The notes below the pieces were generated by a model. That model was not told where the DNA came from. It made no database searches and worked only from the letters and a program-made list of their open reading frames with translations. This document shows, one piece after another, positions 1 to 64,000 of a DNA stretch of 64,000 nt (positions are counted from its first letter, which is position 1; each line of letters begins with the position of its first letter). A program made the position numbers and the translations under genes. This stretch comes from a virus (lineage: Duplodnaviria; Heunggongvirae; Uroviricota; Caudoviricetes), in the IMG/VR virus record IMGVR_UViG_2718218135_000001, positions 1-64,000 of that record. One strand, given 5' to 3'.

Positions 1-5
1 CAATT

Positions 6-3731
<3,726 letters not shown>

Positions 3732-3903
3732 TCTACACTCGCGGCATTGGAAGCAAAGATATGGTCGTCTGGCACCTGATGCACATTGATAAGGCTATCA
3801 ACCACACGCTGGAGAAGTTCTTTCCACCAGCCTGAACACAATGATTGTGCGCCTTATAGCGCCCATTAAGATAGATAAGTACTTACCAACAAGGAGAAAA
3901 CAC

Positions 3904-4179
3904 ATGAAGACTTTGGTTCGCATTTCATCTAGTACCGACTATGACGTTTACCCGTTGTTCATGATCAAGTGCGACGGGCTGAACGATGAAGAAATTCAAG
4001 CGGCAATTGAACGCAATCTAGTTGAATACACAGGAATGGATGCGGATTCTATTTATATCGATGATGACGGTGTTTGTTGGCACAAAGGTAGCTGCTGGTA
4101 CGTCGACGACACAATGCTGGTAAGCGATGAAGACGCGGCCCATCTTGAGCGCATTTTGGGTATCAGCACTTTTGAGTGA
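3904..4179 (+). CDS. hypothetical protein
   Basis: ORF 3841..4179; preferred start is the internal ATG at 3904 preceded by aaggag; a copy of the AAGTACTTACC palindrome lies just upstream. Confidence 0.4.
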   Translation: MKTLVRISSSTDYDVYPLFMIKCDGLNDEEIQAAIERNLVEYTGMDADSIYIDDDGVCWHKGSCWYVDDTMLVSDEDAAHLERILGISTFE

Positions 4180-4218
4180 TATTTACAGCAAAATATATAA
4201 GTTAGCATTTACCTATCA

Positions 4219-4398
4219 TGAAAATTTTATTAGATATCACGTTACTTATTATCTCGATAGCCTTTGTGCTCGACTGCATCTTCACAGGGGCAATCCGTAA
4301 AGCGCTGGCGCCTGTTAATGATGTGATGATCAATGCGCTGGCCGTAGTACTGGTCTTCGACTCAGCATTAGGCGTTTTCAAAGGAGTCGTGGCATGAA
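4219..4398 (+). CDS. small hydrophobic (membrane) protein, 59 aa
   Basis: Read by eye, below the ORF-track size cut-off: MKILLDITLLIISIAFVLDCIF...; its stop overlaps the next ATG (ATGA). Confidence 0.3.
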
Positions 4399-4729
4399 GA
4401 AAACAGCCCTGGTACTGGCGCTGCTCACTCTCCCCGTCTTTGCGGACACACATGTCTATGAGTGCGAAATGTTTGTGGTCGAAGCGAAAAACGGCCTGAT
4501 CCGCAACGTCGTTAAAGCTAATTACGGCGCGATGGTTGTGGACCGCGGCGAACAGTTTTATGTGGTACGCGATGATCGCGTCCTGTCTTCCCCGTTTCTC
4601 ACTAAACGTAACGGCGAACTATCTGGCGTAGGTAAAGATAGGTTCGTTTACAACAAATCGGGTGATGTATACGGCGTTCACGCGAAGAACGACAGCTACC
4701 TTTTCGATGACTGCAAGGAGATTAGTTGA
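4394..4729 (+). CDS. secreted hypothetical protein
   Basis: N-terminal signal-peptide-like segment MKKTALVLALLTLPVFA; RBS ggag upstream. Confidence 0.5.
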   Translation: MKKTALVLALLTLPVFADTHVYECEMFVVEAKNGLIRNVVKANYGAMVVDRGEQFYVVRDDRVLSSPFLTKRNGELSGVGKDRFVYNKSGDVYGVHAKNDSYLFDDCKEIS

Positions 4730-4941
4730 TGGCGGTTACACTGACAGGTCTGGAAATCGAAAAAACAAGCGGCTACTGGCGTGCCAAAGGGTTCAAGCAG
4801 TCCGGCGTACTGGAACGACGGGAACGTGAAGATGGGTATATTGTCCACCAGCGACGTGAATGGCGCATGTACGATCCGGAAACAGGTAAGCTCGCAACGA
4901 AGGCCGGGACACTCTGGGGTCTGCTGAAGAAAATCCACTGA
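4726..4941 (+). CDS. hypothetical protein
   Basis: 71 aa ORF whose start overlaps the preceding stop. Confidence 0.35.
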   Translation: MMAVTLTGLEIEKTSGYWRAKGFKQSGVLERREREDGYIVHQRREWRMYDPETGKLATKAGTLWGLLKKIH

Positions 4942-4944
4942 TAA

Positions 4945-5545
4945 CACTATCCACTGCGGTGAGTAGCCAGCTCACCGCGTGTGAATCCAGCTCATAACCA
5001 CTGTAGCGAGTAGAACACCCTTCAGGTATGCACCCCAACCACTGTAGTGAGCAAACCCTCTGCCACGATATCAACTATCCACTGTAGTGAGTAAATTGGT
5101 GATTATCGGGGTCGCTATACACTGTAGTGAGTAAACAGGCGTTCACTGACTACAAACAACCACTATAGAGAGTGATGGAATGCCCCCTCCAGCGGATATC
5201 CACTATGGAGAGTAAATCTTCGCTGTTTTAAACGGATATCCACTCACTACAGTGGATAGAGGTCAAGTCAGCCAATTCTGCTCTTCACAGTGGATAGTCA
5301 ACAATGAGGAGAGCGACGATAACCGCTGTAGAGAGTAGACTTAACAGAGATACCCAGTGACCGCTAACCTCTCAGCCCTTGTTTTATCTATGTTTGCAAC
5401 CACTAACATTTACTTCGCGATTTGTGCGCACTGCCTACAGTGGTTATTCTTCGGTTTCTTTTACTCACTACAGTGGATATTGCATTTCCGATAAACAAAA
5501 AGGCTCACTACAGTGGATAGTGAGCCTTTTTACTCTCTACAGTGG
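4945..5545. repeat. Iteron array downstream of repA (incA-like), at least 13 copies of a ~17-19 bp repeat in both orientations
   Basis: Repeated ATCCACTGTAGTGAGTA and variants (ccactgcggtgagta, ccactatagagagtga, actcactacagtggata) spaced ~35-45 bp. Confidence 0.8.
5496..5533. terminator. hairpin terminator at the 3' end of repA
   Basis: aggctcact...agtgagcct stem flanked by an A-run and a T-run; the stem is itself built from an iteron. Confidence 0.5.
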
Positions 5546-5550
5546 TTGGG

Positions 5551-6606
5551 CTATTTGCGAGCCTTTGCCTTGCGCAGCTCTTCGAGAATCGCCAGTTCTT
5601 CCTTGCTCAACATGACCATTTCCCCGTCTTTTTCTTCAGGGGCAACATCGATAATGTCCTCCGGATCATCACCTGGCAAGATATCTTCTGGCTCTTCAGG
5701 CGTAGCCATAGATGGCGGCAGTGCCGAACGTAACTTCGGCCGTCTATAGTGGATGACGAAGTAGACCGAGCTGCCGCGTTTCACTTCAGTGTAATCGAGA
5801 TAGCCGATCTCTCGCAGCTGCTCCATCGCCTTCCTGACTGTCGCATTCTGGGTAATGGTGCGGCTGGTTAAGTTAAGTCTGGCGCGTAAGCGAGCCAATG
5901 AGATTGGCGCCGGGTCTGGTGGCAAACTTTCAATGAAGGTGTAGAGCGCCTGCGCGGATTCTTTTCTGGAGAGTTCGTTGATGGCCCGAAGTTGCAAAAG
6001 CACCTTTTTGTCGAACTGGTAAAGTTCGAAAATCTTAGGATCGGCCTTCAGTTCGACCGTGTCATTCTTGGTACTGTACTTTGCCGTCTGCACAAGGTGC
6101 GTAACGTAATACTCTTCAGAGCCTTTGCTGCGGAATGAGATGGTGTTTGTGGCGATACGACTTAGAGAGCTGTCCAGGCGCTTACGTAACTTCGCGGACG
6201 ATCTGGCTGTTGGTATGCCACAAAGTCTGACGAACTCGACGAACGGCAACGTGACGGTGTCACCAACAACCTTGTGCTTGGCGAACGCGTGGATGATGCC
6301 CACCCATGTTTTGAAATCGTTATCCATATCAAGACGAAGACCAGCAATCCTTATATCCTCGTACCCTTCGGCTTTGGCCAGAGACAGCTGTTTGAGTTCA
6401 GCGGAGGCGTCCATAGAGACCATTTGCCCCTTTCTACCCCTGGATGTCGATTTCAGCGTCGGAACGAAGAGACCAAGACGCATCAGAGCAACAGGCTGAA
6501 CTGTGTTGTTGGTGTTAGGAACTAACGTAACAACTTCGCCGGTCTTTTTGTCTGTTTCGGAAAATGCTTCGCTTATCGCAATGTTTTTATTGTCGTTTAC
6601 GCTCAT
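5551..6606 (-). CDS. repA: RepA-like iteron-binding replication initiator
   Basis: 351 aa ORF flanked on both sides by iteron arrays, the classic RepA/incC/incA arrangement of iteron plasmids such as P1; the protein itself was not matched to a family. Confidence 0.6.
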
Positions 6607-6639
6607 TCCAAATGTCTCTTTTTATTCGACGGCTTGGGT

Positions 6640-7165
6640 GCCTTTACTGATTACAGTGGATAGTAGCACCCATCACAGTGGTTATCCTACCGCCTACAGC
6701 GGTTTTTCTACTCTCCATAGTGGTTGATTTACTCTCTATAGTGGTTGTTATTCTCACTATAGTGGATATCGATAACCTCTAAAGCCATGTGGCACAACGG
6801 TTTGCAGGGGCCGGGGATCTCTTTGGGTCTTTGTGGTTCTCTTTGGTTCTAACAGGGATCTGAATTACTGGATCGAGCCTGTGTATAAAAATCAGATAAT
6901 TACAAAATCAGGCATCACTCCCCTTCTGGGGATAATGTGTGATCGAAATAAACACGCCGCAACGCAAAATTTACAATATTTCCAAGAATATCAGCCATCT
7001 GCCGCAGAAAAACAGGCTCGGAGTTATCCAGTTAAAACATTGTCTCCTACTCACTACAGTGGATACCGACTACTCTCCAGAGAGGTTGTTTTGCTCTTCA
7101 TAGCGGTTATTATGCTCTCTACAGTGGTTATTTTGCTCTCTATAGTGGATAGTAACCCCTTCTCA
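6640..7165. repeat. Iteron arrays upstream of repA (origin/incC-like) with GATC clusters
   Basis: About 7 iterons (6650-6780) and about 5 iterons (7048-7160), same family as downstream; GATC-rich blocks lie between and after them. Confidence 0.75.
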
Positions 7166-7348
7166 AGCCAGTAACCGCAAGCGCTGGAGACGATCGGGGA
7201 TCTCTTTTGATCTTCTGTAGGATCTCTCTGGGGATCTAAATATTGGATCGGGCCTGTGAATAAAGTGAATAAGTAAACAGGCATTTGCAAACTCCGGTGC
7301 GCCTTATCCGTTATCGTTGCCCCGGACAAAATTATTTGAACAAGAATT

Positions 7349-7993
7349 ATGGATCTTAAACGCACGCGCTGGGTTCGCCGTCTTGAAGATGGCTCCTACA
7401 CCATTGAATCAAACACTAGTCTGAACAAACAGAAGTTGCTCTGCGACCTTTGCGGCATTGCTTCGAAATGCCCGATTAACGAAACCCGGCTTAAACTCCA
7501 CGACGCCGGTGCGCATTTCCACCTAAACAGCTGCATACGTTACGTGCCACTACTAGCATTTCGTAAACCGATCATCGGATTGGATGCTCCCTACTTCAAC
7601 ACACTGCGCTCTGGTGTCACTTGGCGAGATCGTGTCGAACCTGGCAAACTCGTTTGTCTGGTTGAAGCTGATACCGGAAATGTCATCCGGTTCGGGAGAG
7701 TTGATAAGGTCTACTCAGGCCCGGTGGATGAAATGCTGCGGAAACACAGCCGATTTAACCATCTCTGCATGGGCGGAGAGAAGATTGAGAAGGTTGGCGA
7801 AGTAATTCGCAAATCTTACGGACACTTTCTGAATGATAACAGCCTTCTGACAGCCATTTACATTCGCCATGTCGATCGGGAGTTCGACACGGAGTATCAC
7901 AGTGCTGAAGAGTTGAATCTTGTAGACCCTCGTCCAAAAGCTGGGGTAATAGACATCAGCAGAGCGCGTCAGAAGCCCTCAGAGACGTTTTAA
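7349..7993 (+). CDS. hypothetical protein
   Basis: 214 aa ORF, no motif recognised. Confidence 0.45.
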   Translation: MDLKRTRWVRRLEDGSYTIESNTSLNKQKLLCDLCGIASKCPINETRLKLHDAGAHFHLNSCIRYVPLLAFRKPIIGLDAPYFNTLRSGVTWRDRVEPGKLVCLVEADTGNVIRFGRVDKVYSGPVDEMLRKHSRFNHLCMGGEKIEKVGEVIRKSYGHFLNDNSLLTAIYIRHVDREFDTEYHSAEELNLVDPRPKAGVIDISRARQKPSETF

Positions 7994-8389
7994 AGGCAAA
8001 CTCATGCTTTTTACCGGGCATAAAATATGGTGTCTTAGAAAGACACTGAGAGCTTTAGGGATTAATGCATGAGTGAATTTTATTCAAGAGCAGAAACTGT
8101 GGCCGACGGATGCGTTTGAAGACGACGCACGCAAACGCCGTAAATGTCATCTCACAACTTCACCGTCCGTTCTCCTTTTTCATTTCTTGTCATCAGTAAA
8201 TGACTGCTCTCATAAAATTGCTTGTGACGTTTAGAAATCATTGCTGCCCTATCTGATAGGTATTTACTTACTTATTTTTTTGTCATTATCATGTGCCTTT
8301 ATATTCTTTTGTGTGCCGTGTTGTCTGGGTTGTACGCCTCTTATGCACGCTTAGAATTTGTATCAAAATAACCACAAAGGAAAAGACAC

Positions 8390-9475
8390 ATGACATTGCC
8401 ATACGGGGTAATATCAGATCCCCATTATCATCGTTGGGATGCTTTTGCGACAACAAACGCTGACGGGCTTAACTCTCGGCTGGAGATCCAACTGGACGCT
8501 ACGAAGGAGGCGGCCAAAGCGATGAAAGCTGCTGGCTGTAAGCACATGCTGGTAGCTGGTGATACCTTCCATGTTCGCGGTGCTATATCACCTTCCGTTC
8601 TGCATTTCGTGACCGAAACTTACGAGTGGATCATCAAAGAGTTGGGTCTCAAGGTGGTAATGCTGGCTGGCAACCACGACCTCGAAACCAACGATTCCGT
8701 ATACAGCGCCAATGCAGCAGCCTCTCTGCGCTCAATCGGTGTGGAAATCGTCTGCGGCAAACGTCCTCATTCCATCAAAATGGGCGACGTAACCGTCCAT
8801 CTGATTAGCTGGCGTAATAACCACGCAGAACTTATCAGCGATCTCAAAACGCTGCGTTCCGGGCTGGATGGTGACAACCATGATGTTGTTGTACATACCT
8901 CAATCAACAAAGCGATCCCCACCATGCCCGATGTCGGCATCGACGCACAGGAACTGAAAGATATCGGCTTCCGTTTATTGTTGTCCGGGCACTACCACAA
9001 CCACAAAGAAGTGCTGCCTGGAGTGGTAAGTATCGGGGCGCTGACACACCAGAATTGGGGGGATGTTGGTTCACTGGCCGGCTTCATGATCGTCAAACCG
9101 GACGGCTCATTCACTCACCACGAAACCTCGGCACCTAAATTCGTGAACCTTGAGGACGATGTAGATGACGATCAGATTCGCGGCAACTACGTGCGCTTCC
9201 GTGCCGTTGTTGAGAGCGATGAAGAAGGCATCAAACTTCAGAACGTCCTGAAAACAATGGGCGCGAAGGGTGTCGTCTGCAACTTCATTCGCAAGGCATC
9301 GATGATGGAAGGCGCTGCCAGTACTGCGGAAACCAGCAAAATTGACAGCCTGGGAGAGTCCGTTGCGGCGTACTGCAAGATCGTTCACGACACTGACGGT
9401 GGCTTCGACCTGAGCAAGCTGGACATACTGTGTCAGGAGATCTTGACCGAAGCAGAGAGTGCGGAGGCTGTGTGA
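8390..9475 (+). CDS. sbcD: SbcD/Mre11-like metallophosphoesterase nuclease
   Basis: Calcineurin-like phosphoesterase motifs GDTFH, GNHD, GHYH; paired with a downstream SbcC-like ATPase. Confidence 0.75.
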   Translation: MTLPYGVISDPHYHRWDAFATTNADGLNSRLEIQLDATKEAAKAMKAAGCKHMLVAGDTFHVRGAISPSVLHFVTETYEWIIKELGLKVVMLAGNHDLETNDSVYSANAAASLRSIGVEIVCGKRPHSIKMGDVTVHLISWRNNHAELISDLKTLRSGLDGDNHDVVVHTSINKAIPTMPDVGIDAQELKDIGFRLLLSGHYHNHKEVLPGVVSIGALTHQNWGDVGSLAGFMIVKPDGSFTHHETSAPKFVNLEDDVDDDQIRGNYVRFRAVVESDEEGIKLQNVLKTMGAKGVVCNFIRKASMMEGAASTAETSKIDSLGESVAAYCKIVHDTDGGFDLSKLDILCQEILTEAESAEAV

Positions 9476-9516
9476 GGCAACGTTATTATGGGAGCTTTCG
9501 AGAGTTTGCCATCGTG

Positions 9517-9708
9517 ATGAAAAAACTTCAAAAAGGCCAGACGGTTATGTTTCACAAGCCATACCCTTCAGGAGGAAATCCCGTAGCGTTTTATCTTGGA
9601 AGGCTAACCAGAAAAGGCTTATTGAATCGCAGATCCTTCCCCGCGCATACGGAGTTCAGATTGAAAGATGGTCAAAAGTTAACACACGATATCAGAGGTG
9701 TTATATGA
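9517..9708 (+). CDS. small hypothetical protein between sbcD and sbcC
   Basis: Internal ATG of ORF 9430..9708; stop overlaps the sbcC ATG (ATGA). Confidence 0.25.
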   Translation: MKKLQKGQTVMFHKPYPSGGNPVAFYLGRLTRKGLLNRRSFPAHTEFRLKDGQKLTHDIRGVI

Positions 9709-11621
9709 AGTTTTTAAAGCTCCAGGTTGAAAATTTTATGGCAATCGCCAGCGCAGAAGTCGAGTTAGACCAGCGTGGACTGGTGCTGATCCAGGGTGTG
9801 AACAGTGGCGATACGTCTGCTGCCAGCAATGGCGCCGGGAAATCCACTCTGATGAATAGCTTAATGTGGTGTCTGTATGGTGAGACTGCACATGGCGTCA
9901 AAGGCGATGACGTGCTGTCGACGGGCCATGAGAAGAACTGCCGTGTGATGGTTACAGTTGAAGACGAAGGTAAGAAATACGCGATCATTCGCCATCGTAA
10001 ACACAAAGAGTTCAAGAACCGACTAATCGTCCGTGGTGAAGACGGTGATATGACCAAAGGCAAGGACACGCTGACACAGACGTTCGTAGAACGTCTGATT
10101 GGGGCATCGAAAGAGGTGTTCATGGCGTCCATCTACGCCAGTCAGGAAGCGATGCCAGATCTGCCCGGTATGTCCGACAAGAGCCTCAAAACCATCGTTG
10201 AAGAAGCTGCTGGCGTCGACCGATTGACGCGAGCCTATGCCATTGCCCGCGAGCGTGCTAATGCAGCTGCCGCACGTATGGACGTTACCAAATCCAAAAT
10301 GGACGCCTGTCTCACGCTTATCGAGACTGCACAGTCAGAGATTGAGGCGGCCAAAGCGTCCTCTGAAAGCTGGGAGCGCGATCGCGGCGAGCGTCTGGAC
10401 AAGGCCCGAGCCGATTTGGCTGGCGCGGAGGTAACACTGTCTGAAGTCGAGATGGAAATTCGCTCGCTGCCGGAACAGATCCGTGATACGGAAAACGCGA
10501 TTGCTGGCGAACGCAGCAAGCTGGCCTCCAAAGAAGAGCATGACGCCAAACTGCTGAAGGTGCGCAGTGCTATTACTGAGATCCGCTCAAGCATCCGTAC
10601 TTCAGAAGCGGCACAGAACGAGTCGATAAACCGTGCTCGCTCGTTTAAAACCAAAGCTGAAGAGGTCAGCACAAAGATCGGGGCACCCTGCATTACGTGC
10701 GGAAAGCCCTACTGCGAAGAAGATTTATCCACGGTGAAGGAGAGCTTCATTGAACAAGCGCGCAATGAGATCGGCCTTGCGCAGACATCAGCAGCGGCAG
10801 TGGCTCAACACAAGGCTCGTCTTGAGAAAGCGCTCGGTATCGAGTCTGCACTGGTCGCAGCCACACCCGACGTCTCAGAAATCATCTCCACAATAGAACG
10901 CCTGACCAATGAGCTAAGTGCGCTGCGTCATCGCGAACGTGAAGTTGTGGCCGTCGAAGCGATGGTTGCGCGGGCGCGTACTGAAGTGAATCGCATCATG
11001 GCGGAAGCAAACCCATTTCTGGCCGTTATTAAGCGCCATGAAGACAACCTGGCTGCCAATAAATCTAATCATGCAGTACTTAAAAATGAGTTAAAGAGCA
11101 TTCAGGAACAGGCTCTGTTGCTGGAGAAGGCCCGCCAGGTTTACTCCCCAGCAGGCGTGCGTTCACACATCCTGACCTCCGTTACGCCTTTCCTGAACAT
11201 CAGGACTGCGGAGTATCTCAACACGCTGTCGGACGGCAATATCGTTGCCGAATGGTCGACAATGGAGACAACGAAGAAAGGTGAGTATCGCGACAAATTC
11301 AATATCAGCGTAATCAAAACAGGCTCCAGCAAATCCTTCCAGACTTTGTCTGGTGGTGAGAAGCGTAAGGTACGTATTGCGTGCTCTCTGGCTTTGCAGG
11401 ATCTGGTTGCCAGTCGCGCCAGTAAGAATATCGAGCTATTTATCGGTGATGAAATTGACGACGCGCTCGACACAGCCGGTCTGGAGCGTCTCATGGGGAT
11501 TCTGGAAGCCAAAGCGCGTGAACGTGGCACAGTGATGATCATCTCCCATAAAGAGATGAAATCGTGGTTCCGGGAAATTATCACTGTCGAAGTTAAAGAG
11601 GGGCGCAGCTATGTCGTTTAA
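9705..11621 (+). CDS. sbcC: SbcC/Rad50-like SMC-type ATPase
   Basis: Starts at the internal ATG (MKFLKLQVENF); Walker A GAGKST, long coiled-coil middle, C-terminal signature/Walker B LSGGEKRKV...LFIGDEID. Confidence 0.8.
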   Translation: MKFLKLQVENFMAIASAEVELDQRGLVLIQGVNSGDTSAASNGAGKSTLMNSLMWCLYGETAHGVKGDDVLSTGHEKNCRVMVTVEDEGKKYAIIRHRKHKEFKNRLIVRGEDGDMTKGKDTLTQTFVERLIGASKEVFMASIYASQEAMPDLPGMSDKSLKTIVEEAAGVDRLTRAYAIARERANAAAARMDVTKSKMDACLTLIETAQSEIEAAKASSESWERDRGERLDKARADLAGAEVTLSEVEMEIRSLPEQIRDTENAIAGERSKLASKEEHDAKLLKVRSAITEIRSSIRTSEAAQNESINRARSFKTKAEEVSTKIGAPCITCGKPYCEEDLSTVKESFIEQARNEIGLAQTSAAAVAQHKARLEKALGIESALVAATPDVSEIISTIERLTNELSALRHREREVVAVEAMVARARTEVNRIMAEANPFLAVIKRHEDNLAANKSNHAVLKNELKSIQEQALLLEKARQVYSPAGVRSHILTSVTPFLNIRTAEYLNTLSDGNIVAEWSTMETTKKGEYRDKFNISVIKTGSSKSFQTLSGGEKRKVRIACSLALQDLVASRASKNIELFIGDEIDDALDTAGLERLMGILEAKARERGTVMIISHKEMKSWFREIITVEVKEGRSYVV

Positions 11622-12357
11622 CTTGAGCCGCACGCAGTTTTTGCAGATGTTTGCCGTGATGCAGTCTATAAAGCTGATAAACAACCATACAGCAAAAGTA
11701 ACTCCGCCTGCACTTTTGTGGAAAAACGTAAACATCAGCGACGACCAGTTCTCGGTATTAACCAATCTATTGTCATCGACTCCTTTGATGCCGAGCTTGG
11801 CTAATCTGCCGTCAGGAAGCACTGCGCCGATCCTTATTAATCCATTTACGGAAGGTGGATATCTCCCACATTCTGGGCCGGGGTTCGTTGTGATTCCTGA
11901 AACCGGAACGCTGAACATCCAAGAAAATGCACTCTTCAATGCAATGGAGACGCACATCAGCACCGCATTCACTAATCTGATTCGACACGCTAACGCACGC
12001 GCGGATCACGTTGCAATGCCGGGTGCTGCCTTCGCCAGCTTCTCTGTTGACTATGACCGGCACGCGCCAATTTCAAAGCGGGCGAAACTCTGCTTTTACG
12101 AGAAGGGATGTGAAGTAGCGATTATTGAAGTTCTCCTCCCCCACGTATTCAACGCGAATGAAAAGGCTGCGTGCCAACTTATTGACATCATGCGGCATTT
12201 CATCGGCCAGAGCATGATTGATGCAGATATTGCTGCAGGCGTTCTGATCAACGATGGCATTCACGTAGTTAACGACATTCCGAAGCCGCCAACTCGCGAG
12301 CCGGAGAAGACACTTGAACAGAAACTAATGGAATGCCCAACCTGGGCTACGTGGTAA
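11611..12357 (+). CDS. hypothetical protein
   Basis: 248 aa ORF overlapping the end of sbcC. Confidence 0.45.
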   Translation: MSFNLSRTQFLQMFAVMQSIKLINNHTAKVTPPALLWKNVNISDDQFSVLTNLLSSTPLMPSLANLPSGSTAPILINPFTEGGYLPHSGPGFVVIPETGTLNIQENALFNAMETHISTAFTNLIRHANARADHVAMPGAAFASFSVDYDRHAPISKRAKLCFYEKGCEVAIIEVLLPHVFNANEKAACQLIDIMRHFIGQSMIDADIAAGVLINDGIHVVNDIPKPPTREPEKTLEQKLMECPTWATW

Positions 12358-12691
12358 GGAGACCAAAATTTCCGATACGGAGAGAGTTGTAGAGGGGGTT
12401 ACGCTTGATCGCATCGACTCCAGCAAGGGATATGAACCAGGGAATCTGAGGTGGGCTGACAAGCACGTCCAGAGTGCAAATAAACAAGGGAAAGTGGATG
12501 GTAGTACGTCGAAGTTTACTGGCGTTCATTACTGCAAAACGAACAAGGTTTGGGTTGCTAGAGTTGTGTGGAAAGGAGAGTGTGTCTTCTTGTATCAATG
12601 TCACGATGAATTGGAGGCTTACTTAGCGCGTAAGCGATTTATCGAAGAGCACAATCTACTGCATTTTGTTGAAATGGAGGTCACAGAGTGA
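12329..12691 (+). pseudogene. HNH homing endonuclease remnant (HNH C-terminal motif + AP2 DNA-binding domain)
   Basis: Open frame encodes ...LDRIDSSKGYEPGNLRWADKH... then an AP2-like SKFTGVHYCKTNKVWVARV...ELEAYLARKRF; no N-terminal catalytic half and no in-frame start before 12494. Confidence 0.4.
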
Positions 12692-13257
12692 AAAAAGTAA
12701 TCAAAGTTGCAGGTCTCGATCCATCTCTGTCAAATTTTGGCGTTGCCATCGGAGAAATAGAACTGGATTCAGGTGCATTGCAGGTCAATAAGTTGCATCT
12801 CATTGAGACGAAAGCTGGTGATACGAAAAAGCAAGTTCGCGTTAACAGTGACGATATGCGGCGGTTGAACGAGATTTGGCGTGGTATTAAGCCACTGATT
12901 GACCAAGTTCATTTAGTGTTCTGCGAACTGCCAGTAGGCAGTCAATCTGCTAGAGCGATGGTTTCTTATGGTGGTTGTCTTGGCGTACTGGCGTGTGTGG
13001 ATAAGCCACTGATACAGGTCACGCCAAACGAGATTAAGTACTATGTCGGGAATAAGCTGACTACGTCGAAAGAAGAGATCATTCAGTGGGCTACGCAGAA
13101 GCAGCCAAACGCCCCGTGGTTGCGCCGGAAGCAATCGGGCAAGGAAGTGCTGGTGAATAAAAACGAGCACCTTGCGGACGCTGTCGCATCGATTTACACC
13201 GGTATGCAAACTGATCAATTCCGTCAGGTTCGCGATGTTCTTGCTGGAATTTTATAA
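12688..13257 (+). CDS. RuvC-like Holliday junction resolvase
   Basis: N-terminal VAGLDPSLSNFGVAIGE and C-terminal HLADAVASIY RuvC-type motifs; GTG start. Confidence 0.6.
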   Translation: MKKVIKVAGLDPSLSNFGVAIGEIELDSGALQVNKLHLIETKAGDTKKQVRVNSDDMRRLNEIWRGIKPLIDQVHLVFCELPVGSQSARAMVSYGGCLGVLACVDKPLIQVTPNEIKYYVGNKLTTSKEEIIQWATQKQPNAPWLRRKQSGKEVLVNKNEHLADAVASIYTGMQTDQFRQVRDVLAGIL

Positions 13258-13293
13258 GTTGATAATTGATAGGTAAGTGCTTATCTATTACCA

Positions 13294-13322
13294 TGAGACC
13301 ACTATATATAGTGGTCTTTTTA
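13294..13322 (+). terminator. rho-independent terminator
   Basis: gagaccactatatatagtggtc hairpin followed by TTTTT. Confidence 0.6.
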
Positions 13323-13522
13323 ATTGGGCTACACATAATAAGCATCGTAAAACGTAACGCCCACCGAGCCGCTGCCAGCTGCATGAAGCGCTGACAAAGT
13401 TCGCTGTCGATTGCACTGGCCCGAGCCAGTTCGAATACCTCTAAGCCGAGTTTAACCACTTTGTGGCCTGGCGCTGCTGGGTCAAAATTGGCGTATCAAA
13501 AGAAGTCTAAAGGAAAGAAAAC

Positions 13523-14401
13523 ATGAAATTTACGAAACTGACCGATCATCTGAAACTTGCCGCAGACAAACTCGTGGGGTTTAAACCAGAGCCTTACGAG
13601 TTGAATCCCGGTTTCGGCAAGACAACGGAAAGCATCTACCTGATGGTTGACCAGTTCCACACACTGTTTCAGCACCCACGCCGTGCCATTCCAGATCCGG
13701 CATTACTGCGTCTGCGTGCCAAGCTGATCCACGAAGAAGCAGTTACCGAGGGCATCCCGGCAGCCAAAAATGGGGATATGACGGCACTGCTGGACGCGAT
13801 GGCTGACTTCCTTTACGTGGGCGTCGGCACAATGGTGGCCATCAAAGGCGGCATCTCGACGGGCATGAGTTACTACACCCAAGAGCAGAGTGTTGATTGC
13901 TTCATCCACACCATCATGGTTCCGGGCAACACGGTCTTTGACGATATGGCTATCCCGTTTGAAGAAGCAAAAGAAGCTGCATTAATGCTGAATGCGCTGG
14001 CTGACAAACTTGAAGCGAAGCCGATAAGCGATTCCGAATTGGTGCAGGAGCTGCGCCGCGTGATGAACAAAATCTACGTTGCCTGCATGATGACCTACCG
14101 TCTGGCTGATTTTCTCGGAATCGATATTGTTGAGCTGGTGGCAGAAATCCACCGTTCCAACATGACCAAGCTGTGGCCGGCTGACGCCGAAGAGCGTCGT
14201 GTGGCGGTAGAGAATTGCAAATACGATAAGGAAGATCTGGGGTTCCGCCATGCTGAAGGGACTGACATGATGATCGGCTTCAGGATTTCTGATGGCAAGA
14301 TCCTCAAATCTCCCACCTACAGCGATGTGGATCTGACTTGCTTTGTTGAGAAGGCGAAGTCCTCATCTCTTTACGAGATGGTAAAAAATAATTGTAAGTG
14401 A
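13523..14401 (+). CDS. MazG-like nucleotide pyrophosphohydrolase (putative)
   Basis: N-terminal all-alpha region with EE/D-rich motifs typical of MazG/HisE-type NTP pyrophosphatases; weak, by eye. Confidence 0.35.
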   Translation: MKFTKLTDHLKLAADKLVGFKPEPYELNPGFGKTTESIYLMVDQFHTLFQHPRRAIPDPALLRLRAKLIHEEAVTEGIPAAKNGDMTALLDAMADFLYVGVGTMVAIKGGISTGMSYYTQEQSVDCFIHTIMVPGNTVFDDMAIPFEEAKEAALMLNALADKLEAKPISDSELVQELRRVMNKIYVACMMTYRLADFLGIDIVELVAEIHRSNMTKLWPADAEERRVAVENCKYDKEDLGFRHAEGTDMMIGFRISDGKILKSPTYSDVDLTCFVEKAKSSSLYEMVKNNCK

Positions 14402-14463
14402 GTACTTATCATTATATATTGCCTTGGCGTGTTTTATTGTCCAAGTTCTTAATTGCTCATTGC

Positions 14464-14493
14464 AATGGTGGCCGAAGAGCCACCATTTTTTTT
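14464..14493 (+). terminator. rho-independent terminator
   Basis: aatggtggc-cgaaga-gccaccatt followed by a T-run of 7-8. Confidence 0.7.
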
Positions 14494-14568
14494 ACTCCCC
14501 TCCTAGCCTTACACACTTCTGACAGATAAACTTGTATAAAATAATAGGTATGCACTTACTTATCTTGT

Positions 14569-15684
14569 GTGAGGTTGATTTTGTCTATCCTACTGAATCG
14601 AGACTTTACGAACGGTCAGTTTGCCAGTGGTTCGTATGCCAAAGTGGTTGAAACGGTGCTCAACACTGGCGTTCACGCGGGTGATCGCACCGGAACCGGC
14701 ACAAAAAGTGTTTCATATGTCCCTTCCTACTACATGCTGACGGGCGGATCTGTTCCACTTATCTCCGGAAAAGCCGTCAATCTGAAGCCGTTACTGGTTG
14801 AGCTGGAGTGGTATCTCAAAGGAACAGGCAACATCCAGTTCCTGAAAGACAATGGCGTCAAAATCTGGGATGCCTGGGCCGATGAAAATGGCGATTTAGG
14901 CCCGGTCTATGGCAAGCAATGGCGTCGGTGGGAAGACACTCGCATCGTGAGCCATAGCGAGTATCTGCGCAAAATCGACACGTTCCGTGAGCGCGGGTAC
15001 AAGGTCGAGGGGTATCTGGGCGTAAGTGAAGATCGCGTTGTGTTGTCCCGTGAAATTGACCAGCTACAGCGTATCGTTGACACGCTTCGCACCAACCCTA
15101 CAGATCGTCGCATCCTGCTGAATGCCTGGAATGTTGGCGAACTGGAAGATATGAAGCTGCCGCCATGCCATTTCGTGTTTTCACTGTGGAGTCGCGAGCT
15201 GGACTTTGAGACCCGACTGACTATGGCCACCGACATTGGCATACAGCACAACCGCCACGGCCACGAGTCCATTTACACCCAGATGCTGTGTCTTCTGGAA
15301 AGAGATGGCGGCATTACTGAGAACATGCTGGACGAGCTGGGCATCCCGAAACGCATTCTGAACTCATGCCTGGTTCAACGCAGTGTCGATACCTTTGTTG
15401 GTATGCCGTTCAACATCGCCGGTTACGGCATTCTCACCCACTTCCTCGCGAAGATCACCGGCCACATGGCTGGCGCATTCGTGCATTTTGGCTTTGACGT
15501 TCATCTCTACGACAACCACATGGAAGGCGTTGAGGAACTGATGAAGCGCGAGCCGCCCAAAGAGTCCGACCCGGTTGTCATCTTCCCGCATGAATGGGCC
15601 GAACTGGACGACTTCAAATGGGAAGGTGTGCAGGTGTGCGGCTACAGCCCTCTTCCGTGGATCAAGGTTCCAGTGGCGGTGTGA
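14569..15684 (+). CDS. thyA: Thymidylate synthase (ThyA family) with two large insertions
   Basis: DRTGTGT, WDAWADENGDLGPVYGKQWR, LPPCH catalytic cysteine, PFNIAGY, HLY; 371 aa versus about 264 for canonical ThyA; GTG start. Confidence 0.8.
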   Translation: MRLILSILLNRDFTNGQFASGSYAKVVETVLNTGVHAGDRTGTGTKSVSYVPSYYMLTGGSVPLISGKAVNLKPLLVELEWYLKGTGNIQFLKDNGVKIWDAWADENGDLGPVYGKQWRRWEDTRIVSHSEYLRKIDTFRERGYKVEGYLGVSEDRVVLSREIDQLQRIVDTLRTNPTDRRILLNAWNVGELEDMKLPPCHFVFSLWSRELDFETRLTMATDIGIQHNRHGHESIYTQMLCLLERDGGITENMLDELGIPKRILNSCLVQRSVDTFVGMPFNIAGYGILTHFLAKITGHMAGAFVHFGFDVHLYDNHMEGVEELMKREPPKESDPVVIFPHEWAELDDFKWEGVQVCGYSPLPWIKVPVAV

Positions 15685-15685
15685 T

Positions 15686-16099
15686 ATGGCCAGAGGGATG
15701 TATGTGTTGTGTGAAATTGAAGGTGTGCTGGCGAGAGCCAGCCATCGCAAAGCAGTGCCTGATGCGGATGCAGGCGCTCTCATTGCCGGTGATGAACTCA
15801 TCTTTCCCACCAGCCGCATGTTGCGTGGTTTTGCTCGCTCCGGTGCTGAAGTGGTGCTTATCAGTAGTCGTCCGGAAGCGCTCGAAGGCCCAACCAAGCG
15901 CTGGCTGAAGGACTTCGGCATTGATTATGACTGGCTCCACCTGGTTCCGCGCGGTGTCAGTTTTGAAACCCATATCAAGCGCACGCTGGCAGAGCACAAA
16001 GGCGACTTACTTATCGCCGCACTGGTTCATGATCCGCGTCTGCGTTCTGCGCTGGCAGATTCTCACCAGCGACCAACCATCTATGAGGTAAGCCAATGA
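15686..16099 (+). CDS. hypothetical protein (HAD-like fold suspected)
   Basis: ATG 1 nt after the thyA stop; the position of the HAD DxD motif reads CEIEG, so no catalytic claim is made. Confidence 0.3.
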   Translation: MARGMYVLCEIEGVLARASHRKAVPDADAGALIAGDELIFPTSRMLRGFARSGAEVVLISSRPEALEGPTKRWLKDFGIDYDWLHLVPRGVSFETHIKRTLAEHKGDLLIAALVHDPRLRSALADSHQRPTIYEVSQ

Positions 16100-16572
16100 A
16101 GATGATTGCAGCTGTCGGCCGCAACTATGAAATCGGCATTGGCAACGAACTTCCCTGGCGTTGCCCGACCGATCTGAAACTGTTCAAACAACTCACCAAA
16201 AACGCCACTGTCGTGATGGGACGTAAGACGATGGAAAGTCTCAAACGCCCGCTGCCAGAGCGCCATAACCTCATTTTGACGCGCTCTCGTGGCTATATCC
16301 CCAATGGTTTCTACCCCGCTGGTATCGATGATGTATTGAGACTACCAGATCCTGTCTGGGTGATTGGTGGCGAGCAGATTTATTCGCTATTTCTGCCATA
16401 CGTAGAAGAGATCTGGCTATCGCATATTGGCGTGGATGTGCCGTGCGCGGATGCGTTCTTCCCGGCGCCAATGATGCGTTCTTTAGGGTTCGTACCAGTC
16501 GAAACGACTTATACCCAACGTGCAAATGAGGATGAGCCTGGCTTTTTGCAGATCGTATACAGAAGGTCGTAA
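16096..16572 (+). CDS. folA: Dihydrofolate reductase
   Basis: MIAAVGRNYEIGIGNELPW, VVMGRKT, VIGG motifs, about 158 aa; start overlaps the upstream stop (ATGA). Confidence 0.8.
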   Translation: MKMIAAVGRNYEIGIGNELPWRCPTDLKLFKQLTKNATVVMGRKTMESLKRPLPERHNLILTRSRGYIPNGFYPAGIDDVLRLPDPVWVIGGEQIYSLFLPYVEEIWLSHIGVDVPCADAFFPAPMMRSLGFVPVETTYTQRANEDEPGFLQIVYRRS

Positions 16573-17216
16573 TGGATTACCGGATTGGAATCACTGGCGC
16601 ACAGGGCAGTGGGAAAACAACCCTGGCAAGGTACATCGATGCGCACTATGGCATTCCGTATGTGGATGCCGGTGTTGGCAAGCTGATGAGCAGTCTGGGG
16701 GTGAAGGTTGGCGAGCGTTTGCCCCTTTACGAGCGTCTTCAGGTTCAGATGGAGATTGCCAGACACATCGAGATGATCACCCGCGGCGTTGAAGGTTTTG
16801 TCATCGACCGCACGCCAGCCGATGTCATGGCTTATACGCTTGACCTGGTCGGCCAGACCAACGAAGACCGCTGCATCGAGCTGGCTCTCGACATTGAGCA
16901 GTTTTGCCACAAAGCGGCCATTTCCAACTTTAATGCTATAGCGGGTCTTCGCCCGGGCGTTGATCTTTCCAGCAAAGATCTCGCGCGTCCCCAGCGAGGA
17001 TCGCTTGACCGTCTCTATGTTGCTCGCATCGATGCACTTATGTGTGGCGAGCTGACGAAAATTAGTGCCCTTCCCCATACCGGCGATTTGCAGGTTTTCA
17101 TTATCTCTGAAAAGTGCCGCACGGTTGAGGCGCGAGCCAGATCGGTATTGCGTGTGCTGGAAAGAGCCACTGAAAACATCGAGAGCCGTATAACAGGACG
17201 AGTGACCTTCCACTGA
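16572..17216 (+). CDS. P-loop kinase (deoxynucleoside monophosphate kinase-like)
   Basis: Walker A GAQGSGKTT near the N-terminus, about 214 aa, TAATG overlap with folA. Confidence 0.5.
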   Translation: MDYRIGITGAQGSGKTTLARYIDAHYGIPYVDAGVGKLMSSLGVKVGERLPLYERLQVQMEIARHIEMITRGVEGFVIDRTPADVMAYTLDLVGQTNEDRCIELALDIEQFCHKAAISNFNAIAGLRPGVDLSSKDLARPQRGSLDRLYVARIDALMCGELTKISALPHTGDLQVFIISEKCRTVEARARSVLRVLERATENIESRITGRVTFH

Positions 17217-17264
17217 ATGTTGTTCCCCTGTTGGGCAGTGTGACAATAAGACACGCGAAATGAA

Positions 17265-17699
17265 TTGAGGAAAAACAGAATGATAGATGAACTTCCCCTG
17301 TCGGATGAATTAGATCGCAAAGCGATTGAAGCACTGATCCGTATTGCTGACGAACAATCCCGTTCCTTAATGAGTGAACGTGAAGCACGTCTGGCTATCC
17401 GAGCAGTGTTTGAGTCCGTTCAAGGTCTTGTTGGGGAAGAGGTTGGTGAAGCCATTAATGCGGCGATGTCGCAATTCAATGGCGGCACCAAGCGCTCTCT
17501 GTTTCCTATGCATCTCAAACTCTCGGGCGGTACGGTTTTGTATGTGTCCGTTTGCCTGGAGACTAACCAAATCCAGCTCCTCAACACGTCAACGGGCGAA
17601 TGGCGTGAGCCGGTCGTCTGCGAAAGCGGCGAGGACGCACTAAAAAAGGCTGCTCAGTTTGTGCGTGGCGCACTGCTGAAAGGCGCGAAGAAGCTGTAA
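17265..17699 (+). CDS. hypothetical protein
   Basis: 144 aa ORF in the operon, no motif recognised. Confidence 0.45.
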   Translation: MRKNRMIDELPLSDELDRKAIEALIRIADEQSRSLMSEREARLAIRAVFESVQGLVGEEVGEAINAAMSQFNGGTKRSLFPMHLKLSGGTVLYVSVCLETNQIQLLNTSTGEWREPVVCESGEDALKKAAQFVRGALLKGAKKL

Positions 17700-17708
17700 G
17701 GAGTACCA

Positions 17709-18263
17709 ATGACCACGATTGTCGGTGGCGTCGATATTGAGTCCACGGGGCTGGACTTCACATCCGGCCACAAAATTATCGAAATCGCGATATCTCGTTA
17801 TGAACTGGAAACCCAGAAGCGCATTGACAGCCTTGAGATGCGCTTCAACCCGCGTCGTAGCATCGATCCGAAGGCGCAGGCTGTACATGGTATATCTCTG
17901 GAAGAACTGGCTGCTGAACCGCTGTTGGCTGATCACGCAGGTAAGATTGCTGCATATATGGGGGCATGTAGCGCGTTAGTCGCCCATAACGGGGAGGCTT
18001 TTGACCTTCCGTTCATTCGCCACGAGTTCGGAAGCTATGGAGTGAAATTGCCAGAAATCCCTCTGGTTGACACTCTATTTTCCCTGTGGGCTACCGAGGA
18101 TGGGAAGCGCCCACGCCTGGAAGAGCTGGCATTCTCACTTGGGTTCACTTACGACCGTGAGAAAGCCCACAGTGCTCTCTACGATACTGATCTGATGATG
18201 CAGTGTTTCTTCAAAGCCCGAGAGAAATACGGCTTCTTCAAACTCCCATTCGAAAGCGCCTGA
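17709..18263 (+). CDS. DnaQ-like 3'-5' exonuclease (DEDDh)
   Basis: Exo I DIESTG, Exo II HNGEAFDLPF, Exo III HSALYD. Confidence 0.75.
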   Translation: MTTIVGGVDIESTGLDFTSGHKIIEIAISRYELETQKRIDSLEMRFNPRRSIDPKAQAVHGISLEELAAEPLLADHAGKIAAYMGACSALVAHNGEAFDLPFIRHEFGSYGVKLPEIPLVDTLFSLWATEDGKRPRLEELAFSLGFTYDREKAHSALYDTDLMMQCFFKAREKYGFFKLPFESA

Positions 18264-18279
18264 TGGCGCTTTTTCTTTG
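18253..18279 (+). terminator. rho-independent terminator
   Basis: aaagcgcc-tgat-ggcgcttt followed by a T-run. Confidence 0.6.
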
Positions 18280-18391
18280 TCTCCAGTTCCTTTAACTGCC
18301 TGTAGTTATGACTTTTCTGCCTGATAGGTTTTGCCAGAATAAGCTCAACCAAAACGCGGAAATGCACCAACGAAAACATAAGGAGTTAAAA

Positions 18392-19264
18392 ATGAGCGCA
18401 GTTTCAAACATTGTTAAAAACGATGACCTGGATGAATTGACTGCAATGCTGCAATCTCTCGACGAACCGGTTCAGAAAGCTGCAAAAATGAGCGGTGTCG
18501 ACGAGATCGACGATCTTCTTTCTGGTCTGGATGATGCAATCGCAAAACCAGTCGAGGCGGTGGCAGATGAAGTCATGAATGTCAGCTCTACCGGCGATCT
18601 GAGTGGCGTTCTGGAAGAGCTTGAGATTGCACACGAATCGGTGAAGGTCGAGGAGCCAGAGCGTGGCCCTATTGCGGAGATAGTGGACGAGCCAACACCT
18701 GAACTTGATGCTCGAAGCGCTGAGACCACCGATATAGCTCCAACGCTTTTACCTTCAGTGGAGTCTGGGCCTAAACCTGAAGAAGAGCAGCCAAAACACC
18801 AGAAGGCACAATCAAAGCGTGCGCCGACCAAACCTCGCTTCACGCTGGAGGGTAAGGATGAATCGTTCTATGTGACAGCCGGTCTGGATAGTGAGCGCTT
18901 TACTGCCGCATTCGAAGGCGCGCCGGTCAAAGCGAAAGACAAAATCTTAAACCTCCTGAACTGGTTTAGTGGTGGCCCGGAAATCAGCGTCTACACGGTA
19001 ATCGCAATGCGCCATATTCTTGATACGAACACGGCGACCAGCAATAGCATTAAACTGGCGCTAATGAGCTACCCGGAGAAACCATATCCACTTAACACGG
19101 CTTCGACTCAGGCTGGCCAGATGATGGCTGTGTTTCCGGCCACAGGCATTGCCACCAGAGAAGGTGGAAATCTAACGCTTAATAAAGAGTCGCCGATCGT
19201 CAAAAAATTCATAGCGGAGTATTCCATTGAACAATGTTCCTCTGCACGATCTAAAGCACCCTGA
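18392..19264 (+). CDS. acidic hypothetical protein
   Basis: Internal ATG of ORF 18308..19264 with RBS aaggag; D/E-rich N-terminal half. Confidence 0.45.
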   Translation: MSAVSNIVKNDDLDELTAMLQSLDEPVQKAAKMSGVDEIDDLLSGLDDAIAKPVEAVADEVMNVSSTGDLSGVLEELEIAHESVKVEEPERGPIAEIVDEPTPELDARSAETTDIAPTLLPSVESGPKPEEEQPKHQKAQSKRAPTKPRFTLEGKDESFYVTAGLDSERFTAAFEGAPVKAKDKILNLLNWFSGGPEISVYTVIAMRHILDTNTATSNSIKLALMSYPEKPYPLNTASTQAGQMMAVFPATGIATREGGNLTLNKESPIVKKFIAEYSIEQCSSARSKAP

Positions 19265-19310
19265 GAGCTTTAGGACGCTGGGTAAGCTCATTGCATACCC
19301 AGCATCGATA

Positions 19311-19362
19311 AAACGCGCCAGAGAGCTTCCCGTTTGCGAATCTGGCGCGTTCTTCTTTGTTT
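19311..19362 (+). terminator. rho-independent terminator
   Basis: aacgcgccaga...tctggcgcgtt long hairpin followed by cttctttgtttg. Confidence 0.5.
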
Positions 19363-19388
19363 GCTATCCGTTGGATTAAATGAAAAAA

Positions 19389-19406
19389 TAGGTAAGTATT
19401 TACCTA
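19389..19406. promoter_or_regulatory. Copy of the dispersed 18 bp palindrome TAGGTAAGTA(T/C)TTACCTA, 14 bp upstream of the methyltransferase ATG
   Basis: taggtaagtatttaccta; same motif recurs at a dozen or more intergenic sites. Confidence 0.45.
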
Positions 19407-19419
19407 TCAGAGTAAAGTA

Positions 19420-20013
19420 ATGATCGCAGCCGAAAAAATCAAAAAGCGAGAGCGTGATGCCTCTCTTCGCGGCCTTTGGCGCACACCGCAGTGGTTGTTT
19501 GTCGCCATCCAACGTTACATAGGCGTAAAGTTCGATGTGGACGTCGCCTGCAACAAAGATAATGCTCTCCTGCCGAACTTTATCGGTGTTGAGCGTGATG
19601 CGCTCAAGTGCAGTTGGGGAGAACCTGGCACTGTGGTGTTCCTTAACCCGCCCTACTCCAAAATCACCCCCTGGATAGATGCAGCCATTCGCGAGCAGGC
19701 GCGTGGAGTGACGACGGTCATGCTGATACCACAATCCCTCGATACGCAGTGGTACGAGCGTGCGGCTGAATGCGCCAACGAAACCGTCATCTTGTCTGGC
19801 GGCCGCGTGGCGTTCGTTGAGCCGGATGTTGAACTTGGGCTGGTGGAGGTGAACATCAACCCTGGTGGCAGCATGTTGCTTATCTTCCGTGGCTACTGTC
19901 AGGAAGCTGGGCACACCATCAGCAAGATACCGCTGGCGGTGATGAAAAAGCTGGGTGGTTATGACCCTGCCAATGTAGTCAGGAAGAAGAGACCACGTAA
20001 AAAGGCAGCGTAA
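19420..20013 (+). CDS. DNA N6-adenine methyltransferase (phage Dam family)
   Basis: Catalytic FLNPPYS motif; about 197 aa. Confidence 0.65.
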   Translation: MIAAEKIKKRERDASLRGLWRTPQWLFVAIQRYIGVKFDVDVACNKDNALLPNFIGVERDALKCSWGEPGTVVFLNPPYSKITPWIDAAIREQARGVTTVMLIPQSLDTQWYERAAECANETVILSGGRVAFVEPDVELGLVEVNINPGGSMLLIFRGYCQEAGHTISKIPLAVMKKLGGYDPANVVRKKRPRKKAA

Positions 20014-20017
20014 ACAC

Positions 20018-20133
20018 CAGTCTGGGAGTTAGTTTGAGAACCTGCTTCCGTATATATAAATAACTAAGTACTAATTATTAATATATACAGACGCAGGCTT
20101 TTTAAGAAGTGATTTCCAAACAACTCCCAGACC
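20018..20133. repeat. ~115 bp nested imperfect palindrome (paralogue of 45534-45630)
   Basis: Outer arms agtctgggagtt / aactcccagacc, inner arms aacctgcttccgtatatat / atatatacagacgcaggctt, centre ctaagtactaa. Confidence 0.6.
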
Positions 20134-20215
20134 GTTTTACACCTCCAGAACCCACTGGAACCCCTCTCCAGACGCTCTAGAATCGATTTTATGAACCACA
20201 GTAAGGAAAACTATC

Positions 20216-20446
20216 ATGGTATACCCGACGAACGTCGTAGCGCTCGTTGAGAGCGATTTTCTGGCCACAGTGCGCGACATGATGAAAGATCGCGATAAGG
20301 CTTTCAGTCTCTACGAATGGTCGCTCAAATGTCTTCATTCAGGCGAGCACAAAGAGCTGGTGGAGCAGCTGTTAGGGGAACTCATCAATGAGGTGTTTGC
20401 CCTGAACGTCCAGCTTCATGGGCGAGAAATTAATCAATCAATATAA
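20216..20446 (+). CDS. hypothetical protein
   Basis: 76 aa ORF with RBS aaggaaa; followed by a palindrome copy at 20447-20464. Confidence 0.45.
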   Translation: MVYPTNVVALVESDFLATVRDMMKDRDKAFSLYEWSLKCLHSGEHKELVEQLLGELINEVFALNVQLHGREINQSI

Positions 20447-21160
20447 TAGGTAAGTACTTACCATTCAAAACACCACTAACCAGTGATACAATCTATCCGC
20501 TTCCGGATACTTTCGGCAGCTCGACCTGATGGGTGGGGGACAGCGTCACTGGCGTCAGGTTTAAAAAAGCTCACTACCAGCGTAGAACCGGCACCGTTTA
20601 GGGGTTGGGGAAGGGGGAACCAAAGTGGGCAGAGAGAAGGGTCACTTTATGATTGTCGAGTCTGGAGTGTTTCGAGAGGTTGAATCCAGTACTCCCCTTC
20701 ATAAAGTGTGGGAAGATCTCGGTTCTGGGGTGCTGTCATCCATAACTTCCCAAGCCTAAGCTGGCAGTAGACTTAGGTCATAACTTTTCAGGTTATGAAA
20801 CGACCAGGTTGGTGAGGAAATTTTGTACTCACCTCCCTGGGAGAGTATTACCTGAAAAGACAACCTCTCACTTCGTTCGAGGTGAACTTCACTCACTTCG
20901 TTCGTTCAGTTCAGGTTTTATTAAAACCTGTTCTGGGAAGTAAGTTTTTCTTTTCTAAAAAATTTTTAATATTTACACGCACGCGTACGCGCACAAGCGA
21001 GGGAAAAAAACCTCCCCTTGTAATGTCCTCAATGTGCCAAAAGCGGCCTGTCATGCCTGCTTAAAAGACGGATTTAGCGTAGGATATTTTCCGTCTTCCA
21101 GGCGGGCCCCCACTACGATGACACAAAAGGAATTTTGGATTTAAATATCAAGGGGATCAA

Positions 21161-21337
21161 ATGCCTGATCACGTATTCTCCGGCACAGCATTCAACGTTG
21201 ATGCAGCGGTTCGTTTATTATGGAGTGACGAAAAATGGGGCTTTGTGGATGAGGCCTTTGAGATTACGAATGTAGTGTCTGATATTGATGATGATGGGTA
21301 CGACGAAACTTGGTTTGAAGAAGCTGAAAACATTTAA
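21161..21337 (+). CDS. small acidic hypothetical protein (58 aa)
   Basis: ATG after aagggga, read by eye (below ORF-track cut-off); followed by a gtaggcctgtac...gtacaggcctac hairpin. Confidence 0.3.
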   Translation: MPDHVFSGTAFNVDAAVRLLWSDEKWGFVDEAFEITNVVSDIDDDGYDETWFEEAENI

Positions 21338-21455
21338 TAACAGTAAGTAGGCCTGTACCTAGTACAGGCCTACCATTAAGTATTTTCTGGTCGCCAAAAG
21401 CGCTCAAGAACTCCATCAGGCGAAAACAAAAAACAACGCCGGATCGGGTCTGCGC

Positions 21456-22004
21456 TTACTTTAAGTTACACCCTGCCCGGAAGGCGTTACCAATCTCAAT
21501 ATATTCAGCTCGCGCATAGCCAGCAAGCTTCTGCGCTTCGCTGTTAAATTTGATCTGATCACTGGAACATTTTGACGGTGTAGCCTGATAACCGCGCTGG
21601 CACATGTTTACGATGACCGACGGATCCGCAAATTGTGAGCGCTGGGCATAGGCATTACACACTGCTGATACCCTAGCTTGCTTCTGTCGGGTACTCAGTT
21701 CTGGGGCTGCGGCTGTGGTCGCTGACCTCACCTTGTAGCAATTCAGGTGACGAGAGGCGATCTCCTGCTCTGTTGCCTTATGGAATATCCATTTGTCCTG
21801 GTATTCCGGTCTGTTCGGCCCCATGCCACCCAGTTCTATCGCAGCAGAATACTCAGTATTACAAAGGCGCAGATCGTCATATTTCGCCACCTCTGCTGCT
21901 GCCAGAGCTGTTCTATCCGGCTGCGGTGTTGCGTGTAGTTGGCTGACACAGCCCGCCAGCATAAAGCCAACAGCAAGTGCCAGCGTAGTTTTTAAAATCG
22001 GCAC
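21456..22004 (-). CDS. putative lipoprotein
   Basis: Lipoprotein-type signal sequence MPILKTTLALAVGFMLAGC. Confidence 0.5.
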   Translation of the reverse strand: MPILKTTLALAVGFMLAGCVSQLHATPQPDRTALAAAEVAKYDDLRLCNTEYSAAIELGGMGPNRPEYQDKWIFHKATEQEIASRHLNCYKVRSATTAAAPELSTRQKQARVSAVCNAYAQRSQFADPSVIVNMCQRGYQATPSKCSSDQIKFNSEAQKLAGYARAEYIEIGNAFRAGCNLK

Positions 22005-22018
22005 TAATCGACTCCGTT

Positions 22019-22339
22019 TTAGGTCTTGTCTTTTGGAGGCATGCTGATGAATTCTAGGTATTCCATTTCCGACTCATCGTGGTTCAAGAAAATTGACACG
22101 GGTAGTTCAGGAAAGCGATCCCACTCGTGGTGCATACCGTCCAGGAAACAGAGTTGCTCTTCTGTCACGACCTTTGGGAAAGGCCATTTATCCTACATCC
22201 CGTAGTTACACGCGAAAATAAACGCCTCAGTTGGCTTGTCTTCCTGTGATTTCGGTTCGTCGTAATCGCTGAAAGAGAAATCACCACGCACCTCACGTGA
22301 ATATCCATTCTTCAACTGCCAGTTAACATCTGAACCCAT
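22019..22339 (-). pseudogene. small gene interrupted by an in-frame amber codon
   Basis: Minus frame reads MGSDVNWQLKNGYSREVRGDFSFSDYDEPKSQEDKPTEAFIFACNYGM-TAG-DKWPFPKVVTEEQLCFLDGMHHEWDRFPELPVSIFLNHDESEMEYLEFISMPPKDKT; TAG at 22193-22195. Confidence 0.3.
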
Positions 22340-22741
22340 ACATACCTCACAGATTGGGGTCAGTTTGGATATCGAAAATTATTGTACGTTAAGTAAGAGG
22401 GCTTGTGAACTGCTCCCTGTTGATTAACACGCCACAATGCTAGTAATGCGGCTATCTGGCTACGAGATTAACTGCGAACTTCCGCTCATCGCTCAAAGCC
22501 GACTTAGCGTGTGACCGCCTGGCTAAGATCACCGCCTACTCCGCAGCAGATATGCCTCACAAGCGTGACATTCGATTTTTGTCACAAAATAATAAGTAAG
22601 TATTTACCTACCATTTTAAATCAGGTATCTTATCGCTTGTAAGGATGACGAAGTACCGGTTAGGTACTGTTCCAGGATGGAACGCCAAAAGGCGGCTGGC
22701 TTGGCCAGCCGCAACTCTTTCTGACACTGAATGGAATCCAA

Positions 22742-23248
22742 ATGGCACGTCAAACGCCTTTCACTTCTTTCAATAAACGTCCCCGTTCAATTCGCCTGGT
22801 TCTGGCCGAGCTGTTTAGCGGTCGTGTTTCTGCACGCCTTGCGGAACTGGAAGAACGAGTGTTTGAGCTGGAGAAGCGCATTGATGCGCAAGCTACCGCC
22901 ATAGCAAATCTGGGCGCGACAGTAGGCATGGAGAAGGTGCGTGATTCCGTCGCCTCTCGTGTGTTGCGTGAATCCCGGGCACACAAGGAAAGTTCTCATG
23001 GAAAATTTTCAACGAAATCGACTGAAGCCAATGGCCTACGGAGTAATTTTAGCAACCCTGGCAGCGGTAGCCGTGCCAGCCGGTCAGAGTCTGTTGATAC
23101 CGGACACAACTACTTCCACCACAACCTCGCAGACGACCCCCTGCCAGAACGACCTCCTGTCTCTCTGGATGGGATGCTGCTGGACACGATTCCAGCTCGA
23201 CCTGCAACTCCGGATCTTCCTTCTGCTGTGACTGAGGCTATTGCATGA
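22742..23248 (+). CDS. hypothetical protein
   Basis: 168 aa ORF, coiled-coil-like N-terminus. Confidence 0.45.
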   Translation: MARQTPFTSFNKRPRSIRLVLAELFSGRVSARLAELEERVFELEKRIDAQATAIANLGATVGMEKVRDSVASRVLRESRAHKESSHGKFSTKSTEANGLRSNFSNPGSGSRASRSESVDTGHNYFHHNLADDPLPERPPVSLDGMLLDTIPARPATPDLPSAVTEAIA

Positions 23249-23433
23249 AATTGAGCTTCCAGAAAGTCACCGTCATGATTGTTGGCCTCGCCATTTTTCT
23301 GCTTGGTGGCTGGATCATGAATCTGGTGAAACTCGTGAACGGTGGCGATCTTCATTTTGATGCCGGAATGACACTTGCGCGTGTCGTGGGCATTTTCGTT
23401 GTTCCGGTGGGCAGCATTCTCGGATTTTTTTAA
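23245..23433 (+). CDS. small membrane protein (two predicted TM helices)
   Basis: 62 aa, hydrophobic stretches VTVMIVGLAIFLLGGWI and VVGIFVVPVGSILGFF; overlaps upstream stop. Confidence 0.4.
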   Translation: MKLSFQKVTVMIVGLAIFLLGGWIMNLVKLVNGGDLHFDAGMTLARVVGIFVVPVGSILGFF

Positions 23434-23550
23434 CAATTAATACCTTCAGTGTGGGCGTCCGCCTTTACGTAGCGTTTGCCCACCTTTTCAGTCACGCCAC
23501 AATAACGCCATCGAGAAAACAACTTGTTTAAAAACATAAGGAAAAAACAC

Positions 23551-24123
23551 ATGTGCGAAAAATGCAAAAAAAATAATGCCAAAGTTGAAAGCGTGATTAA
23601 AAAAGTTGGAGCGGCCGAACTGGTTGAGATTATGAGTCTTGTGGTTGGTCACGAAGATGACGCCTCCCCTATCGACCGCCTTTTCAGCGTTCTCAAGTTC
23701 TCAAGCATGATTGATGATCCGATTGAAATTGTGATGCTGGCGCGTCATTTCGGCGAAGCGTATCTGGAAGAGAAAGAACGCGCCGACAAACTTCAGGCAA
23801 CTCTGGAAATGGTAAGCAAGCCGAAGTGCTCACCGGATTCAGTCAAGGCAGATGAAACCAACGCCAGCAAAGATCGTGAAATCGCCGGGTTGAAGTCTTC
23901 TCTGGCGATGTTGCTGGCCGCCTTCAAACTGATGTCTTCCCAGGCTGGATTCAAAATGCCTGAGCTGAACAGCGACGATCCGATGGCCGTTCGCCAGCTG
24001 CTGGGGGCAATGGCCGACCAGCTTGACGACACCAAGAGCCGTCTTGAAGACATGATGCGCGAGCTGACCCATCGCCACGACCTGAACAAACAGCCGCAAA
24101 AGATGCAGCCTTTACATCATTAA
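23551..24123 (+). CDS. hypothetical protein
   Basis: ATG preceded by aaggaaaaaa; the track start at 23524 is a TTG inside the upstream palindrome and is rejected. Confidence 0.5.
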   Translation: MCEKCKKNNAKVESVIKKVGAAELVEIMSLVVGHEDDASPIDRLFSVLKFSSMIDDPIEIVMLARHFGEAYLEEKERADKLQATLEMVSKPKCSPDSVKADETNASKDREIAGLKSSLAMLLAAFKLMSSQAGFKMPELNSDDPMAVRQLLGAMADQLDDTKSRLEDMMRELTHRHDLNKQPQKMQPLHH

Positions 24124-24125
24124 TA

Positions 24126-24156
24126 TATAGGGGGCAAAGCCCCCTATTCTACTTTG
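24126..24156. terminator. bidirectional hairpin terminator
   Basis: atagggggc-aaa-gccccctat between convergent genes. Confidence 0.55.
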
Positions 24157-24568
24157 CGGCGTCTAACAATAAGCCGCAATTTTCGCTCATGTATGCCGCA
24201 GTTGCCGGATTGCCTCTGTCATTATTCGAATTGTTCATTTCAGGGTGAGCGTCCCAGGCCACTGATTCCTGAGATGATAGATAGACGGCAAAGTCGACGA
24301 TTTCATCATCTCCGGTTTTAACGTTGCCAAGCAATTCATTTGCCTTTCTCCAGTGCTTCAGCGCGAGAATTCTGAACTGTTTTGCATTTTCAGCAGGCAC
24401 TGCACTGGATTTGTCTGTGTAGATATTCGATATGTCGGCATAAAGAGCGCATTTAACATAGCTGGTTGCCCTGCCGGTCTCTTTAAAACCTTGCTCTGTG
24501 TTGTTGGCGTAGACATTCACAGCAAAAGCGCTGGCAATTCCCAGCAATATAATTTTCTTCATCATCAT
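24149..24568 (-). CDS. secreted hypothetical protein
   Basis: Signal-peptide-like MMMKKIILLGIASAFAVNVYA. Confidence 0.45.
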   Translation of the reverse strand: MMMKKIILLGIASAFAVNVYANNTEQGFKETGRATSYVKCALYADISNIYTDKSSAVPAENAKQFRILALKHWRKANELLGNVKTGDDEIVDFAVYLSSQESVAWDAHPEMNNSNNDRGNPATAAYMSENCGLLLDAAK

Positions 24569-24714
24569 TACTCAATAAGGAGGCGACAAATATCTTACGT
24601 GTAGTTGTCAGTTGAGTATTAAGCAAACTCAATAAATTTATAAGTATCTCCCTGTGCAGCCTGTGAATCCTTATTTATTACCTACTCAATTTTGAAATAA
24701 TAACACCAACAAGA

Positions 24715-24727
24715 AAACAATTTGTTT
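24715..24727. promoter_or_regulatory. AAACAA-N-TTGTTT palindromic operator-like motif upstream of the large methyltransferase
   Basis: aaacaatttgttt, 13 bp before the ATG, preceded by the conserved block taacaccaacaag; same motif at 12 or more other sites. Confidence 0.45.
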
Positions 24728-24739
24728 AATGGTGCAATC

Positions 24740-26425
24740 ATGAATACAGCCCTTTCCATCATTGACGCTATCACTCCAAACACTGATATCGACTACCGGC
24801 AGGAAATGAACGTTATCCACGAAATTGTGGCCGAGTGCGAGAAAGAGATCGCATTCATGCATCAGGTTCACGACTTCGTTTATGGTGACGAACGCCACAA
24901 CATGATTAACCGCCTGCTGCGACTTAACCACCGGCCGGACGACGAGCGCACACGCTTTAACAGAACCTGGCTGGACAAAGTCGACCTGGAATGGGTGAAA
25001 CAAAATATCTGGGCCGAGTACTGGAAGAAGGTCACGGATATGACCAACGTTCTGCTGATCATGCCAGCATCCCGCCGCGACGAGTGGCGTGAACAGTTTA
25101 TCGAGGGCAAGCAGGAAACGATCAAGACTGACAGAACTGGCTATCAGATGAAGGTTAAAGAGTTCGTTGGTGTACCTGAGTTCAAAGCAGAAACGGTCAT
25201 ACCAACGATGCTTAATTTGCTGAATGACAGGCACAAATATCTCTCTGAGCGCGTGTATGGCTTGTTTAAGGCGTTGAGTCCTGCTCACAAGACCAATAAG
25301 ACGAACGGCTTCAGCGAGCGTCTGATCATCGCCGACTGCATTTCCGATTTCTGGCGGGACAGCGTCAGCGTTAACTACCGGAAAGAGGATTACATAGACG
25401 ACCTGCGCGTCATGTTGCATTTCTTTGCACACAAAGAATTTATCACCATCAACCGCACGGCCGAGATGCTGTCAGCTGCGTATCGAGCAAATGACTGCCA
25501 GACCGGCGACTGGATGAATGTCGACGGAAACCTGATGCGTGTGAAGATGTTTAAGAACGGCAACGTTCACTTTGAAATACATCCTGACGTAGCCTGGAAG
25601 CTGAATGAGGTGCTGGCTTACAGTATGCCCGCTGCAATCCCGGCTCCATGTCGTACTGCGCCCAAAACACGGGCACCAAAACAGTTCGGGTTAATCCAGA
25701 AGACGATCTCCGAGCCGGTGCGTACTGCGCTTCGCGACGGGCGATCTGGCAATGACAAACGCGTATGGTACTTCTCTGATTCCGGTCTCCAGAAGTCACA
25801 GGTGGAAGAGCTGGAGCGTACACTGAGCTTTATTGGCGGCGTGCAGGAGAACAAGCACTGGCAGTTCCCGTATGAGATCGGCCATACGCTCAATACGATT
25901 GTGGCCACCGGCTTAATACCGGATACAAAATCACACCAGTTCTACCCTACCCCGCGTTTGATAGCGGAGTACGTTGCCAGAGCCATCGAGCTGAAGCCAG
26001 GTGAGAAGCTGCTGGAGCCTGAAGCCGGGCGCGGAGATCTGCTGGCCTGCATCGACGCCAACCCGGAAGACGTCACCTGCATAGAAGTCGCGCCTCTCTT
26101 TGCTGATATCCTGCTTGGCAAGGGGTACACAAATACGGTCTGTTGCGACTTCATGAAGTGGTCTGAGGACAACGCAGGCTATCAGTTCGACAAAATCGTC
26201 ATGAACCCACCCTACTCTCTCGGTCGTCACAGAGAGCACACATTGGCCGCGCTGGGACATCTGAAAGTTGGTGGGCGCCTTGTTGCTGTTTTGCCGGGGG
26301 ACTCAACAACACTGAACTGGATGATGCTGGATAATTTCGTCTACGCCAAAGGTAAGTCGTTCACAGGCGAGTTTGATGACACGGGGATAACTGTCAGTGT
26401 ATACGTTTTCAAACGTGTAAAATGA
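24740..26425 (+). CDS. N6-adenine DNA methyltransferase with ~400 aa uncharacterised N-terminal domain
   Basis: C-terminal motif I LLEPEAGRGDL and motif IV IVMNPPYS; N-terminal two-thirds unassigned. Confidence 0.65.
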   Translation: MNTALSIIDAITPNTDIDYRQEMNVIHEIVAECEKEIAFMHQVHDFVYGDERHNMINRLLRLNHRPDDERTRFNRTWLDKVDLEWVKQNIWAEYWKKVTDMTNVLLIMPASRRDEWREQFIEGKQETIKTDRTGYQMKVKEFVGVPEFKAETVIPTMLNLLNDRHKYLSERVYGLFKALSPAHKTNKTNGFSERLIIADCISDFWRDSVSVNYRKEDYIDDLRVMLHFFAHKEFITINRTAEMLSAAYRANDCQTGDWMNVDGNLMRVKMFKNGNVHFEIHPDVAWKLNEVLAYSMPAAIPAPCRTAPKTRAPKQFGLIQKTISEPVRTALRDGRSGNDKRVWYFSDSGLQKSQVEELERTLSFIGGVQENKHWQFPYEIGHTLNTIVATGLIPDTKSHQFYPTPRLIAEYVARAIELKPGEKLLEPEAGRGDLLACIDANPEDVTCIEVAPLFADILLGKGYTNTVCCDFMKWSEDNAGYQFDKIVMNPPYSLGRHREHTLAALGHLKVGGRLVAVLPGDSTTLNWMMLDNFVYAKGKSFTGEFDDTGITVSVYVFKRVK

Positions 26426-26483
26426 TAGGTAAATACTTACCTAATTTATGTAAGAATAGAGCCACTTTATCAGAGGTAAACAC

Positions 26484-26864
26484 ATGAGCGAAAAATCGAG
26501 AATTACATTCGCCAGCGTTGATCAGGCGAAGCTGCCATTTAATTTAGTGCTACAGGGGAATGCAGGAGCGCCTGCCGGAACCATCAAAATCGACAAGGAG
26601 CTTGTGACGTTCGAAGGTAACTTTGATGAATCGGCGCAGGTTTTTATCGACCATCTGGCACGCCGTTGGAGCCAGCAGTGGAGAGACCTTGAGAAACGCG
26701 CCAATGAGTTTGACCGGTTCATGGACGCAATGGACACAGCAAAAGAGGCTCTGGTTGCCGGCACTCCGTTAGATTTGGAGTCTCTGTTTAAAGGTGAAAT
26801 GGCCTCTGCGATGTTCGCAACCATGTTTGCCGGTGAGTTTGTTCGTAGCGGGGCCAGAAACTAA
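26484..26864 (+). CDS. hypothetical protein
   Basis: 126 aa ORF. Confidence 0.45.
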   Translation: MSEKSRITFASVDQAKLPFNLVLQGNAGAPAGTIKIDKELVTFEGNFDESAQVFIDHLARRWSQQWRDLEKRANEFDRFMDAMDTAKEALVAGTPLDLESLFKGEMASAMFATMFAGEFVRSGARN

Positions 26865-26891
26865 CTGGAGCTGGGGTACGACGTTCCTGAA

Positions 26892-27173
26892 ATGGGTGAG
26901 TTTACCGTCACCATTCAACGCAAAGAAGGTAAGACTCCTGGCGAACGTATCGCTGAACTTGAGGCCGTTGTGGATCAGCGTAACGGCGAGTGCGTCCGTT
27001 TGATTAATGAACGTGATGCGCTGCGCGAAGAGCAGCTAAACAAAGGCTCGAACACACGCGCGGCCGCAGACATCTACTTCCAGTTGGTTGAGGAATGCCA
27101 GATCCCGCCAGGTGGCTCTTTGGTCGAGTTCGTTCGCGAATTGCAGGAGAAAGCAGAGAGGTGCGCGGCATGA
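26892..27173 (+). CDS. hypothetical protein
   Basis: 93 aa ORF, coiled-coil-like. Confidence 0.4.
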   Translation: MGEFTVTIQRKEGKTPGERIAELEAVVDQRNGECVRLINERDALREEQLNKGSNTRAAADIYFQLVEECQIPPGGSLVEFVRELQEKAERCAA

Positions 27174-27409
27174 ATGATCTGCTTGTCGAGCGAGTCTCCG
27201 CTTTTGTTAAGTCCCCGCTGAATAATCCCCTCACCCGCGGTGAGCAGATGGAGCTGGCAAGGTGGTTTCTGCGTATCCATGAGCAGATGGAAGTTTTTAA
27301 ACAGTTGCCGGATCTGCCCATTACAGACGGCCAAATTCAGTGTGCCACTTCAGTACGGTCGACGATGACAACGACGCAAACCTGCTTTTCGTCAAATCCG
27401 AAATCATAA
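27170..27409 (+). CDS. hypothetical protein
   Basis: Internal ATG of ORF 27095..27409, ATGA overlap with the upstream stop. Confidence 0.35.
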   Translation: MNDLLVERVSAFVKSPLNNPLTRGEQMELARWFLRIHEQMEVFKQLPDLPITDGQIQCATSVRSTMTTTQTCFSSNPKS

Positions 27410-27455
27410 AGTTGCGCAGGGAGAGAGAGAAATCGACGCAGAGCAGGCCCGCAAT

Positions 27456-27671
27456 ATGTGGGACGAGGCAGAAAACGCTGATGACGTAAAAGAAAGTTGC
27501 TGCTGTTTCGGTGTCGGTAACGAACTGCTGAGTCTGTTTGGTGACGATCCGTGGTATGCCGGTTGGCCAACGGTGCCAAACCCCAGATACCAATACCTGG
27601 AACGTATTATGTACGCGGTACGTGATGGGCTGAAAGAGCTTCACAATCAGATGAGAGAAGAAATCGGTTAA
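27456..27671 (+). CDS. hypothetical protein
   Basis: 71 aa ORF. Confidence 0.3.
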   Translation: MWDEAENADDVKESCCCFGVGNELLSLFGDDPWYAGWPTVPNPRYQYLERIMYAVRDGLKELHNQMREEIG

Positions 27672-27703
27672 GTGCTATAGTCAGGCGCTTTTATATTTAT
27701 GGA

Positions 27704-28408
27704 GTGAATATGAAAAATATCCTACTGGCATCATTGTTGGTGGCATCGCCGGCTGTATTTGCAGCCAGCTTTGACTGCCAAAAGGCTTCGGCAGAAATCG
27801 AACACAAAATCTGCGATAACGAACGCCTGTCAAAATTAGACGAACAACTTAGCTCTACCTATTCTAACGCACTCAAAGCAAACCCGGGGGACGCAGACGC
27901 CTTAAAGACGGTTCAGCGTCAATGGGTAAGTATGCGTGGAAAACTCACTGGTGATAAGGCTCTGGAGCTGGCTTATCTAATCCAAATTAATGGCCTCAAG
28001 AGTTTGGATGGTTCGGCCAGCACAGCGGTGGTCAATGAGACACCGAAGCCGGTGCAGAAACAGCCTGAAGTTCAGGAAAAGACAAGTAAGGCAGACACAA
28101 AGCCGGCTAAGAGCGGTAATGAGCTAACTCTGGAGTCATTCCGAGCTAAGTATATTGAGATTGATGGTGAGTACTACAGCACAACATCTCTTCCTAGAGG
28201 GAGTTCGTTCTTATTCACCTGCGCCAGTCGCATTGCCGATGACCAAGTTAATGTCTGGAAGAAGCACGCGGCAAAAGAGGGCAAGATCGACCTTTTCTTT
28301 GAGCTTGAGAGCCGAATACACACCGCGATGCTGAATGCCAATTTTCAGAAGCTGAATAGTGATTTAACTAAAACAGGCATTTGCGATCTGATTACCGCTG
28401 TTCCGTAA
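27704..28408 (+). CDS. secreted protein with DUF1311/LprI-like N-terminal domain
   Basis: Signal peptide, then FDCQKASAEIEHKICDNERLSKLDEQLSSTYSNAL, a pattern I associate with the lysozyme-inhibitor LprI family. Confidence 0.4.
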   Translation: MNMKNILLASLLVASPAVFAASFDCQKASAEIEHKICDNERLSKLDEQLSSTYSNALKANPGDADALKTVQRQWVSMRGKLTGDKALELAYLIQINGLKSLDGSASTAVVNETPKPVQKQPEVQEKTSKADTKPAKSGNELTLESFRAKYIEIDGEYYSTTSLPRGSSFLFTCASRIADDQVNVWKKHAAKEGKIDLFFELESRIHTAMLNANFQKLNSDLTKTGICDLITAVP

Positions 28409-28463
28409 GCCAGATAAGGCCACTAGTTGTGGCCTTAAACAATTTGTTTTATAGATGGTGAAA

Positions 28464-28667
28464 TTAATGGAACCCCAGGCGAACCAAATCCATTGGGCAG
28501 AATAGACCTTCCACACCTTCGATAGACACGCAGTCAGAGCGGCGTAATTGTTCTTCTGATTTGCCTTCTCCGCAGATTTCCTTGATGACTCCCGTTGCAC
28601 CATTCGTTGCCACCATCACTCGGCTGCCGGTAGTGATAGCGTTACGGTTGCGATCATAGGTCTTCAT
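28464..28667 (-). CDS. small hypothetical protein
   Basis: 67 aa, RBS aaaggagga; flanked on both sides by AAACAA-N-TTGTTT motifs (28437, 28752). Confidence 0.4.
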   Translation of the reverse strand: MKTYDRNRNAITTGSRVMVATNGATGVIKEICGEGKSEEQLRRSDCVSIEGVEGLFCPMDLVRLGFH

Positions 28668-28818
28668 CGTTTCCTCCTTTCACATGGGTCAAATCAGGTT
28701 TCAAAAATTGCCGTTTTCCATGTAGGTGCGATTTGCAAAATCTCAAGTGCCAAAACAAATTGTTTTCACCATCTTGTTATTCAATTAACCCGTAAAGTTG
28801 ACCAGTACCGTAATAAAT

Positions 28819-30168
28819 AATACTGTTTATATGTGGGTCTTCCCCGATCATGGTGGGAAGGCTCAGAACTCCATATTCAGCTTACCGTAGTGGAACATCA
28901 CTCCCAGTTTAAAGCGCTCCCGGTTTCGGTATCCCCTGGCTTTTATTCTCAGCAACCTTATCTTGCTGTTAAGTGCCTCCGCATTTCCGTTTGAGACACT
29001 GTGTCGCATCGCATTCAGGATCCCGTACAGCCTTTTTCCTATCGTTTTCGCAGCATTTTTCATCATGGGAACGTCACTGTTAGCCGCCAGCGCCAGCCAT
29101 CTCTGCCAGTCACTCCGCCTTTCCTCGCTCCATGGCCTGTTCCAGATATCCTTTGCCAGCTCTTTCAGCGCCCAGCACTGGCTCGTCAGCTTCATCTGTG
29201 CACGCAGCCACATCAGCTTTTCCTGCCGGGATTCAGTCATCCACTTATCACTGTACTGCCACAGGAAGCGGGTTCCTTTTGCCTGGCGTCGGCTTTCAAC
29301 AGGGAGGTGCGGATGTTCATTCTGACGGGTTTTATCAACTACCTCGCCCAGTTGCTTCGCCACATGGAAGCGGTCAAAGGCGATTTTCTCAACCGCGCTG
29401 GGTAAGTGGATGCGCGCTGCTCTTATATAGCCCGCGTTCATGTCCATTGAGAGCGTTTTGATAGCCAGCAACTGCCCATCAGTGAGTGTGCGAAGATAGC
29501 CGGCAAGACTCTCTGTGCCGCGATCATCCGTTAAGGCCAGCGCCCGACCATCGCGATCGGAGATCACCGTTATGTAACGATGTCCTTTTTTAAAGGCGAC
29601 CTCATCCACATTCATATGACGGGCGGATAATGGCTTTTTTATCCGGGCAAGACCTCGCTTAACTGCCCGGGTCATAATGCCGTCAACCGCATTCCAGCTG
29701 AGCTTAAGTTGCTTCCTGACAGCATCAACGGTGCTGATTTTCAGCCATGAGAGAACGAACAATTCGAACAGCAACGTATACCGGCTTCCGGGGCCAGCCC
29801 ACGGAACAGGCAACGTCTGACAGCCATGCTCCGGACACATAATTCGTGGAACATCGGCTTCAACAATAGTGGTGAACTGGCAGGTATCAAGATGGCGCCA
29901 TTTACGATGACGGTGATCGTGAACAGAACAGGATTTACCGCAGGCCGGACAGGCTAGCCGGGTGTTTTCAGCGATCTCAATAGTGACAGTAACAGAACCG
30001 GCATTTTCATCGAGAGAAAGGGACTTTACCTGCCACGGATCGGACAGGTTGAGAATATGAGCGTAGAGGGACTTTTCGTCCATGGCGGTGACCTCTGGCG
30101 ATTAAATACACCATTATCATGCCTTCAGCCACCACAACAAGGGAAGACCCTTATATGTACAGTATTGC
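28819..30168 (-). mobile_element. ISL3-family insertion sequence (apparently intact)
   Basis: Imperfect ~27 bp terminal inverted repeats (aatactgtttatatgtgggtcttcccc / gggaagacccttatatgtacagtattg) bracket one transposase gene; target-site duplication not evident by eye. Confidence 0.7.
28863..30083 (-). CDS. ISL3-family transposase
   Basis: 406 aa; N-terminal zinc-finger CPACG...H..HRHRKWRHLD and DDE-type core. Confidence 0.8.
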   Translation of the reverse strand: MDEKSLYAHILNLSDPWQVKSLSLDENAGSVTVTIEIAENTRLACPACGKSCSVHDHRHRKWRHLDTCQFTTIVEADVPRIMCPEHGCQTLPVPWAGPGSRYTLLFELFVLSWLKISTVDAVRKQLKLSWNAVDGIMTRAVKRGLARIKKPLSARHMNVDEVAFKKGHRYITVISDRDGRALALTDDRGTESLAGYLRTLTDGQLLAIKTLSMDMNAGYIRAARIHLPSAVEKIAFDRFHVAKQLGEVVDKTRQNEHPHLPVESRRQAKGTRFLWQYSDKWMTESRQEKLMWLRAQMKLTSQCWALKELAKDIWNRPWSEERRSDWQRWLALAANSDVPMMKNAAKTIGKRLYGILNAMRHSVSNGNAEALNSKIRLLRIKARGYRNRERFKLGVMFHYGKLNMEF

Positions 30169-30178
30169 GAGGCGAGCA

Positions 30179-30445
30179 ATGGGCAGCAAGAATTCTAAAT
30201 ATGTGATCGTCTATAGGGGCGAAGCACTCAAGCACCTAATACCCGGACAGTTCGTTTTCTTCCAACGTGAAAAAGAATACGGTGGGGGGTTCTGGCTTGG
30301 TAAAACGCATGAGGATGGGTTCGAATTTGTGCTGGAGCAACCCACTTCACTAAGTTACGGGCTTGCGTATCTGATCAGATTGTCGAGTGTCGAAGCCAGG
30401 TATATGGAGTTTGTTGATGACATAGACGACTTCAAACTCACCTAG
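30179..30445 (+). CDS. hypothetical protein (N-terminus abuts the ISL3 right end)
   Basis: ORF 30119..30445 opens inside the IS inverted repeat; first ATG outside the element is 30179. Confidence 0.35.
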   Translation: MGSKNSKYVIVYRGEALKHLIPGQFVFFQREKEYGGGFWLGKTHEDGFEFVLEQPTSLSYGLAYLIRLSSVEARYMEFVDDIDDFKLT

Positions 30446-30530
30446 TCATCCCTTAAACATTTTGTTTTCTAACTTTTGTTATTTGAGATAATAACACAAA
30501 TAAGAAAATAAATTGTTTAAGGAGTTGATC

Positions 30531-30767
30531 ATGTTCGGAACCGCAAAAGACATCATCGAAAAGCTGGAGAACTACCCAGAAGACGAGCCGCTGCTGATGG
30601 TGATGTGGCACAAGGAAGATGTAGGTGAAGTGCGACCAGACCTGACTGACGAACAGTGCGTTCAGGTTTTGCGAAAAATCAAAGAGTGCCATGACACCAG
30701 CGTCGGCGTGAATTGGGATGTCATTTCTGACACGGCCAACATTCTGTTTCCAAAGGAGAAGGCATGA
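30531..30767 (+). CDS. hypothetical protein
   Basis: ATG after RBS aaggag; two motif copies upstream (30455, 30506). Confidence 0.45.
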   Translation: MFGTAKDIIEKLENYPEDEPLLMVMWHKEDVGEVRPDLTDEQCVQVLRKIKECHDTSVGVNWDVISDTANILFPKEKA

Positions 30768-31084
30768 TGCTGAAAATCACCGAATCGTATAAGACGGCGG
30801 TGATCAGCACCGCCCACGTAACGGCAGCGGATTCAGAACGGCTACCCATTGCCTGCTTCGACCCACTTACTGATCGCGGGTTGAATTGGGTACACGGTAC
30901 ACAGTACGGCTGGATTGTTCGTGCTGGAATGCGAGGGAATGACTGGAAGGAAGAACTGCGTGAGTACGGCATTTCCCAAGAGGCGATCTCCAACATACAG
31001 ACCATACTGGATGACGGCTTTGACGTGGTTCACTTCGATTGCGACGCCGAGCTGGTGGATGGGCTACCTGCATGGGAATGGTGA
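30764..31084 (+). CDS. hypothetical protein
   Basis: 106 aa, ATGA overlap with the upstream gene. Confidence 0.45.
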   Translation: MMLKITESYKTAVISTAHVTAADSERLPIACFDPLTDRGLNWVHGTQYGWIVRAGMRGNDWKEELREYGISQEAISNIQTILDDGFDVVHFDCDAELVDGLPAWEW

Positions 31085-31160
31085 TCGCCCACTCGTTGAG
31101 TAATCATGTCATATAAGCGAAGAAAATTGGTAACATAGTACCGCTTTTTAATCTGATGGA

Positions 31161-31730
31161 ATGGATGTGATGGAAACCCAGAACCAACAAACAAAACCTC
31201 TGAATAATGCTTATGCGTGGCTTCTAGCTTTACTGCCTCTCTTCTTTGGAGCACCGCCAGATGAGTATTTGAATTATGCAATAGTGATAGGTGGAGTCGC
31301 TGGACTCGGCTTTCTGGTGGCTGACAGAATGGCATTGTCTGATGCAGGGTATGAACCACCGGCCATCCTGTGGGGAGTATTTCTCCTTCCGGTCTATCTC
31401 TGGAAACGTGCCACCGTTACAAAAGGCAGTCGACTTCCTTTTATCGTAATCGTCGCGTTGCTTGCTGGTAACATCTTCATCGGTATCCCACACCAGGAAG
31501 AGGTTGCTCTTGAAGAAGCGGCTTGTCCTCTCGTAACGACCATTCTGAAAGAGAATAACGGAACCACAGCGCCGAAATGTATGAAGGTGACAATTCAGGA
31601 CAAGGTGACGGACAAGTTCTATAAAGCGACGGCTACGCTGGATAACGGCAACGACATAAACGTTACTCTGGAACTGACCGGCGAAAGAAACTTTTATGTG
31701 CGCGTTCCGGATGCCTATCTGAACAACTAA
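31161..31730 (+). CDS. membrane protein (multiple predicted TM helices)
   Basis: Hydrophobic segments AWLLALLPLFFG, AIVIGGVAGLGFLV, ILWGVFLLPVYLW, FIVIVALLAGNIFIGI; preferred over the overlapping minus-strand ORF 31230..31883. Confidence 0.45.
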   Translation: MDVMETQNQQTKPLNNAYAWLLALLPLFFGAPPDEYLNYAIVIGGVAGLGFLVADRMALSDAGYEPPAILWGVFLLPVYLWKRATVTKGSRLPFIVIVALLAGNIFIGIPHQEEVALEEAACPLVTTILKENNGTTAPKCMKVTIQDKVTDKFYKATATLDNGNDINVTLELTGERNFYVRVPDAYLNN

Positions 31731-31739
31731 CGGCTGCAA

Positions 31740-33300
31740 CTCGTTGATATTGGCGGTCACAAATTGAGGATTTCTATAAGAGTCCGTTGATCGCCACTTT
31801 CCCCACCACCCTACCCCACTCAATCCCAGGCGTGACAAGGCATTTAAGCCAATTACACCCATAAGAAAACAAATAAATAACACATCAACGTAAAGTCAAC
31901 GCTTTCCCCTGATTTGGTCTAAAAAGTTGATGTTTTCGCACGCCATCTCTTATACCCAAATCCAGCGTACCAGAATCCATCTCCCTGCGACCAAAACGTC
32001 AAAAACGACTCGTGATACCACCCAAAAACAGACACGCTCAGAAGCGCTCCCGTTGCGTTATATTGGACATCTAAACAAGTTGTTTTCAGACACAAGAAAA
32101 CAAGCTAACCACACCCACAGGAAACCCAGAGACGCCATTACCCACATTCCCAAAAACAACCAACCTCTTTATGGCAGGCTACTGAAAAGACCCACCTCTT
32201 CTTCCCAGGCTACCGGACAACCAACCTAACTTTCACAGGCAACTCGAAACATTCATACATGCGATACCCACTACACGCCATTCCCCAAACAGCGAATAAA
32301 CACCAGAACCACTGAAACTCTAACGAAGCCTGTTACCGCAAGGACTCCCTCAATCCCCAAAGACACGAAACAGAACATTCGCGGGGAAACGCCATTACTC
32401 AATACACAAATAACCACAAAAGCCTTTCACGCTCTCAAGACAAACAACTCAAATACAATAACGAAAGGAATCGCCCACCTGCCATTACTCCATACACAGA
32501 GAAGAACAATCACCAAAACAACGAGAACAACCCTGACGAAAACACAGAGAAGAACCACCTCAAGAAGAACGAAACCACATATGCCGGTAGAAAGAACAAA
32601 CCACCCATTTCACCCACAGGAATAGTCGCCGTATTGAGCGTTATCAGAGAGAAGGTTTATGCCCACATAAGAGAGAAAATTCGTGGGAGGTATAAGTGGG
32701 AAGGGAAGGAGGGGTATCGCCACTTTCTTCGTATAAATTCAAGCCATAGTTTTCATCCCCCGTAACGTCCCTATCCACCCCTTCGGTCAGCCTTCGGGCC
32801 ATCCAGGGAAAAGGCCATGTCCCTTTTCAGAAACGGGAGCGTCGCCGCAGGGAAAAGGCTGGAGGTTTTCAGGGAAACGGTGGGAATCCCGCTATACGAA
32901 CCGGGAAAAGGCTGGCTGCCGGTCGGGAAACGGGTACATCCCGGTACAGAGCGAGGGACGACTGCGGGAGCGGTGCGGGAAATCTTCGGGAATGCGCCTT
33001 GCTCTTCGCTCGCCTGAAAATCGCGAGGGAGTGTCGTTCCCTCTCGTGCAGCTGCTGAACTCCATTCTGCCAGACCATCCTCGGGTCTCAAGCGATTTCA
33101 GTAGGTTTTCGGGGAGAAGAAAATTCTGCCCACCAGCCCTGCGGCGCGCGTAGAGCAGAATATCGTAAATACTGGTTCCCGTGTCGTTCCCGGATATTCA
33201 CTGCCCAGCCTGGCTTTCACGACATAAAATCCTTTTTCGCCTTTGTCTTATTGCGACAATAACACCAACAAGTAAACAACATGTTTAGACGTTATATAAA
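31740..33300. other. ~1.5 kb ORF-poor tract: CA-rich/G-poor half followed by phased GGGAAA(A/C)GG repeats
   Basis: No convincing ORF; strong strand skew 31900-32700; GGGAAA(A/C)GG repeats 32800-33000; one AAACAAGTTGTTT copy at 32073. Confidence 0.5.
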
Positions 33301-33318
33301 CGAAGTGAGGATGAAGAG

Positions 33319-33537
33319 ATGATTAAGATGCCTGTGACGGTTGAGGTGTGGGGCGTGGATTCCCTGGCTGAGTGTCTGGATGCAGTGGGGCCGGAGTTGT
33401 ACCGCAAGTTGTGGTCGTTCGTCCCGGCAGAAGGGGAATCGCCCAAAGGGAAGGATATCTGGCACCTGCTTAGTGAAGATGAAAAGCGGGAGCTGGTGGA
33501 CGCGGTACACAGCGAGTTCCCGGACGACGAAGATTAA
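33319..33537 (+). CDS. hypothetical protein
   Basis: 72 aa acidic ORF, RBS gtgagga; motif at 33274 upstream, hairpin at ~33544-33566 downstream. Confidence 0.45.
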   Translation: MIKMPVTVEVWGVDSLAECLDAVGPELYRKLWSFVPAEGESPKGKDIWHLLSEDEKRELVDAVHSEFPDDED

Positions 33538-33676
33538 GAGTGAGACCACCAGCACGGTGGCTTTTGTCGCTATTAACCTCCGGGGCAGCGCAGCACCGTA
33601 ACGATATACTTTGTGGCCGTTTTCTTACTGGTATTGTTTACGCAATTCAGAAAACAACATGTTTAAGGATTGCTTT

Positions 33677-34006
33677 ATGTTTGCAAATATCGACATCAAC
33701 CAAATCAAGAAAATGACTCAAAAAGAGTTTGACCAGTTTTATGAGTTAGAAGGTTGGTCTTCCACGCTGATCAATTCGCGCTGGGTGCTTGAGCTGATGA
33801 CTCGTGATGATGCTCCTGCTTTGATTATTTGCGACATGGGTGAAGATGCTGACTTTATGGATATGAGCGAATTTTGTGTGGACACATACAACCGCAGCCA
33901 GAAGTACTACTTCACATGCGATAGCGAGAATGACGTGATTTCTAAGCTCTATCTTCACCTTGTCCAGCATTGGGACGTGCAGGAATTCCTTGAGTTATTC
34001 GCGTAA
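33677..34006 (+). CDS. hypothetical protein
   Basis: ATG after aagga; motif 33652-33664 upstream; hairpin 34016-34038 downstream. Confidence 0.45.
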   Translation: MFANIDINQIKKMTQKEFDQFYELEGWSSTLINSRWVLELMTRDDAPALIICDMGEDADFMDMSEFCVDTYNRSQKYYFTCDSENDVISKLYLHLVQHWDVQEFLELFA

Positions 34007-34142
34007 GCCCAACCAAAGCCAGCACCGCCTGCTGGCTTAACTTCTCTGTAGCCGCAGGGAAGAACCACCTTTAGATAATTCATGTGCCTGAGCAATATGC
34101 TTTGTAGCCGTTTTTACACTGGTATTATTTACGCCATTGAGA

Positions 34143-34155
34143 AAACAATTTGTTT
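34143..34155. promoter_or_regulatory. AAACAA-N-TTGTTT palindromic motif (representative copy)
   Basis: aaacaatttgttt 12 bp upstream of the ATG at 34167; upstream block tggtattatttacgccattgag is paralogous to the block before 33652. Confidence 0.45.
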
Positions 34156-34166
34156 ACGGAGTGGTG

Positions 34167-34478
34167 ATGAATACTTCATTGGTGCTGGGTCTTGCTGAAG
34201 GCCAGGAGAGAAAAGAAAAACCAACCTTAATGGGGCATCTCACATTGCTGGATATCGTAGCGAATGGGACTTCTATCCGTCTGTTTCGTGAAAAAGCCAT
34301 TACCTTCGACGCGGGCAATTTTACGCGCTATGTGATGGTAGTTCGTCGCCAGCGTGGAAGAGGGTGGATGTCGGTCCAGAAAATGTGGCCAGAGGACCAG
34401 CTTGAACTGGCGCTGATGGAAGCCAACCGTGTCGCCCAACAAGAGATCCAACGAGCGTCTGTTCAGGCGGTAGCTTAA
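34167..34478 (+). CDS. hypothetical protein
   Basis: ATG after ggag; 104 aa. Confidence 0.45.
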   Translation: MNTSLVLGLAEGQERKEKPTLMGHLTLLDIVANGTSIRLFREKAITFDAGNFTRYVMVVRRQRGRGWMSVQKMWPEDQLELALMEANRVAQQEIQRASVQAVA

Positions 34479-34512
34479 ACATGTGCAAGCAGTAGTTAGT
34501 CGAATGTACGAC

Positions 34513-34541
34513 AGCCCCGCCAATCCTTCGGGGCTTTTTTG
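34513..34541 (+). terminator. rho-independent terminator
   Basis: gccccg-ccaatcctt-cggggc followed by TTTTTT. Confidence 0.7.
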
Positions 34542-34599
34542 TATTGTAAGTACTTACTTATGATAATAAAATTAAAAATTAAACACTAAGGAGAGTGAA

Positions 34600-34995
34600 A
34601 TGACCGTTAAACGCGAAAATCTGACCCTGGATATGTATTATGCATCAGAGACGGAAAATGGAGACAAAGTTGCAAAAATTACAATTGTGCTACGCGATAA
34701 TACCTCCGGCGAAGAAGTTCACACCAGTACCTTAACTCGCACCGGCGAGGCCACAAAGGGGAAATATTCGGTGCGTTACCAAAGCATCAGTAATGCTTCT
34801 GACCCTTTACTGATAAAACTGGAAACTCATTTCCGTGGCGCGGATCAGACGTTGTTTGAAAATTTGATGAAAAAGGTCGATACGGTTTATACATCGAGTT
34901 TAAATACCAATAGTACCTGGATGGGACAACACGGTCTGCGAATAATCTCCGGCGAAAAGATCGACACCATTGTCCCTGAAAGCGTATTCGCTTAA
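34600..34995 (+). CDS. hypothetical protein
   Basis: 131 aa, RBS aaggagag. Confidence 0.5.
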   Translation: MTVKRENLTLDMYYASETENGDKVAKITIVLRDNTSGEEVHTSTLTRTGEATKGKYSVRYQSISNASDPLLIKLETHFRGADQTLFENLMKKVDTVYTSSLNTNSTWMGQHGLRIISGEKIDTIVPESVFA

Positions 34996-35003
34996 TCCTC
35001 TTT

Positions 35004-35033
35004 GAATGGCGCGTAAACCGCGCCATTTTCTTA
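35004..35033 (+). terminator. rho-independent terminator
   Basis: aatggcgcg-taaac-cgcgccatt followed by ttctt. Confidence 0.6.
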
Positions 35034-35112
35034 TGCCCGATAACAATTTGTTTTCTGCCTTATCTGATTTGTGAAAATGATTTCACTGAAGCAACTTAAT
35101 AAGGAAACCATC

Positions 35113-35487
35113 ATGGGACTTGATATCTATATCGAGACGCAGCCTAAAAACGATCTGAATAACGAGGCATCCAGAAAGCAGGTTGCTTACTTCCGTAAGT
35201 TCAATGCGCTCGTTGGGTGGATGGAGCGCAACGTAGGTGAAGTCGAAAATTGTGAGCTTTTAGAATTAACGATGAATGACATTTGTTTTCTGAAGGCTCA
35301 TTTGATGCACATAAACGAAAGTAATTGCGAAGAGTACTTGCCTACCCAGGAAGGTTTTTTCTTCGGCAGTCAGGAGTACGATGAAGGTTACTGGCATGAC
35401 GTGGATAAGCTGAAAAAACTTGTGGAAGACCTGATCAGGAACCACGACTTTCACAATAACAGACTGACGTTCCGTGCCTGGTGGTAA
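35113..35487 (+). CDS. hypothetical protein
   Basis: ATG after aaggaaacc; motif at 35042 upstream. Confidence 0.45.
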   Translation: MGLDIYIETQPKNDLNNEASRKQVAYFRKFNALVGWMERNVGEVENCELLELTMNDICFLKAHLMHINESNCEEYLPTQEGFFFGSQEYDEGYWHDVDKLKKLVEDLIRNHDFHNNRLTFRAWW

Positions 35488-35837
35488 ATATGGGCGATTT
35501 CAAGAAACGCCTGAAGGAAAGAGCCGAGATGGTCAGAAATCAAAACGCATCTTCTGTCATCAGATACGCAAGGCAGTTTAGTCGCAACAACAAATCAGTT
35601 GAGGAAAAGATCCTTAGCGCAATCGGGCGATAATTATTAAGGCCACCAGCAGTGGTGGCCTTAAATGACCATCCTGTTTCCCGCAGGCTAAAAACACCAA
35701 CCTCTTACCTCCAGGCAACCGACAAACCCACCTGTTCCCGTCCGGCTACCGCAACTTTCCACTTTGACGCCTTATTCGTACAACGATAATTAACACCAAC
35801 AAGAAAACAATTTGTTATTTACGATAAGGAATTAATC

Positions 35838-36320
35838 ATGAATTTTATCGCTACTGTAAACGCACCCGCACATGGCAATATCGCTGTAACGTTCTCTGAC
35901 ATTGAAAAACGAGTACTTGGTGCATGGCGCGACAATGAGACGGTAGAACTGTCAGCACAAGAAAAATGCATTATTGCACGCGACATCATTGGCAATCGTC
36001 GTTACTCGCGGGTATTTGAGAAAGCATATGTGGTAAATTCTGGATTCGGAACGTTCGTCTTTCCGGTGCGCTCCGGGCGATTCTGCCAGTCCAAGCTGAT
36101 TGAGTTCGCTACGCAGATTTCTGTCTGGATTAAAACTCAATCGTCGTTCAAATTTTCCGACGATGAAGCAGTATCGCAGGGGATGCGGATCGCCAACAAT
36201 GCAATAAAATGCAAAAACATTACGTATGCCGCTGGCGTTGACACATGGAAACTGTTTTGCGCTAACTTTATGCTGAATGTATACGCAAGCAACCGCATCC
36301 ACATCCTTGATGGCGTGTAA
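35838..36320 (+). CDS. hypothetical protein
   Basis: 160 aa, RBS aaggaa; motif at 35805 preceded by taacaccaacaag; hairpin 36327-36352 downstream. Confidence 0.5.
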   Translation: MNFIATVNAPAHGNIAVTFSDIEKRVLGAWRDNETVELSAQEKCIIARDIIGNRRYSRVFEKAYVVNSGFGTFVFPVRSGRFCQSKLIEFATQISVWIKTQSSFKFSDDEAVSQGMRIANNAIKCKNITYAAGVDTWKLFCANFMLNVYASNRIHILDGV

Positions 36321-36867
36321 CTGAGAAGAGGGCCAGAAACGGCCCTTTCTCTATAGCCACCAGCTGCCGCAGGGAAATTTTCAGAAACGGCGAGGAACGC
36401 ATTCATGAGCCGAAGGGAAACGACCATGAAATTTTCTGGAAACGGCGGGGGTCGCCTTTATGTAGAAAACTGAGCGGGAGAAACCCGGAATCGCGCCAGA
36501 AATTGCATAGCGGCGCTGGGTAGTTGCTGGTGGGCTTTCAGCCCCTGGGCCATCCAGATAGCTTTCGCTATGTGATTATGTGAATCCGTGGGTAAATCAC
36601 TGTAAGCGCGTACACGTTGCCCAACGTGGCAATCATATGCGAGCGGATACAAAACAACACAAAGAGCCGATCCGCGCCGACAAATAAACGCGGATCACAT
36701 AGCAAGACTAAAAGCCAATGATTAACCATACTCTATAGCGCAATATAACGCGTTTTAAGCGCGTTAATGTGTTAAGTAATGGGTATGTACTGACAAGGAT
36801 ATAAAAGCGCGTCTATGGCGTTATTTTGGTGCTTATTTTTATGTTGTTGGAGTGAGTTAAAGACAAT

Positions 36868-37216
36868 AAAAAACGCGCCATCATTGGCGCGTTATGGTGG
36901 GAGTATTGGAAACGAAAAAAGCGCCCATAGTGGGCGCTCGATTTTATTTGTGTAAACTGATTTCAAATCCTATTTCTACAAACGCTTTCAACATTAAAAA
37001 GATATCAGCGTCATTCACGTCTGCTTTTTTTCGCTCCTGGTCGTTCAATAAGTCAATTTTGCGCGTTGTTTCATTTATAAACTCGACTGCGCGCCCAGCG
37101 ATCCCAGCGATCCCAGCGATGCGATTAACATAATATTCATTATGGACGTTAACGCCAGCGATAAGAACAAACATGATTAAGCTCCTTAAAACTAGCGCCC
37201 ATAGTGGGCGCTATAT
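36868..37216. repeat. Hairpin cluster: two identical GCGCCCATAGTGGGCGC palindromes, a third GC hairpin and a 9 bp tandem repeat
   Basis: acgcgccatcattggcgcgt (~36870-36892); gcgcccatagtgggcgc at ~36922-36940 and ~37197-37215; (agcgatccc) x3 at ~37095-37125. Confidence 0.6.
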
Positions 37217-37224
37217 CCATCTAA

Positions 37225-37875
37225 TTACGCTTTGAAAGCATCAGCCAGATAGTTATAAAAATCATTTTTAACGAAGCGATATTGCTGTGATCCGTTTTTC
37301 GCTGCACCCATTCCTTTGATTTTTTCGACCAGTCCCAGACGTTCGCAAAGATTGATAAGCTGGTTGGCTTGAGTGTATCCAGCGTCTAATTTTATTTCGT
37401 TGGCTTTTTTCGCTTCATTCATTAAATCGAAAACAGCGCCATTAGTGAACGTCTCGATCTCGTCGTTAATCATATCGATTAGAGCGAATACGCGAGATCC
37501 GGACATATCAGCGACGGAATAAACGCATTTACCAGACTTAATGGATTTAACCAGATAAACCAATTTTTCCAGTGAATAACTATTAGTCATTGCTTCGCGG
37601 AAAAATGCTTCAGGTGCTTGTTTGCTTGCTTTAATCGCGTAGTAAAACACGCCAGCTAATTTTTCATCATTAACAGCGTTTAAAACGTTGTTCGTGAAAT
37701 AAGCTAATTTAGTAGACGCTGCAAGCATGTTAGCTTTATCCGCTTTTGTGTGTGTACCATTTTTATAATGATTGTTATAAGTCTGGGTAGCGTTGTTGGC
37801 TGCAACTTGTAACTCATTAGCGATAACCACAGCAGCGTCGATGATAGCTTTTTTAGAAATGGTAACGTTAGACAT
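37225..37875 (-). CDS. hypothetical protein (low-GC island)
   Basis: 216 aa; low GC relative to flanks; terminator hairpin just downstream, own promoter region upstream. Confidence 0.5.
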   Translation of the reverse strand: MSNVTISKKAIIDAAVVIANELQVAANNATQTYNNHYKNGTHTKADKANMLAASTKLAYFTNNVLNAVNDEKLAGVFYYAIKASKQAPEAFFREAMTNSYSLEKLVYLVKSIKSGKCVYSVADMSGSRVFALIDMINDEIETFTNGAVFDLMNEAKKANEIKLDAGYTQANQLINLCERLGLVEKIKGMGAAKNGSQQYRFVKNDFYNYLADAFKA

Positions 37876-38189
37876 GATGTTAATCCTTAATAAGAGTAAA
37901 AATAAAATTCTTGTATCGTTAGCGTGTTCGCTTTCGATGTGAGTAATTATCGATATGCAGAAATTAAAATCAAGAGTTTTTTACGCGGGAGCGAAAAAAT
38001 TTTTATTCAATAAAAATCAAAGTCTTAGAAATAAAACGCGTTTTCTCGAAGGTGTTGCCTAAATAAATTCCCTATTCGGTCAATCACCCTTATATATTTA
38101 AAGTGAAATCGGGATTAGGGAAAATAAATATAACGGGAAGTGACACATAAAATAATAACCGGACTTAGCCGGTTATCACCCTTATAGAT

Positions 38190-38714
38190 TTAAAACGGTA
38201 AAATCCGTTCGACCCAATCGAAGAGAACTATCGTTCGTCCGCGCTCGCCAACTCTCATTGCGACCTGACAGGCATCAACGCCTAACGAACACCCCTCAAT
38301 TTCACGGCCATCCGCCATGTAGACCCTTATAGACTTTTGCGCCTCATGAGCTTGACGACAAATTTTGAAGAAATCGCGGCGAGATGGCCGATTGTCCACA
38401 TAGTCAGGGTGTACAGTGAGCCTACCTGTAAACATCTTGTCCACTTCGACAGGTGTAATTGTTTCTATGGTGCTAACTCGCTCCAATGGAAGACGAACAC
38501 GATGTTCTTTACTTCCTATAACGGGAGAAAGATCTAGCTTATTGCGTGCGGTAAGCAGACCAATAACGTAAAGACAAAACGTCTGACCATCATCGATCGT
38601 GACCCTTACAGGTATATTCCTTGCCCGTAGGAACTGCAAACTAAACTCCACGTTAGAGTAGTCGCGGGGCCAGACCTCTGCTGGGATGCCGTATGTAATG
38701 TCTGTGATCGTCAT
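38190..38714 (-). CDS. hypothetical protein (low-GC island)
   Basis: 174 aa; start overlaps the upstream stop; aaccggacttagccggtt hairpin downstream. Confidence 0.5.
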   Translation of the reverse strand: MTITDITYGIPAEVWPRDYSNVEFSLQFLRARNIPVRVTIDDGQTFCLYVIGLLTARNKLDLSPVIGSKEHRVRLPLERVSTIETITPVEVDKMFTGRLTVHPDYVDNRPSRRDFFKICRQAHEAQKSIRVYMADGREIEGCSLGVDACQVAMRVGERGRTIVLFDWVERILPF

Positions 38715-39304
38715 TAGTCTACCTTAAGTGGCGTGTCGAGAAGCCCAAACTTAAACTGCTTGCTACCTGCCACGAGGAAGGGGGCTTCGATGTAAATGGT
38801 TTTGTTGTCGATATCTGATTTTGCGGTCTTTTTGATGTCTTTTAGAAGCCTAATTGTTGCTGCGTTGTCCAGAACAAGTACTTTGCCGGTCGCATCATTG
38901 CCGATTTTGCCGTATGTCGTGAACGATTCATTACTGCCAACGCGGATATTAATCGGGCAACCGCTCTTGGCGATCTCATCACAGTACATAGTTCCATCAA
39001 TCACATTTAGTAGACCGTAGGTTGGAACAAGAGCCTTGCCAGAGTTGGTGCTTGTTCCTTCTTTGACAGCTGTACCCATGATTTGAAGGCGCATATGTTC
39101 TGATTCACCGGAAATCAGTGTTTCTTCCGCGTTATCGGAATACCTGAACCATACAGGTTGAACTGTTCCTCTGGCCTCGTATTTTACATTGTCTAGGGTA
39201 GTGAACTTGCTGTACGTTTTTTGCATGTCAGCAACCATATCTGACACTGCATTGGCAGAGAATGATAGAATATAGGTGGTTACTAAGATGGCTAAACGAG
39301 TCAT
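38714..39304 (-). CDS. secreted hypothetical protein (low-GC island)
   Basis: 196 aa with signal peptide MTRLAILVTTYILSFSANA. Confidence 0.5.
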   Translation of the reverse strand: MTRLAILVTTYILSFSANAVSDMVADMQKTYSKFTTLDNVKYEARGTVQPVWFRYSDNAEETLISGESEHMRLQIMGTAVKEGTSTNSGKALVPTYGLLNVIDGTMYCDEIAKSGCPINIRVGSNESFTTYGKIGNDATGKVLVLDNAATIRLLKDIKKTAKSDIDNKTIYIEAPFLVAGSKQFKFGLLDTPLKVD

Positions 39305-39602
39305 TCTGACCTCAAATTAACGATATGCTATTTCCAACAGAAGATGCTGCTTATAAACGCCTCAAGATGAAATCTGAATAATTTGTCTTTGAAAAAATTT
39401 CTCGCCATGAGTGATTTTACGCTCTAGCGAATTAAGAATTTCGTTAATGAAAATATTCATCCACCACCTCTGGCTCAAATTCCTCGGTTGTGAAGCCTAC
39501 AAATATTCGTCAACCGATCAAGAACTTTTTTTTCAGCCGGAGGTGTGCGAAATTGTGATATAAATCACATGCTGACATCTACAGACGCCAGCATATTGAT
39601 GA

Positions 39603-40142
39603 TTATTTGTCCAGCACTTTGTACTTGTTCGTAATCAAACGCTCACCCTTTCTGGTAACTGTAAAACCAAACGGCGCTTTGCTGTTTTTACGTAACACGC
39701 TTTCAGCGAGCGCTTCATCGGTAGGTTGTATAGTTGAATTGTCTATCCAGTCGATGAGGGTAAGAAAGTTTAAAAGTTTCATGCTCGTGACGCCCATCTT
39801 ACAGGCTATGTCACGGACGGTACGAATCTGCCTGCATTTTGTTTCATGTGCTGCGATAGGTGTCTTTGAATTGTTTGGTGTCAGTAACGTATCCAGTGTA
39901 TTAAAGAACCCCCTTGCGGATTCAGACTTAATAAGACCTGAGTCGCTCATATCACACGCGATACGGTACAGAATATTGCTGTTGTTCATGAAGGGATAGT
40001 TCTCAACGAATCTGACGAATGCTTGTGCATTTTTCTCTCCGCATTTGTAATCCAGCGGATTATCTACGCGCCAGAAAAATGCACTGTTGTTTTTTGCGTC
40101 AAAGATATCAACAAATGGTAGTTCAGCTAAATAGTTCATCAT
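39603..40142 (-). CDS. hypothetical protein (low-GC island)
   Basis: 179 aa, no motif recognised. Confidence 0.45.
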   Translation of the reverse strand: MMNYLAELPFVDIFDAKNNSAFFWRVDNPLDYKCGEKNAQAFVRFVENYPFMNNSNILYRIACDMSDSGLIKSESARGFFNTLDTLLTPNNSKTPIAAHETKCRQIRTVRDIACKMGVTSMKLLNFLTLIDWIDNSTIQPTDEALAESVLRKNSKAPFGFTVTRKGERLITNKYKVLDK

Positions 40143-40204
40143 GTGCTCCTTTGTAACTTGACGAGCACATGATGAACTACGAAATAAGGGGAAAAAGTGG
40201 AAGA

Positions 40205-40483
40205 TTACGGCAGCCGTTTGAGAATATCGGCCAGATCTTCTTTGGTCATACCCGAGTTTTCGTAAATCTTCATGACCTTTTCACGAGCCTTTGCAGTAGT
40301 CTCTAATGACGTAGCTATCTTATCAAAATCACCCATCGTCATATTGGACAGCACCAGATTGATGATGTCTGCCTTTGACAGTTTTATGCTGCGTTCACGC
40401 AGTCGATTCTGAAAGGTCTCTAGTTTATCGTTTGCTTTTTCGGTTAACTTAACCTGGCAGTTAATAGCGCGTTTCTCGCTCAT
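40205..40483 (-). CDS. small protein downstream of the helicase (UvsW.1-like position)
   Basis: 92 aa, coupled to the helicase gene (3 nt gap). Confidence 0.4.
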   Translation of the reverse strand: MSEKRAINCQVKLTEKANDKLETFQNRLRERSIKLSKADIINLVLSNMTMGDFDKIATSLETTAKAREKVMKIYENSGMTKEDLADILKRLP

Positions 40484-40485
40484 GC

Positions 40486-42045
40486 TTACTCTCTATCCAA
40501 AACAGTGAAATCGAATGTGCTGCCAACCGGCAAGACCCCCTCGGCAAACCCAGGCGTCGTGTCGATAATGTGTTTCCGCTCATATGAATGCGACATGAGG
40601 TATTTGTTGCTCACGTCGATGAAGTCGGTAATAAAGCACACGTTAGCCTGATTTTTCTTGGCTCGTAAGCCACGACCGACACGCTGTCTCATTTCAACTT
40701 CTGCTTTCCCGCCACCACCCAGAATCACCGCGCCTACGCTTGGAACGTCGACACCAACATCCAGAATGGTTGAACCAATGAGAACATCTATCTTGCCTGC
40801 CGCCAGACTATTAAGTTTTGCTTGTCGGGTAGTCTGGTTTGATTCTCCGTAGATGAAATCGACCTTGAGGCCACTCTCTTTCATCATTTCCATCAAGATC
40901 TGACCATGACGCTTCAGACGAACCAATGTCATACAGTTCAGACCGTGACTCTTGTACATTAGCGCTTCACGCACAATAGCTTCGTTGCGGCCCAGATTAT
41001 AGACGATGCCTAACTGATAGGCTTTCTGGTAAGCCGTGCTCATTCCAACCCTAAAATTCAGGTGTTTTGAAGCAAGTTCGGCTCTAATCCGCGTCTCATC
41101 TGGAGTGTACGCGATTTTATGATATAAAAAGTATGGTTTCGCTAAAATACCTCTGTCGATCAAATATTTCTCCGTTACTTTTATCTCGATGCGACCCGCA
41201 ACGGCCATGAGACGCATATTTGCTTCAGTCGAGTCCTTCATGAACGGCGTAGCTGTCAGCGCCAGACGGTAGTCGGCATTGGTACACAACCGGGCTATAT
41301 CGTAGAAGTTTGAGCCGGATGATTCGTGCGCTTCTTCCAGAATCAGCAGAGAAACGCTGGACAGGAAGCGCTTAACCAATTCCCGGCGTTTCAGGTGATA
41401 CTGTTTTTTCTCTGGAGATGCGTCGCGCGACGGCTCTTCGAGAAAACTAGCAAGGGTCTGAACCGTGGCAACGTTGATATGGCGCGATACCTGAAACTCA
41501 CCAGATCCAATCACCCCAACTTTCTGACCTTTCAGCCACGGCTCGCCATTCTTCGCGCGGTAGTCGATGGATTTCTGGAAGTTCTCTGCCATCTGGAACA
41601 TCAGAACCGAGCGCGTGGTTAAAAACAGCGTCATACGACCAATGCGAGCTGCTGCCTTACACGCTACGTTCGATTTACCGCCACCCGTCGCAATCTGGGC
41701 AATCATCATCCCTTCGCGCACCAGTGTTTCCACTGTCTGATCCTGATACGCGTAGTCCGGGTTATACGGGAATGGATTAACCACCGGATTCGGCTTACCC
41801 AGCGCGGGAGCTTTTTCCTTGCGAACATGCACGCATTTGATGCCAGCTTTCAGAAGATTGGTCGCAACTGGCTTCGCAAACCCAGCCGGGAACGCGTTTT
41901 TACTCCAGTTGAACATCGTGCTGGTCCCTTTCCAGTCACCAGCCTCCACTTCATAGCTCAACATCTCCTGAACAAGCCGTTTCACGTTGTCATCAGCGCC
42001 AGAAATCAGCGCATTGACTGCATTTGATACAATCCGAACAGTCAT
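40486..42045 (-). CDS. SF2 DEAD/DEAH-box helicase (UvsW-like)
   Basis: Motif I ATGGGKS, II LEEAH, III LTATP, VI QRVGRGLR; 519 aa. Confidence 0.7.
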   Translation of the reverse strand: MTVRIVSNAVNALISGADDNVKRLVQEMLSYEVEAGDWKGTSTMFNWSKNAFPAGFAKPVATNLLKAGIKCVHVRKEKAPALGKPNPVVNPFPYNPDYAYQDQTVETLVREGMMIAQIATGGGKSNVACKAAARIGRMTLFLTTRSVLMFQMAENFQKSIDYRAKNGEPWLKGQKVGVIGSGEFQVSRHINVATVQTLASFLEEPSRDASPEKKQYHLKRRELVKRFLSSVSLLILEEAHESSGSNFYDIARLCTNADYRLALTATPFMKDSTEANMRLMAVAGRIEIKVTEKYLIDRGILAKPYFLYHKIAYTPDETRIRAELASKHLNFRVGMSTAYQKAYQLGIVYNLGRNEAIVREALMYKSHGLNCMTLVRLKRHGQILMEMMKESGLKVDFIYGESNQTTRQAKLNSLAAGKIDVLIGSTILDVGVDVPSVGAVILGGGGKAEVEMRQRVGRGLRAKKNQANVCFITDFIDVSNKYLMSHSYERKHIIDTTPGFAEGVLPVGSTFDFTVLDRE

Positions 42046-42109
42046 AAACCTCTTTCCTTCGTGCCTTTTGTATGGTAATTGGCTATTATGTTAAGTAAGT
42101 ACTTACACA

Positions 42110-42808
42110 ATGGATTGTATCAAAAATATGGATGTGAAAATTACGATTCTACAGGTGGAAGTCGCGAACCTGCGTCCGAACCCCTGGAATACCAACTCCG
42201 TTGGGGCGCAAAACTTCGAAAAACTGAAAGGTTCCATCGAAAAGTTGGGCTTTTTTAAGCCAATTCTGGCGCGAGAGCTGGACGGCGGCATTTTTGAGAT
42301 TCTCGGTGGCGAACATCGCTGGCGTGCCGCGATGGAGCAGGGCATTTCAACGGTTCCCGTAATGTCGGTGGGAAAAATTAACGACCTGGTGGCCAAACAG
42401 ATGTCTCTCGTCGATAACGAGCGCTACGGCGAAGACGATCAGATCGCTTTGCAACGCTTAATCGAAGAAATTCAGTCTGAAATTGACTACCGGTTGTCTG
42501 ATATCGCCCCGTATGACGACGAAATGGCGGCAACGCTCGCCAAAGCATCCGTTATCGATCTTGAAGCGCTGGAAGCGCTCTCCCGCGGCGATGACGAGCC
42601 GGTCGGTGAGGACAAACGCGAGAAAATCGAGCGAGTCGGTGCTGAACACCAGACGATGCGCTTCAAGGTGACGTTCGATGCGTCAGATCGCGTCGCCGAT
42701 ACCATCAAAACCATCATCAAAGAGCAGGGAATCAATACCGGTAACGAAATGGAGAACGCCGGGGAAGCCTTGGTGTGGCTGGTCGACTACTACAAGGAGC
42801 GTATGTAA
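42110..42808 (+). CDS. ParB N-terminal-domain (ParB/sulfiredoxin-like) protein
   Basis: LRPNPWNTN and ILGGEHRWRAA motifs of the ParB nuclease-like fold; acidic C-terminal half. Confidence 0.55.
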   Translation: MDCIKNMDVKITILQVEVANLRPNPWNTNSVGAQNFEKLKGSIEKLGFFKPILARELDGGIFEILGGEHRWRAAMEQGISTVPVMSVGKINDLVAKQMSLVDNERYGEDDQIALQRLIEEIQSEIDYRLSDIAPYDDEMAATLAKASVIDLEALEALSRGDDEPVGEDKREKIERVGAEHQTMRFKVTFDASDRVADTIKTIIKEQGINTGNEMENAGEALVWLVDYYKERM

Positions 42809-43476
42809 TGACCAAGAACTTTGAAATCGTATATCGAAACCCGGCAGAACTTATCCCGTATGAGATGAACGCCAAAAAACATGACGAACAGCAGATCCAC
42901 GACCTGGCGGCTGCCATCAAAAAGCGCGGTTTTGACCAGCCGATCACGGTCGACAAGCACGACGTCATCATTACTGGTCACGGTCGTCGCGAGGCGGCAC
43001 TTCTGGCTGGTCTGGAGCGTGTGCCTGTCATCGTTCGCGACGATCTGAGCGAAGAAGAAGTGAAGGCGAAGCGTCTTGAAGACAACCGCCTGGCCAGTAT
43101 TGACTACGACGCCATCAAATTGCAGCAGGAACTGGAGTCCCTGGTGCTGGGTGACGTTGAGGTCTTTGGTTTTGAAGAGCGAGAGCTGAACGTGCTTGTT
43201 GGCAGCATGACCGAAGAGATGGAAACAGGCTCTCTGGTGCTCGATCTGGGTGAAGAGACGGAACGCCAGAAAGAAGAGCACACCGAGATCAGTCGCGAAG
43301 TGGCCTCTGAAGAAGTCCGAGTCATCGACGTATTGGGCTTTAAAACGCTCCCTGCTGGCTCTGCCATTGTGGTTGGGGATTTGCTTGCCCACATGGAAGA
43401 AATTACGGGAGAAAGCGGGGTAGACGCTTTCGTGGCGTATGCGGAGAAAGTTTCCTCTGGGGAGCTGGCTGCATGA
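42808..43476 (+). CDS. ParB N-terminal-domain protein (second paralogue)
   Basis: ITGHGRREAA motif; start overlaps the upstream stop (TAATG). Confidence 0.5.
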   Translation: MTKNFEIVYRNPAELIPYEMNAKKHDEQQIHDLAAAIKKRGFDQPITVDKHDVIITGHGRREAALLAGLERVPVIVRDDLSEEEVKAKRLEDNRLASIDYDAIKLQQELESLVLGDVEVFGFEERELNVLVGSMTEEMETGSLVLDLGEETERQKEEHTEISREVASEEVRVIDVLGFKTLPAGSAIVVGDLLAHMEEITGESGVDAFVAYAEKVSSGELAA

Positions 43477-44111
43477 GCAAATACACCATCAACGTATCGT
43501 TTCAGACCCGCGTGAACAAAACCACGCGCACGCTGGAGATTGCCGAATCGTTCGGTCTTGGCCTGGACGAAAAAGAGTGGACGCTTTACGACAATCTGGA
43601 GCTGGAAGTGAAGCAGGGCGATGTGGTGTACATCACCGGCCAATCCGGTTCCGGTAAATCCGTTGTGCTGCGCGAGCTGCAACGCCAGATGAAGGATGAA
43701 GGGCTTTCTGTAGCCTCCATCGATGACTTTGCCTTCGACAATGAGGTTAACGTCATTGACCAGCTGGGCAAAACCACCAGCGAAGCGCTGGGGCTGCTGT
43801 CTATGGCCGGATTGAATGACGCCTATCTCTTTGTGCGTAAGCCATTCGAGATGTCTGACGGCCAGAAATACCGTCTCAAGATCGCCAAGCTGATCGAGTC
43901 CGGCGCGAAAGTCTGGGCTGCCGACGAATTTGGCGCTGTTCTCGACCGTGTAACCGCCCAGGTTGTGGCGTCGAACCTCCAGCGTGCCGCCCGTAAGGTT
44001 GGTGCGACGGTAATGGTGGCGACGACCCACGAAGACCTGAAGAACGCGCTGCGCCCGGATATGCAGATCACCAAGCACTACAAAGAACGCGTGAAGGTGG
44101 AATATGCCTGA
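43473..44111 (+). CDS. compact ABC-type ATPase
   Basis: Walker A GQSGSGKS, signature-like SDGQKYRLKIA, Walker B VWAADEFGAVLD, H-loop-like TTHE; 212 aa. Confidence 0.55.
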   Translation: MSKYTINVSFQTRVNKTTRTLEIAESFGLGLDEKEWTLYDNLELEVKQGDVVYITGQSGSGKSVVLRELQRQMKDEGLSVASIDDFAFDNEVNVIDQLGKTTSEALGLLSMAGLNDAYLFVRKPFEMSDGQKYRLKIAKLIESGAKVWAADEFGAVLDRVTAQVVASNLQRAARKVGATVMVATTHEDLKNALRPDMQITKHYKERVKVEYA

Positions 44112-44358
44112 TTTGAAGATCGTAGAGCTGAAGCCATCGAAAGAGGCTGACAACAACAACGTTGAAGTCATCCGCCTGCTGGAAGAAGCACTCCAGTACG
44201 CCAGAGAAGGCAAAAGCCAGAGCCTGGCACTGCTGATGATCAACAACGACGGCAGTGTGCTGGATTGCTGGCATAACGGTGGGCGTCCATACGTCATGGT
44301 TGGGGCGATAGAATCGCTTCGCCTGGACTTCATCAATGCCAATATCGAGCGTAGGTGA
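44104..44358 (+). CDS. hypothetical protein
   Basis: 84 aa ORF overlapping both neighbours. Confidence 0.4.
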   Translation: MPDLKIVELKPSKEADNNNVEVIRLLEEALQYAREGKSQSLALLMINNDGSVLDCWHNGGRPYVMVGAIESLRLDFINANIERR

Positions 44359-45254
44359 TCGACATGACAGGCATCATCATCAAACGCTACCGCCCGGAAG
44401 AGTTCCCGCGTCATCTGGACTTTCTGGAGCGTATGACCGTTACCAAAGGCACGGTTGAAGACTGGCACGCGCTGAAGTCGCTGCACTACAAGACGGATGG
44501 TAAGCCGTTTGCGCCAACGTATTATCGCTGCGAACTGGACGACCGGCTGGTGGGCGTCGTGGTTATGGCTTACCCGAAACTGCTGCTGGCGCCTCGCCAT
44601 CGCATGTTTCCTAAGCTGAAGCCAACCACCAATACCACCGTGGCCAACCAGTATTGGGGGCGGTACGTGAACAACAACTTTGCGGTGATCAGCCGTTCCG
44701 TTGTGGACACTCAGTACCGCGGTGTCGGCGTCTCCTATCGAATGATTAACCTGGTTAGCAGGATGCATAACCGGCCAATCATCGAGATTCAGTCGTCCAT
44801 GAGCAAATACAACCCGTTCGCCATGAAAGCAGGGTTCCAGTTCATACGTCCGGAGCGTCCGAAGAGCTATGAGAGTGCGTTGCGTGTTTTCCAGCGCCAT
44901 TTTCGCTCCGACCCTGGAGACAACGAAGCGATCGTCAAAGAGCTGTTCGCCATGAGTGAGTCTCGCCGTCGTCGTGCGCTGCGCGATCTGGTCGCGGACT
45001 ACCACAAGAACAGTTCCCTGGCCAAAGCCGGGCGTAATCGTGGCACGACGATTCAGGATATTGCCGACAGTCTGGTGGACGAGGCCAGCATCGTGAAGTT
45101 GCTCAAGGATATTCACAACCTGAGCTTCACGTCTCCGCTGTATGGCGTGTATCGAAACCCGGACTTCGGTCGTCAGTTGCCTGACACGCTGCCACTGCTG
45201 GCATTCGATAAGCAGCCTTTGAATAAACCTCTTGAAATTGCATTACCGGCATAA
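44355..45254 (+). CDS. GNAT-like acetyltransferase-fold protein (putative)
   Basis: Motif A-like YRGVGVSYRMINLV and motif B-like NPFAMKAGFQF; start may be GTG 44355 or ATG 44364. Confidence 0.4.
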   Translation: MIDMTGIIIKRYRPEEFPRHLDFLERMTVTKGTVEDWHALKSLHYKTDGKPFAPTYYRCELDDRLVGVVVMAYPKLLLAPRHRMFPKLKPTTNTTVANQYWGRYVNNNFAVISRSVVDTQYRGVGVSYRMINLVSRMHNRPIIEIQSSMSKYNPFAMKAGFQFIRPERPKSYESALRVFQRHFRSDPGDNEAIVKELFAMSESRRRRALRDLVADYHKNSSLAKAGRNRGTTIQDIADSLVDEASIVKLLKDIHNLSFTSPLYGVYRNPDFGRQLPDTLPLLAFDKQPLNKPLEIALPA

Positions 45255-45263
45255 GGATTTGCC

Positions 45264-45530
45264 ATGACGTTGACCGATAAACAAAAAGACATCATCAAAA
45301 CCATCAATTTAGGCCATGAGCGTGGGTATCTGCTCGATCTGGACGAGCTGCTTGAGGTTCTGCCGTACAAAACGACCAAACAGAGTATGCAGTTCTCTAT
45401 CCGCGCACTGGTGAAAAAGGGGCTGGTGGAGAAGGGAATGTGCCGCCAGCGCGGCGATTCAGGTTATCACCGTCGCACGCTGGGACTGACCACGTTAGGT
45501 CGTGCAAGAGCCAAATTACTGGTGATGTAA
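45264..45530 (+). CDS. small winged-helix-like DNA-binding protein (putative)
   Basis: 88 aa, basic C-terminus; weak assignment. Confidence 0.3.
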   Translation: MTLTDKQKDIIKTINLGHERGYLLDLDELLEVLPYKTTKQSMQFSIRALVKKGLVEKGMCRQRGDSGYHRRTLGLTTLGRARAKLLVM

Positions 45531-45533
45531 ACC

Positions 45534-45630
45534 GGTCTGGGAGCCAGATTAAGAACCTGCTTCCGTATATATAATTAACTAAGTGATTAATTAAATATAT
45601 ACGGAAGCAGGTTCTGAAGGCTCCCCAGCC
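45534..45630. repeat. ~97 bp nested palindrome (paralogue of 20018-20133) just upstream of terS
   Basis: Perfect 20 bp inverted repeat gaacctgcttccgtatatat / atatatacggaagcaggttc around a 22 bp AT-rich centre; outer arms ggtctgggagcc / ggctccccagcc. Confidence 0.65.
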
Positions 45631-45726
45631 CGATTTTAAACACCCAGAAAACAAATTGGTTAGGCACAGAATTAAACAAGTTGTTTAGGAGCGCAAGGAT
45701 GCGCTCTGAGTGTTTTAGAGGGACCT

Positions 45727-46368
45727 ATGACTGTAGAAAAAGACGAGAGCAAAACTCGCCTGACACCAGCTGAGTGGGCAGAAGCCGAAGCGAAATGGAC
45801 TTCTGGCGAATACACACTCTCCAGGCTGGAGGAAGAGTACGGCATTCGTCGTGAAACGCTCTCCAGACATTTCAAAAAGCGTGGATTAGAGAAAGGCGCG
45901 GACTCCGTTGGGAAGATGGTGCGCGAGTCGCTCAAATCCGACGCAGAGCTGCGTGCGAAGGCGCGTGCAGAGAAAATCGAAGAGCGCCGGACTCGTTACG
46001 ACGATTGGGCGTTCGCACTCGGTCGTATGGTGATGCATGAGGTGGCCATAGCCAAGAAGGACGGCAGGCCACTGGCAGCCATCGAAGATGACCTGAAGAG
46101 TCTCCAGCGTGCCAGCGGCACACTTGCTAAGTGCTTCGAAATATCGTCGAAAGCGCTCGGTATGGATCGCGTGGAGAACGAGGACGACGAAATCCCGAAC
46201 CTGGTATTTGGCGAACTTACGCCTTCCCAGGTGGCGCAGCTGCGTAAGGAAGATGATGAGCCGGATCTGATTGATGACGATCTGCTTGAGTCACTCGAAG
46301 AGGAAGCACTGAGCGAAGCTGAGGGCGATTCTGAAGCGTCTGGTGATGAAAGTGATGGGAGCGTCTGA
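45727..46368 (+). CDS. terminase small subunit (putative)
   Basis: Position immediately before TerL; HTH-like N-terminus, acidic C-terminus; two AAACAA-N-TTGTTT motifs upstream. Confidence 0.5.
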   Translation: MTVEKDESKTRLTPAEWAEAEAKWTSGEYTLSRLEEEYGIRRETLSRHFKKRGLEKGADSVGKMVRESLKSDAELRAKARAEKIEERRTRYDDWAFALGRMVMHEVAIAKKDGRPLAAIEDDLKSLQRASGTLAKCFEISSKALGMDRVENEDDEIPNLVFGELTPSQVAQLRKEDDEPDLIDDDLLESLEEEALSEAEGDSEASGDESDGSV

Positions 46369-46370
46369 CT

Positions 46371-47627
46371 ATGGCCATCCCGTCGTCTCTGAGTCTCGTA
46401 CAGCTGCATTCTGGGCAGATGCAAGTCTTCCAGTCGCCACATCGTTTCAAAGTGGTGTGTGCGGGTCGACGCTGGGGTAAATCCCGGTTGTCGATCTCCA
46501 CCATCATCCGCGCGGCAGCCAAAGAGAAGAAGCAACGTGTCTGGTATGTCGCACCGACTTACCAGATGGCTCGCCAGATCTTGTGGGATGACCTGCAGGA
46601 AGTTCTGCCGCGCAAATGGGTTCGTAAGAAAAACGACACCACGATGACCATCGTGCTGAAGAACGGCTCTGAAATCGCGCTGAAAGGTGCGGATAAGCCC
46701 GATACGCTTCGTGGTGTGGCACTGCACTTTGTGGTGCTCGATGAATTTCAGGATATGAAGCCTGACACCTGGTACAAGGTACTGCGTCCGACACTGTCCT
46801 CCACCCGTGGCGGTGCGCTGATCATCGGTACGCCAAAAGGCTTCTCCGAGTTCCACAAGCTGTGGACTATCGGTCAGAACAAAGATTTGCAACGCAAGGG
46901 GCAGTGGAAGAGCTGGCAGTTCGTTACGGCCGATTCTCCGTTCGTACCGAGCGCGGAAATCGAAGCAGCGAAGAACGATATGGACCCTAAATCGTTCGCA
47001 CAGGAATACCTGGCCAGCTTCGAAAACATGTCCGGACGCGTTTACTACCCGTTCGACCGCAATGTGCATGTGAAGCCACTCCAGTTCAATCCGAAACTGC
47101 CGATCTGGGTTGGTCAGGACTTCAACATCGACCCTATGTCATCGGTCATCCTGCAACCGCAGCCAAATGGTGAACTGTGGGCTGTGGACGAATTGGTGTT
47201 GTTCTCTTCTAACACGGCTGAAGTGTGTGACGAGCTGGAGCGTCGATACTGGCGCTGGAAATCTCAGGTCACTATCTTTCCTGACCCGGCAGGTGCGTAT
47301 CGCCAGCACGCACGCGGCGAATCTGACGTCGACATCTTCAAAGAGAAAGGTTTCCTTCGAGTCGATTATCCGAAGAAGCACCCGCCGATCGCAGACCGTG
47401 TTAACGCAGTGAACCGCATGTTGATGAGTGCCTCGGGCGAAACCCGGTTGTACATCGATCCGAAGTGCAAACACCTCATCGACTCGCTGGAGAAGGTGAT
47501 CTACAAGCCAGGCTCACGCGATATGGATAAGACTGGCGGCATCGAACACAGTGCGGATGCGTTGGGTTATCCGGTTCATCGTAGGTATCCGGTGAAAAAT
47601 CGTGTTATTCTTGGTGGATCTAGATAG
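46371..47627 (+). CDS. terminase large subunit
   Basis: Walker A VVCAGRRWGKS, Walker B HFVVLDEFQDM, C-terminal RNaseH-like acidic motifs (GQDFNID, VDEL, FPDPAG). Confidence 0.75.
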   Translation: MAIPSSLSLVQLHSGQMQVFQSPHRFKVVCAGRRWGKSRLSISTIIRAAAKEKKQRVWYVAPTYQMARQILWDDLQEVLPRKWVRKKNDTTMTIVLKNGSEIALKGADKPDTLRGVALHFVVLDEFQDMKPDTWYKVLRPTLSSTRGGALIIGTPKGFSEFHKLWTIGQNKDLQRKGQWKSWQFVTADSPFVPSAEIEAAKNDMDPKSFAQEYLASFENMSGRVYYPFDRNVHVKPLQFNPKLPIWVGQDFNIDPMSSVILQPQPNGELWAVDELVLFSSNTAEVCDELERRYWRWKSQVTIFPDPAGAYRQHARGESDVDIFKEKGFLRVDYPKKHPPIADRVNAVNRMLMSASGETRLYIDPKCKHLIDSLEKVIYKPGSRDMDKTGGIEHSADALGYPVHRRYPVKNRVILGGSR

Positions 47628-47642
47628 GTAAGTACTTACCTA
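47625..47642. promoter_or_regulatory. Perfect 18 bp palindrome TAGGTAAGTACTTACCTA between terL and the portal gene
   Basis: Exact palindrome directly after the terL stop, 19 bp before the portal ATG. Confidence 0.5.
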
Positions 47643-47660
47643 AGCGGAAAGGAAAATCAA

Positions 47661-49235
47661 ATGGAATTGACTGACAAGCAAATCAAAGACCTTGTGGCAC
47701 GACGCCACCCTGAATATGAGAAGAAAAAAGAACATTGGGACTTCCTCGCCAGCACCTACGCTGGCGGGCGTGCCTGGTTCAACGACAATATCTTCCGTTA
47801 CTTCAAAGAGGGCGATCAGGAGTTCAAAGAGCGCCTGGAACGCGCTTATCGCTTCAACCATACGCGCGAAGTGGTAAACCTCATCAACAAATACCTCTTC
47901 AAAGAGGTCATTCACCGCAACACTGATGAAGCACCGGAGCAGATCCGCAATTTCTGGAAGCGAGCCACGCGCCAGAACGCCTCCATCGATGCGTTTATGG
48001 CGGCTATCGATCTGCAATCATCCATTTATGGCCGTATCTGGGTTGTCGTGGATAGCACGATGAACGTCGATGTTGAGTCTGTTGCAGACGAGAAGAAAAA
48101 TGATGCGCGTGCCTACGCTTACTGGATTTCGCCGCAGCAGCTGCTTGATGTTGCCTGGGATGAAGACGGCAATATGTTGTGGGCGCTGATTGTTGAAATC
48201 GCGCGCGACGACGAAGATCCGTTCACTTCAACCGGGCAGGAATACCAGCGTTACCGTCTGTGGACGCAAAACGAGTGGTATCTGTTCCGTGAAGAAGTGA
48301 AGAAGGGTTCCGGAAATAGCGGTCGCCGTCAGGCCAAAGTCGTTCTGGAGGATAGCGGCCAGCATAATCTGGGCGTGGTGCCGGTGTTCCCGGTGGATTG
48401 CATTGGTGAAAGCGAGTCTCCGTATTTTAGCCCGTCGTTGATTGACGATATTGCCTATCTTGATCGCGCCGTGGCCAACTACCTGTCGAACCTTGACGCG
48501 ATTATTCAGGATCAGACATTCAGCCAGTTAGCGATTCCGGTTCAGTCCCTGCTGCCGGGCGATGAAAACCACACCAAAGTGCTCGAAATGGGGACAAAAC
48601 GTGTCTTCACCTTCGATTCTGAGAGCGGTAATCAGCCATTCTATCTGTCTCCAGACCCGAAACAGGCTCAGATGATCATCACCACGATTAAGACGGTGAT
48701 TAATGAGATCTACCATTCCGTTGGTGTGGCTGGTGAGCGAACCAAGCAGGATAACGCGCAGGGTATCGACAACTCTTCGGGGGCAGCGAAGATGTACGAC
48801 TTCCAACGTATTAACAGTCTGCTGGTGACAAAAGCAGAGCGCCTCGAAAGGGCAGAACGCCAAATGATGGAGTTGGCTGCGAAATGGATGGGCATCGAAT
48901 TGGATGAAGACCACTCTCTGATCGCTTACCCGGAGAGTTTCGATATTCGTGGTCTGACTGACGAATTTGCCGTCGCTGAGAAATTGTCGCTGTTACAGGC
49001 GCCTGATTCTGTACGTCGTCATCAGATGGAAATGCTCATAGAAAAGATCTTCCCGAATATTTCCGAAGCGATGCAAAAGGAATTTAAAAAAGATCTCTTG
49101 AAATTTCCTCTAAAAAATGCTCCTGATGCCCTTGAAAATAAGTTAGTACTTACTTATGATCGCGATACAGTCCAAGGAAGCGGACAAGATCAACCCCGAG
49201 GGAATGGGGACTCATCTACTCAAGAGACCGAGTGA
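47661..49235 (+). CDS. portal protein (putative)
   Basis: 524 aa ORF directly after TerL, no NTPase motifs; assignment by position and size. Confidence 0.55.
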   Translation: MELTDKQIKDLVARRHPEYEKKKEHWDFLASTYAGGRAWFNDNIFRYFKEGDQEFKERLERAYRFNHTREVVNLINKYLFKEVIHRNTDEAPEQIRNFWKRATRQNASIDAFMAAIDLQSSIYGRIWVVVDSTMNVDVESVADEKKNDARAYAYWISPQQLLDVAWDEDGNMLWALIVEIARDDEDPFTSTGQEYQRYRLWTQNEWYLFREEVKKGSGNSGRRQAKVVLEDSGQHNLGVVPVFPVDCIGESESPYFSPSLIDDIAYLDRAVANYLSNLDAIIQDQTFSQLAIPVQSLLPGDENHTKVLEMGTKRVFTFDSESGNQPFYLSPDPKQAQMIITTIKTVINEIYHSVGVAGERTKQDNAQGIDNSSGAAKMYDFQRINSLLVTKAERLERAERQMMELAAKWMGIELDEDHSLIAYPESFDIRGLTDEFAVAEKLSLLQAPDSVRRHQMEMLIEKIFPNISEAMQKEFKKDLLKFPLKNAPDALENKLVLTYDRDTVQGSGQDQPRGNGDSSTQETE

Positions 49236-49257
49236 TAAGTAACGAAAAGGTATTTCT

Positions 49258-50154
49258 ATGAATCTGTGGCAAATGCTTATGGCCCGTCGTGGCCTGATGG
49301 ATGTAGCCGAAGCGCATGAGCGCGGCGGCGCTGGTGGCGGTGCTCCTGCTGGAGACAATGAGCAGAGCATTCAAGACCCAGGCAAACAGGGCGAGCAAAA
49401 AGAGCAACCGAAGGGTGACGACGACGAGTATGCCGGTATGACTCAGGAAGAGTTGCTGGCAGAACTGCGTAAGTCTAAGAAAGCCGGTGCTGATCTGTTG
49501 AAAGAGAATATGAAGCGCAAGGAGAAAGAGCGCACATTGGCCGATCAGCTGGCTCAGTACGGTGATATTGACCCGACGCGTGCTCGTCAGCTTCTCGAAG
49601 CTGAACAAGCCGCAGAAACCGCACGTCGGGAGGCGGAGCAGGCTGAACTGGAACGTCGTGGTGAGTTCGATGCTGTGAAAAAGCAGATGATCGAAGCACA
49701 CCAGACTGAACTGGCACAGCGCGACGAACGCTACGCCGCTCTGGAGAGCGAGAACGCCGCACTGAAGGCTCAACTGGTCGAAATGACTGTTGGTGTTTCC
49801 TTCAGCAGTTCTGCTTTCCTGCGTGACAAAGTTCTGATGACTCCGGCTAAGGCACGCGTTATCTACGGCTCTCATTTCGAAGTGGGTGAAGACGGTAGTG
49901 TTGTGGGCTTTGATAAGCCAGCCGGTCAGAAAGAACGTGCAGTTCTGGTTGACGGTGAAGGCAAGCCGTTACCGTTCGAATCCGCGATTGAGCGCATTCT
50001 GCGTGCAGATCCGGAAGCTGACGCACTGTTGCGTAGCGAAGCCAAGCAGGGTGCTGGTTCCAATAGCAAACCGCCCCACAAAGTAAGCCAGCCGAAGAGC
50101 AAGTCGACTATGGATAAGTTGACCTCCGGTCTGGGAAAAATCGGACTCAAGTAA
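49258..50154 (+). CDS. scaffolding protein (putative)
   Basis: Charged, coiled-coil-rich 298 aa protein between portal and capsid genes. Confidence 0.5.
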   Translation: MNLWQMLMARRGLMDVAEAHERGGAGGGAPAGDNEQSIQDPGKQGEQKEQPKGDDDEYAGMTQEELLAELRKSKKAGADLLKENMKRKEKERTLADQLAQYGDIDPTRARQLLEAEQAAETARREAEQAELERRGEFDAVKKQMIEAHQTELAQRDERYAALESENAALKAQLVEMTVGVSFSSSAFLRDKVLMTPAKARVIYGSHFEVGEDGSVVGFDKPAGQKERAVLVDGEGKPLPFESAIERILRADPEADALLRSEAKQGAGSNSKPPHKVSQPKSKSTMDKLTSGLGKIGLK

Positions 50155-50180
50155 CATCTTAAATCATAGGGAAATGAAAG

Positions 50181-51056
50181 ATGCCATTACTGCGTGATGA
50201 AGCTGAAAAGCTGTCTAATAACGAACTTGAGCAGGGTGTGATCGAGACCATCATCGATCGCGATGATCTGTTCGCTATTCTGCCTTTCATGAAGATTAAT
50301 TCTAAGGCATACCTTTACAACCGCGAAGCTACCCTGAGCGAAGCTACCTTCATTGATGTGAACGACACCATCACTGAAGGCGCAGCAACCTTCAGCGAAC
50401 ACGTTGCGAAGCTACGTATCCTGGCAGGCGACGTAGACGTCGACAAATTCCTGGCGACCACTATGTCCGACACCAACAACCAGCTGGCAATCCAGGTTCG
50501 TCAGAAGGTGAAAGGTCTGGCTCGCGCATTCCGCCGCAACCTGATTCTGGGCGACTCCAGCACCAACACCAAAGCGTTCGACGGTATTCCGAAACTGATG
50601 CACGACGATCAGAAGATCGACATCGAAGGCGCTTCCATGACCTTCTCCATGTTCGACGAACTGGTCGACGCGGTGAAAGATCTGGGTGCGGACTGCATCA
50701 TGATGCGCTCCGAGCATCTGCGTGCTTATCGCGCTCTGCTGCGTACCGTTAATATCGGCCCGTCCGAAATTATGATGGAAAACTTCGGTCGACCGATGTT
50801 GTGCCACAACGGTGTACCTTTCATCGTGAACGACTTCATCCCGACTGACGCGGGCAAAGCAAGCATCTATTGTCTGCACCTGTCCGAAGAGAACGGTGTG
50901 ACCGGTCTGTATGGCGGTGAAAACGCTGGTATCGTTGTTGAGAACATCGGTACTGTTCAGAACAAAGACGCAACCCGTACCCGCGTTAAGTGGTACTGCT
51001 CTCTGGCGAACAAGCACGACAAAGCTATCGCCGCGCTGACCAATGTAAAAATTTGA
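50181..51056 (+). CDS. major capsid protein (putative)
   Basis: 291 aa ORF after the scaffold gene, followed by a strong terminator; position-based. Confidence 0.5.
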   Translation: MPLLRDEAEKLSNNELEQGVIETIIDRDDLFAILPFMKINSKAYLYNREATLSEATFIDVNDTITEGAATFSEHVAKLRILAGDVDVDKFLATTMSDTNNQLAIQVRQKVKGLARAFRRNLILGDSSTNTKAFDGIPKLMHDDQKIDIEGASMTFSMFDELVDAVKDLGADCIMMRSEHLRAYRALLRTVNIGPSEIMMENFGRPMLCHNGVPFIVNDFIPTDAGKASIYCLHLSEENGVTGLYGGENAGIVVENIGTVQNKDATRTRVKWYCSLANKHDKAIAALTNVKI

Positions 51057-51091
51057 TCAGAATACTAGGTAAGTAGTTATCTACTTAATAT

Positions 51092-51118
51092 GGGTGGGCT
51101 ATACGCCCACCTTTTTTG
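51092..51118 (+). terminator. rho-independent terminator
   Basis: ggtgggc-tatac-gcccacc followed by TTTTTT. Confidence 0.7.
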
Positions 51119-51130
51119 TAGGAGCGATAA

Positions 51131-51559
51131 ATGCCAGAACAAAAGATGAAAATCATGGAGGAGACGTTTGCGGATTTCACAGGGCATATGTGCCGTGCCG
51201 GATTCACCAACTCCGTCTCCAACGAGCCTCTGAGCGAGCGCCAGCAGAACCATCTTGCGGCTTGCTTCCGGACAGTTCCGTTCACGCAGTCTGTCAGCGT
51301 GGAGTCTGTTGCTCTGACTCCTGATTCTGTCTCTGTTGAGAAGGGGAAGTCAGTCAAATTGCGAGTTGATGTGCAACCGTCAAACGCAACCAATCAAAAA
51401 GTCACCTGGACTTCTCAAAATAGCGACAAAGCGACCGTGGATCAGAACGGTAACGTAGTTGGCGTAGCCGTTGGTACGGCAACCATTGAAGTGGCTTCAC
51501 ATGATGGCAGTCACAAAGCGACTGCGACCGTTGAAGTGACCGCAGCACCGGCTGCGTAA
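51131..51559 (+). CDS. Ig-like (Big_2-type) domain protein, probable head decoration protein
   Basis: C-terminal VKLRVDVQPSNATNQKVTWTSQNSDKATVDQNGNVVGVAVGTATIEVAS, typical bacterial Ig-like group 2 pattern. Confidence 0.55.
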   Translation: MPEQKMKIMEETFADFTGHMCRAGFTNSVSNEPLSERQQNHLAACFRTVPFTQSVSVESVALTPDSVSVEKGKSVKLRVDVQPSNATNQKVTWTSQNSDKATVDQNGNVVGVAVGTATIEVASHDGSHKATATVEVTAAPAA

Positions 51560-51590
51560 CCAACATATGGGCAGCATAGCTGTCCATTAA

Positions 51591-52037
51591 GTGAGAAGAA
51601 AAATGAAACCAGCAAAAATTCGTTTATTGGAGCCTCAATTTTTGGGGTACACGGGGATTCTCTGCGGTATCAAGTTTGTAGACGGTATCTCAGTTGCTGA
51701 ACTGCCATTCGTCGATCAGCAGCGGATTTGTGCTTCCATGCGTGCGACTACCGTTGAAGGTAAAAATGTATCTCCTTCTGCCGCGTACAGTAGCCGCAAT
51801 AACTTGACTGCGGAAGACATTGTCGAGACGCCAGCCCCGGATATTGTGCCAATGAAACGTGGTGCGGCTGAAACAAAGCCCAAACCGGTACAGCGCTTTA
51901 CTCGTGAAGAACTGGAGTCGATTGCGGACTGTGAAGGTATTGCGGGTCTTCGTCAGATCGGCAACCAAATTGGCGTGAAAGCCAAAGGCATCGTTGAAAT
52001 GATCGAGGGTATCCTGAAAGCACAGGGCGGTGAGTAA
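51591..52037 (+). CDS. virion structural protein (hypothetical)
   Basis: 148 aa ORF in the head module. Confidence 0.4.
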   Translation: MRRKMKPAKIRLLEPQFLGYTGILCGIKFVDGISVAELPFVDQQRICASMRATTVEGKNVSPSAAYSSRNNLTAEDIVETPAPDIVPMKRGAAETKPKPVQRFTREELESIADCEGIAGLRQIGNQIGVKAKGIVEMIEGILKAQGGE

Positions 52038-52870
52038 TGGCACAGATCGACACGTACCGTAGCGGGGAAGCCGTTTCCCTGTCGTTTGCATTTAACGTTC
52101 TGGATATTGAGTCGGCAACGTATACCGTCAGAGATGGCGCGGGTTCGATCATCGTTGATAACGAACCTCTCGATATTACTGAGGGGCAGATGTCCATTCC
52201 GGTTGTCGTGTCGGCCGAACACAACCTGCTTGCCGACAAAGAGCGCGATCTGCGTTACGTCCTCGTCAAAGCGGTGGCATCCGGTCTGACGCATGAAGAG
52301 CGCAAGATGTACGTTCTGCTAAATAGCTTCGAGCTGTCTATCCCAGGCCAGTCATTCGCAACGGTCGCAGACGCCCAGATGCAAGCCATCGACATGCTGA
52401 ACGGCGACACTCTGTTGGCTGATGGTGACGGGCTGATGCGCAAACGTCTCATTGAGGCCACCAGACGCGTCAAAACGCTGCCGTTTTCAATCCGCAAAGT
52501 CCTTCGTATCGATTTCGATCGGTACGACCGTCCACAAAACATGCTGAACGTATATGACGTACCGTGGGGTGCTGACGGGGCATATCGTCACGATCTGATT
52601 GATTGGGAGAAGATGACGCAGGATAAATTCGACGAATTCCCTGACTACTTCAAACAGACATTAATGCTGGCCGTGGTTAATGAAGCCTGCGAAATCGCTA
52701 ACGGCAATGACGTAGCGGCAGCTCGCGAGGACGGCATCCTGTCTGAATCCATTGGTGAAACGACAAATATGTACCGCACCGGCAAAGCGGCAAATTTACA
52801 TGTGGCTCGCAGTACCTGGAGACTGCTGGTCAGCTACATCAACAACCGCATGATTGTTCGCCGTGCGTAA
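52037..52870 (+). CDS. virion structural protein (hypothetical)
   Basis: 277 aa ORF, ATGA-coupled to the upstream gene. Confidence 0.45.
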   Translation: MAQIDTYRSGEAVSLSFAFNVLDIESATYTVRDGAGSIIVDNEPLDITEGQMSIPVVVSAEHNLLADKERDLRYVLVKAVASGLTHEERKMYVLLNSFELSIPGQSFATVADAQMQAIDMLNGDTLLADGDGLMRKRLIEATRRVKTLPFSIRKVLRIDFDRYDRPQNMLNVYDVPWGADGAYRHDLIDWEKMTQDKFDEFPDYFKQTLMLAVVNEACEIANGNDVAAAREDGILSESIGETTNMYRTGKAANLHVARSTWRLLVSYINNRMIVRRA

Positions 52871-52967
52871 CGCCAGTCGCATTATTTACTTCTGGTCGAA
52901 AGGCTCAAGACGCACAATCGCGCCTTCGCCTGGTAATGCGTGCGGATGCCAACCACAGGGAGAGTGC

Positions 52968-53312
52968 ATGAACATTTCATGGCAAGCAGAGATGGCGATT
53001 TACCGTCTGGGTTCGAAGAATGTCTACGGTGAAGCGCAATTGCAGTTCGTCAGGAAGACGAACGTCGGTGTCGTTAAGTTTGAACAAAGTAATGAGAAGT
53101 CATCGGTACGTGCGGACAGCTCCGGCAGTCGCGGAAAAGCCAATATGGAATTGTTCGATGTCGTTCTGGTGGTCCCACTTGAGGCCGCAGTGCAACTTGA
53201 TGACGTTCTTATTCTGGAGGGGCTAAAGCTGAAGGTATCCAGTGTGCATCGTCGTTGGGGGTTACGTGGACGCCCTGGTCATCTGGAAGTAGGGGCAAAC
53301 ATATGGGCCTGA
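52968..53312 (+). CDS. head-tail joining protein (hypothetical)
   Basis: Internal ATG of ORF 52854..53312 with RBS agggagag. Confidence 0.4.
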   Translation: MNISWQAEMAIYRLGSKNVYGEAQLQFVRKTNVGVVKFEQSNEKSSVRADSSGSRGKANMELFDVVLVVPLEAAVQLDDVLILEGLKLKVSSVHRRWGLRGRPGHLEVGANIWA

Positions 53313-53776
53313 AGTATGACTCGCATCAGTTTAAGCGTGCTGGCGACAGACTCAATAACAGCCAGAAAGCCTTTAAGCGTTATCTCATTCGTGACATGGA
53401 GAAGCTGGCGCGTCTGGTTGAGCGTCTGGCGCGGGCAATGGCTCCGCTGGAGACTGGCTCACTCGAAAGCGCGATTTTCGCGAGAGTTGTCAAAGAGGGC
53501 TATACGGGGCTGCGTATTGAGTTATCGGTGTCTGGGGCTAAACCGCGCGAAGGGAACCCTGGTGTTGAGGTTGGCGATTATGCGGAGTACATGGAGTTGG
53601 GCAAGTATCGTCTCGGCTATCTCTCCCGCATGAAGAGCGTCACCAACCCGCCAGTTGCTGGTGTGAAGCCACGCGTTGGGCCTTTGTTCCTTGAAAGAGC
53701 GGCACAGGTCAGTGAGAAACAGTTCGCTCAGACGATAGCTGAAGCAGCAAGGAAAGCAGGTTTTACGAGAGGTTGA
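53303..53776 (+). CDS. head-tail joining protein (hypothetical)
   Basis: Internal ATG of ORF 53255..53776, overlapping the upstream stop. Confidence 0.4.
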   Translation: MGLKYDSHQFKRAGDRLNNSQKAFKRYLIRDMEKLARLVERLARAMAPLETGSLESAIFARVVKEGYTGLRIELSVSGAKPREGNPGVEVGDYAEYMELGKYRLGYLSRMKSVTNPPVAGVKPRVGPLFLERAAQVSEKQFAQTIAEAARKAGFTRG

Positions 53777-53777
53777 T

Positions 53778-54161
53778 GTGTTTATTGAAGCATTTGCGAG
53801 CCTGATGCAGAAGGCGAAGATCGGCACACTCGGCACTGACATTTTCTGTCACTACATGCCAGCCAATGTGAAGTCCGGCATCCTGTTGGTTACTCCCAAT
53901 ACGGGGATCGCCATTGACCATGAGTTAAAAGGTTTTTATCACGACTCTTTTACCGTCATCGTGCGTAATGCGACGATCACAAAGGCGGTGGCGAAAGCCA
54001 ATAAGATCATGGACATGTTTCCGGTCGAGGAAACCGTGTCAGATGGCGTTTACTTCCGGTTGGTACGACCAATGTCGATGCCGATAACTTATCCAAAAAA
54101 CGAAGGCTCGTTGATTGAAGCGGGCATCCCGATTGAATTTGCGGGCTATTTGTTGAATTAA
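53778..54161 (+). CDS. tail-completion/terminator-like protein (hypothetical)
   Basis: 127 aa ORF immediately before the major tail gene; GTG start. Confidence 0.35.
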   Translation: MFIEAFASLMQKAKIGTLGTDIFCHYMPANVKSGILLVTPNTGIAIDHELKGFYHDSFTVIVRNATITKAVAKANKIMDMFPVEETVSDGVYFRLVRPMSMPITYPKNEGSLIEAGIPIEFAGYLLN

Positions 54162-54235
54162 CAAAATAAGTAAATATATACTTACTATTGGCGCCATGAA
54201 GGTGCTGATTTAACGGAAAAAGGAGTTTTCCAACA

Positions 54236-54982
54236 ATGTCCAATACCCATGTAAAAAACATCAAACTTGGCGCCTGCAAAGTGTCGTTTGGTGGTGTTGA
54301 TCTGGGTTACACCAAAGGCGGTGTTCAGGTTGAGGTTGCGACCGAAACTCTGAAAGTTACCGTAGACCAGCTAGGGCAAACCACCATCTCCGAGCTGGTA
54401 CAGGGCCGTAACATCACTATCACTGCGCCGCTGGCCGAGTCTGTGTTGCAGAATATGGTCGATCTGATGCCGGGTTCTACCCTGAGTGAAGAAGATAACT
54501 CTGTGACCATCACTTCCGCACAGGGCGTCAACCTGATCGACGTAGCTAAAGAGCTGGTTCTGACCCCGCAGGATACCACCGACTACGTTCTGACCATCCC
54601 GAAAGCTGCGACCGCAGGTAACTTCACCATGACCTACCAGTCTGATGATGTTCGCGTGTTCTCGGTTCAGTTCACCGCTTACCCGGATGACGACGGTATT
54701 CTGGGGAAAATGAGCGGCCCAAAGCCGGTTAAATCCGTCTCTATCTCTCCGGATTCTCCGGAAGTTAAAGCCGGTGAGAGCGTGCAGCTGGCAGCCCAGA
54801 TCACACCTGCAGATGCCGGCGACAAAACCGGTGTGTGGGAGTCCGACAATCAGGAGAAGGCTACCGTTGATCAGACTGGTCTGGTTCGCGGAGTAGCTGA
54901 AGGTTCGGCAAATATCTCCTTCACCAGCAATAGCGGCGGCAAGAAAGCGACCAAAGCTGTAACGGTTAATTCTGCCGAATAA
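54236..54982 (+). CDS. major tail protein with C-terminal Ig-like (Big_2) domain
   Basis: 248 aa; C-terminal VKSVSISPDSPEVKAGESVQLAAQITPADAGDKTGVWESDNQEKATVDQTGLVRGVAEGSANISFT; strong RBS aaaggag; terminator follows. Confidence 0.6.
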   Translation: MSNTHVKNIKLGACKVSFGGVDLGYTKGGVQVEVATETLKVTVDQLGQTTISELVQGRNITITAPLAESVLQNMVDLMPGSTLSEEDNSVTITSAQGVNLIDVAKELVLTPQDTTDYVLTIPKAATAGNFTMTYQSDDVRVFSVQFTAYPDDDGILGKMSGPKPVKSVSISPDSPEVKAGESVQLAAQITPADAGDKTGVWESDNQEKATVDQTGLVRGVAEGSANISFTSNSGGKKATKAVTVNSAE

Positions 54983-54998
54983 TCGTGACGTGACTAAG

Positions 54999-55026
54999 CA
55001 GAGGCTCAGGAAGAGCCTCTCTTTTA
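54999..55026 (+). terminator. rho-independent terminator
   Basis: agaggctc-agga-agagcctct followed by cttttaaaa. Confidence 0.6.
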
Positions 55027-55041
55027 AAAGGATTTTAACCA

Positions 55042-55359
55042 ATGACCAAATTACTCGATCTCGACTCCATTCTACCTCCGAAGAAAAGTATCAAGTTCGG
55101 CGGTCAGGAATACCCCATCGTTGAAATGACAGTTGGTCTGTTCGTCTCCATCAAGCAGATGGAAGGCAAAGATCTTCAGAACATGTCTCCTGTAGAGCAG
55201 GTTACTGCTTACGCCGACCTGGTTCGCAAGGTCATCCCATCCGTGCCGGACGCTGTACTGGAAAAACTGACTGTTCCGCAGCTTCAGCAAATCTTCACCT
55301 TCGCTATGGAAGTGATTGATGAAGAGAACGAAAAAGCGGCTGGTGAAGGGGCAAAGTAA
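55042..55359 (+). CDS. tail assembly chaperone (lambda G-like)
   Basis: 105 aa acidic protein between major tail and tape-measure genes. Confidence 0.55.
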   Translation: MTKLLDLDSILPPKKSIKFGGQEYPIVEMTVGLFVSIKQMEGKDLQNMSPVEQVTAYADLVRKVIPSVPDAVLEKLTVPQLQQIFTFAMEVIDEENEKAAGEGAK

Positions 55360-55709
55360 TTTCCCGCGATGAATCCGGGGTAAAGACCGTATCGATAGAT
55401 CTCGGATTCTATTTCAGTCGTGTAGTTGCTCACTACGCCGTGTCGCCATTAGAGCTGCTGGGCGTCCCTCTAACGATGTTCTGGATGCTCAGTCGCAACA
55501 TCGACCGTCTACGTGCGGAAGAGGATGTCCGCAACCTGCAAGTCGCTCGCGCTGCCCAGGCAGATGGCGAGGGCGTGAAGGCGTTCATGGAGGGTTTGCA
55601 ACTCAGGATTGGAAGACCAGTCGTAACCGATAAAGTCTACGATCCGCGCAAGGATAAGGCAGACCCTGACGCCAAAGAGCAACTGATGCAAATTTTTGGC
55701 AGAGGATGA
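55347..55709 (+). CDS. tail assembly chaperone extension (lambda T-like), probably made as a G-T fusion by -1 frameshift
   Basis: -1 frame is open from 55347 across the G stop to 55709, overlapping the tape-measure start; no canonical slippery heptamer identified. Confidence 0.4.
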   Translation, partial: RGKVISRDESGVKTVSIDLGFYFSRVVAHYAVSPLELLGVPLTMFWMLSRNIDRLRAEEDVRNLQVARAAQADGEGVKAFMEGLQLRIGRPVVTDKVYDPRKDKADPDAKEQLMQIFGRG

Positions 55710-55716
55710 CAAGGGA

Positions 55717-58700
55717 ATGTCACAAAACGTAGAGTTTGTCCTGTCGCTGGAAGACAAGCAGTTTACAGCGTCAATCGACCGGGCGGGTAAGCTACTTACC
55801 AGATTCGGGGAGCAGGCCACAAAACCAGCTCAGAAAATTAACAATCTGGAACGCTCGTTGGGTTCGGTCTCCCGCATCATCGGCGTTCTGGAGTCCAAGC
55901 TCGATGCCACGGCAGACAAACTACAGGATGTAGCTGCCGGCTTCGAACTTGTGTCTGATGTTTCGCGCAAGACGCGAGGCAACATTACCAGCCTCAATTC
56001 AGGTCTCAAAACCCTGATTGAGCGCGTCGACACAACCACCTCTTCCGTTAATAAGCTCACCACATCGTTGCGCAAGGTTCAGTCTGAACTCAATGAGTTT
56101 TCCGATTGGGCAACGTTCGCTGGTAAGAGCGCCAGCCGCTTCGGTACGGAGGTAAAAGAAGCCTCTACATCTGTGAGTGGTATGAATACGCGCCTTAACA
56201 CCACGACGAAGCGTCTCAGTAATTGGGGTGTCACAACGAACCAGGCTGCCGAGGGGCTGAAGAAAGTCCGCGATCAGATGGATGCGGTGATTGGCCGCCA
56301 GCAGCTGATCAGCAAGCCGGTGCGTGTGCGCACCAGCGGCTACGGTGAGGGCGGTGGTAATGGCGGTGGCGGTCGACACAGCGGTTCCTATGGCCACGGC
56401 GGGCGCGGTGCTGAAAATGGCGTGTTCTCTGGTCTGCGCGGCAATATTTTCCTGCTGGGCGAGATTGGTGATGCGGCAAGAACGGTAACTGACATCCTGT
56501 TCGGCTGGCAGAAGCCAATCGTCGAAGCTGCCTCCAAAATGGAGCGTATGTGCGTCATGTTGCGCGGGCTGAACAAGGACAAGGCCAACCCTGGCAAAGC
56601 AGCCGCAGAGGATATGCAGTACATCGTGGATATGGCGCAAAACGCCCCGTTTGCGATGCAGGCGCTGACCGATTCCTTCGTTAAATTCCGCTCGGCAGGT
56701 CTCGATCCTACTGACGGATCGCTGAAAGCATTGGTGGACTCTGTTGCACGCTTCGGCGGCGATAGTGAACTGCTAAAACGCGCAGCAGTGGCCGTCCAGC
56801 AGATGTCCGGTAAGGGCGTCGTTTCGATGGAAGAACTGCGTCAGCAATTAGGTGAAGCCGTTCCTAACGCGATGAAAGCGATGGCAGACGCTGCCGGCAT
56901 TACTATGGGGGAACTGACCAAAGCAGTCTCCAGCGGTACTGTGGAAGCGAAACAGGCGTTATCGCTGATGTTCGTTGGTCTGCGTGCAGAGAACGAAAAC
57001 GCCGCCAAAGACATGATGCAAACCTACACCGGTGCGCTGGCGCAACTACAAACCTCCTTTACGTTGTTCGCCGATCGTGTCGGTCAGACGGGCTATCTGG
57101 ATTCTCTCTCTAAGGGAATGAAAGAACTAGCCTCCATCATGAATAGCGCAGAAGGGATTTCGTTTGCTAATTCTTTAGGTTCGGGGTTAACGACGGCAAT
57201 CGATGGGTTGCGTCAGCTTGCTCAATGGTTAGCAAAGAACCAAGAGCTGGTAATTAATCTTGGTAAGGTCGTGGCCGCGATGGTTGCGTTCAAACTGATG
57301 CGAGCAGGGATCATGGGGGTAGTTGGCGCTGGGAGCCAGATGGTTAGCACCTTTGCCACGATGGCGACCGCCATACAGACTCCATTTAACCTCGGCGCTA
57401 CAGCAGTAACTCGATTCAATCGTGCGGCACGTATGGGGCTGGCTCCGATCCCCTCTCTTATTTTCGCCATCCGTGGGGCGATTACGGGGCTTAAAGGCGC
57501 TTTTGCTGGATTAACGGCGTTCATTGCAGCAAATCCAATTGGCGCTGCGTTTACCGTGGCAACCGTGGCCGTGGCCGGGTTGATCACGTATATGACCATG
57601 CTTCGCAGCGAAACGTCAAAAGTCGTTGACGAGATTAGGAAAATACCAGAGGCGATGACGGCGGCCAAACGTGCACAAATGGCGGAGTATAAAGCGCGTC
57701 TTGAGCAACAAATCACGCAAAAGGAACAAGAGTTAAAATCTGGCGAAAAGGTGGTTTATGGGCCGGGTATGGCCGGAACTGCAGTAAAGATTAATCAGGA
57801 TGAACGTAAGCGTATAGAAAATGAGCTAAATGACCTTCGTGAGAAACGCGATAAAACTACTGGGGCAATTGAACGCGGAGACACTGCTGTAGCCAAACGT
57901 CTTGCAAAAGATGCGGCAGAATCACAGATAGAGAAAATACGGGAAGAGAATAGAGACTTTGCGGCAACATTCGCTAAAGCTCGTCAAGAGGCTCTGGAGA
58001 AGATCCAAAAAATCAATGATGACGATTCACTTTCTGATGACGAAAAGAACAAACTATTGGCACCGTTACGTGAAACGGTAAACAAAAGCTATCTGGAGCC
58101 TGCGCAAAAACTGGTTGATTCACTTTCTTCTCGTAAGAATGCGACCGAGAAGCAAATCGCGACTCTTAATGATCAGCTTGAAAAAGCCAAAAAAGATGGC
58201 AATACCGAGCAGATCCAGAAACTGCAAGGCAGTATTCGTGGTTATCAGGAGCATTTGGAAGCCGTTGCTCAGGAGCTGACTCAGGCAGAGTTCGAGAGAG
58301 ATAATGCGGCCAAAACTGGTAAGGGCGTAATGTCAAACCAGGGGACTGTTCTTGGGTTAGGTACAACTGATAAAGCTGCTCAGAAGGCGCTGGCGCAATA
58401 TATGCGAAACCAGATGGATTCTGCGACTTATCAGCGTACTTTGCCTGACGGCACTCCGATGATGGACTTCGAAGGTAAGCCGATTATTGGGCCTAAACAA
58501 CTCAAGACGCAGCTTAATTTGCAGAAAGCATCCAGTGCCAGCTCTCTGGAGAAAATGAGCGATGCGGAACGCGCCGCAGCCATTGCAGCGCTGACCAAAG
58601 CGCGCGAACAGGATGCCGCAGCAGCGGAAAAAGCCGGGCGACGTACAGCCAATGCTTCTCAGCGTGCGGCCAAGAAAGAACAGGCAGCGCAACAGAAACT

Positions 58701-60288
58701 GGCGGCCGGATATCAGAAGGCTCTGGATAAAGCCGATCAGCTTATGGGGCAAATGGGTGAAAGCTCTAAGGCTACGGTATCGTTTGATCAGTCTCTTCGC
58801 GATACAACGAAATCGCTGACTGATTTGGCTAATGCGGTTCCTAACGAGTTCATCACTCAAGAGATGATCGACAAGGCGAAAAAACGTCTTGAAGACCTTA
58901 AAAATGCGACACCTGAATATCGCGAGATGTTTAATCGCCGCAATGTTGAGCAGATGATCTCCACTTGGGCACCGGAGGCGGATTCCATTATTAGTGCTGG
59001 CTATACGCCGTCTCGCGAAGAGAAAGTTGCTGATTTCGAAGACACCTACAACCGCAATCTCAAAGCGTTGATAGAACTTCGTGATAAGGCGTCTGATCCT
59101 AAAGTTGTGGCGCTTTATACAAAGAAAATCAATCAACTGATTGCTGCTGGCAATACCGCGCTTATTAAAGAGACGGGGACTGCGACGCAGAAGTTGGCAC
59201 TGGAATACGAAAACCTGGCAGAGCAGATCGAAAGCACCTGGACTGATTTGTTTAGTGGCTTAACTGATGTTCTGACTGATTTCGTTATTAACGGGAAGAT
59301 GAGCTTCTCCAGCCTGTCCCAGTCCATTTTGAAAGATATCACCAATATGGTCGTGAAGTCGCAGATCACGCTGCCTCTAATGAACATGTTGGGGATGGGA
59401 ACCACCGCAGTTGGTAGTTCACAGAGTGGTAATTTGCTCACCGGGGTTGCTTCCGCAGTTGCCAATCAAGGTGTGCGCATAAGCAACACTGTTAATGGCG
59501 ACAAGTCGGTAGGAGAAGCCACGAAGGAGACGTCCAGTTCGGTAACTGGATTGGGGCAAACGACACAGCAGACCACCAGCGCAATTGGCACAGCAACAAA
59601 TGCGATTGGTAGCTGGGTATCAGGGCTATTTGATAGCACCGAAGCCAAAGATGCTGAGACAAAAGCAGTGAAGGATTCCATCTTCTCGATGCAGAACCTC
59701 AGCTCTGTTACCGGTGCTCTGTCTGCCGCGTTCGCAATGCTTGGAGCTAATGCTTCCGGCTCTGGTAATAAGTGGTTGAATTTCGGCGCGACAGTTGCAT
59801 CTGGGTTGGTTTCAGTATGGGCAGGTGGTGGTTTCGACAGCGCGACATCAAACTCTGCTAAAACCGCAACCAGCAGTGTGGCTGACGGAACTAAAGGCAT
59901 TCCTGCAATCCCGAAGTTTGCAAATGGAGGAATATTCGGAAAAGACGGCGTGATCCCGCTCCGGGCATACCAGAAAGGCGGTATTGCTAACTCGCCTCAA
60001 TTAGCGTTGTTTGGGGAAGGTTCTATGAATGAGGCGTATGTTCCATTGCCTGATGGTCGAACAATCCCTGTAACGCTCAGTACCGATGGTATGAGTGGAG
60101 GAGGAAATGTTCTTTCTCCGGTATCAATTGAGATCAACGTCCATAGTGACGGTAGCACAACTGAATCCGGCGATACAGAAAGCATATGGAACAATGCCGC
60201 TCAACGGATGAAAGCAATCGCGCTTGAGACTATCGCTCAAGAGAAACGCCCTGGCGGATCACTCAACCCAAACACTCAACGTAACTAA
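55717..60288 (+). CDS. tail tape measure protein
   Basis: About 1520 aa, coiled-coil/alpha-rich with glycine-rich and TM-like central segments; first ATG with RBS aaggga (track start 55696 is TTG). Confidence 0.8.
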   Translation: MSQNVEFVLSLEDKQFTASIDRAGKLLTRFGEQATKPAQKINNLERSLGSVSRIIGVLESKLDATADKLQDVAAGFELVSDVSRKTRGNITSLNSGLKTLIERVDTTTSSVNKLTTSLRKVQSELNEFSDWATFAGKSASRFGTEVKEASTSVSGMNTRLNTTTKRLSNWGVTTNQAAEGLKKVRDQMDAVIGRQQLISKPVRVRTSGYGEGGGNGGGGRHSGSYGHGGRGAENGVFSGLRGNIFLLGEIGDAARTVTDILFGWQKPIVEAASKMERMCVMLRGLNKDKANPGKAAAEDMQYIVDMAQNAPFAMQALTDSFVKFRSAGLDPTDGSLKALVDSVARFGGDSELLKRAAVAVQQMSGKGVVSMEELRQQLGEAVPNAMKAMADAAGITMGELTKAVSSGTVEAKQALSLMFVGLRAENENAAKDMMQTYTGALAQLQTSFTLFADRVGQTGYLDSLSKGMKELASIMNSAEGISFANSLGSGLTTAIDGLRQLAQWLAKNQELVINLGKVVAAMVAFKLMRAGIMGVVGAGSQMVSTFATMATAIQTPFNLGATAVTRFNRAARMGLAPIPSLIFAIRGAITGLKGAFAGLTAFIAANPIGAAFTVATVAVAGLITYMTMLRSETSKVVDEIRKIPEAMTAAKRAQMAEYKARLEQQITQKEQELKSGEKVVYGPGMAGTAVKINQDERKRIENELNDLREKRDKTTGAIERGDTAVAKRLAKDAAESQIEKIREENRDFAATFAKARQEALEKIQKINDDDSLSDDEKNKLLAPLRETVNKSYLEPAQKLVDSLSSRKNATEKQIATLNDQLEKAKKDGNTEQIQKLQGSIRGYQEHLEAVAQELTQAEFERDNAAKTGKGVMSNQGTVLGLGTTDKAAQKALAQYMRNQMDSATYQRTLPDGTPMMDFEGKPIIGPKQLKTQLNLQKASSASSLEKMSDAERAAAIAALTKAREQDAAAAEKAGRRTANASQRAAKKEQAAQQKLAAGYQKALDKADQLMGQMGESSKATVSFDQSLRDTTKSLTDLANAVPNEFITQEMIDKAKKRLEDLKNATPEYREMFNRRNVEQMISTWAPEADSIISAGYTPSREEKVADFEDTYNRNLKALIELRDKASDPKVVALYTKKINQLIAAGNTALIKETGTATQKLALEYENLAEQIESTWTDLFSGLTDVLTDFVINGKMSFSSLSQSILKDITNMVVKSQITLPLMNMLGMGTTAVGSSQSGNLLTGVASAVANQGVRISNTVNGDKSVGEATKETSSSVTGLGQTTQQTTSAIGTATNAIGSWVSGLFDSTEAKDAETKAVKDSIFSMQNLSSVTGALSAAFAMLGANASGSGNKWLNFGATVASGLVSVWAGGGFDSATSNSAKTATSSVADGTKGIPAIPKFANGGIFGKDGVIPLRAYQKGGIANSPQLALFGEGSMNEAYVPLPDGRTIPVTLSTDGMSGGGNVLSPVSIEINVHSDGSTTESGDTESIWNNAAQRMKAIALETIAQEKRPGGSLNPNTQRN

Positions 60289-60330
60289 CTATCGACTGCC
60301 CCGACCGGGGCAGTCTCACAAGGATGTGAG

Positions 60331-60666
60331 ATGGAAAGACAAACGTTTAATTGGTATCCAGATTACGAATCTGAAAAAAGCGTAAAACCGAATGTAACGG
60401 TACTTAATTTTGGTGATGACTACGAGCAGCGACAGGCTCAAGGTCTTAATCGTATTAAAGAAGAATGGTCGTTAACCTTTACCAGATCATACAACGAAAT
60501 TAATGCAATCGATGACTTCCTGACTGAGCGATCAGGCGTTGAATCGTTCTATTGGGTTAATCCAAGAGGCAAGCAGATTGTAGTTGTATGTGACAGTCAT
60601 ACGGTCAAGCGATATCAGGGGTACTGTGTCTTAACTGCTACATTCAGACAAGTATTTGAGGCTTAA
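60331..60666 (+). CDS. minor tail protein (lambda gpM-like)
   Basis: 111 aa, co-linear with lambda M by recalled sequence (FGDDYEQRQAQGLN...). Confidence 0.6.
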   Translation: MERQTFNWYPDYESEKSVKPNVTVLNFGDDYEQRQAQGLNRIKEEWSLTFTRSYNEINAIDDFLTERSGVESFYWVNPRGKQIVVVCDSHTVKRYQGYCVLTATFRQVFEA

Positions 60667-60748
60667 GTATCTGGATAAGTAAGTACTAATTTACTATCAT
60701 TGTGGCGCTGACAGGATGTTGGCGCCTTTTTATTTCAAGGAAGAAACA

Positions 60749-61450
60749 ATGGGTATTAAAGCTGATATTCAGAGCTTGTCGCCCTCCGCGCTCATTGAAC
60801 TGTTCGAACTTGATATGTCGAACACCACCTCTGGAGGCAAGCTATATTTCCACGCTGGTACAAACGAGCTGATGGAGCCGGTTGTTTGGCAAGGCGTGTC
60901 CTACGAACCGTGGCCAATCAAAGCGTCAGGCTTTGATAAGACTGGTCAGGGTACTTTGCCTCGTCCAAAAATCCAGGTCTCCAACTTTGCCGGAACTGTC
61001 TCCGCTGAAGTTCAGGCAAACGACGATCTGGTAGGTTGCCGCATCATCCGCAAGATGACACTGGCGCGTTTTCTCGACGAGGCCAACTTCAAAGACGGTA
61101 ATCCAACCGCAGATCCAAATCAGCACTTCCCGGATGAGATGTGGTTCATCGAACAGAAGACTCTCGAAACCCATGAGGTCGTCGAGTTTGAGCTGTCGAG
61201 TGTGTTCGATCTGATGGGCGTGCAGCTGCCGTACCGCCAGATCATCAAAAACACCTGCCCGTGGAAATACCGCGGCCCAGAGTGCGGCTACACCGGCCCA
61301 TATTTCGACAAAAACAACCAGCAAACCACCATGTCTGGCGCGGATTACTGCACGAAACGCTACGACTCATGCAACGCACGGCGCAACTACTTTGCCAATG
61401 GCGTAATCCACTTTGGCGGGTTCATTGGGGCAACGCGTTATGGGCAATAG
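60749..61450 (+). CDS. minor tail protein (lambda gpL-like)
   Basis: Matches recalled lambda L blocks: VVWQGVSYEPWPIKASGF, RIIRKMTLARFLD, CPWKYRGPECGY, FGGF. Confidence 0.75.
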   Translation: MGIKADIQSLSPSALIELFELDMSNTTSGGKLYFHAGTNELMEPVVWQGVSYEPWPIKASGFDKTGQGTLPRPKIQVSNFAGTVSAEVQANDDLVGCRIIRKMTLARFLDEANFKDGNPTADPNQHFPDEMWFIEQKTLETHEVVEFELSSVFDLMGVQLPYRQIIKNTCPWKYRGPECGYTGPYFDKNNQQTTMSGADYCTKRYDSCNARRNYFANGVIHFGGFIGATRYGQ

Positions 61451-62237
61451 AGTATTCCCGGAGCTTGGTTCGGACGTTATGCAGGAAATCTATCTGACAG
61501 CCATTAAACGTTACCCGAACGAAGCGTGTGGCTTTCTGGTGCGTACCACTGGCGAGAAATATCGCTTCATTGAAGCCCGGAACGTGTCGGAGCACCCGGA
61601 AAACACGTTTGTTATGCACGCTGACGACATTATCACTGCGGAAGATGCGGGAGACGTGGTTGCCATCTGGCACTCCCATACTGACGAATCTGCTGATGCG
61701 TCAGACGCCGACCGCGCCGGATGTGAGGCAACGGAAGTTCCGTGGCTGATTCTGGCTGTTCGCAAGAACATCGAGGGCGATGCGCCATTTCACTTCAGTG
61801 AAATGAATGTGATCACCCCAGACGGCTTTGAGATGCCTTATCTGGGCCGACCCTATGTGTTCGGCGTCTTCGACTGCTGGATGCTTTGTCGCGACTATCT
61901 GAAACGAGAGTTTGGTGTCGAGCTGAACCCGAATGCGCATCTGCATATTCCGTTATGGTACACGGGTGATGATGACATTCTCGACCATAACTATCGAAAT
62001 GAAGGGCTTGTGCGTCTTGCGCCAGGGACGGAGCCGCAGCGCGGCGATGTCTTCTTCATCCAGTACGGGAAAATGCCTGATCACTGCGCGGTGTATATCG
62101 GAGACGGCATGATCCTGCATCACCAAATCGACCGCCTGAGTTGTCGCGCTTATTACGGCGGCATGTACCAGAAACATACGACGCACCATCTGCGTCACAG
62201 AGACTTACTCAAGGGTGATGAAAAGTGTCTGAGTTAG
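61440..62237 (+). CDS. tail assembly protein (lambda gpK-like; JAMM/MPN + NlpC/P60 domains)
   Basis: JAMM-like AIWHSHTDESADASDAD and NlpC/P60-like Cys/His (FDCWMLCRDY...HCAVYIGDGMILHH); start overlaps the L stop (alternative ATG 61479). Confidence 0.7.
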   Translation: MGNRVFPELGSDVMQEIYLTAIKRYPNEACGFLVRTTGEKYRFIEARNVSEHPENTFVMHADDIITAEDAGDVVAIWHSHTDESADASDADRAGCEATEVPWLILAVRKNIEGDAPFHFSEMNVITPDGFEMPYLGRPYVFGVFDCWMLCRDYLKREFGVELNPNAHLHIPLWYTGDDDILDHNYRNEGLVRLAPGTEPQRGDVFFIQYGKMPDHCAVYIGDGMILHHQIDRLSCRAYYGGMYQKHTTHHLRHRDLLKGDEKCLS

Positions 62238-62818
62238 TTCATGTGCAACTTGGCGGCCCTATGGCCAAACATTTTGGTCGTCACTGGCATTTGAAAGTTC
62301 GCAACACCAAGCAGGCTCTGGATTTGATTGAGGCTAATCGCCCCGGATTCAAAGCCTGGATGAAGCGAAATCTCAAAACCTACGACAAATACCACATCCA
62401 GATCACCAATAAACAGGGCTACAAGTGGTCTGTGGACGAGAGTGAATATCAGATGATGGGGCAGTCTGACAACATAGCCAAAATCCGCATTACCCCTGTT
62501 CCGCGAGGAAGCGGCGGTTCTGCTTTTGGGTGGTTTCAGACGGTAGTAGGAGCCGCTTTGTTGGTTGTATCGGCGGTAATGATGCCTGCTTTAGCACCTC
62601 TCGGTTTGTCACTGATGATGGGCGGTATAGCGCAAATCATATCTCCGCAAGCCACTAACGAAAGTGTAAGACAGGCAGATAACTCCGACTCGTTCTATTT
62701 CGACGGCCCTCAAAATACAGAAAACCAGGGCAACCCAGTACAACTTATCTATGGCGAGGAAATTCTGGTTGGCTCACAGGTTGTGAGTTCTTCAATCACG
62801 ATTGACCAGCTAATGTAA
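62225..62818 (+). CDS. tail assembly protein (lambda gpI-like)
   Basis: C-terminal hydrophobic glycine-rich segment and LIYGEEILVGSQVVSS, resembling lambda I. Confidence 0.65.
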   Translation: MSELVHVQLGGPMAKHFGRHWHLKVRNTKQALDLIEANRPGFKAWMKRNLKTYDKYHIQITNKQGYKWSVDESEYQMMGQSDNIAKIRITPVPRGSGGSAFGWFQTVVGAALLVVSAVMMPALAPLGLSLMMGGIAQIISPQATNESVRQADNSDSFYFDGPQNTENQGNPVQLIYGEEILVGSQVVSSSITIDQLM

Positions 62819-62836
62819 ACAAGGATTTTTTGAACA

Positions 62837-64000
62837 TGGAACAGTTCAAGAAGAAAAAGTTACCGCTGTTTATTGCCGGTGCGGGTGGTAAAAAAAGTAG
62901 CAAAAGCTCCAGCCGTACACCGGTTGAAGCCGACGATACCGTAAATTCTCGTGCAATGGCCGCTATCCTCGATCTTCTTGGGGAAGGGGTAATTGGCGGC
63001 TTAGTAAATGGCGCAAGATCTATTTTTATCGACGATCTGCCGATTGTAAATGAAGACGGTTCCTCCAACTTCAGCGGAATCACATGGGATTTTCGCGACG
63101 GTTCACAAGACCAGACTCCAATGTCTGGCTTTGATTTCGTTGAAACGCCTAAATCCGTCAATATCCAGTTAAAAAAAACGCATTATGTAACGGTTTCAAT
63201 CGATAACGATGAAGCTGATCGGGTTCGTGTCATCATGAAGTTTCCTTCTTTGCGAAGCATAGATAAAAAAACTGGTGACACGAACGGTACGACTGTTGAG
63301 TACAAGTTCCAGATAGCAAATGGCGACTCAACATTTGTAGATGTGGTCGCGGAAGGTGAAAAAAGCGTTGGCATTAAGCTAACAGCAAAGAAGACCGGCG
63401 TTTATTACCGTAGCTATGAGCTGAAGCTGCCTAAGCCTGGACGAGCATACAAGGTTCGTGTAGTCCGTATTACCGATGATAACAGTAGCCAGTATCTCTA
63501 TAACGATACATGGGTGGATTCAATCGGGGAAATTGTCGATACACCGATGAACTATCCAAACTCTGTTTTGGTTGGATTGAAGGTAAACTCTGAGCAATTC
63601 GGCAGCACCATGCCATCTCGCTCTTATCTGGTGCGTGGCCTAAAAATTCGAGTACCTTCAAACTATAACGAGTCCAGTAACACTTACGCTGGGGTATGGG
63701 ATGGCACTTTTAAGCTGTTGTCTTCTTCGAACCCCGCGTGGATTCTCTTTGATTTGCTGACCAATGCTCGATATGGCCTTGGTCAGTATGTGTCGGAATC
63801 TATGATTGACCTTGGCCAGTTGTACCAGATTGGTCGATATTGTGACGAAGAGGTCGATGATGGCTTTGGTGGCAAAGAGAAACGCTTTGCAATCAATACG
63901 CAGATCACCAGTCGACAGGACGCATACCGGCTAATTCAGGATATTGCTGGAGCATTCCGCGGCATGGTGTTTTGGGCTGGTGGGATGGTTAACATCATGC
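62837..64000 (+). CDS. host-specificity/central tail fibre protein (lambda gpJ-like), N-terminal part only
   Basis: Open to the window edge (absent from the ORF track); blocks LVGLKVNSEQFGS...LVRGLKIRVPSNYN...YAGVWDGTFK...CDEEVDDGFGG are co-linear with lambda J. Confidence 0.75.

What the first reader, a model, noticed from the sequence alone, without database searches (positions are those of the whole stretch)
3873..60695. Dispersed 18 bp palindrome TAGGTAAGTACTTACCTA at 14 or more intergenic sites
Perfect or near-perfect copies lie at approximately 3873, 8256, 13270, 14544, 19389, 20447, 22593, 26426, 34544, 42091, 47625 (perfect), 51066, 54166 and 60675, with one intragenic relative near 49140. 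Almost all sit between a stop codon and the next start, including operon boundaries in the replication, metabolism and virion modules. It is too short and AT-rich to be a good terminator on its own, so a dimeric protein binding site is the likelier reading.
Basis: seen in the sequence. Interest (0 to 1): 0.6.

Follow-up and report, generated by a model that had tools for sequence, protein, structure and literature searches.

The report
Dispersed palindromic operator of SSU5-like phage-plasmids
The repeated 18-bp palindrome is real and marks about 17 gene boundaries in this SSU5-like phage-plasmid; it behaves like the DNA docking site of a two-part regulatory protein that most likely keeps the virus's lytic genes silent, a known kind of control not yet described for this widespread plasmid family.

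Summary
The window is an SSU5-like phage-plasmid. It holds 12 copies of TAGGTAAGTACTTACCTA at 3 or fewer mismatches (0 expected) and 17 by weight matrix. Sixteen lie outside genes. Whole relatives (SSU5, Cyrano, Klebsiella pJN2-26) carry about 26-33 copies at matching positions.

Distant relatives in Acinetobacter, Aeromonas, Morganella, Xenorhabdus, Massilia and others carry their own 18-bp palindromes. These share G4-T5 / A14-C15 and sit at the same gene junctions.

The two arms vary independently: 538 paired positions against 539±7 after permutation. There is no G-U bias, and the RNA hairpins are weak (0 to -7 kcal/mol). So it is a double-stranded DNA site for a symmetric dimer, not an RNA structure or terminator.

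Sites overlap promoter-like sequences at variable register, or sit between a stop codon and the next gene or terminator. They avoid the minus-strand block and are almost absent from the accessory block.

Best reading: a dispersed operator/roadblock regulon silencing lytic transcription units. The likeliest binder is the family's Xre-type repressor, encoded outside the window, whose own promoter carries the motif over its start site. The in-window ParB-like protein is the main rival. No binding was tested.

It is a new member of a known kind (P1 C1 operators, L5 stoperators, SPβ SPBRE).

The parts
3872..3889 (.). Palindrome copy TAGATAAGTACTTACCAA (2 mismatches). It ends 14 nt before the ATG at 3904.
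   Evidence: the downstream gene start is annotated in the 99%-identical plasmid
4198..4215 (.). It starts 18 nt after a stop codon and ends 2 nt before the ATG at 4218.
   Evidence: (matrix score 23.3); orthologous copies at SSU5 58074 and Cyrano 59399
8257..8274 (.). Copy TAGGTATTTACTTACTTA (3 mismatches), upstream of the SbcD/SbcC-like operon. It overlaps a promoter-like TTTACT-18-TATCAT.
13270..13287 (.). Copy TAGGTAAGTGCTTATCTA (2 mismatches), 12 nt after a stop codon. It lies in the spacer of TTGATA-17-TACCAT and is followed directly by the terminator at 13295-13318.
   Evidence: terminator -13.5 kcal/mol, site -7.0
14395..14412 (.). Weak copy TAAGTGAGTACTTATCAT (5 mismatches) that overlaps the stop codon of the MazG-like gene. 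It overlaps TTGTAA-17-TATATT.
   Evidence: (score 14.3); ortholog at SSU5 72357
14545..14562 (.). Copy TAGGTATGCACTTACTTA (3 mismatches), upstream of the thymidylate synthase / DHFR operon.
19389..19406 (.). Copy TAGGTAAGTATTTACCTA (1 mismatch), ending 13 nt before the ATG of the Dam methyltransferase gene at 19420.
20447..20464 (.). Copy TAGGTAAGTACTTACCAT (2 mismatches) that starts on the base after a stop codon. A TG-extended TTCAAA-17-TACAAT begins at its last base.
22593..22610 (.). Copy TAAGTAAGTATTTACCTA (2 mismatches). The -10 of the promoter-like GTGACA-17-AATAAT ends at its first base, so the site covers the predicted start point.
26426..26443 (.). Copy TAGGTAAATACTTACCTA (1 mismatch) that starts on the base after the stop codon of the DUF4942 gene and ends 40 nt before the next ATG.
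34543..34560 (.). Copy ATTGTAAGTACTTACTTA (4 mismatches), just after a terminator-like hairpin with a T-run. It overlaps TTGTAA-17-TAAAAT.
   Evidence: orthologs at SSU5 93165, Klebsiella 28031 and Cyrano 96686
42092..42109 (.). Copy TAAGTAAGTACTTACACA (3 mismatches) in the 64-bp divergent gap between the UvsW-like helicase gene (-) and the first ParB-like gene (+). It abuts the ATG at 42110. A copy sits at this position in most lineages examined.
47625..47642 (.). The perfect copy. Its first three bases are the stop codon of the large terminase gene, and it ends 18 nt before the portal ATG. The same junction carries the lineage-specific palindrome in Acinetobacter and Aeromonas.
49139..49156 (.). 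Copy TAAGTTAGTACTTACTTA (3 mismatches) inside the 3' end of the portal gene. It lies in the spacer of, and overlaps the -10 of, the best promoter-like match in 40-60 kb (TTGAAA-17-TATGAT, 10 of 12), 101 nt before the next gene.
   Evidence: kept in SSU5 3544, Klebsiella 42093 and Cyrano 3527
51066..51083 (.). Copy TAGGTAAGTAGTTATCTA (2 mismatches), 9 nt after the major capsid stop codon. It is followed directly by the terminator at 51092-51112.
   Evidence: terminator -15.4 kcal/mol
54167..54184 (.). Weak copy TAAGTAAATATATACTTA (5 mismatches), 5 nt after a stop codon. It overlaps TTGAAT-18-TATACT.
   Evidence: (score 21.1); orthologs at SSU5 9067 and Klebsiella 47136
60676..60693 (.). Copy TAAGTAAGTACTAATTTA (4 mismatches), 9 nt after a stop codon. 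It is followed by a GC hairpin with a T-run, read directly from the sequence.
   Evidence: score 22.6; orthologs at SSU5 15589 and Klebsiella 53621 (score 30.6)
42110..42808 (+). ParB-like protein 1, a candidate binder (rival explanation). It has a ParB N-terminal domain with a GGEHRWRAA box, an acidic linker, and a conserved C-terminal ~50 residues that look like strand-helix-helix.
   Evidence: the C-terminal fold is my inference only (no Pfam hit; AlphaFold model unusable)
42808..43476 (+). ParB-like protein 2, in the same operon. It is conserved in the five full or near-full genomes compared (window, SSU5, Klebsiella, Acinetobacter, Aeromonas).

Best explanation
The palindrome is a dispersed operator. 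It is an 18-20 bp site on double-stranded DNA, with a weaker symmetric extension to about 24 bp (TRA-TAGGTAAGTACTTACCTA-TYA). Each half is read by one subunit of a phage-encoded dimeric regulator. About 17 copies in this window, and 26-33 in whole genomes of the family, punctuate the plus-strand lytic transcription units: replication and recombination, nucleotide metabolism, the ParB-like/terminase operon, and head and tail genes. Where a copy overlaps a promoter's -35, spacer, -10 or start point, occupancy blocks initiation. Where it sits between a stop codon and the next ribosome-binding site or terminator, it acts as a roadblock to read-through. Together these keep the plasmid-prophage silent, and release of the protein opens all units at once. 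The likeliest binder is the family's Xre-type repressor, the homologue of Cyrano CYRAN_45. It is encoded next to the integrase, outside this window, and its own conserved promoter carries the motif across the start site (autoregulation). Shown here: the sites exist, are intergenic, are conserved across the superfamily, have independent half-sites, and overlap promoter-like sequences. Inferred: protein binding, repression, and the identity of the binder.
For: (1) Enrichment: 12 sites against 0 expected, and 17-18 by matrix against 0.03. SSU5 and Klebsiella pJN2-26 have 32-33 at matrix score 12 or more, against 0.2 or fewer expected.
(2) Location: 24 of 26 SSU5 sites and 16 of 17 window sites are intergenic.
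(3) DNA-level symmetry: the arms vary independently (538 pairs against 539±7), there is no G-U bias (41 against 37), and the hairpins are weak.
(4) Selection: in orthologous gaps the motif is 84-87% identical against 73-77% for the ±30-nt flanks.
(5) Deep conservation with co-divergence: Acinetobacter has TTAGTAAGC|GCTTACTAA at 27 sites and Aeromonas has TCAGTAAAY|RTTTACTGA at about 30, both against 0.25 or fewer expected. Further variants occur in Morganella/Xenorhabdus (TAGGTATTT|AAATACCTA), Massilia and Piscirickettsiaceae (AAGTCACnnGTGACTT), and Oxalobacter. All keep G4-T5/A14-C15. The terL-portal junction keeps a copy in Acinetobacter and Aeromonas, and the helicase/ParB-like gap keeps one in most lineages.
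(6) Promoter overlap: the best sigma-70 score within ±50 nt is higher on the gene strand than on the antisense strand (9.2 against 7.8, Wilcoxon P = 2e-5, 84 sites). The -10 position relative to the motif is variable. 9 of 21 plus-strand promoter-like hits touch a site.
(7) Distribution: there are no copies inside the minus-strand block 36.9-42.0 kb, and only one weak copy (34543) in the accessory block 26.5-36 kb. In Cyrano, 10 of the 13 genes reported as expressed in the lysogen (PMC9928086) have no site upstream, and the other 3 have weak or divergent ones.
(8) Binder: the Xre-type repressor is in 994 PLSDB plasmids, against 1035 with the terminase and with the same host spread. It is homologous across Cyrano, Klebsiella, Acinetobacter and Aeromonas. 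27 enteric alleles at 56-100% identity keep the recognition helix GYKNxNNLSLIKSGK. They also keep the promoter TTTACA-16-TAATAT, followed at once by cGGTAAGYACTTACCag. Aeromonas has the motif inside TTGATT-16-TATTCT before its homologue.
Against: No binding or expression data exist for this element, so repression is an inference from position.
The proposed repressor gene is not in the window. It is seen only in relatives, including a plasmid 99% identical to part of the window.
The promoter-like matches are individually weak. Their total number is below the shuffle expectation, and the AT-rich motif itself supplies hexamer-like sequence.
Sites from four related genomes are not independent samples.
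The Acinetobacter repressor gene has only a degenerate copy upstream.
Five late-region sites lie just upstream of strong terminators, where a roadblock seems redundant.
The ParB-like proteins are just as conserved and also have a copy at their own gene, so the evidence does not separate the two candidate binders.
A second dispersed palindrome, AAACAAnTTGTTT, shows that there is more than one regulon, so matching each protein to its site is uncertain.
Confidence: 0.55

Rival explanations
1. The sites are parS/OB/NBS-like loading sites for the ParB-like proteins encoded in the window (42110-43476). This would be a KorB- or Noc-like system in which a ParB-family protein binds many dispersed, contiguous palindromes. 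It might then spread or slide to silence, organise, segregate or prepare the genome for packaging.
For: Two ParB N-terminal-domain proteins are conserved in all full genomes compared (37-42% identity in Acinetobacter and Aeromonas). Protein 1 aligns to Spo0J/Noc/ParB structures and has a GGEHRWRAA arginine box. A copy of the lineage-specific palindrome lies within about 100 nt upstream of this gene in most of the lineages examined. Fully conserved contiguous palindromes without a degenerate centre are typical of parS, KorB OB and Noc sites (my own knowledge). The conserved C-terminal segment HQTMRFKV...IKEQGI...AGEALVWL resembles a ribbon-helix-helix (inference).
Against: No canonical ParB helix-turn-helix domain or RHH family was detected. 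The structure model was unusable, with pLDDT 36. The C-terminal strand does not track motif variants: HQIMRFKV occurs with both GTAAGCGC and GTCACnnG motifs. The ParB-like genes are not among the Cyrano genes reported as expressed in the lysogen. They sit in the late operon ahead of the terminase, which is an odd place for a lysogenic silencer. The family has a separate ParA-type partition operon.
Confidence: 0.2
2. The palindrome is an activator box, that is, part of a phage-specific promoter class. A phage dimeric activator would turn on lytic units, as the palindromic box of P1 late promoters does with Lpa.
For: Sites precede most lytic transcription units, and sense-strand promoter scores exceed antisense scores. 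Many associated promoters have poor -35 elements.
Against: The distance from the motif to the best -10 is spread over about 70 nt, with no fixed register, whereas activators need fixed geometry. Several sites overlap the -10 or the start point, and some end 0-18 nt before an ATG, leaving no room for a downstream promoter. The motif also covers the start site of the repressor gene's own promoter. Early and late modules share the same box.
Confidence: 0.1
3. The motif works in RNA, as a hairpin that acts as a weak terminator, a processing or stabilising element, or a translational operator next to the ribosome-binding site. A possible partner is the FljA-like protein at 38190-38714.
For: Many copies lie just after stop codons and 2-20 nt before start codons. 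A Flag1_repress (FljA-family) protein is encoded in the window, and FljA acts on fliC mRNA translation (PMC2652032).
Against: There is no arm covariation and no G-U bias. 26% of pairs are non-Watson-Crick. MFE is 0 to -7.3 kcal/mol, and two sites are unfolded. There is no T-run at most sites and no Rfam match. The FljA-like gene is absent from the Acinetobacter and Aeromonas relatives, which keep the palindromes. Conservation is of sequence, not of structure.
Confidence: 0.05
4. The copies are selfish or recombinogenic repeats, either REP/MITE-like palindromes or module-boundary sequences that drive mosaic gene exchange, with no regulatory role.
For: They sit at gene and module boundaries in a mosaic genome family.
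Against: Orthologous positions are kept across lineages whose terminases are only 52-60% identical, while the sequence co-diverges symmetrically. There are no flanking target duplications or longer repeat units. Copies outside the family in IMG/VR are single (GTAA)n-type palindromes. The motif is better conserved than its flanks.
Confidence: 0.03

Closest known systems
Stoperators and operators of the mycobacteriophage L5 / cluster A repressor (gp71)
   Same: There are more than twenty repressor sites spread through a temperate phage genome. They lie both in promoters and in short intergenic spaces, and are proposed to block initiation and elongation (PMC9283540). The number, the intergenic placement and the stop-codon-to-next-gene position are the same here.
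   Different: L5 sites are asymmetric 13-mers bound by a monomer, and they work in only one orientation relative to transcription. Here the site is an 18-20 bp perfect palindrome, which implies a symmetric dimer and no orientation dependence. The hosts are Gram-negative and the phage family is unrelated.
SPBRE repeated element bound by MrpR, master repressor of Bacillus prophage SPβ
   Same: A large temperate phage carries one conserved short element repeated in many intergenic promoter regions. It was predicted in silico as an operator decades before MrpR was shown by ChAP-seq to bind it (PMC10516654). That is the stage this motif is at now.
   Different: SPBRE is a 15-bp motif with about 10 bound sites, and its binder has a tyrosine-recombinase fold. 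Here there are 26-33 sites, and the candidate binders are an Xre-type HTH protein or a ParB-like protein.
Dispersed C1 operators of phage-plasmid P1 (my own knowledge; Łobocka et al. 2004 is cited in PMC11652158)
   Same: A ~100-kb plasmid-prophage in enterobacteria has lytic functions scattered in many units, each with its own repressor operator.
   Different: P1 operators are asymmetric 17-mers. P1 late genes use a separate Lpa-dependent promoter class, whereas here one motif serves both early-type and virion modules.
ParB-family global sites: RK2 KorB OB sites, Bacillus Noc sites, and the dispersed SopB sites of phage-plasmid N15 (my own knowledge; Ravin et al. 2008 is cited in PMC11652158)
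   Same: These are contiguous, fully conserved palindromes scattered around a replicon, with one at the ParB-like gene itself. In N15, a phage-plasmid couples partition sites to late gene expression.
   Different: There are 4-12 sites in N15 and RK2, against about 30 here. The in-window proteins lack a detectable canonical ParB helix-turn-helix domain, and the real partition operon of the family is elsewhere.

Membership tests
Intrinsic (Rho-independent) terminator | Stable GC-rich hairpin | tested here: not met
   MFE is 0 to -7.3 kcal/mol for the 17 window sites, against -13.5 to -15.4 for neighbouring true terminators.
Intrinsic (Rho-independent) terminator | Run of T directly after the stem | tested here: not met
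   The consensus flank is T-Y-A-T and then mixed sequence. The tool's terminator scan calls none of the sites themselves, only the hairpins beside 13270 and 51066.
Structured RNA element (processing site or translational operator) | Base pairing maintained by compensatory or G-U changes | tested here: not met
   Watson-Crick pairs are 538 of 750 against 539.0±7.3 after permutation. G-U mismatches number 41 against 37 A-C. There is no Rfam family match.
Dispersed repressor operator regulon (P1 C1 / L5 gp71 / SPβ MrpR kind) | One short motif, many copies, spread over the whole phage genome | tested here: met
   17 copies in the 64-kb window and 26-33 in whole genomes, against fewer than 0.3 expected.
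Dispersed repressor operator regulon (P1 C1 / L5 gp71 / SPβ MrpR kind) | Copies lie in promoters or short intergenic spaces of lytic genes and not at lysogeny-expressed genes | tested here: met
   24 of 26 SSU5 sites are intergenic. Promoter scores show a sense-strand bias. There are no copies inside the minus-strand block. Strong sites are absent from the genes reported as expressed in the Cyrano lysogen.
Dispersed repressor operator regulon (P1 C1 / L5 gp71 / SPβ MrpR kind) | The prophage repressor binds the motif and represses transcription | not testable with these tools
   Only indirect support exists: the motif lies over the start site of the conserved promoter of the Xre-type repressor gene in 27 alleles.
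L5-type stoperator specifically | Asymmetric site whose orientation follows the direction of transcription (monomer binding) | tested here: not met
   The site and its flanks are symmetric. It therefore works like a stoperator at most and is not a member of that class.
ParB-family site (parS / KorB OB / Noc NBS) | Contiguous palindrome of 13-18 bp with a conserved centre | tested here: met
   Information content is high across all 18-20 positions, including the central GTAC.
ParB-family site (parS / KorB OB / Noc NBS) | Cognate ParB-family protein with a DNA-binding domain encoded in the element | tested here: inconclusive
   The ParB_N domain and a GGEHRWRAA box are present. No HTH_ParB or RHH family was detected, and the model had pLDDT 36.
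REP / MITE-like selfish palindromes | Copy positions not conserved between relatives, and spread like a mobile element | tested here: not met
   Orthologous junctions keep a copy across lineages with 52-60% terminase identity.

The most novel reading that the evidence does not exclude
The palindromes may be loading sites for an unusual ParB-family protein: a ParB N-terminal (possibly CTP-binding) domain fused through an acidic linker to a ribbon-helix-helix-like DNA reader. About 30 sites per genome would let it coat or organise the whole phage-plasmid chromosome. That would be a Noc/KorB-like genome-wide system, conserved from Enterobacterales to Burkholderiales next to the terminase genes. 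Together with the second palindrome class (AAACAAnTTGTTT), it would form a two-code punctuation of the genome.
Probability: 0.15. Interest if true: 0.75.

Novelty: new member of a known kind. Interest (0 to 1): 0.5.

Why it matters
SSU5-like phage-plasmids are common. About 1000 records in PLSDB carry the terminase and the repressor, among them plasmids of Yersinia pestis and Salmonella enterica and many Klebsiella, E. coli, Enterobacter and Acinetobacter plasmids. Published work reports that phage-plasmids carry antibiotic-resistance genes (PMC9600943 abstract).

How these elements keep about 100 kb of lytic genes silent as plasmids, and how they switch on after DNA damage, is not described in the literature I could search. 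A single motif that marks nearly every lytic transcription unit gives several things:
- a map of the regulon
- a direct handle for ChIP, gel-shift and reporter experiments
- a signature for recognising members of the superfamily and their lineages, because each lineage has its own variant
- a natural series of co-diverged protein-site pairs for studying how operator specificity evolves

Tried and rejected
- **FljA-like protein as binder.** The protein at window 38190-38714 matches Pfam Flag1_repress at E = 6e-69. It was attractive because FljA acts on mRNA, but I rejected it. It is only 71% identical among enteric relatives that share an identical motif. It is also absent from the Acinetobacter and Aeromonas relatives that keep the palindromes.
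- **RNA hairpin, terminator or RNase III site.** Rejected on covariation, wobble bias and folding energy.
- **Fixed-geometry promoter or activator box.** No -10 lies at a constant offset. TAnnnT hexamers at the motif edges are equally frequent on both strands.
- **Sigma factor of the Acinetobacter relative as a family-wide reader.** It has no homologue in the other lineages.
- **Link between the residue after HQ in the ParB-like C-terminal strand and the motif centre.** It looked promising with 4 lineages. It broke when 19 genome loci were added.
- **AlphaFold on ParB-like protein 1 without an alignment.** pLDDT was 36, so the model was unusable and no fold search was run. The homologues returned by the protein search were all about 88% identical or more, too shallow for an alignment.
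- **Plasmid CP014652.** I fetched it as a possible very distant relative, but it is an ordinary plasmid with a stray terminase gene.
- **Exact-pattern scan of IMG/VR.** 31 of 74 hits had little nucleotide similarity to the family. Most carry single copies of the low-complexity palindrome GTAAGTAAGTACTTACTTAC, so they are not the same system. One 103-kb contig is a genuine fourth lineage.
- **Literature.** No paper holds the sequence string, and none links SSU5 or pHCM2 to a repeated palindrome. Gilcrease & Casjens 2018 and the FljA mechanism papers are not held, so a prior description cannot be excluded.

Full report
**What the window is.** The virion genes are 95.5% identical to Salmonella phage SSU5. 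Bases 1-24000 are 99% identical to E. coli plasmid pYUXYEH3934-1. The window is therefore 64 kb of an SSU5-like phage-plasmid. It runs from a plasmid replication region (repA with iterons), through recombination and nucleotide-metabolism genes, an accessory block and a minus-strand block, to the ParB-like/terminase operon and the head and tail genes.

**Observation.** TAGGTAAGTACTTACCTA occurs 12 times at 3 or fewer mismatches, against 0.00 in shuffles.
- A symmetrised 20-bp matrix gives 17-18 sites against 0.03 expected.
- The weak copies (34543, 54167, 60676) are real, because better copies sit at the matching positions in SSU5, Cyrano and Klebsiella pJN2-26.
- 16 of 17 window sites are outside genes. 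In annotated SSU5, 24 of 26 are intergenic although 88% of the genome is coding.
- The motif contains stop codons in two of three frames on both strands, which alone depletes it from genes. Even after allowing for that, the excess is P = 1e-11.
- Typical placement is 0-40 nt after the upstream stop codon, and three window copies overlap or abut it. The next start is 0-120 nt downstream in annotated SSU5.
- Four or five late-region copies in each genome are followed within 1-10 nt by a strong GC hairpin with a T-run.

**DNA or RNA.** I compared 75 unique sites from four enteric genomes.
- The number of Watson-Crick positions between the arms is 538 of 750. That is what permuting right arms among sites gives (539.0±7.3, P = 0.58), and adding G-U pairs changes nothing.
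- Mismatches that would be G-U in the plus-strand transcript (41) are no commoner than A-C (37).
- At the most variable pair, G/A on the left and C/T on the right assort independently.
- Predicted RNA hairpins are 0 to -7.3 kcal/mol, against -13.5 to -15.4 for the real terminators beside them.
- Rfam has no match.
- Information content is high at all 18-20 positions, including the centre. The flanks are symmetric, so the consensus extends to TRA-TAGGTAAGTACTTACCTA-TYA.
- In orthologous gaps the motif is 84-87% identical, against 73-77% for the adjacent 30 nt.

These results point to two half-sites read independently on double-stranded DNA by a symmetric dimer.

**Depth of conservation.** Relatives with terminases only 54-60% identical have their own dispersed palindromes.
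- Acinetobacter pDETAB1 has TATTAGTAAGC|GCTTACTAATA at 27 sites, against 0.1 expected.
- An Aeromonas plasmid has TCAGTAAAY|RTTTACTGA at about 30 sites, against 0.25 expected.
- A 103-kb IMG/VR contig (terminase 52% identical) uses TTAAGTAAGTACTTACTTAA.
- A scan of one genome per species with the ParB-like protein returned 19 loci. These showed further variants: TAGGTATTT|AAATACCTA in Morganella and Xenorhabdus, AAGTCACnnGTGACTT in Massilia, a Piscirickettsiaceae genome and another metagenome bin, and AAGTAAGAGCTTACTT in Oxalobacter.
- All are 16-18 bp palindromes that keep G4-T5 / A14-C15. Both arms change together between lineages.
- The terminase-stop/portal-start junction keeps a copy in Acinetobacter and Aeromonas. 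The divergent gap between the UvsW-like helicase and the first ParB-like gene keeps one in most lineages examined.

The element is therefore an old, selected part of the superfamily's core design. It is not a recent repeat expansion.

**What the sites do.**
- The tool's sigma-70 scan finds few promoter-like matches overall, but 9 of 21 on the plus strand touch a site.
- One is the best match in 40-60 kb: TTGAAA-17-TATGAT, with the intragenic portal copy lying in its spacer and overlapping its -10.
- With a log-odds promoter model, the best score within ±50 nt of 84 sites is higher on the gene strand than on the antisense strand (9.2 against 7.8, Wilcoxon P = 2e-5). This is a fair control, because the palindrome itself contributes equally to both strands.
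- The position of the -10 relative to the motif is spread over about 70 nt. The motif can cover the -35, the spacer, the -10 or the start point. That pattern fits an operator and argues against an activator box.
- Other copies have no credible promoter. Examples are 3872, 47625 at the terminase-portal junction, and 51066. These sit between a stop codon and the next ribosome-binding site or terminator, which is the position of L5 'stoperators' (PMC9283540).
- There are no copies inside the minus-strand block (36.9-42.0 kb). The accessory block (26.5-36 kb) holds only one weak copy, at 34543.
- In Cyrano, an SSU5-like element that is induced by ciprofloxacin, 13 genes are reported as expressed in the lysogen (PMC9928086). 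Ten have no site upstream. The other three (the repressor gene, CYRAN_81 and CYRAN_117) have a weak or a divergent one.

**Who binds.**
- The FljA-like protein in the window is excluded. It is absent from the Acinetobacter and Aeromonas relatives.
- Two candidates remain.

*The Xre-type repressor.*
- It is annotated in Cyrano as CYRAN_45, lies next to the integrase, and is expressed in the lysogen.
- It is not in the window, but it is in 994 PLSDB plasmids with the same host spread as the terminase (1035). One of them is a plasmid 99% identical to part of the window.
- It has homologues at the same position in Klebsiella (56%), Acinetobacter (38%) and Aeromonas (31-36%).
- Across 27 enteric alleles the recognition helix is nearly invariant. 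Upstream lies a conserved TTTACA-16-TAATAT promoter, followed immediately by cGGTAAGYACTTACCag. This is the inner 14 bp of the motif placed over the start site.
- Aeromonas has its own variant inside TTGATT-16-TATTCT. Acinetobacter has only a degenerate copy.
- SSU5 shows no homologue of the Aeromonas or Acinetobacter repressor and annotates no such gene at that position. From my own knowledge it was isolated as a lytic phage, which would fit this protein being the lysogeny repressor.

*ParB-like protein 1 (42110-42808).*
- It has a ParB N-terminal domain with a GGEHRWRAA box and similarity to Spo0J/Noc/ParB.
- Its C-terminal segment is conserved across the lineages where it could be read, and I read it as strand-helix-helix. 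No family matched it, and the single-sequence model failed.
- A copy of the palindrome precedes its gene in most lineages.
- Against it: its C-terminal strand does not follow the motif variants. It also lies in the late operon and is not reported as expressed in the Cyrano lysogen.

I rate the repressor-operator reading at 0.55 and the ParB-like reading at 0.2. That the motif is a DNA site for a dimeric protein I rate at about 0.85.

**Comparison with known systems.**
- In function it resembles the dispersed operators of P1 C1, the operators and stoperators of L5 gp71, and the SPBRE sites of SPβ MrpR (PMC10516654).
- It is not a member of the L5 or P1 classes, because those sites are asymmetric and, in L5, orientation-dependent. 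This site is a perfect palindrome.
- It shares the form of ParB-family sites (parS, KorB OB, Noc), and N15 offers a precedent for dispersed partition sites that affect late genes.
- I found no description of this motif for SSU5, pHCM2, pMT1 or their relatives. The key comparative paper on these plasmids is not held, so prior notice cannot be ruled out.

**Verdict.** The feature is real, strongly non-random, under selection, and conserved across a large and clinically relevant family of phage-plasmids. The mechanism is a known kind, a dispersed operator regulon, in a family where it has not been described. The identity of the binder is open, and there is a more unusual ParB-based alternative. 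Interest is 0.5.

Noticed in passing
window 23513, 24711, 28433, 28749, 30502, 32069, 33270, 33648, 34139, 35037, 35801, 45645, 45670 (plus-strand starts): A second dispersed motif, rAGAAAACAAnTTGTTTA (core palindrome AACAAnTTGTT). It has 13 copies in the window against 0.1 expected, and 16-18 in SSU5, Cyrano and Klebsiella. This matrix finds none in the Acinetobacter or Aeromonas relatives. It fills the accessory block where the main motif is rare and usually lies 13-25 nt before a start codon. In SSU5 it also precedes parA, the DnaB-like helicase, the CobT-like gene and terS. It is probably a second regulon.
   Followed up: partly
window 38190-38714 (-): A 174-aa protein of Pfam family Flag1_repress (FljA, repressor of phase-1 flagellin; E = 6e-69). 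It is only 71% identical to its SSU5 and Klebsiella counterparts, although neighbouring genes are 92-98% identical. By eye it looks like two Rof/Sm-like repeats. It might act on host flagellin or on phage mRNAs.
   Followed up: partly
window 5040-5520 and 6640-7150: Iteron-like repeats (CTCACTACAGTGGATAG and variants, at least 12 copies) flank the repA gene (5551-6606, minus strand) on both sides. This is the plasmid replication origin region.
   Followed up: partly
window 42110-45530 (+): An operon conserved across the superfamily sits ahead of the terminase genes. It encodes two ParB N-terminal-domain proteins, an ABC-type ATPase (43473-44111), a small protein, a 296-aa protein with no family match, and an 88-aa protein. 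It is always divergent from a UvsW-like DEAD helicase (40486-42045, minus strand). Its function is unknown.
   Followed up: partly
window 49132-49160: The best sigma-70-like match in 40-60 kb (TTGAAA-17-TATGAT, 10 of 12) lies inside the 3' end of the portal gene, with a motif copy lying in its spacer and overlapping its -10. It is kept in SSU5, Cyrano and Klebsiella, and is probably an internal promoter for the following head genes.
   Followed up: partly
window 28863-30083 (-), 3038-3724 (+), 6-3023 (+): Insertions relative to SSU5: an ISL3-family transposase, an integrase-core (rve) fragment, and a type I restriction R subunit at the window start. The motif-free stretch 26.5-34.5 kb is partly made of such cargo.
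   Followed up: no
motif positions -2..+3 at many sites, e.g. window 20444-20449, 26423-26428, 47625-47627: About half of the copies are preceded by TAA or TGA in frame with the motif's own TAG/TAA. The upstream gene then ends in tandem stop codons built into the extended palindrome (TRA-TAG...). The same triplets occur mirrored on the other strand, so this seems to be part of the site rather than a translational feature.
   Followed up: partly
loci L004, L006, L011, L013, L014 and about 20 others (IMG/VR contigs that are not SSU5-like): Unrelated viral contigs (GC 34-47%) carry single copies of the longer low-complexity palindrome GTAAGTAAGTACTTACTTAC. L013 has two copies 55 bp apart. I did not work out what these are.
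   Followed up: no

Follow-up and report, generated by a model that had tools for sequence, protein, structure and literature searches.

Among the closest described systems is the replicon of bacteriophage P1, whose prophage is a plasmid that encodes an adenine methyltransferase. In the annotated P1 record, two DnaA boxes are followed in order by five Dam sites within 55 bp, five incC iterons, repA, and nine incA iterons. The incC iterons have a spacing of 21 bp and contain PrepA, while incA has three iterons in direct and six in inverted orientation, spaced at 30–41 bp. Mutations that alter the GATC bases of the P1 origin core reportedly render the origin inactive. Dam dependence of P1 oriR was reportedly described by Abeles and Austin in 1987 and by Abeles et al. 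in 1993, and Gammie and Crosa are said to have described in 1991 that Dam plays a role in REPI, a replicon of pColV-K30 (all cited in PMC2865523). For the FIB replicon, a 2025 study assigned origin function to the upstream iterons and control function to the downstream iterons, acting via handcuffing (PMC11983097).

In the window, which is the whole 64-kb stretch of DNA that was analysed, positions 4948–7272 very probably constitute the plasmid-maintenance replicon of an SSU5-like phage-plasmid, belonging to the P1 RepA/RepFIB family and to the pHCM2/pMT1-type IncFIB. The replicon region shared 99.7% identity with IncFIB-typed E. coli plasmids that have an annotated repA, and about 89% with phage SSU5, Y. 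pestis pMT1, and S. Typhi pHCM2, with the SSU5 match extending over its whole length. It was flanked by a Cra-like ORF and, at the other end, by a 214-aa ORF, as in the SSU5/pHCM2/pMT1/Cyrano group. In addition to the near-identity of the replicon, the window contained SSU5-type virion genes (terminase, portal, head, and tape measure), consistent with membership in the SSU5-like group, and its ~64 kb were collinear with pEC21Z137-115K and pMT1, the two plasmids used as whole-element references. The best-scoring plasmid, p1585m1_B, was dropped as a proxy for the whole element, as it is a mosaic multi-replicon resistance plasmid. Some near-identical replicons were found on mosaic multi-replicon plasmids with antibiotic-resistance genes.

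An earlier note on this DNA described a P1-style replicon. This description is supported because RepA is homologous to P1 RepA (49% identity over 267 aa, E 1e-92, BLASTP), the parts follow the same order as in the P1 record, and the origin cores can be aligned. The P1-type assignment reflects homology, beyond mere resemblance. The replicon type is already known and adds no new kind of system, and its least-described feature is the tandem duplicated origin. Our search of the open-access literature, to which the original pMT1 and pHCM2 papers did not belong, found, for this sub-family, no description of the iterons or of the origin duplication. A preprint from 2026 about mutations of repA in phage-plasmids was set aside, as it deals with a different replicon under CopA/CopT RNA control. 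The Rfam scan of positions 4600–7500 gave no sign of an antisense-RNA control system, its sole match being a sub-threshold RefA9 hit (28.7 bits; gathering score, 49) that probably arose by chance.

The repA gene (5551–6606, minus strand) encodes a 351-aa protein that matched PHROG 775 and is by homology an iteron-binding initiator of the Rep_3 family. The Pfam Rep3_N domain scored 44.6 bits against a cut-off of 22.4, and Rep3_C scored 20.7 bits, slightly under its cut-off of 21.1. RepA was 93% identical to SSU5 RepA, and the ATG start of its gene was conserved across relatives. No sequence match to RepA was found among solved structures, and no NCBIfam model matched it. Beyond P1 RepA, the protein has an extra acidic C-terminal tail of 57 aa (residues 295–351). 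A link between this tail and the duplicated origin was considered and dropped, because tailed loci with a single core exist (L075–L082). The only promoter-like match oriented toward repA, at 6783–6756 on the minus strand, was weak (9 of 12 positions), and its -35 element was not conserved in relatives. In the promoter/terminator scan, promoter-like matches in the region were at chance level (five found versus 3.2 expected).

To count the iterons, we searched the 64-kb window for the core CTCWCTAYAGTGGWTA with up to three mismatches and compared the result with shuffles. We found 26 matches, compared with 1.6 expected and a largest shuffle value of 6. Twenty-three were intergenic and flanked repA (4948–7151), one was a weak 3-mismatch copy inside repA at 5740, and two lay elsewhere in the window. 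Two more copies occurred exactly in array phase, at 7073 (4 mismatches) and 6690 (5 mismatches, with 4 in its SSU5 counterpart). The iterons flanking repA thus total 25, of which 14 are downstream (4948–5548) and 11 are upstream (six at 6647–6768 and five at 7050–7151). The counts given previously (more than 25, with at least 13 downstream and about 12 upstream) were slightly high, but essentially right. As the earlier note had also stated, iterons of one family lie on both sides of repA and the downstream set occurs in both orientations, with eight copies on the minus strand and six on the plus strand, mostly at 29–47 bp spacing.

The downstream iterons fall into three groups. The far control array, identified by pattern search and repeat families, comprises seven head-to-tail iterons on the minus strand (4948–5212), with core starts at 4948, 4995, 5036, 5076, 5116, 5157, and 5197 and a spacing of 40–47 bp. 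These iterons are inverted with respect to the origin iterons, and the array is the counterpart of the far portion of P1 incA. Among plasmids that were more than 99% identical, the length of the control array varied by whole units of ~41 bp, and natural variants have 13 to 18 control iterons. Three control iterons of mixed orientation follow at 5243–5335 (5243 and 5281 on the plus strand, 5320 on the minus strand), and an inverted half-site preceding the iteron at 5243 creates the palindrome GGATATCC. The remaining four control iterons (5431–5548, plus strand; 5431, 5464, 5504, and 5533) have the same orientation as the origin iterons, and the last of them ends 2 bp from the repA stop codon.

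Upstream of repA, the iterons form two arrays on the plus strand. The proximal array, directly upstream of repA, has six copies at 21–22 bp spacing (6647–6768; starts at 6647, 6669, 6690, 6711, 6732, and 6753), was 86–89% conserved across three sub-lineages, and is predicted to act as the repA operator and as a handcuffing partner. The distal array has five copies at 21–23 bp spacing (7050–7151; starts at 7050, 7073, 7094, 7115, and 7136) and is the presumed origin array.

The window contained 286 GATC sites, with a mean of 4.47 per kb. Six of these sites (7192, 7199, 7209, 7221, 7233, and 7246) lie within 58 bp, which is the only spot in the window with more than three GATC per 65 bp. When 286 sites were placed at random, six or more within 60 bp occurred in 12 of 5000 trials. 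Comparison with the average density, as the earlier note had proposed, here made over the window, therefore confirmed the distal cluster. The three sites of the proximal block (6816, 6857, and 6871) were unremarkable by count, because about seven clusters of at least three GATC are expected by chance, and the block is of note only as a sequence copy of the six-site one. Thus, of the two GATC blocks noted before, the one at 7192–7249 stands as the densest in the window, but the one at 6816–6874 is not significant by count.

In the distal origin core (7192–7249, minus strand), the six GATC sites fall in heptamer-like repeats, most of them AGATCC, that follow one another at intervals of about one helical turn, and the core is predicted to be a Dam-methylated, SeqA-sensitive opening region. 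Two tandem DnaA boxes, assigned by sequence, form the distal outer edge (7255–7272, minus strand), namely the perfect TTATTCACA and TTATTCACT with one mismatch. The five GATC nearest to the DnaA boxes were invariant in SSU5, pMT1, pHCM2, Cyrano, phage-plasmids of Klebsiella and Cronobacter, and IncFIB(K), and the sixth was present in all compared replicons, shifted by one column in two of them. This invariance spans replicons with differing Rep proteins and iterons. The distal core could be aligned with P1 oriR and F RepFIB, and ~2,500 IncFIB plasmids matched this core only, at 60–80% identity. The proximal heptamer block (6812–6874, minus strand) is a copy of the origin core in which three GATC are kept and three heptamers are non-GATC (AGAACC, AGAACC, and AGACCC); the non-GATC state was conserved apart from an A/C difference at a single position. 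A single DnaA box, TTATACACA (6880–6888, minus strand), borders the proximal module on its outer side; it is a perfect match to TTATNCACA, and the relatives have either TTATACACA or TTATCCACA at this place.

The origin module, consisting of DnaA box, heptamers, and iterons, is therefore duplicated in tandem with a period of ~383 bp, and the cores of the distal module, the proximal module, P1, and F RepFIB were mutually alignable. The distal copy retains the full ancestral set of two DnaA boxes, six GATC, and five iterons. The proximal copy has kept its iterons at the presumed repA promoter and has had three GATC heptamers replaced. Between sub-lineages, both modules were 75–96% conserved, compared with 63–65% for the spacer. 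To survey this arrangement, we compared 80 species-representative loci from Enterobacterales. Two cores were present in 38 of the 80 loci, with 5–6 GATC in the distal core and 1–5 in the proximal core, and the distal core was the richer one in 37 of the 38. Nine loci had a far core only, located at least 440 bp upstream of repA, and in three of these that were read, proximal iterons adjoined repA with no heptamer block. A single near core, as in P1, was seen in 32 loci.

These patterns suggest that the distal copy is probably the working origin and that the proximal copy may serve mainly as an operator. By analogy with P1 and RepFIB, RepA monomers would bind the 21-bp-spaced origin iterons and host DnaA would bind the flanking DnaA boxes, with DNA opening at the adjacent GATC-heptamer block. 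Firing would require that the block be methylated by host Dam, and after replication the hemimethylated block would be bound by SeqA, delaying re-initiation. RepA on the iterons beside its own start would repress repA transcription, and the 14 downstream iterons would titrate RepA and handcuff the origin iterons, keeping the copy number low.

Alternatively, both upstream modules could be origins, or the proximal one could be the origin, with one strongly dependent on Dam and SeqA and the other largely methylation-insensitive, giving two initiation modes. In the proximal module, the DnaA box is perfect and is accompanied by heptamer-like repeats and six 21-bp-spaced iterons, and two recognisable cores are found in nearly half of the surveyed loci. 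Moreover, the proximal heptamer block was 85–96% conserved between sub-lineages, compared with 75–77% for the distal block and far lower conservation of the spacer, and therefore has some function in the lineage that is unexplained by the model above. However, other loci have the far core only, and the proximal heptamer block seems dispensable at depth, because the three far-core-only loci that were read keep the proximal iterons without it. The distal core also never had fewer than five GATC in dual-core loci, whereas the proximal core had as few as one; the proximal module has one DnaA box compared with two; and GATC changes in the P1 origin core inactivate that origin. We consider this alternative rather unlikely, and the distal copy acting as the origin the better supported reading. 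With similarly low confidence, we propose that the duplication is a functional design and not a leftover, in which the distal copy is a fully Dam/SeqA-gated origin and the proximal copy, with methylation sites lost to differing extents among lineages, either separates repA autoregulation from firing or is a methylation-insensitive second origin. If the latter were true, such a proximal origin could be used on hemimethylated or unmethylated DNA, for example in rapid replication or just after infection.

It is also conceivable, although we think it unlikely, that GATC matters only within the heptamer as a protein-binding or easily melted repeat, and that methylation has no role in this sub-family. 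The proximal copy was conserved with AGAACC and AGACCC in place of AGATCC, and P1 itself has one AGGTCC heptamer, as would be expected if methylation were unimportant. In the distal core, however, the conserved columns were the GATC bases, and the bases between them varied. Also against this reading, the homologous P1 origin is documented to depend on Dam, and a RepFIB-type replicon is reported to do so.

The ORF at 19420–20013 (plus strand) encodes a phage-type N6-adenine DNA methyltransferase, whose product matched PF05869 "Dam" (E 5e-36), with no other Pfam family matched, and TIGR01712 (108 bits versus a cut-off of 97). In line with the earlier note, the element thus encodes a methyltransferase of the family that Pfam names "Dam". 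We take PF05869 to be a family other than that of EcoDam. Its members do not all target GATC, and their specificity extends to non-specific adenine methylation, but some of them, such as Dam of phage T1 and of Stx phages, have been reported as GATC methylases. The enzyme was 98.9% identical to the SSU5 protein and occurred in 720 plasmids of Klebsiella, Escherichia, Enterobacter, and Salmonella, 710 of them non-mobilizable and 6 conjugative; the gene is conserved among SSU5-like elements. The identity of the enzyme was 27% to T1 Dam and 37% to the Stx-phage enzymes.

The further suggestion that the element ties its replication to this enzyme, which would methylate the origin GATC cluster so that replication depends on it or is timed by it, was not supported, because pMT1 keeps the same origin without the gene and the hosts are all enterobacteria. 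What favours such a tie is the conservation of the gene in SSU5-like elements, the presence of the conserved GATC core in the same elements, and the GATC methylation reported for some family members. However, pMT1, which is typed IncFIB only, had no homologue of the methyltransferase despite having the same two-module origin with six distal GATC, and at most one of 63 Yersinia plasmids with the replicon carried it. All host genera found were enterobacteria, which encode their own Dam. The same GATC core was present in F RepFIB and IncFIB(K) conjugative plasmids, conjugative plasmids made up only six of the 720 carrying the enzyme, and no methyltransferase was listed in the F and IncFIB(K) stretches examined. 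The low identity to characterised relatives and the broad specificity of the family point the same way. We therefore regard replication governed by the element's own enzyme as very unlikely. The methyltransferase appears from these comparisons not to be needed for the replicon, and host Dam acting on the distal core is the preferred reading.

The extrachromosomal prophage lifestyle proposed in the earlier note was supported. Across 5,426 complete E. coli genomes, all 154 replicon matches were on plasmids and none was on a chromosome, and the relatives pMT1, pHCM2, and pEC21Z137-115K are circular plasmids of 94–115 kb typed IncFIB only. For Cyrano, a related phage-plasmid, ~5.5 copies per cell and virion production have been reported, and SSU5-type phages have a siphovirus-like virion (PMC9928086). 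The virion module of the window (46371–60288, plus strand; PHROGs matches with E from 1e-65 down to 0) includes the terminase large subunit (46371–47627), the portal (47661–49235), the major head protein (50181–51056), and the tape measure (55696–60288), and shows that the element is both phage and plasmid. The presence of an integrase in another part of the element had been named as evidence against such a lifestyle; in close relatives, a tyrosine recombinase that carries the annotation site-specific integrase (PF00589, 36 bits) is indeed encoded, beyond the part covered by the window, but this is not decisive because the replicon was never chromosomal in E. coli. That the element integrates as a prophage, or is a defective remnant, with the repA region a relic, could draw on this recombinase and on the mosaic, multi-replicon nature of some carriers, but it is scarcely credible given the absence of chromosomal matches, the intact repA, the conservation of the iterons across genera, the single-replicon circular relatives, the maintenance of Cyrano at 5.5 copies per cell, and the fact that P1 too encodes such a recombinase, Cre, whose role is to resolve dimers of the plasmid.

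Typing tools give this type of replicon the name IncFIB(pHCM2), and SSU5-like phage-plasmids, among them Y. pestis pMT1 and S. Typhi pHCM2, are maintained by it. Its anatomy is useful for typing, for mini-replicon construction, and for curing via the control iterons, as has been shown for FIB replicons (PMC11983097). Together, the duplicated origin and the variable number of control iterons offer a cheap and testable handle on the separation of firing from autoregulation and on copy-number tuning in iteron plasmids.

Compared with the RepFIB replicons (F, P307, pO157, pColV-K30 REPI, and IncFIB(K) of Klebsiella), the replicon described here has the same iteron-flanked rep and the same core of DnaA box and GATC heptamers, with five GATC in F and six in IncFIB(K), and typing tools name it IncFIB too. 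However, Rep identity was only ~43–50%, the iterons differ, and only one origin module, instead of two, is present in F and IncFIB(K). The FIB rep start has been reported as CTG (PMC11983097), whereas a conserved ATG is used here.

The P1 replicon has the part order and spacings of the window, with a DnaA site at the same relative position. The distal array corresponds to incC in number (five) and spacing, the first control iteron lies up against the repA stop codon in both, and the control array is split into direct and inverted iterons in both. Both elements are plasmid prophages and both encode an adenine methyltransferase. In contrast, the P1 origin module is single and not tandem-duplicated, one of its heptamers is the non-GATC AGGTCC, it has 9 control iterons compared with 14, and its RepA is without the 57-aa acidic tail. 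The P1 iteron GATGTGTGCTGGAGGGAAA is unrelated to TATCCACTATAGAGAG of the window, and differing iteron sequences make for differing incompatibility groups. In P1 proper, parAB-parS adjoins incA, whereas the control array here is followed by small ORFs, including the Cra-like one, and no par operon; a ParA-like gene in a close relative was far from the control array. P1 is a myovirus, unlike the SSU5-type phages with their siphovirus-like virion as reported above.

SSU5, pHCM2, pMT1, and Cyrano (pLF82) have the same replicon, with 82–90% nucleotide identity over the whole 2.45 kb and RepA proteins that are 91–93% identical, and they share both origin modules and the six distal GATC. The differences within this group are at the lineage level only: the window represents an E. 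coli sub-lineage, together with plasmids that are more than 99% identical to it, and the number of control iterons differs.

The 2.45-kb replicon region shared 99.7% identity with E. coli plasmids that have a repA annotation and an IncFIB type. Identity fell to ~89% with Salmonella phage SSU5, Y. pestis pMT1, S. Typhi pHCM2, and Enterobacter plasmids, and to ~82% with the E. coli phage-plasmid Cyrano and one Shigella plasmid. The window aligned collinearly with pEC21Z137-115K, a 115-kb plasmid for which IncFIB was the only type called, and in part with pMT1; it contained the virion genes for terminase, portal, major head, and tape-measure proteins. Together, the replicon identities, collinearity, and virion genes indicate that the element is an SSU5-like phage-plasmid, a group described by Pfeifer et al. 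(PMC7969092). The replicon is of an already known kind, with near-identical database entries. Two conserved ORFs bracketed it in all SSU5-like relatives: 4726-4941 (71 aa; P1 Cra-like or Cre-associated according to the SSU5 and Cyrano annotations) and 7349-7993 (214 aa; ASCH-domain in the Cyrano annotation; PHROG 2105, which has no assigned function).

The repA gene is a 351-aa ORF on the minus strand (5551-6606). A pattern search of the 64-kb window with the 16-bp iteron core CTCWCTAYAGTGGWTA gave 26 matches at ≤3 mismatches, against a mean of 1.6 and a maximum of 6 in shuffles. Twenty-three of the matches were intergenic and flanked repA (4948-7151), one weak match was inside repA at 5740, and two were elsewhere in the window. 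Adding two degenerate iterons in exact phase with the arrays, at 7073 (4 mismatches) and 6690 (5 by our own count; the SSU5 counterpart is a 4-mismatch copy), the total was 25, with 14 downstream and 11 upstream of repA. The downstream control iterons comprised seven on the minus strand spaced 40-47 bp apart (4948-5212), three of mixed orientation (5243-5335), and four on the plus strand (5431-5548), the last of which stopped 2 bp short of the repA stop. The upstream iterons formed arrays of six (6647-6768) and five (7050-7151), both spaced at 21-23 bp. Two 12-bp near-palindromes centred on GGATATCC (5188-5199 and 5233-5244), in which the end of an iteron meets an inverted half-site, could be RepA-dimer sites comparable to the mini-F or pPS10 dimer operators.

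The window contained 286 GATC sites (4.47 per kb). The block at 7192-7249, with six sites in 58 bp, was the only spot with more than three per 65 bp, and random placement gave at least six within 60 bp in only 12 of 5000 trials. The GATC clusters and iteron arrays reported around repA in the earlier note are thus real, although its two GATC blocks fared differently. The trio at 6816-6871 was ordinary by count, since ~7 such clusters are expected by chance, yet alignment and repeat families D2 and D7 showed it to lie in a sequence copy of the six-site block, offset by 383 bp with the iterons shifted along.

The upstream region therefore holds two copies of the origin module. Read in repA sense, the distal module consisted of two DnaA boxes (7272-7255), six GATC sites (7249-7192), and five iterons (7151-7050). 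Between it and repA, the proximal module consisted of a single DnaA box (TTATACACA, 6888-6880), a block of three heptamers with GATC and three reading AGAACC, AGAACC, and AGACCC (6874-6812), and six iterons (6768-6647). Both modules were kept in all three sub-lineages, in every one of which the three proximal heptamers were non-GATC, with variation limited to A/C at one position. In a segment-by-segment comparison of the window, SSU5, and Cyrano, each heptamer block was 75-98% and each iteron array 85-94% identical. The inter-module spacer was 86% identical to that of the close relative SSU5, and 63-65% in the Cyrano comparisons, where the heptamer blocks were 75-96%.

We scanned 80 species-representative genomes encoding RepA relatives at 61-95% identity, from Pantoea, Rahnella, Erwinia, Kluyvera, Xenorhabdus, and other genera, with an origin-core profile (DnaA boxes and GATC-heptamer block). 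Two cores were found in 38 of the 80 loci, with 5-6 GATC sites in the distal and 1-5 in the proximal core; the distal core was the richer in 37 of these 38. Nine of the 80 had a far core alone (≥440 bp upstream of repA), and in the three read, iterons adjoined repA without a heptamer block. In 32, the only core was a near one, the arrangement of P1 and F; for at least one of these loci (L036) the sequence is incomplete upstream. What stays constant across the clade is a complete distal origin plus an iteron array where repA starts, whereas the proximal heptamer block varies.

The control array varied in length by whole ~41-bp units between plasmids more than 99% identical (window 4948-5212 compared with 549-962 in L007 and 549-758 in L008, two near-identical plasmids, and with pEC21Z137-115K). 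Relative to the window, the differences were +4 units in pE16EC1016-4, −1 in a duck isolate, −1 in pEC21Z137-115K, and, from match lengths, +1, +2, and +3. With the inverted sub-array at six to eleven copies, control iterons numbered 13-18 in total. Because the shifts are in whole units among near-identical plasmids, they suggest frequent unequal recombination, and array length may tune copy number. The relative Cyrano is reported at 5.5 copies per cell (PMC9928086). In the literature searched, we found no description of the duplicated origin or the variable control array, the only such points in the system.

The ORF at 19420-20013 encodes a phage N6-adenine methyltransferase (PF05869/TIGR01712) and is conserved in SSU5-like plasmids (720 records). 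Its product shares 98.9% identity with the protein of SSU5, 37% with Stx-phage enzymes, and 27% with T1 Dam. The earlier proposal that replication is tied to this enzyme was not borne out. No homologue was found in pMT1, although its origin is the same and IncFIB its only type; at most one of 63 Yersinia records bearing the replicon had the gene, and the GATC core was also present in F and IncFIB(K) plasmids. To our knowledge, all host genera encode Dam. On these comparisons, the replicon does not require the element's own methyltransferase, though the enzyme may modulate it. pMT1 does have a DNA methylase of another, unrelated kind, which bears a DPPY motif (38123-38800 in locus L102; 88123-88800 in the pMT1 record); the gene sits among ArdA and DUF1380 genes in a block resembling a plasmid leading region.

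Consistent with the extrachromosomal prophage lifestyle suggested previously, all 154 matches in E. coli, spread over 129 of the 5,426 complete genomes, were on plasmids and none was chromosomal. No homologue of the relatives' recombinase was found in the window, but pEC21Z137-115K and pMT1 have, in the portion beyond the window, a tyrosine recombinase gene with a site-specific integrase annotation. This does not refute the plasmid lifestyle. As the replicon was never chromosomal, the recombinase is more likely, by analogy with P1 Cre, to be a dimer-resolution recombinase than an integrase.

Elsewhere in the window, 6-3023 encodes a type I restriction enzyme R subunit, HsdR (SWI2/SNF2, ResIII, and HSDR_N domains), at a position where relatives carry different defence cargo. 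The following 228-aa ORF (3038-3724), from its translation, resembles the catalytic part of an IS3-family transposase. The thymidylate synthase ORF (14569-15684) is 371 aa long and matched the Pfam model in two stretches, which suggests an insertion of ~100 aa relative to typical ThyA. The accessory region contains an inserted ISL3-family transposase (28863-30083; DDE_Tnp_ISL3, E 6e-56); pEC21Z137-115K has the same insertion, under the annotation ISKox3.

RepA matched Pfam Rep3_N and was 49% identical to P1 RepA over nearly the whole P1 protein (E 1e-92). Its acidic C-terminal tail of ~57 aa (residues 295-351, window 5551-5724), rich in Glu, Asp, and Pro with a basic stretch at the end, is absent from P1 RepA and present in most but not all relatives, among which tail and duplicated origin did not track each other. 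In the curated P1 record, two DnaA boxes are followed by five Dam sites in 55 bp, five incC iterons spaced 21 bp apart with the repA promoter within, repA, and nine incA iterons (spacing 30-41 bp, the first abutting repA, three direct and six inverted). The window shares this order except for the second module inserted before repA, and has fourteen control iterons instead of nine, with the direct ones nearest repA and the inverted ones farthest. The origin cores align (P1 TTATCCACATTATCCACTGGATAGATCCAATAATCAGGTCC...AGATCCCTGATCG; window TTATTCACTTTATTCACAGGCCCGATCCAATATTTAGATCC...AGATCCCCGATCG). Given the RepA identity, the common order, and the alignable cores, the "P1-style" replicon of the earlier note reflects homology, as judged from sequence, and not mere resemblance. 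That the pMT1 replicon resembles RepFIB, RepHI1B, and P1/P7 was reportedly noted with the sequencing of pMT1 in 1998.

The core also occurs in F RepFIB, there with five GATC sites, and the GATC sites were kept in Klebsiella and Cronobacter phage-plasmids and IncFIB(K) plasmids despite differing Rep proteins and iterons. Five GATC columns of the alignment were invariant, the sixth being off by one column in two replicons, and ~2,500 plasmids matched solely the ~100-bp core at 60-80% identity. In an IncFIB(K) plasmid (L011, NZ_CP027054), extra iterons lie past the GATC core, on the flank opposite rep (3198-3295), without a second heptamer block; they are a possible partial counterpart of the duplicated origin.

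By analogy with P1 and the FIB model of PMC11983097, RepA monomers and host DnaA would gather on the distal module and open its GATC heptamer region. Firing would require host Dam methylation, after which SeqA would sequester the hemimethylated DNA. RepA sitting on the proximal iterons would repress repA, and the downstream array would titrate RepA and handcuff the origin. Whereas a single array in P1 is origin and operator together, the duplication here would split the two roles.

Follow-up and report, generated by a model that had tools for sequence, protein, structure and literature searches.

The interval from 12369 to 12691 (+ strand) of the analysed window, a 64,000-nt stretch of a Caudoviricetes virus record, is a pseudogene, in which the start codon is gone and the reading frame is disrupted when compared to the intact orthologues. 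It very probably represents the non-functional 3' remnant of a free-standing gene of the homing endonuclease type, encoding a zinc ribbon, a beta-beta-alpha unit devoid of the catalytic histidine and an AP2 domain, which arrived together with a tract of the adjacent ruvC gene and was later killed by a 418-bp deletion. The identity of this region reaches 93.9% with Salmonella phage SSU5 and 99.8% with a group of E. coli IncFIB phage-plasmids. The empty, intact and deleted alleles can be aligned base by base, which reveals a presence/absence polymorphism at one exact site.

The remnant is contained in an open frame of 120 aa (12329-12691, + strand) that runs from just past a TAA (12326-12328) to a TGA (12689-12691), and the translation from 12329 (WNAQPGLRGKETKISDTERVVEGVTLDRIDSSKGYEPGNLRWADKHVQSANKQGKVDGSTSKFTGVHYCKTNKVWVARVVWKGECVFLYQCHDELEAYLARKRFIEEHNLLHFVEMEVTE) contains LDRIDSSKGYEPGNLRW followed by an AP2-like sequence. 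The first-pass annotation had described this frame as open and without a usable start, and the ORF listing agrees, showing no ATG, GTG or TTG upstream of the GTG at 12494 in the same frame. The remnant proper corresponds to the last 323 nt, TGA included, of a 741-nt free-standing endonuclease-like gene; it lacks a start codon and aligns, free of gaps, with the corresponding stretch of the intact gene carried by related plasmids, from which it differs by a single mismatch (C to T at 12660). The 120-aa translation matches phrog_374 (E=6.8e-17), phrog_99 (2.5e-12) and phrog_3377 (6.6e-12), all of which are labelled 'HNH endonuclease', and this match is far above chance. According to family conservation and the strands and helix of the structural model, the retained motif of the beta-beta-alpha (His-Me-finger-like) type, TLDRIDSSKGYEPGNLRWADKHVQSANK, is located at 12401-12484 (+), and it is followed by a predicted AP2-type DNA-binding domain of three strands and a helix (12509-12658, +). 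The latter had been called a clear AP2 domain, and the expected three-strand/helix fold does appear in the model, but the Pfam AP2 model (PF00847) matches the remnant weakly (E=0.023, 15.4 bits, below the gathering score of 33.3), and the Pfam HNH models give zero matches to the remnant translation. A complete HNH catalytic region was looked for in the two other forward frames of 12200-12691 as well, and none was found. Similarly, a six-frame profile scan of the whole window revealed no further copy or fragment of the family, and a scan for promoters and terminators inside the remnant yielded nothing above chance.

The remnant is located between the genes of the SbcC region and ruvC, just as had been reported for it, with an SbcC-like ATPase ORF (9459-11621) and a phrog_2117 protein (11611-12357) on its upstream side, and a RuvC-like resolvase gene (12688-13257, +; phrog_159, E=1.7e-53) on its downstream side. 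A single terminator-like hairpin is present 3' of ruvC. SSU5 and most relatives are without the endonuclease-like gene, and their RuvC-like gene begins at the start position of the endonuclease gene. The SSU5 genes SSU5_076 (upstream) and SSU5_077 (RuvC-like) are spaced by 11 nt (...TAA GGAGACCAAAA ATG...), and the precise empty site is shared by a plasmid of C. freundii. A comparison with relatives had been proposed as a check for an intact copy at this locus, and one is present in the E. coli plasmid p.CT29-P1 (CT29), where a 777-nt CDS encodes a RefSeq 'hypothetical protein' of 258 aa (WP_063091564.1); the full-length gene is found at this site in no fewer than 30 further plasmids. In the S. 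Typhi plasmid pTy004_01, which is otherwise SSU5-like with nrdA downstream, PGAP places the start of the intact copy (protein WP_101700920.1) 36 nt further downstream, resulting in a gene of 741 nt and a protein of 246 aa. This start codon is an ATG where E. coli has GTG, it lies 7 nt 3' of a GGAG, and it occupies the same position as the ruvC ATG of the empty allele, which indicates that the gene sits precisely at the ruvC start and uses the former Shine-Dalgarno sequence of ruvC. Homologues begin near residue 13 of the 258-aa E. coli protein, and the RefSeq start of the E. coli gene, the ATG at 12333, is probably not the real one. In the window, this ATG opens a 19-codon ORF (MPNLGYVVRRPKFPIRREL; 12333-12392, +, with the stop TAG at 12390-12392) in the +1 frame relative to the remnant. 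The first 12 codons of this ORF form the N-terminal extension of the RefSeq protein; they are host sequence common to the empty-site alleles and are probably not translated as part of the endonuclease gene.

The arrangement of translation signals follows the same allelic series. The GGAG at 12358-12361 (+), recognised in the alignment of the empty, intact and deleted alleles, serves ruvC in the empty-site alleles and the endonuclease gene in the intact alleles, and it is orphaned in the window. The Shine-Dalgarno sequence of the RuvC-like gene, a GGAGG at 12676-12680 (+) that can be read from the sequence 7 nt before the GTG at 12688, is found within the 3' end of the remnant, the TGA of which overlaps this GTG. 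The GGAGG is kept in the 418-bp deletion allele and in a second, 570-bp deletion allele, both of which retain at least the last 64 nt of the gene, likely as a result of selection for continued ruvC expression.

When compared to CT29, the window displays one clean 418-bp gap between 12368 and 12369, and the flanks of the gap otherwise match, with the exception of position 12660. In the alignment to the intact gene, the deletion junction at 12368/12369 (CCAAAA/TTTCCG) has no microhomology, and on its left side the gap opens exactly at the first base of the start codon, where host sequence and inserted block meet. The deletion took away the start codon, the zinc ribbon and the first, conserved half of the nuclease-like domain (residues 13-151 in the 258-aa RefSeq numbering, or 1-139 from the real start), and because 418 equals 3 x 139 + 1, it shifted the reading frame as well. 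The open frame without a usable start is therefore accounted for by this one event, and the start codon is deleted rather than mutated. The former suggestion that the catalytic N-terminal half had been lost is only approximately correct, as the zinc ribbon and the first half of the nuclease-like domain are gone but the beta-beta-alpha core is retained. As tallied from PLSDB matches and complete RefSeq E. coli genomes, the deleted allele occurs in six other PLSDB plasmids, each with one uninterrupted 3001-bp match, and in 3 of 5,426 complete RefSeq E. coli genomes, and its presence in independent plasmids and genomes shows that it is real and inherited, and not an assembly artefact.

A bare length difference is all that speaks for a sequencing or assembly artefact, or for the reverse polarity, in which an ancestral short form would have given rise to the long form by insertion. 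Both can be regarded as excluded with near certainty, as the same junction is shared by independent complete plasmids from different hosts and countries, and the long form is collinear over its full length with dozens of homologues of 226-252 aa, so that the short form must be the derived one. It is also improbable that the 418-bp allele is the product of aborted homing, whereby repair of a cut empty site would have copied no more than the 5' tract of ruvC plus the 3'-terminal 323 nt of the gene, followed by end joining without homology at the break. The position of the gap's left end, at the host/insert boundary and the start codon at once, has a chance of roughly 1 in 100 for a random endpoint, and the junction is without microhomology, unlike that of the 570-bp deletion. 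A single coincidence is no test, however, and a gap reaching further left would disrupt the upstream gene, so that the range of endpoints open to observation is biased. Moreover, identity between the deleted plasmids and intact carriers is 99.8% on both sides, and a simple deletion in a carrier, the reading preferred here, is hence more parsimonious.

The 418-bp deletion is one of several knock-outs of this gene. The gene is found in 26 complete E. coli genomes, of which 20 have it intact, 3 have the 418-bp deletion, 2 have the 570-bp deletion and 1 is truncated by IS1. The 570-bp deletion in sister plasmids is in-frame, has occurred between 9-bp direct repeats (GCGTAAGCG) and takes almost the whole AP2 domain, and the IS1 truncation affects the gene at nt 399, with the 3' part gone. 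In addition, a comparison with three sister plasmids identifies the C to T change at 12660 (+) as a private substitution of the window, which replaces Pro with Leu in the near-invariant NLPH motif at the end of the AP2 helix. Being one change only, it is consistent with relaxed constraint, and on this single substitution the remnant may be considered to undergo neutral decay.

These alleles also bear on the question whether the fragment might still be functional, as a regulator or a protector of the target site, either in the form of a 65-aa AP2 peptide translated from the GTG at 12494 or by a -1 slip at CCA-AAA-T that would fuse the 12333 ORF to the remnant. This is very unlikely. According to the ORF listing, just one ORF of the remnant frame does have a start codon (12494-12691, +; 65 aa, AP2 only), and the AP2 domain is otherwise preserved. 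The four consecutive A at the junction would permit a single-tRNA -1 slip, and there is precedent for the co-option of endonuclease DNA-binding domains, for example in the domestication of CapR (PMC10448857). However, the Shine-Dalgarno-like AGGGA stops just 2-3 nt 5' of the GTG and is badly spaced, PGAP annotates no gene at this place in sister plasmids, and the use of the GTG 12494 ORF is unsupported by the present evidence. The fragment is dispensable, since in sister plasmids nearly all of the AP2 domain is lost through the 570-bp deletion and the 3' part through the IS1 truncation, and in the window itself the Pro to Leu replacement affects a near-invariant AP2 position. The junction, furthermore, does not conform to a canonical X_XXY_YYZ heptamer. 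A programmed -1 frameshift had been considered as the main reading of the region and was rejected, as there is no canonical slippery heptamer and the junction is a deletion scar.

The assignment of the remnant to a homing endonuclease gene, made by the first-pass annotation, is strengthened by the sequences that surround the gene. In comparisons with SSU5 or with the empty plasmid of C. freundii, the window shows 93-100% identity as far as 12368, and the same holds from about 12980 onwards; between the remnant and the latter position the first ~290 nt of the RuvC-like gene (12688-12979, +, as delimited by alignments to empty-site alleles) are only ~60% identical to the empty-site alleles. This 5' variant of ruvC, which is strictly linked to the endonuclease gene, is found at an identity of at least 99% in 39 of 279 matching plasmids, and the other 240 have 60-80% identity. 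Between CT29 and pTy004_01, the gene together with the ruvC 5' tract differs at 7 of 1030 positions (0.7%), whereas the flanks differ at 106 of 1868 and 14 of 300 positions (4.7-5.7%), and the boundaries are the same. A block diverged by 0.7% between flanks diverged by ~5% suggests a homing-like transfer with co-conversion between the two backbones, and the ruvC 5' tract is presumed from these alignments to be a co-conversion or immunity tract. Ordinary homologous recombination could in principle yield such a block transfer, too.

Homologues of the gene occupy comparable positions elsewhere. A 61%-identical orthologue is present at the same locus in a distant SSU5-like contig, homologues with 42-49% identity adjoin Sak4-like genes in N4-like phages, one homologue lies within a Sak4-like gene annotated as split, and a 32%-identical homologue is found within a group I intron of a staphylococcal endolysin gene. 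In the window, Rfam has no match over 11000-14500 at E<=1, which indicates that this copy of the gene is free-standing. Taken together, the empty site, the linked ruvC tract, the movement between backbones and the homologues in an intron and a split gene lend support, at the level of sequence comparison, to a mobile gene of the homing endonuclease type, the target of which would be the 5' end of ruvC in the empty alleles.

The intact protein belongs to an uncharacterised family. Among 5.8 billion proteins searched, 56 homologues were found. Most of them have 226-252 aa and none is annotated, and in their alignment a CxxC...CxxxC zinc ribbon is followed by a helical segment (W..M..RCxNP....Y..YGGRGI), by LDRIDxxxGYxxGNLRW....Q..N and by the AP2 domain; D, R, Y, N, R, W, Q and N are the family-invariant residues of the retained motif. 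The AlphaFold models, which are confident (pLDDT 83.5 for the whole protein and 88.8 for the N-terminal 169 residues), predict a beta-beta-alpha unit made up of two strands (162-166 and 178-182) and the helix after them (183-190), and then a three-stranded sheet with a helix. Both the beta-beta-alpha-metal topology and the AP2-type three-stranded sheet packed on a helix are present in this predicted structure. The position of the HNH catalytic histidine is taken by an invariant arginine across the family (D165-R166), and likewise in distant multi-copy members. Among the metal-site positions, N177 is invariant and N189, Q186 and D165 are nearly invariant, and the loop linking the two strands contains an invariant tyrosine, Y173.

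Pfam finds nothing in the intact E. coli protein even at E<=10, AP2 included, the NCBIfam models have zero matches to it, and the Pfam HNH models have zero matches to 23 family members; the Pfam AP2 model matches 9 of 23 homologues, with a best value of 1.5e-9. PDB sequence searches with the profiles of the family and of the nuclease domain returned noise and weak zinc-ribbon or AP2 matches only, and the best solved nuclease fold match to the model, which is a modest one, is PacI (PDB 3ldy/3m7k). Nothing relevant was found in the literature on the YGGRGI and LDRIDN motifs, nor was a demonstrated cleavage activity found for any family member. The HNH-type motif proposed for the remnant is thus borne out by the beta-beta-alpha unit of the model and the PHROG 'HNH endonuclease' matches, but not by Pfam, and arginine stands in place of the histidine. 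Since both the catalytic histidine and the profile matches are absent, the domain is not filed as a canonical HNH, which it is not, and the 'HNH' label is valid only by way of the PHROG labels and the modest fold match to PacI, itself devoid of the histidine.

PacI belongs to group 20 of the His-Me fingers, which lacks the histidine and uses a tyrosine of the omega loop instead (PMC5714182), and a PacI-like mechanism is therefore plausible for the present family, with Tyr173 as the putative equivalent of the PacI tyrosine and the intact protein as a presumed nuclease. In contrast to the present family, PacI is a homodimeric restriction enzyme without AP2, and the two have no sequence similarity that is detectable by HMMER. 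Of 1.84 billion cluster representatives, 123,666 are matched by the profile of the nuclease-like domain at E<=1e-3. Many of these proteins carry 2-5 tandem copies, and none of those checked is covered by Pfam. We consider it a tentative possibility that the retained motif belongs to a very large nuclease family outside Pfam (more than 120,000 clusters at 50% identity), often occurring in tandem, in which the histidine is always replaced by arginine and the omega-loop tyrosine acts as the nucleophile, as it does in PacI.

Such tandem arrangements of 2-5 copies are unusual for a nuclease and count against a nuclease function of the intact protein; they resemble those of DNA-binding modules. The intact gene could accordingly encode a sequence-specific DNA-binding protein, composed of a degenerate His-Me finger and AP2, and not a nuclease, and the block of gene and ruvC tract could have spread by ordinary recombination between co-infecting phage-plasmids. 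The missing histidine, the invariant Arg166 and the zero matches to Pfam HNH models would fit with this, as would the fact that His-Me fingers without the histidine, for example Smad MH1, are known as DNA binders (PMC5714182). Nevertheless, it is an unlikely explanation. The aspartate, the loop asparagine and the helix asparagine are conserved at the metal-site positions together with the invariant omega-loop tyrosine, which is the solution adopted by PacI (PMC5714182), and PacI is the best solved nuclease fold match. Moreover, presence or absence at an exact site, a linked tract on one side and homologues in introns are typical of homing endonuclease genes.

The locus resembles several known systems. 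A founding member of the 'IPA-HNH' endonuclease genes is ORF59 (gp59) of the Vibrio phage ICP1, and the Pfam HNH models miss this group (Barth, Dunham and Seed 2023, PMC10448857). As in the present family, IPA-HNH genes encode an atypical HNH-like domain and a C-terminal AP2, are free-standing and adjoin DNA-metabolism genes; they are located at the borders of segments that have been exchanged, and some copies are known to be frameshifted or inactivated (PMC10448857). The family profile aligns to ICP1 gp59 over 108 columns (hhalign E=5.2e-5, probability 67%), whereas pairwise BLASTP reaches only E=0.073 at 21% identity, and gp59 is likewise without the histidine at the equivalent position (LDK versus LDR in the family). 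A distant homology between the two is probable at the sequence level. An N-terminal zinc ribbon and the RCxNP...YGGRGI motif distinguish the present family from the IPA-HNH genes, as does its residence on a phage-plasmid and not in a lytic phage. The classical HNN/HNH-AP2 homing endonucleases of the I-HmuI-like kind (His-Me group 2, HNH_3 + AP2; Magnani et al. 2004), described in the Xanthomonas phages Xp10, OP1 and Xop411, have the nuclease domain followed by AP2, are free-standing in phages and form a degeneration series that includes AP2-only remnants (PMC2248197). They differ from the present family in that they keep the Asp-His pair and match PF13392, in place of an Asp-Arg pair and no Pfam HNH match. 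The remnant can be supported as a new degenerate member of the HNH-AP2 / IPA-HNH homing endonuclease genes.

With respect to its genetic behaviour, the gene is similar to the free-standing genes of phage T4 (SegG, MobE and others), which are also inserted between the genes of DNA-metabolism operons and involve the co-conversion of flanks. The T4 enzymes are of the GIY-YIG or canonical HNH type, however, and their activity and homing have been shown experimentally, as opposed to the inferred ones here. The coexistence of empty, intact and degenerate alleles in one population parallels the Goddard-Burt cycle of invasion, fixation, degeneration and loss, and the remnant is an ordinary degeneration stage in this life cycle of a homing-type gene.

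The following history can be proposed. In an ancestor of the E. coli SSU5-like phage-plasmid lineage, the gene would have entered together with ~290 nt of foreign ruvC 5' sequence, inserting exactly at the start codon of the RuvC-like gene and taking over the ribosome-binding site of ruvC, for which a new one would have been supplied from the gene's own 3' end. Most likely, the enzyme would cut the empty site of a relative residing in the same cell, within or close to the ruvC 5' end, and the ensuing repair would use the donor as template both for the gene and for the neighbouring ruvC segment, which would resist cleavage. Later, in the sub-lineage of the window, the 418-bp deletion killed the gene while sparing ruvC and its Shine-Dalgarno sequence, and the remnant would now be in neutral decay, corresponding to the degeneration stage of the homing-gene cycle.

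For annotation, it follows that 12369-12691 should be entered as a pseudogene remnant, with the ribosome-binding site of ruvC inside it, and neither left blank nor called as a 65-aa ORF. SSU5-like phage-plasmids have a wide clinical distribution in E. coli, Salmonella (pHCM2-like plasmids) and Yersinia, and the locus provides a small natural illustration of the complete life cycle that a homing-type gene goes through in them, covering the empty site, the intact invader with a tract in an essential-looking recombination gene, the transfer between backbones and three independent inactivations. As such, the remnant is nothing unusual. The locus forms a neat natural series for the study of an uncharacterised family of nuclease-like proteins without the histidine. 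The intact gene is only a 'hypothetical protein' in RefSeq, and its nuclease-like domain, which is missing from Pfam as well as lacking the histidine, makes its chemistry of interest. If the PacI-like reading is true, a locus with empty, intact and three broken alleles would provide a natural system for enzymes that drive homing without the catalytic histidine.

The endonuclease-like gene, of which the window retains a 3' remnant, has been inactivated a second time in the E. coli plasmid pNT1F34-108k, where 570 bp have been lost in frame (positions 601-807 of locus L005, equivalent to window 12333-12691). Copies of a 9-bp direct repeat, GCGTAAGCG, border the deletion, as is typical for replication slippage. 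A 68-codon ORF remains, lacking the nuclease-like domain and most of the AP2 domain, and this inactivation is independent of the other knock-outs of the gene. A third inactivation is found in E. coli pLR-62-2_1 (L006, 2501-3612), where an IS1A element ends the gene past nt 399; beyond IS1A lie unrelated chromosomal-type genes, one for an aromatic amino-acid transporter (partial) and one for a lactate permease, and the RuvC-like gene is absent from its place after the endonuclease-like gene. In NZ_CP101235.1 (matches H9 and H138), the endonuclease-like gene is intact and the same plasmid carries an IS3-family element of ~1.35 kb, which appears to sit in the 5' end of ruvC, ~22 nt inside the RuvC-like gene (at about window 12710).

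The start of the endonuclease-like gene is placed inconsistently across RefSeq entries (window 12333-12368 versus 3001-3037 of L015, S. Typhi pTy004_01). WP_063091564.1 (E. coli, 258 aa) begins at an ATG within the 3' end of the upstream gene, whereas WP_101700920.1 (S. Typhi, 246 aa) begins 36 nt further downstream, at a start codon that is backed by the homologues and by a Shine-Dalgarno sequence.

Downstream of the RuvC-like gene, the content of window 13258-15684 differs from that of SSU5 (L001, 4940-8062). A further mosaic boundary lies directly past a terminator-like hairpin (13295-13318), and the window has a MazG-like pyrophosphohydrolase (13523-14401) and a thymidylate-synthase-like ORF (14569-15684) where SSU5 and pTy004_01 have nrdA/nrdB.

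Homologues of the endonuclease-like gene also occur within genes annotated as split. In Escherichia phage Bas96 (L014, 2003-3551), one is enclosed by a gene for a Sak4-like annealing protein, whose annotation joins two exons. In Staphylococcus phage Lacachita (L013, 2174-4594), an endolysin gene is interrupted by an annotated group I intron, and another homologue is housed in this intron. The RCxNP...YGGRGI...LDRID...N.RW domain family, for which the members checked had no covering Pfam model, comprises >120,000 cluster representatives. Many bacterial or metagenomic proteins, for example P0057, P0059, P0061, P0067 and P0092, carry 2-5 tandem copies of this domain, and its copies have Asp-Arg in every case, never Asp-His.

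Follow-up and report, generated by a model that had tools for sequence, protein, structure and literature searches.

Solitary adenine methyltransferases of phages and plasmids

Solitary methyltransferases are a standard means by which phages and plasmids evade restriction. Phage P1 has a Dam-type methylase of its own, a large fusion protein of unrelated architecture, and both its plasmid origin and its pac site are Dam-dependent. Enzymes of the γ-class, such as M.TaqI, M.BseCI, CamA and Type I HsdM, have the recognition domain C-terminal to or outside the catalytic core, or in the partner subunit HsdS. Small phage Dams include M.EcoVT2Dam of the Stx2 phage VT2-Sa, for which GATC has been reported as the target (PMC6602927). 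Another group comprises M.EcoGIX and M.BceJIII, single-strand-specific methylases of plasmid leading regions, and M.EcoGII, a non-specific adenine methylase of a prophage, all silent when resident and believed to overcome restriction upon entry (PMC7736820, PMC5778455). These three belong to the β-class: DPPY is N-terminal, the recognition domain central and FxGxG C-terminal, and the proteins are ~350 aa long and devoid of DUF4942 (PMC7736820, PMC5778455).

The window analyzed here, a stretch of 64,000 nucleotides, is part of an SSU5/pHCM2-type phage-plasmid according to sequence comparison, being 98.9% identical to the E. coli IncFIB plasmid pEC21Z137-115K and 95% identical to phage SSU5. The original prediction had placed two N6-adenine methyltransferases with NPPY motifs in it, and two open reading frames lie exactly there on the + strand, ORF A at 19420..20013 and ORF B at 24740..26425. 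Matches to Pfam, TIGR01712 and PADLOC models confirm the methyltransferase type of both, and both belong to the replication and nucleotide-metabolism module of the element. The best explanation, to which we assign a probability of roughly 0.6, is that the element carries in this DNA-metabolism region two independent solitary (‘orphan’) N6-adenine DNA methyltransferases with an anti-restriction role. Given how standard such enzymes are for evading restriction, the finding is ordinary in kind.

A small phage Dam and the GATC-rich origin

ORF A (197 aa) is, on sequence grounds, a conventional small phage Dam. It scores well above the cut-offs of PF05869 ‘Dam’ (E=5e-36, 124.3 bits, cut-off 28.1) and of the equivalog model TIGR01712 ‘phage_N6A_met’ (108.4 bits, cut-off 97.05), in agreement with the Dam-family assignment proposed earlier. 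Furthermore, it is matched by phrog_111 ‘DNA methyltransferase’ (E=4e-62) and by PADLOC orphan MTase models, and is 98.9% identical to a protein of phage SSU5. The translation has NPPY at residues 76–79 (19645..19656, + strand) as catalytic motif IV, in accord with the (D/N)PPY tetrapeptide of the phage Dam family. Small phage Dams such as M.EcoVT2Dam and ORF A are thus alike in being solitary, phage-borne NPPY proteins of ~170–200 aa. By analogy with this relative, ORF A most likely methylates GATC, although its specificity is not fixed by relatives because it is only 37% identical to the Stx2-phage Dam enzymes, which may or may not be M.EcoVT2Dam itself. Dam is already present in E. coli and Salmonella hosts, and therefore a GATC-specific ORF A would add little protection there.

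The repA origin of the element has two sets of iterons, with GATC-rich repeats after each. Beside the second set, a block of 6 GATC in ~68 bp (7183..7250; GATC scan, repeat families D3–D5 and D8) stands out from a background of 4.47 GATC per kb, the best 300-bp window of the scan having 7, and a weaker copy of the block is located at 6812–6885. The element thereby resembles P1, which is also a phage-plasmid that encodes its own adenine methylase and has clustered GATC repeats flanking its RepA/iteron origin. The block at 7183..7250 is a candidate substrate of GATC methylation, and its tie to ORF A is one that we only infer. One could go further and suppose that ORF A, ORF B or both are mainly epigenetic regulators, acting on the firing of the origin, on copy number, on packaging or on the switch between lysis and lysogeny, in the way that Dam methylation acts at the plasmid origin and pac site of P1. 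The GATC-rich repeats, the position of both genes in the replication and nucleotide-metabolism module and the repressor genes that adjoin ORF B homologues in prophage early regions are consistent with such a function. However, GATC in Enterobacteriaceae is already methylated by the host Dam, and overall it is mildly under-represented in the window (O/E 0.82) rather than enriched. Moreover, no repeated candidate target of ORF B was identified, and a Dam-type gene is found within 10 kb of an ORF B homologue in only 5 of 56 loci, arguing against any general coupling. We therefore regard a mainly regulatory role as improbable.

The catalytic core of ORF B

ORF B starts at ATG 24740 and encodes 561 aa (567 aa from an alternative TTG at 24722). 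It is 99.6% identical to a RefSeq ‘DUF4942 domain-containing protein’ and aligns end-to-end with phrog_6263 (E=3e-296), labeled DNA methyltransferase. All of its methyltransferase motifs are in the last ~167 residues, just as the predicted C-terminal position of AdoMet motif I had implied. Residues 395–561 (25922..26422, + strand) form a minimal N6-adenine methyltransferase Rossmann core of γ order, in which the translation displays motif X, QFYPTP (residues 400–405, 25937–25954), motif I, EAGRGD (428–433, 26021–26038), and motif IV, NPPY (489–492, 26204–26215), all on the + strand. The X–I–IV order is that of the γ-class, and the core is superposable on solved members of this class. PF02384 N6_Mtase nevertheless stays below its gathering threshold of 20.4, giving 15.3 bits with the whole protein and 20.0 bits with the isolated core. 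The best match of the core in the defence library is PADLOC mad2 (residues 394–533, E=5e-15), the methyltransferase of the MADS system, but only this part of ORF B is matched, over profile positions 265–417 of 492, and no other MADS genes were found near ORF B in the Pfam and PADLOC search of its neighbors.

Two further assignments were rejected. ORF B shares an ecological niche with M.EcoGIX, M.BceJIII and M.EcoGII, all being orphan m6A methylases of plasmids or prophages, but its motif I precedes NPPY; this opposite order and the different architecture place it outside their family. Likewise, a Type IIG/IIC bifunctional restriction-methylase does not fit, as there is no recognizable endonuclease domain N-terminal to the methylase.

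DNA is the probable substrate. Methylation of an adenine in rRNA, tRNA or mRNA, or of protein, instead of DNA would be very surprising, since the models that best fit motif X QFYPTP together with NPPY are those of DNA methylases (PADLOC MTase_II and mad2, E-values as low as 5e-15). Moreover, members of the family occur exclusively in phages, plasmids and prophage early regions, where other DNA methylases are frequent neighbors, and the PHROG annotation of the family is DNA methyltransferase.

The N-terminal region and DUF4942

ORF B differs from the γ-class enzymes in its surroundings of the core: 394 unrelated residues precede it, and the 69 residues between NPPY and the C-terminus, where the last Rossmann strands lie, are too few to accommodate a recognition domain C-terminal to the core. 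Neither such a domain nor an hsdS-like neighbor of ORF B was found. With a core devoid of a recognition domain, DNA binding would have to be supplied by the N-terminal 394 residues.

The original prediction had left this region unassigned and proposed a domain search and structure prediction. It turned out that residues 140–295 match PF13708 DUF4942 (E=1e-20, 74.5 bits, gathering threshold 25), so the region is no longer without a domain, although DUF4942 in turn has no assigned function. The N-terminal 395 residues were modeled confidently (pLDDT 83), and the model has no relative among solved structures in the PDB. Three segments can be distinguished. Residues 1–87 (24740..25000, + strand) are variable, acidic (pI 5.2) and mostly helical, with helices at 19–48 and 52–62 in the AF2 model; distant homologues are 10–30% identical here and no position is conserved at 95% or above. 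Residues 88–310 (25001..25669, + strand) form the conserved DUF4942 core, which is basic (family pI 8.9), in contrast to the acidic catalytic core (pI 5.2). Its near-invariant polar residues are R164, S180, H183, T185, N186, D221, R223, D262, H277 and N289, together with H281-P-D283, and E170, E279, H281 and R305 are conserved at 85–95% across 155 representatives. Residues 311–394 (25670..25921, + strand), a Pro/Lys-rich linker followed by a small α/β module, are the most variable stretch of the family in the conservation analysis and a candidate specificity element. The family members P0044 and P0045 are 95–97% identical in residues 1–310 and only ~50% identical in 311–561, the C-terminal half thus having been swapped as a cassette.

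This conservation pattern argues, at the sequence level, for the DUF4942 core as a constant module and against a variable sequence-reading domain. We hypothesize that the basic, conserved core would serve as a constant nucleic-acid-binding platform, whereas the hypervariable module 311–394 and a variable loop at ~520–540 might tune target choice. A second catalytic or effector activity of the DUF4942 core (a nuclease, a nucleic-acid modifier or an anti-defence effector), which would make ORF B bifunctional, is a different and rather unlikely reading of the same data. The core has 27 positions at least 95% identical across the 155 representatives, mainly polar or charged and exceeding the 19 of the catalytic domain, a degree of conservation more in keeping with an active or ligand site than with a surface that passively binds DNA. 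The invariant HKTN loop is probably flexible, given its low pLDDT, the fold has no PDB relative, and independent exchange of the C-terminal half with respect to residues 1–310 suggests two functional units. However, no match in Pfam, PADLOC or structural searches points DUF4942 to any enzyme class, and its basic charge fits simple DNA binding. Furthermore, DUF4942 was almost never found without the methyltransferase half, on which an autonomous activity should not depend; the short copies that were inspected were mostly truncated by frameshifts. In a broader formulation, DUF4942 would be an unrecognized functional domain, providing either a further activity, be it enzymatic or anti-defence, or non-canonical targeting of the fused methylase, by which we mean sequence-independent, structure-coupled or replication-coupled targeting; even with these variants taken jointly, we hold it to be a doubtful proposition.

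Restriction partners and the proposed role

Both methylases had been predicted to lack an adjacent restriction partner. This is the case: ten neighbors have no Pfam match, PADLOC defence models detect no nuclease among them, the sole match being a weak one to the unnamed PDC-M48B, and 56 diverse loci with ORF B homologues have no conserved neighbor and no recurrent nuclease. Their recurrent neighbors are prophage early genes, namely those for a CI-like repressor, RecT and YqaJ. However, a complete-looking Type I HsdR of 1005 aa (6–3023; HSDR_N, SWI2_SNF2/ResIII and T1R_D3 domains) is found on the element at the left edge of the window, ~16 kb upstream. A Type I, II or III restriction-modification system was rejected for both ORFs, there being no adjacent or syntenic cognate endonuclease or specificity gene. 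One of the methylases could still be the modification half of a system whose nuclease is elsewhere on the element, and the HsdR shares the element with both. We consider this extremely improbable, since HsdR is 16–21 kb from ORF A and ORF B and, in plasmids 99.7% identical over its stretch, ends an hsdM-hsdS-DUF4268-hsdR operon with its own HsdS and 809-aa methylase. Moreover, the nucleases that relatives have in the corresponding interval, Mrr-like and GmrSD, belong to Type IV, whose enzymes depend on modification, and are not cognate partners, and nucleases are not among the recurrent neighbors of ORF B homologues.

Thus, judged by their context, ORF A and ORF B are most likely solitary anti-restriction methylases. 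Both would methylate the DNA of the element as it replicates lytically or becomes established, and m6A-sensitive restriction enzymes of the host would then be unable to cleave it. A further function of GATC methylation may be at the plasmid origin, which is P1-like and rich in GATC.

Distribution of the DUF4942-methyltransferase family

RefSeq and PHROGs already have annotations for the family of ORF B, which is without a characterized member; DUF4942 is mentioned in five open-access papers, once in each and never in the title or abstract. The family is very common, and its most conserved domain is the one that has no structural relative. We found 359 sequence clusters across Proteobacteria (E<1e-30), with lengths almost always of 510–580 aa, and homologues match ~2,575 plasmids in PLSDB, among them resistance plasmids of the IncHI1 and IncHI2 types and SSU5-type phage-plasmids from E. 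coli, Salmonella and Klebsiella. Temperate phages carry members beside the integrase and other orphan methylases, and one member is present in a phage contig. If DUF4942 were indeed a novel functional domain, an uncharacterized counter-defence mechanism would be common to thousands of phages, phage-plasmids and IncHI resistance plasmids. Establishing the methylation target of the family and the function of DUF4942 would close a gap in methylome annotation and could account in part for the host range of mobile elements of clinical relevance.

ORF B is a typical member. It retains all the near-invariant family residues tested, conserved at 85–100% across the 155 representatives: H183, T185, N186, D221, R223, D262-G263, G274 (in the KNGN turn), H277, the HPD at 281–283 and N289. 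DUF4942 followed by a C-terminal NPPY core is also the layout of members from Pseudomonas and Aeromonas phages. Among the 150 representatives listed, nearly all are 494–604 aa long and are aligned over most of their length; a few shorter entries resemble fragments.

Genomic context of the two methyltransferase genes

The 8-kb stretch around the small phage Dam-family gene (ORF A) and the DUF4942-methyltransferase gene (ORF B) is 98.9% identical to the E. coli plasmid pEC21Z137-115K, which is IncFIB and non-mobilizable, and Salmonella phage SSU5 matches it at 95% identity over 74% of its length. Among the annotated plasmid genes are a phage terminase, genes for tail-fibre assembly and, for replication, dnaE, primase, helicase and ligase; thymidylate synthase and DHFR genes are also annotated, together with a RepA replicon. 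Together, these identities and annotations indicate that the window is part of an SSU5/pHCM2-type phage-plasmid, with both ORFs located in its DNA-metabolism region. Rfam and promoter/terminator scans of 19–28 kb returned nothing above chance, and literature searches yielded nothing useful on SSU5/pHCM2 methylomes.

Two features downstream of ORF B can be compared with the closest plasmid. The next gene (26484–27173, + strand) is a single 229-aa ORF in that plasmid and is split in the window by a premature in-frame stop (Tyr127 to stop) into ORFs of 126 and 93 aa; its first ~90 codons are far more divergent than the remainder. An intact ISL3-family (ISKox3-like) transposase gene (28863–30083, minus strand, 406 aa), ~2.4 kb downstream of ORF B, is shared by both elements.

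Absence of a restriction partner

The original prediction that neither methyltransferase has an adjacent restriction partner held. Ten neighbouring ORFs have no Pfam matches, and PADLOC reported nothing beyond one weak match to the unnamed PDC-M48B (E = 0.003) on the ORF at 23524–24123. Across 56 diverse proteobacterial loci, ORF B homologues have no conserved neighbour: apparent large neighbour clusters turned out to be antisense shadow ORFs inside the DUF4942 gene, and the genes that do recur nearby are of the prophage early type, encoding a CI-like S24 repressor, a Cro-like HTH protein, RecT, YqaJ exonuclease and thermonuclease. The interval between ORF A and ORF B in other SSU5-like plasmids contains a Mrr-like nuclease or a GmrSD enzyme, adjoining IS110 elements. 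The genes of this interval annotated as ‘restriction endonuclease’ and DUF262 were considered as partners, and correspond to these Mrr-like and GmrSD Type IV enzymes; since such enzymes are modification-dependent, they represent cargo and not cognate partners. A further candidate partner, at the left edge of the window, was a complete-looking Type I restriction R subunit, HsdR (6–3023, + strand, 1005 aa), in which HSDR_N, SWI2_SNF2/ResIII and T1R_D3 domains are recognised. Plasmids that are 99.7% identical to window positions 1–5500 have hsdR as the closing gene of an operon of hsdM (809 aa), hsdS, a DUF4268 gene and hsdR. HsdR therefore has its own methylase and is rejected as a partner, and the phage-plasmid has a Type I R-M system of its own just left of the window. 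Thus, in the absence of a neighbouring nuclease or any conserved neighbour, and with the Type IV enzymes being cargo and HsdR being served by its own HsdM and HsdS, both ORF A and ORF B are genuinely solitary.

Comparison with two related loci (L171 and L172) shows that SSU5-like plasmids use the interval itself (20014–24739) as a hot spot for cargo. In relatives, this cargo can be the Mrr-like Type IV nuclease, GmrSD (DUF262), IS110/IS4321 elements, a Rha regulator or RNase H; in the window it holds small hypothetical ORFs only and two ORF-free gaps of ~700 bp (20447–21160 and 22005–22741). Straight after hsdR lies a 228-aa ORF with an rve integrase core (3038–3724, + strand), probably an IS remnant; PLSDB shows no CDS at this position in related plasmids.

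ORF A, a small phage Dam

ORF A (19420–20013, + strand) is intact and encodes 197 aa. It had been described as a compact NPPY-bearing Dam-family enzyme, and both elements of that description are upheld: NPPY occupies residues 76–79, and the protein matches PF05869 (E = 5e-36). The NPPY motif by itself carries no statistical weight, and it is the profile matches that support the assignments of both ORF A and ORF B. ORF A also scores 108.4 bits against TIGR01712 (cut-off 97.05) and matches phrog_111 (E = 4e-62) and PADLOC orphan-methylase models. It is 98.9% identical to an SSU5 protein, 37% identical to Dam of Stx2-converting phages and ~30% identical to Dam of many siphophages; it is a typical small phage Dam. 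No solved structure was detectable for it by sequence. Kinship with the non-specific Hia5/Hin1523 enzymes was considered and dropped, those enzymes having been placed, in the published work, in the alpha-class E. coli/T4 Dam lineage. The Stx-phage enzyme M.EcoVT2Dam has been reported to be a GATC methylase (PMC6602927), and ORF A is probably GATC-specific.

A GATC methylase could have a second role at the replication origin. Upstream of repA (5551–6606, minus strand) there are two iteron sets with ~21-bp spacing (6640–6790 and 7046–7160), each followed by GATC-rich short repeats (6812–6885 and 7183–7250), the whole iteron and GATC unit of ~380 bp being duplicated. Within about 68 bp, the second run of repeats contains 6 GATC sites; the background density is 4.47 per kb. 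The plasmid origin of phage P1 is Dam-dependent, and by analogy the GATC-rich origin of the window, which is P1/RepFIB-like (6640–7260), might respond to methylation by ORF A; this possibility is tempered by the fact that enterobacterial hosts already provide Dam.

Co-occurrence of DUF4942 and Dam genes in SSU5-type elements, IncHI1/IncHI2 plasmids and a Pragia prophage raised the idea that the two enzymes are functionally coupled. It was rejected: of the 56 diverse loci, just 5 have a Dam-type gene at a distance of 10 kb or less. In the IncHI2 and IncHI1 plasmids (loci L002, 6351–10635, and L003, 6288–10569), the DUF4942 homologue lies ~1.8 kb from a divergent alpha-class Dam of the PF02086 type, and the pair is positioned between RepB/tra genes and RepHI2.

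ORF B, a DUF4942 methyltransferase

ORF B (24740–26425, + strand) is intact and encodes 561 aa, or 567 aa if translation starts at the TTG at 24722. The methylase motifs expected near its C-terminus are in place (QFYPTP at 400–405, EAGRGD at 428–433 and NPPY at 489–492), with a sub-threshold N6_Mtase match over residues 400–439. The N-terminal ~400 aa had been regarded as unassigned, which needs revision, since residues 140–295 match PF13708 (DUF4942, E = 1e-20).

A word-index search, in which 8,000 candidates were scored, yielded 280 homologous proteins at E ≤ 1e-5, and an exhaustive search gave 359 clusters (50% identity) at E < 1e-30. Of the 150 representatives listed, nearly all are 494–604 aa long, and their alignments span the greater part of the protein. 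By tblastn, ORF B has matches in 2,575 PLSDB plasmids, among them IncHI1 and IncHI2 conjugative plasmids, whose homologues are ~30% identical over the full length. The family also extends to temperate phages of Pseudomonas and Aeromonas, where its genes adjoin those for integrase, anti-repressor and further orphan methylases, and to a phage-like contig. In the open-access literature, DUF4942 is named in only five papers, once apiece and never in a title or abstract, and no characterisation was found; the family is annotated but uncharacterised. ORF B is not a relative of M.EcoGIX/M.BceJIII or M.EcoGII, which, unlike the ORF B family, are beta-class DPPY enzymes of ~350 aa. Both window genes are near-identical to entries already annotated in databases, and solitary methylases of phages and plasmids are familiar, so the finding itself is not surprising. 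The substrate of the very common DUF4942 family and the role of its most conserved domain are nonetheless a reasonable target for methylome and structural work.

Structure prediction, which had been proposed for the N-terminal region, gave a confident AlphaFold2 model from a 31-sequence alignment (mean pLDDT 83, pTM 0.66). Conservation, charge and structure delimit four parts. The helical N-terminus (residues 1–87, pI 5.2) shows 10–30% identity in distant homologues and has no position conserved at 95% or above. The DUF4942 core (88–310) is basic (pI 8.4; family 8.9), retains 38–42% identity and has 27 positions at least 95% identical among 155 representatives; the near-invariant residues include R164, S180, H183, T185, N186, D221, R223, D262, H277 and N289, with H281 (HPD motif) and R305 conserved at 85–95%. 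This domain has no structural relative. It is followed by a Pro/Lys-rich linker and small alpha/beta module (311–394; pI 9.2, family 7.7) with 21–33% identity and the highest entropy within ORF B, and by the Rossmann methyltransferase core (395–561; pI 5.6, family 5.2), with 19 positions at least 95% identical. Only 69 residues of ORF B follow NPPY, too few to accommodate the recognition domain that gamma-class enzymes typically have at their C-terminus.

Mosaicism and proposed function

Within the SSU5-like group, two homologues (P0044 and P0045) share 95–97% identity with ORF B in residues 1–310 and only ~50% in residues 311–561. This drop indicates that the C-terminal half, comprising the variable module and the catalytic core, has been swapped by recombination onto a constant DUF4942 half. 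Together with the conservation pattern, the mosaicism argues that the DUF4942 core performs the same job throughout the family; should members differ in the targets they choose, residues 311–394 and the variable loop at ~520–540 would account for it.

What that job might be can be read in two ways. DUF4942 could carry a second catalytic or effector activity: its invariant polar residues are denser than those of the methylase active-site domain, flexibility is predicted for its invariant HKTN loop, and the two halves of ORF B recombine independently. We consider this main alternative rather unlikely. The reading we favour, with a probability of about 0.6 for the mechanism as a whole, is that each of the two genes encodes a solitary m6A DNA methyltransferase, expressed together with the replication genes, and that these enzymes would methylate the element pre-emptively and allow it to survive m6A-sensitive restriction in new hosts; ORF A may additionally keep the origin repeats methylated. 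The acidic catalytic core of ORF B, having no target-recognition domain, would depend on the N-terminal region to reach DNA, with the basic DUF4942 core serving as a constant platform for nucleic-acid binding and specificity being tuned by the variable module.

Two matches (H64 and H66) raised the idea that the N-terminal ~62 residues are a module traded among methylases; in H64, the one case inspected, the DUF4942 gene is cut short after ~71 codons and a Type I R-M operon directly follows. Phage proteins annotated as ‘Lar family’ or ‘RE endonuclease’, which seemed to place the C-terminal cassette on other N-terminal domains, are ordinary full-length DUF4942 members. The stand-alone DUF4942 proteins (340–410 aa) that were inspected are mostly frameshift-truncated copies whose tails are out of frame, and none of those inspected is followed by a methylase gene of its own. 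In the Klebsiella pneumoniae SSU5-like plasmid NZ_CP107355.1 (locus L005, 4001–8180), the DUF4942 gene is reduced to a ~71-codon stub, with a Type I operon (hsdR, hsdS) directly downstream on the opposite strand; several further Klebsiella plasmids match only the first ~62 residues of ORF B and may contain similar stubs. A 380-aa DUF4942 protein from a Pragia fontium prophage (locus L010, 6001–7143) stops just past the variable module, without the methyltransferase core, and may represent a natural DUF4942-only variant; its gene is located in the early region of a lambdoid prophage, 1.4 kb upstream of a PF05869 Dam gene.
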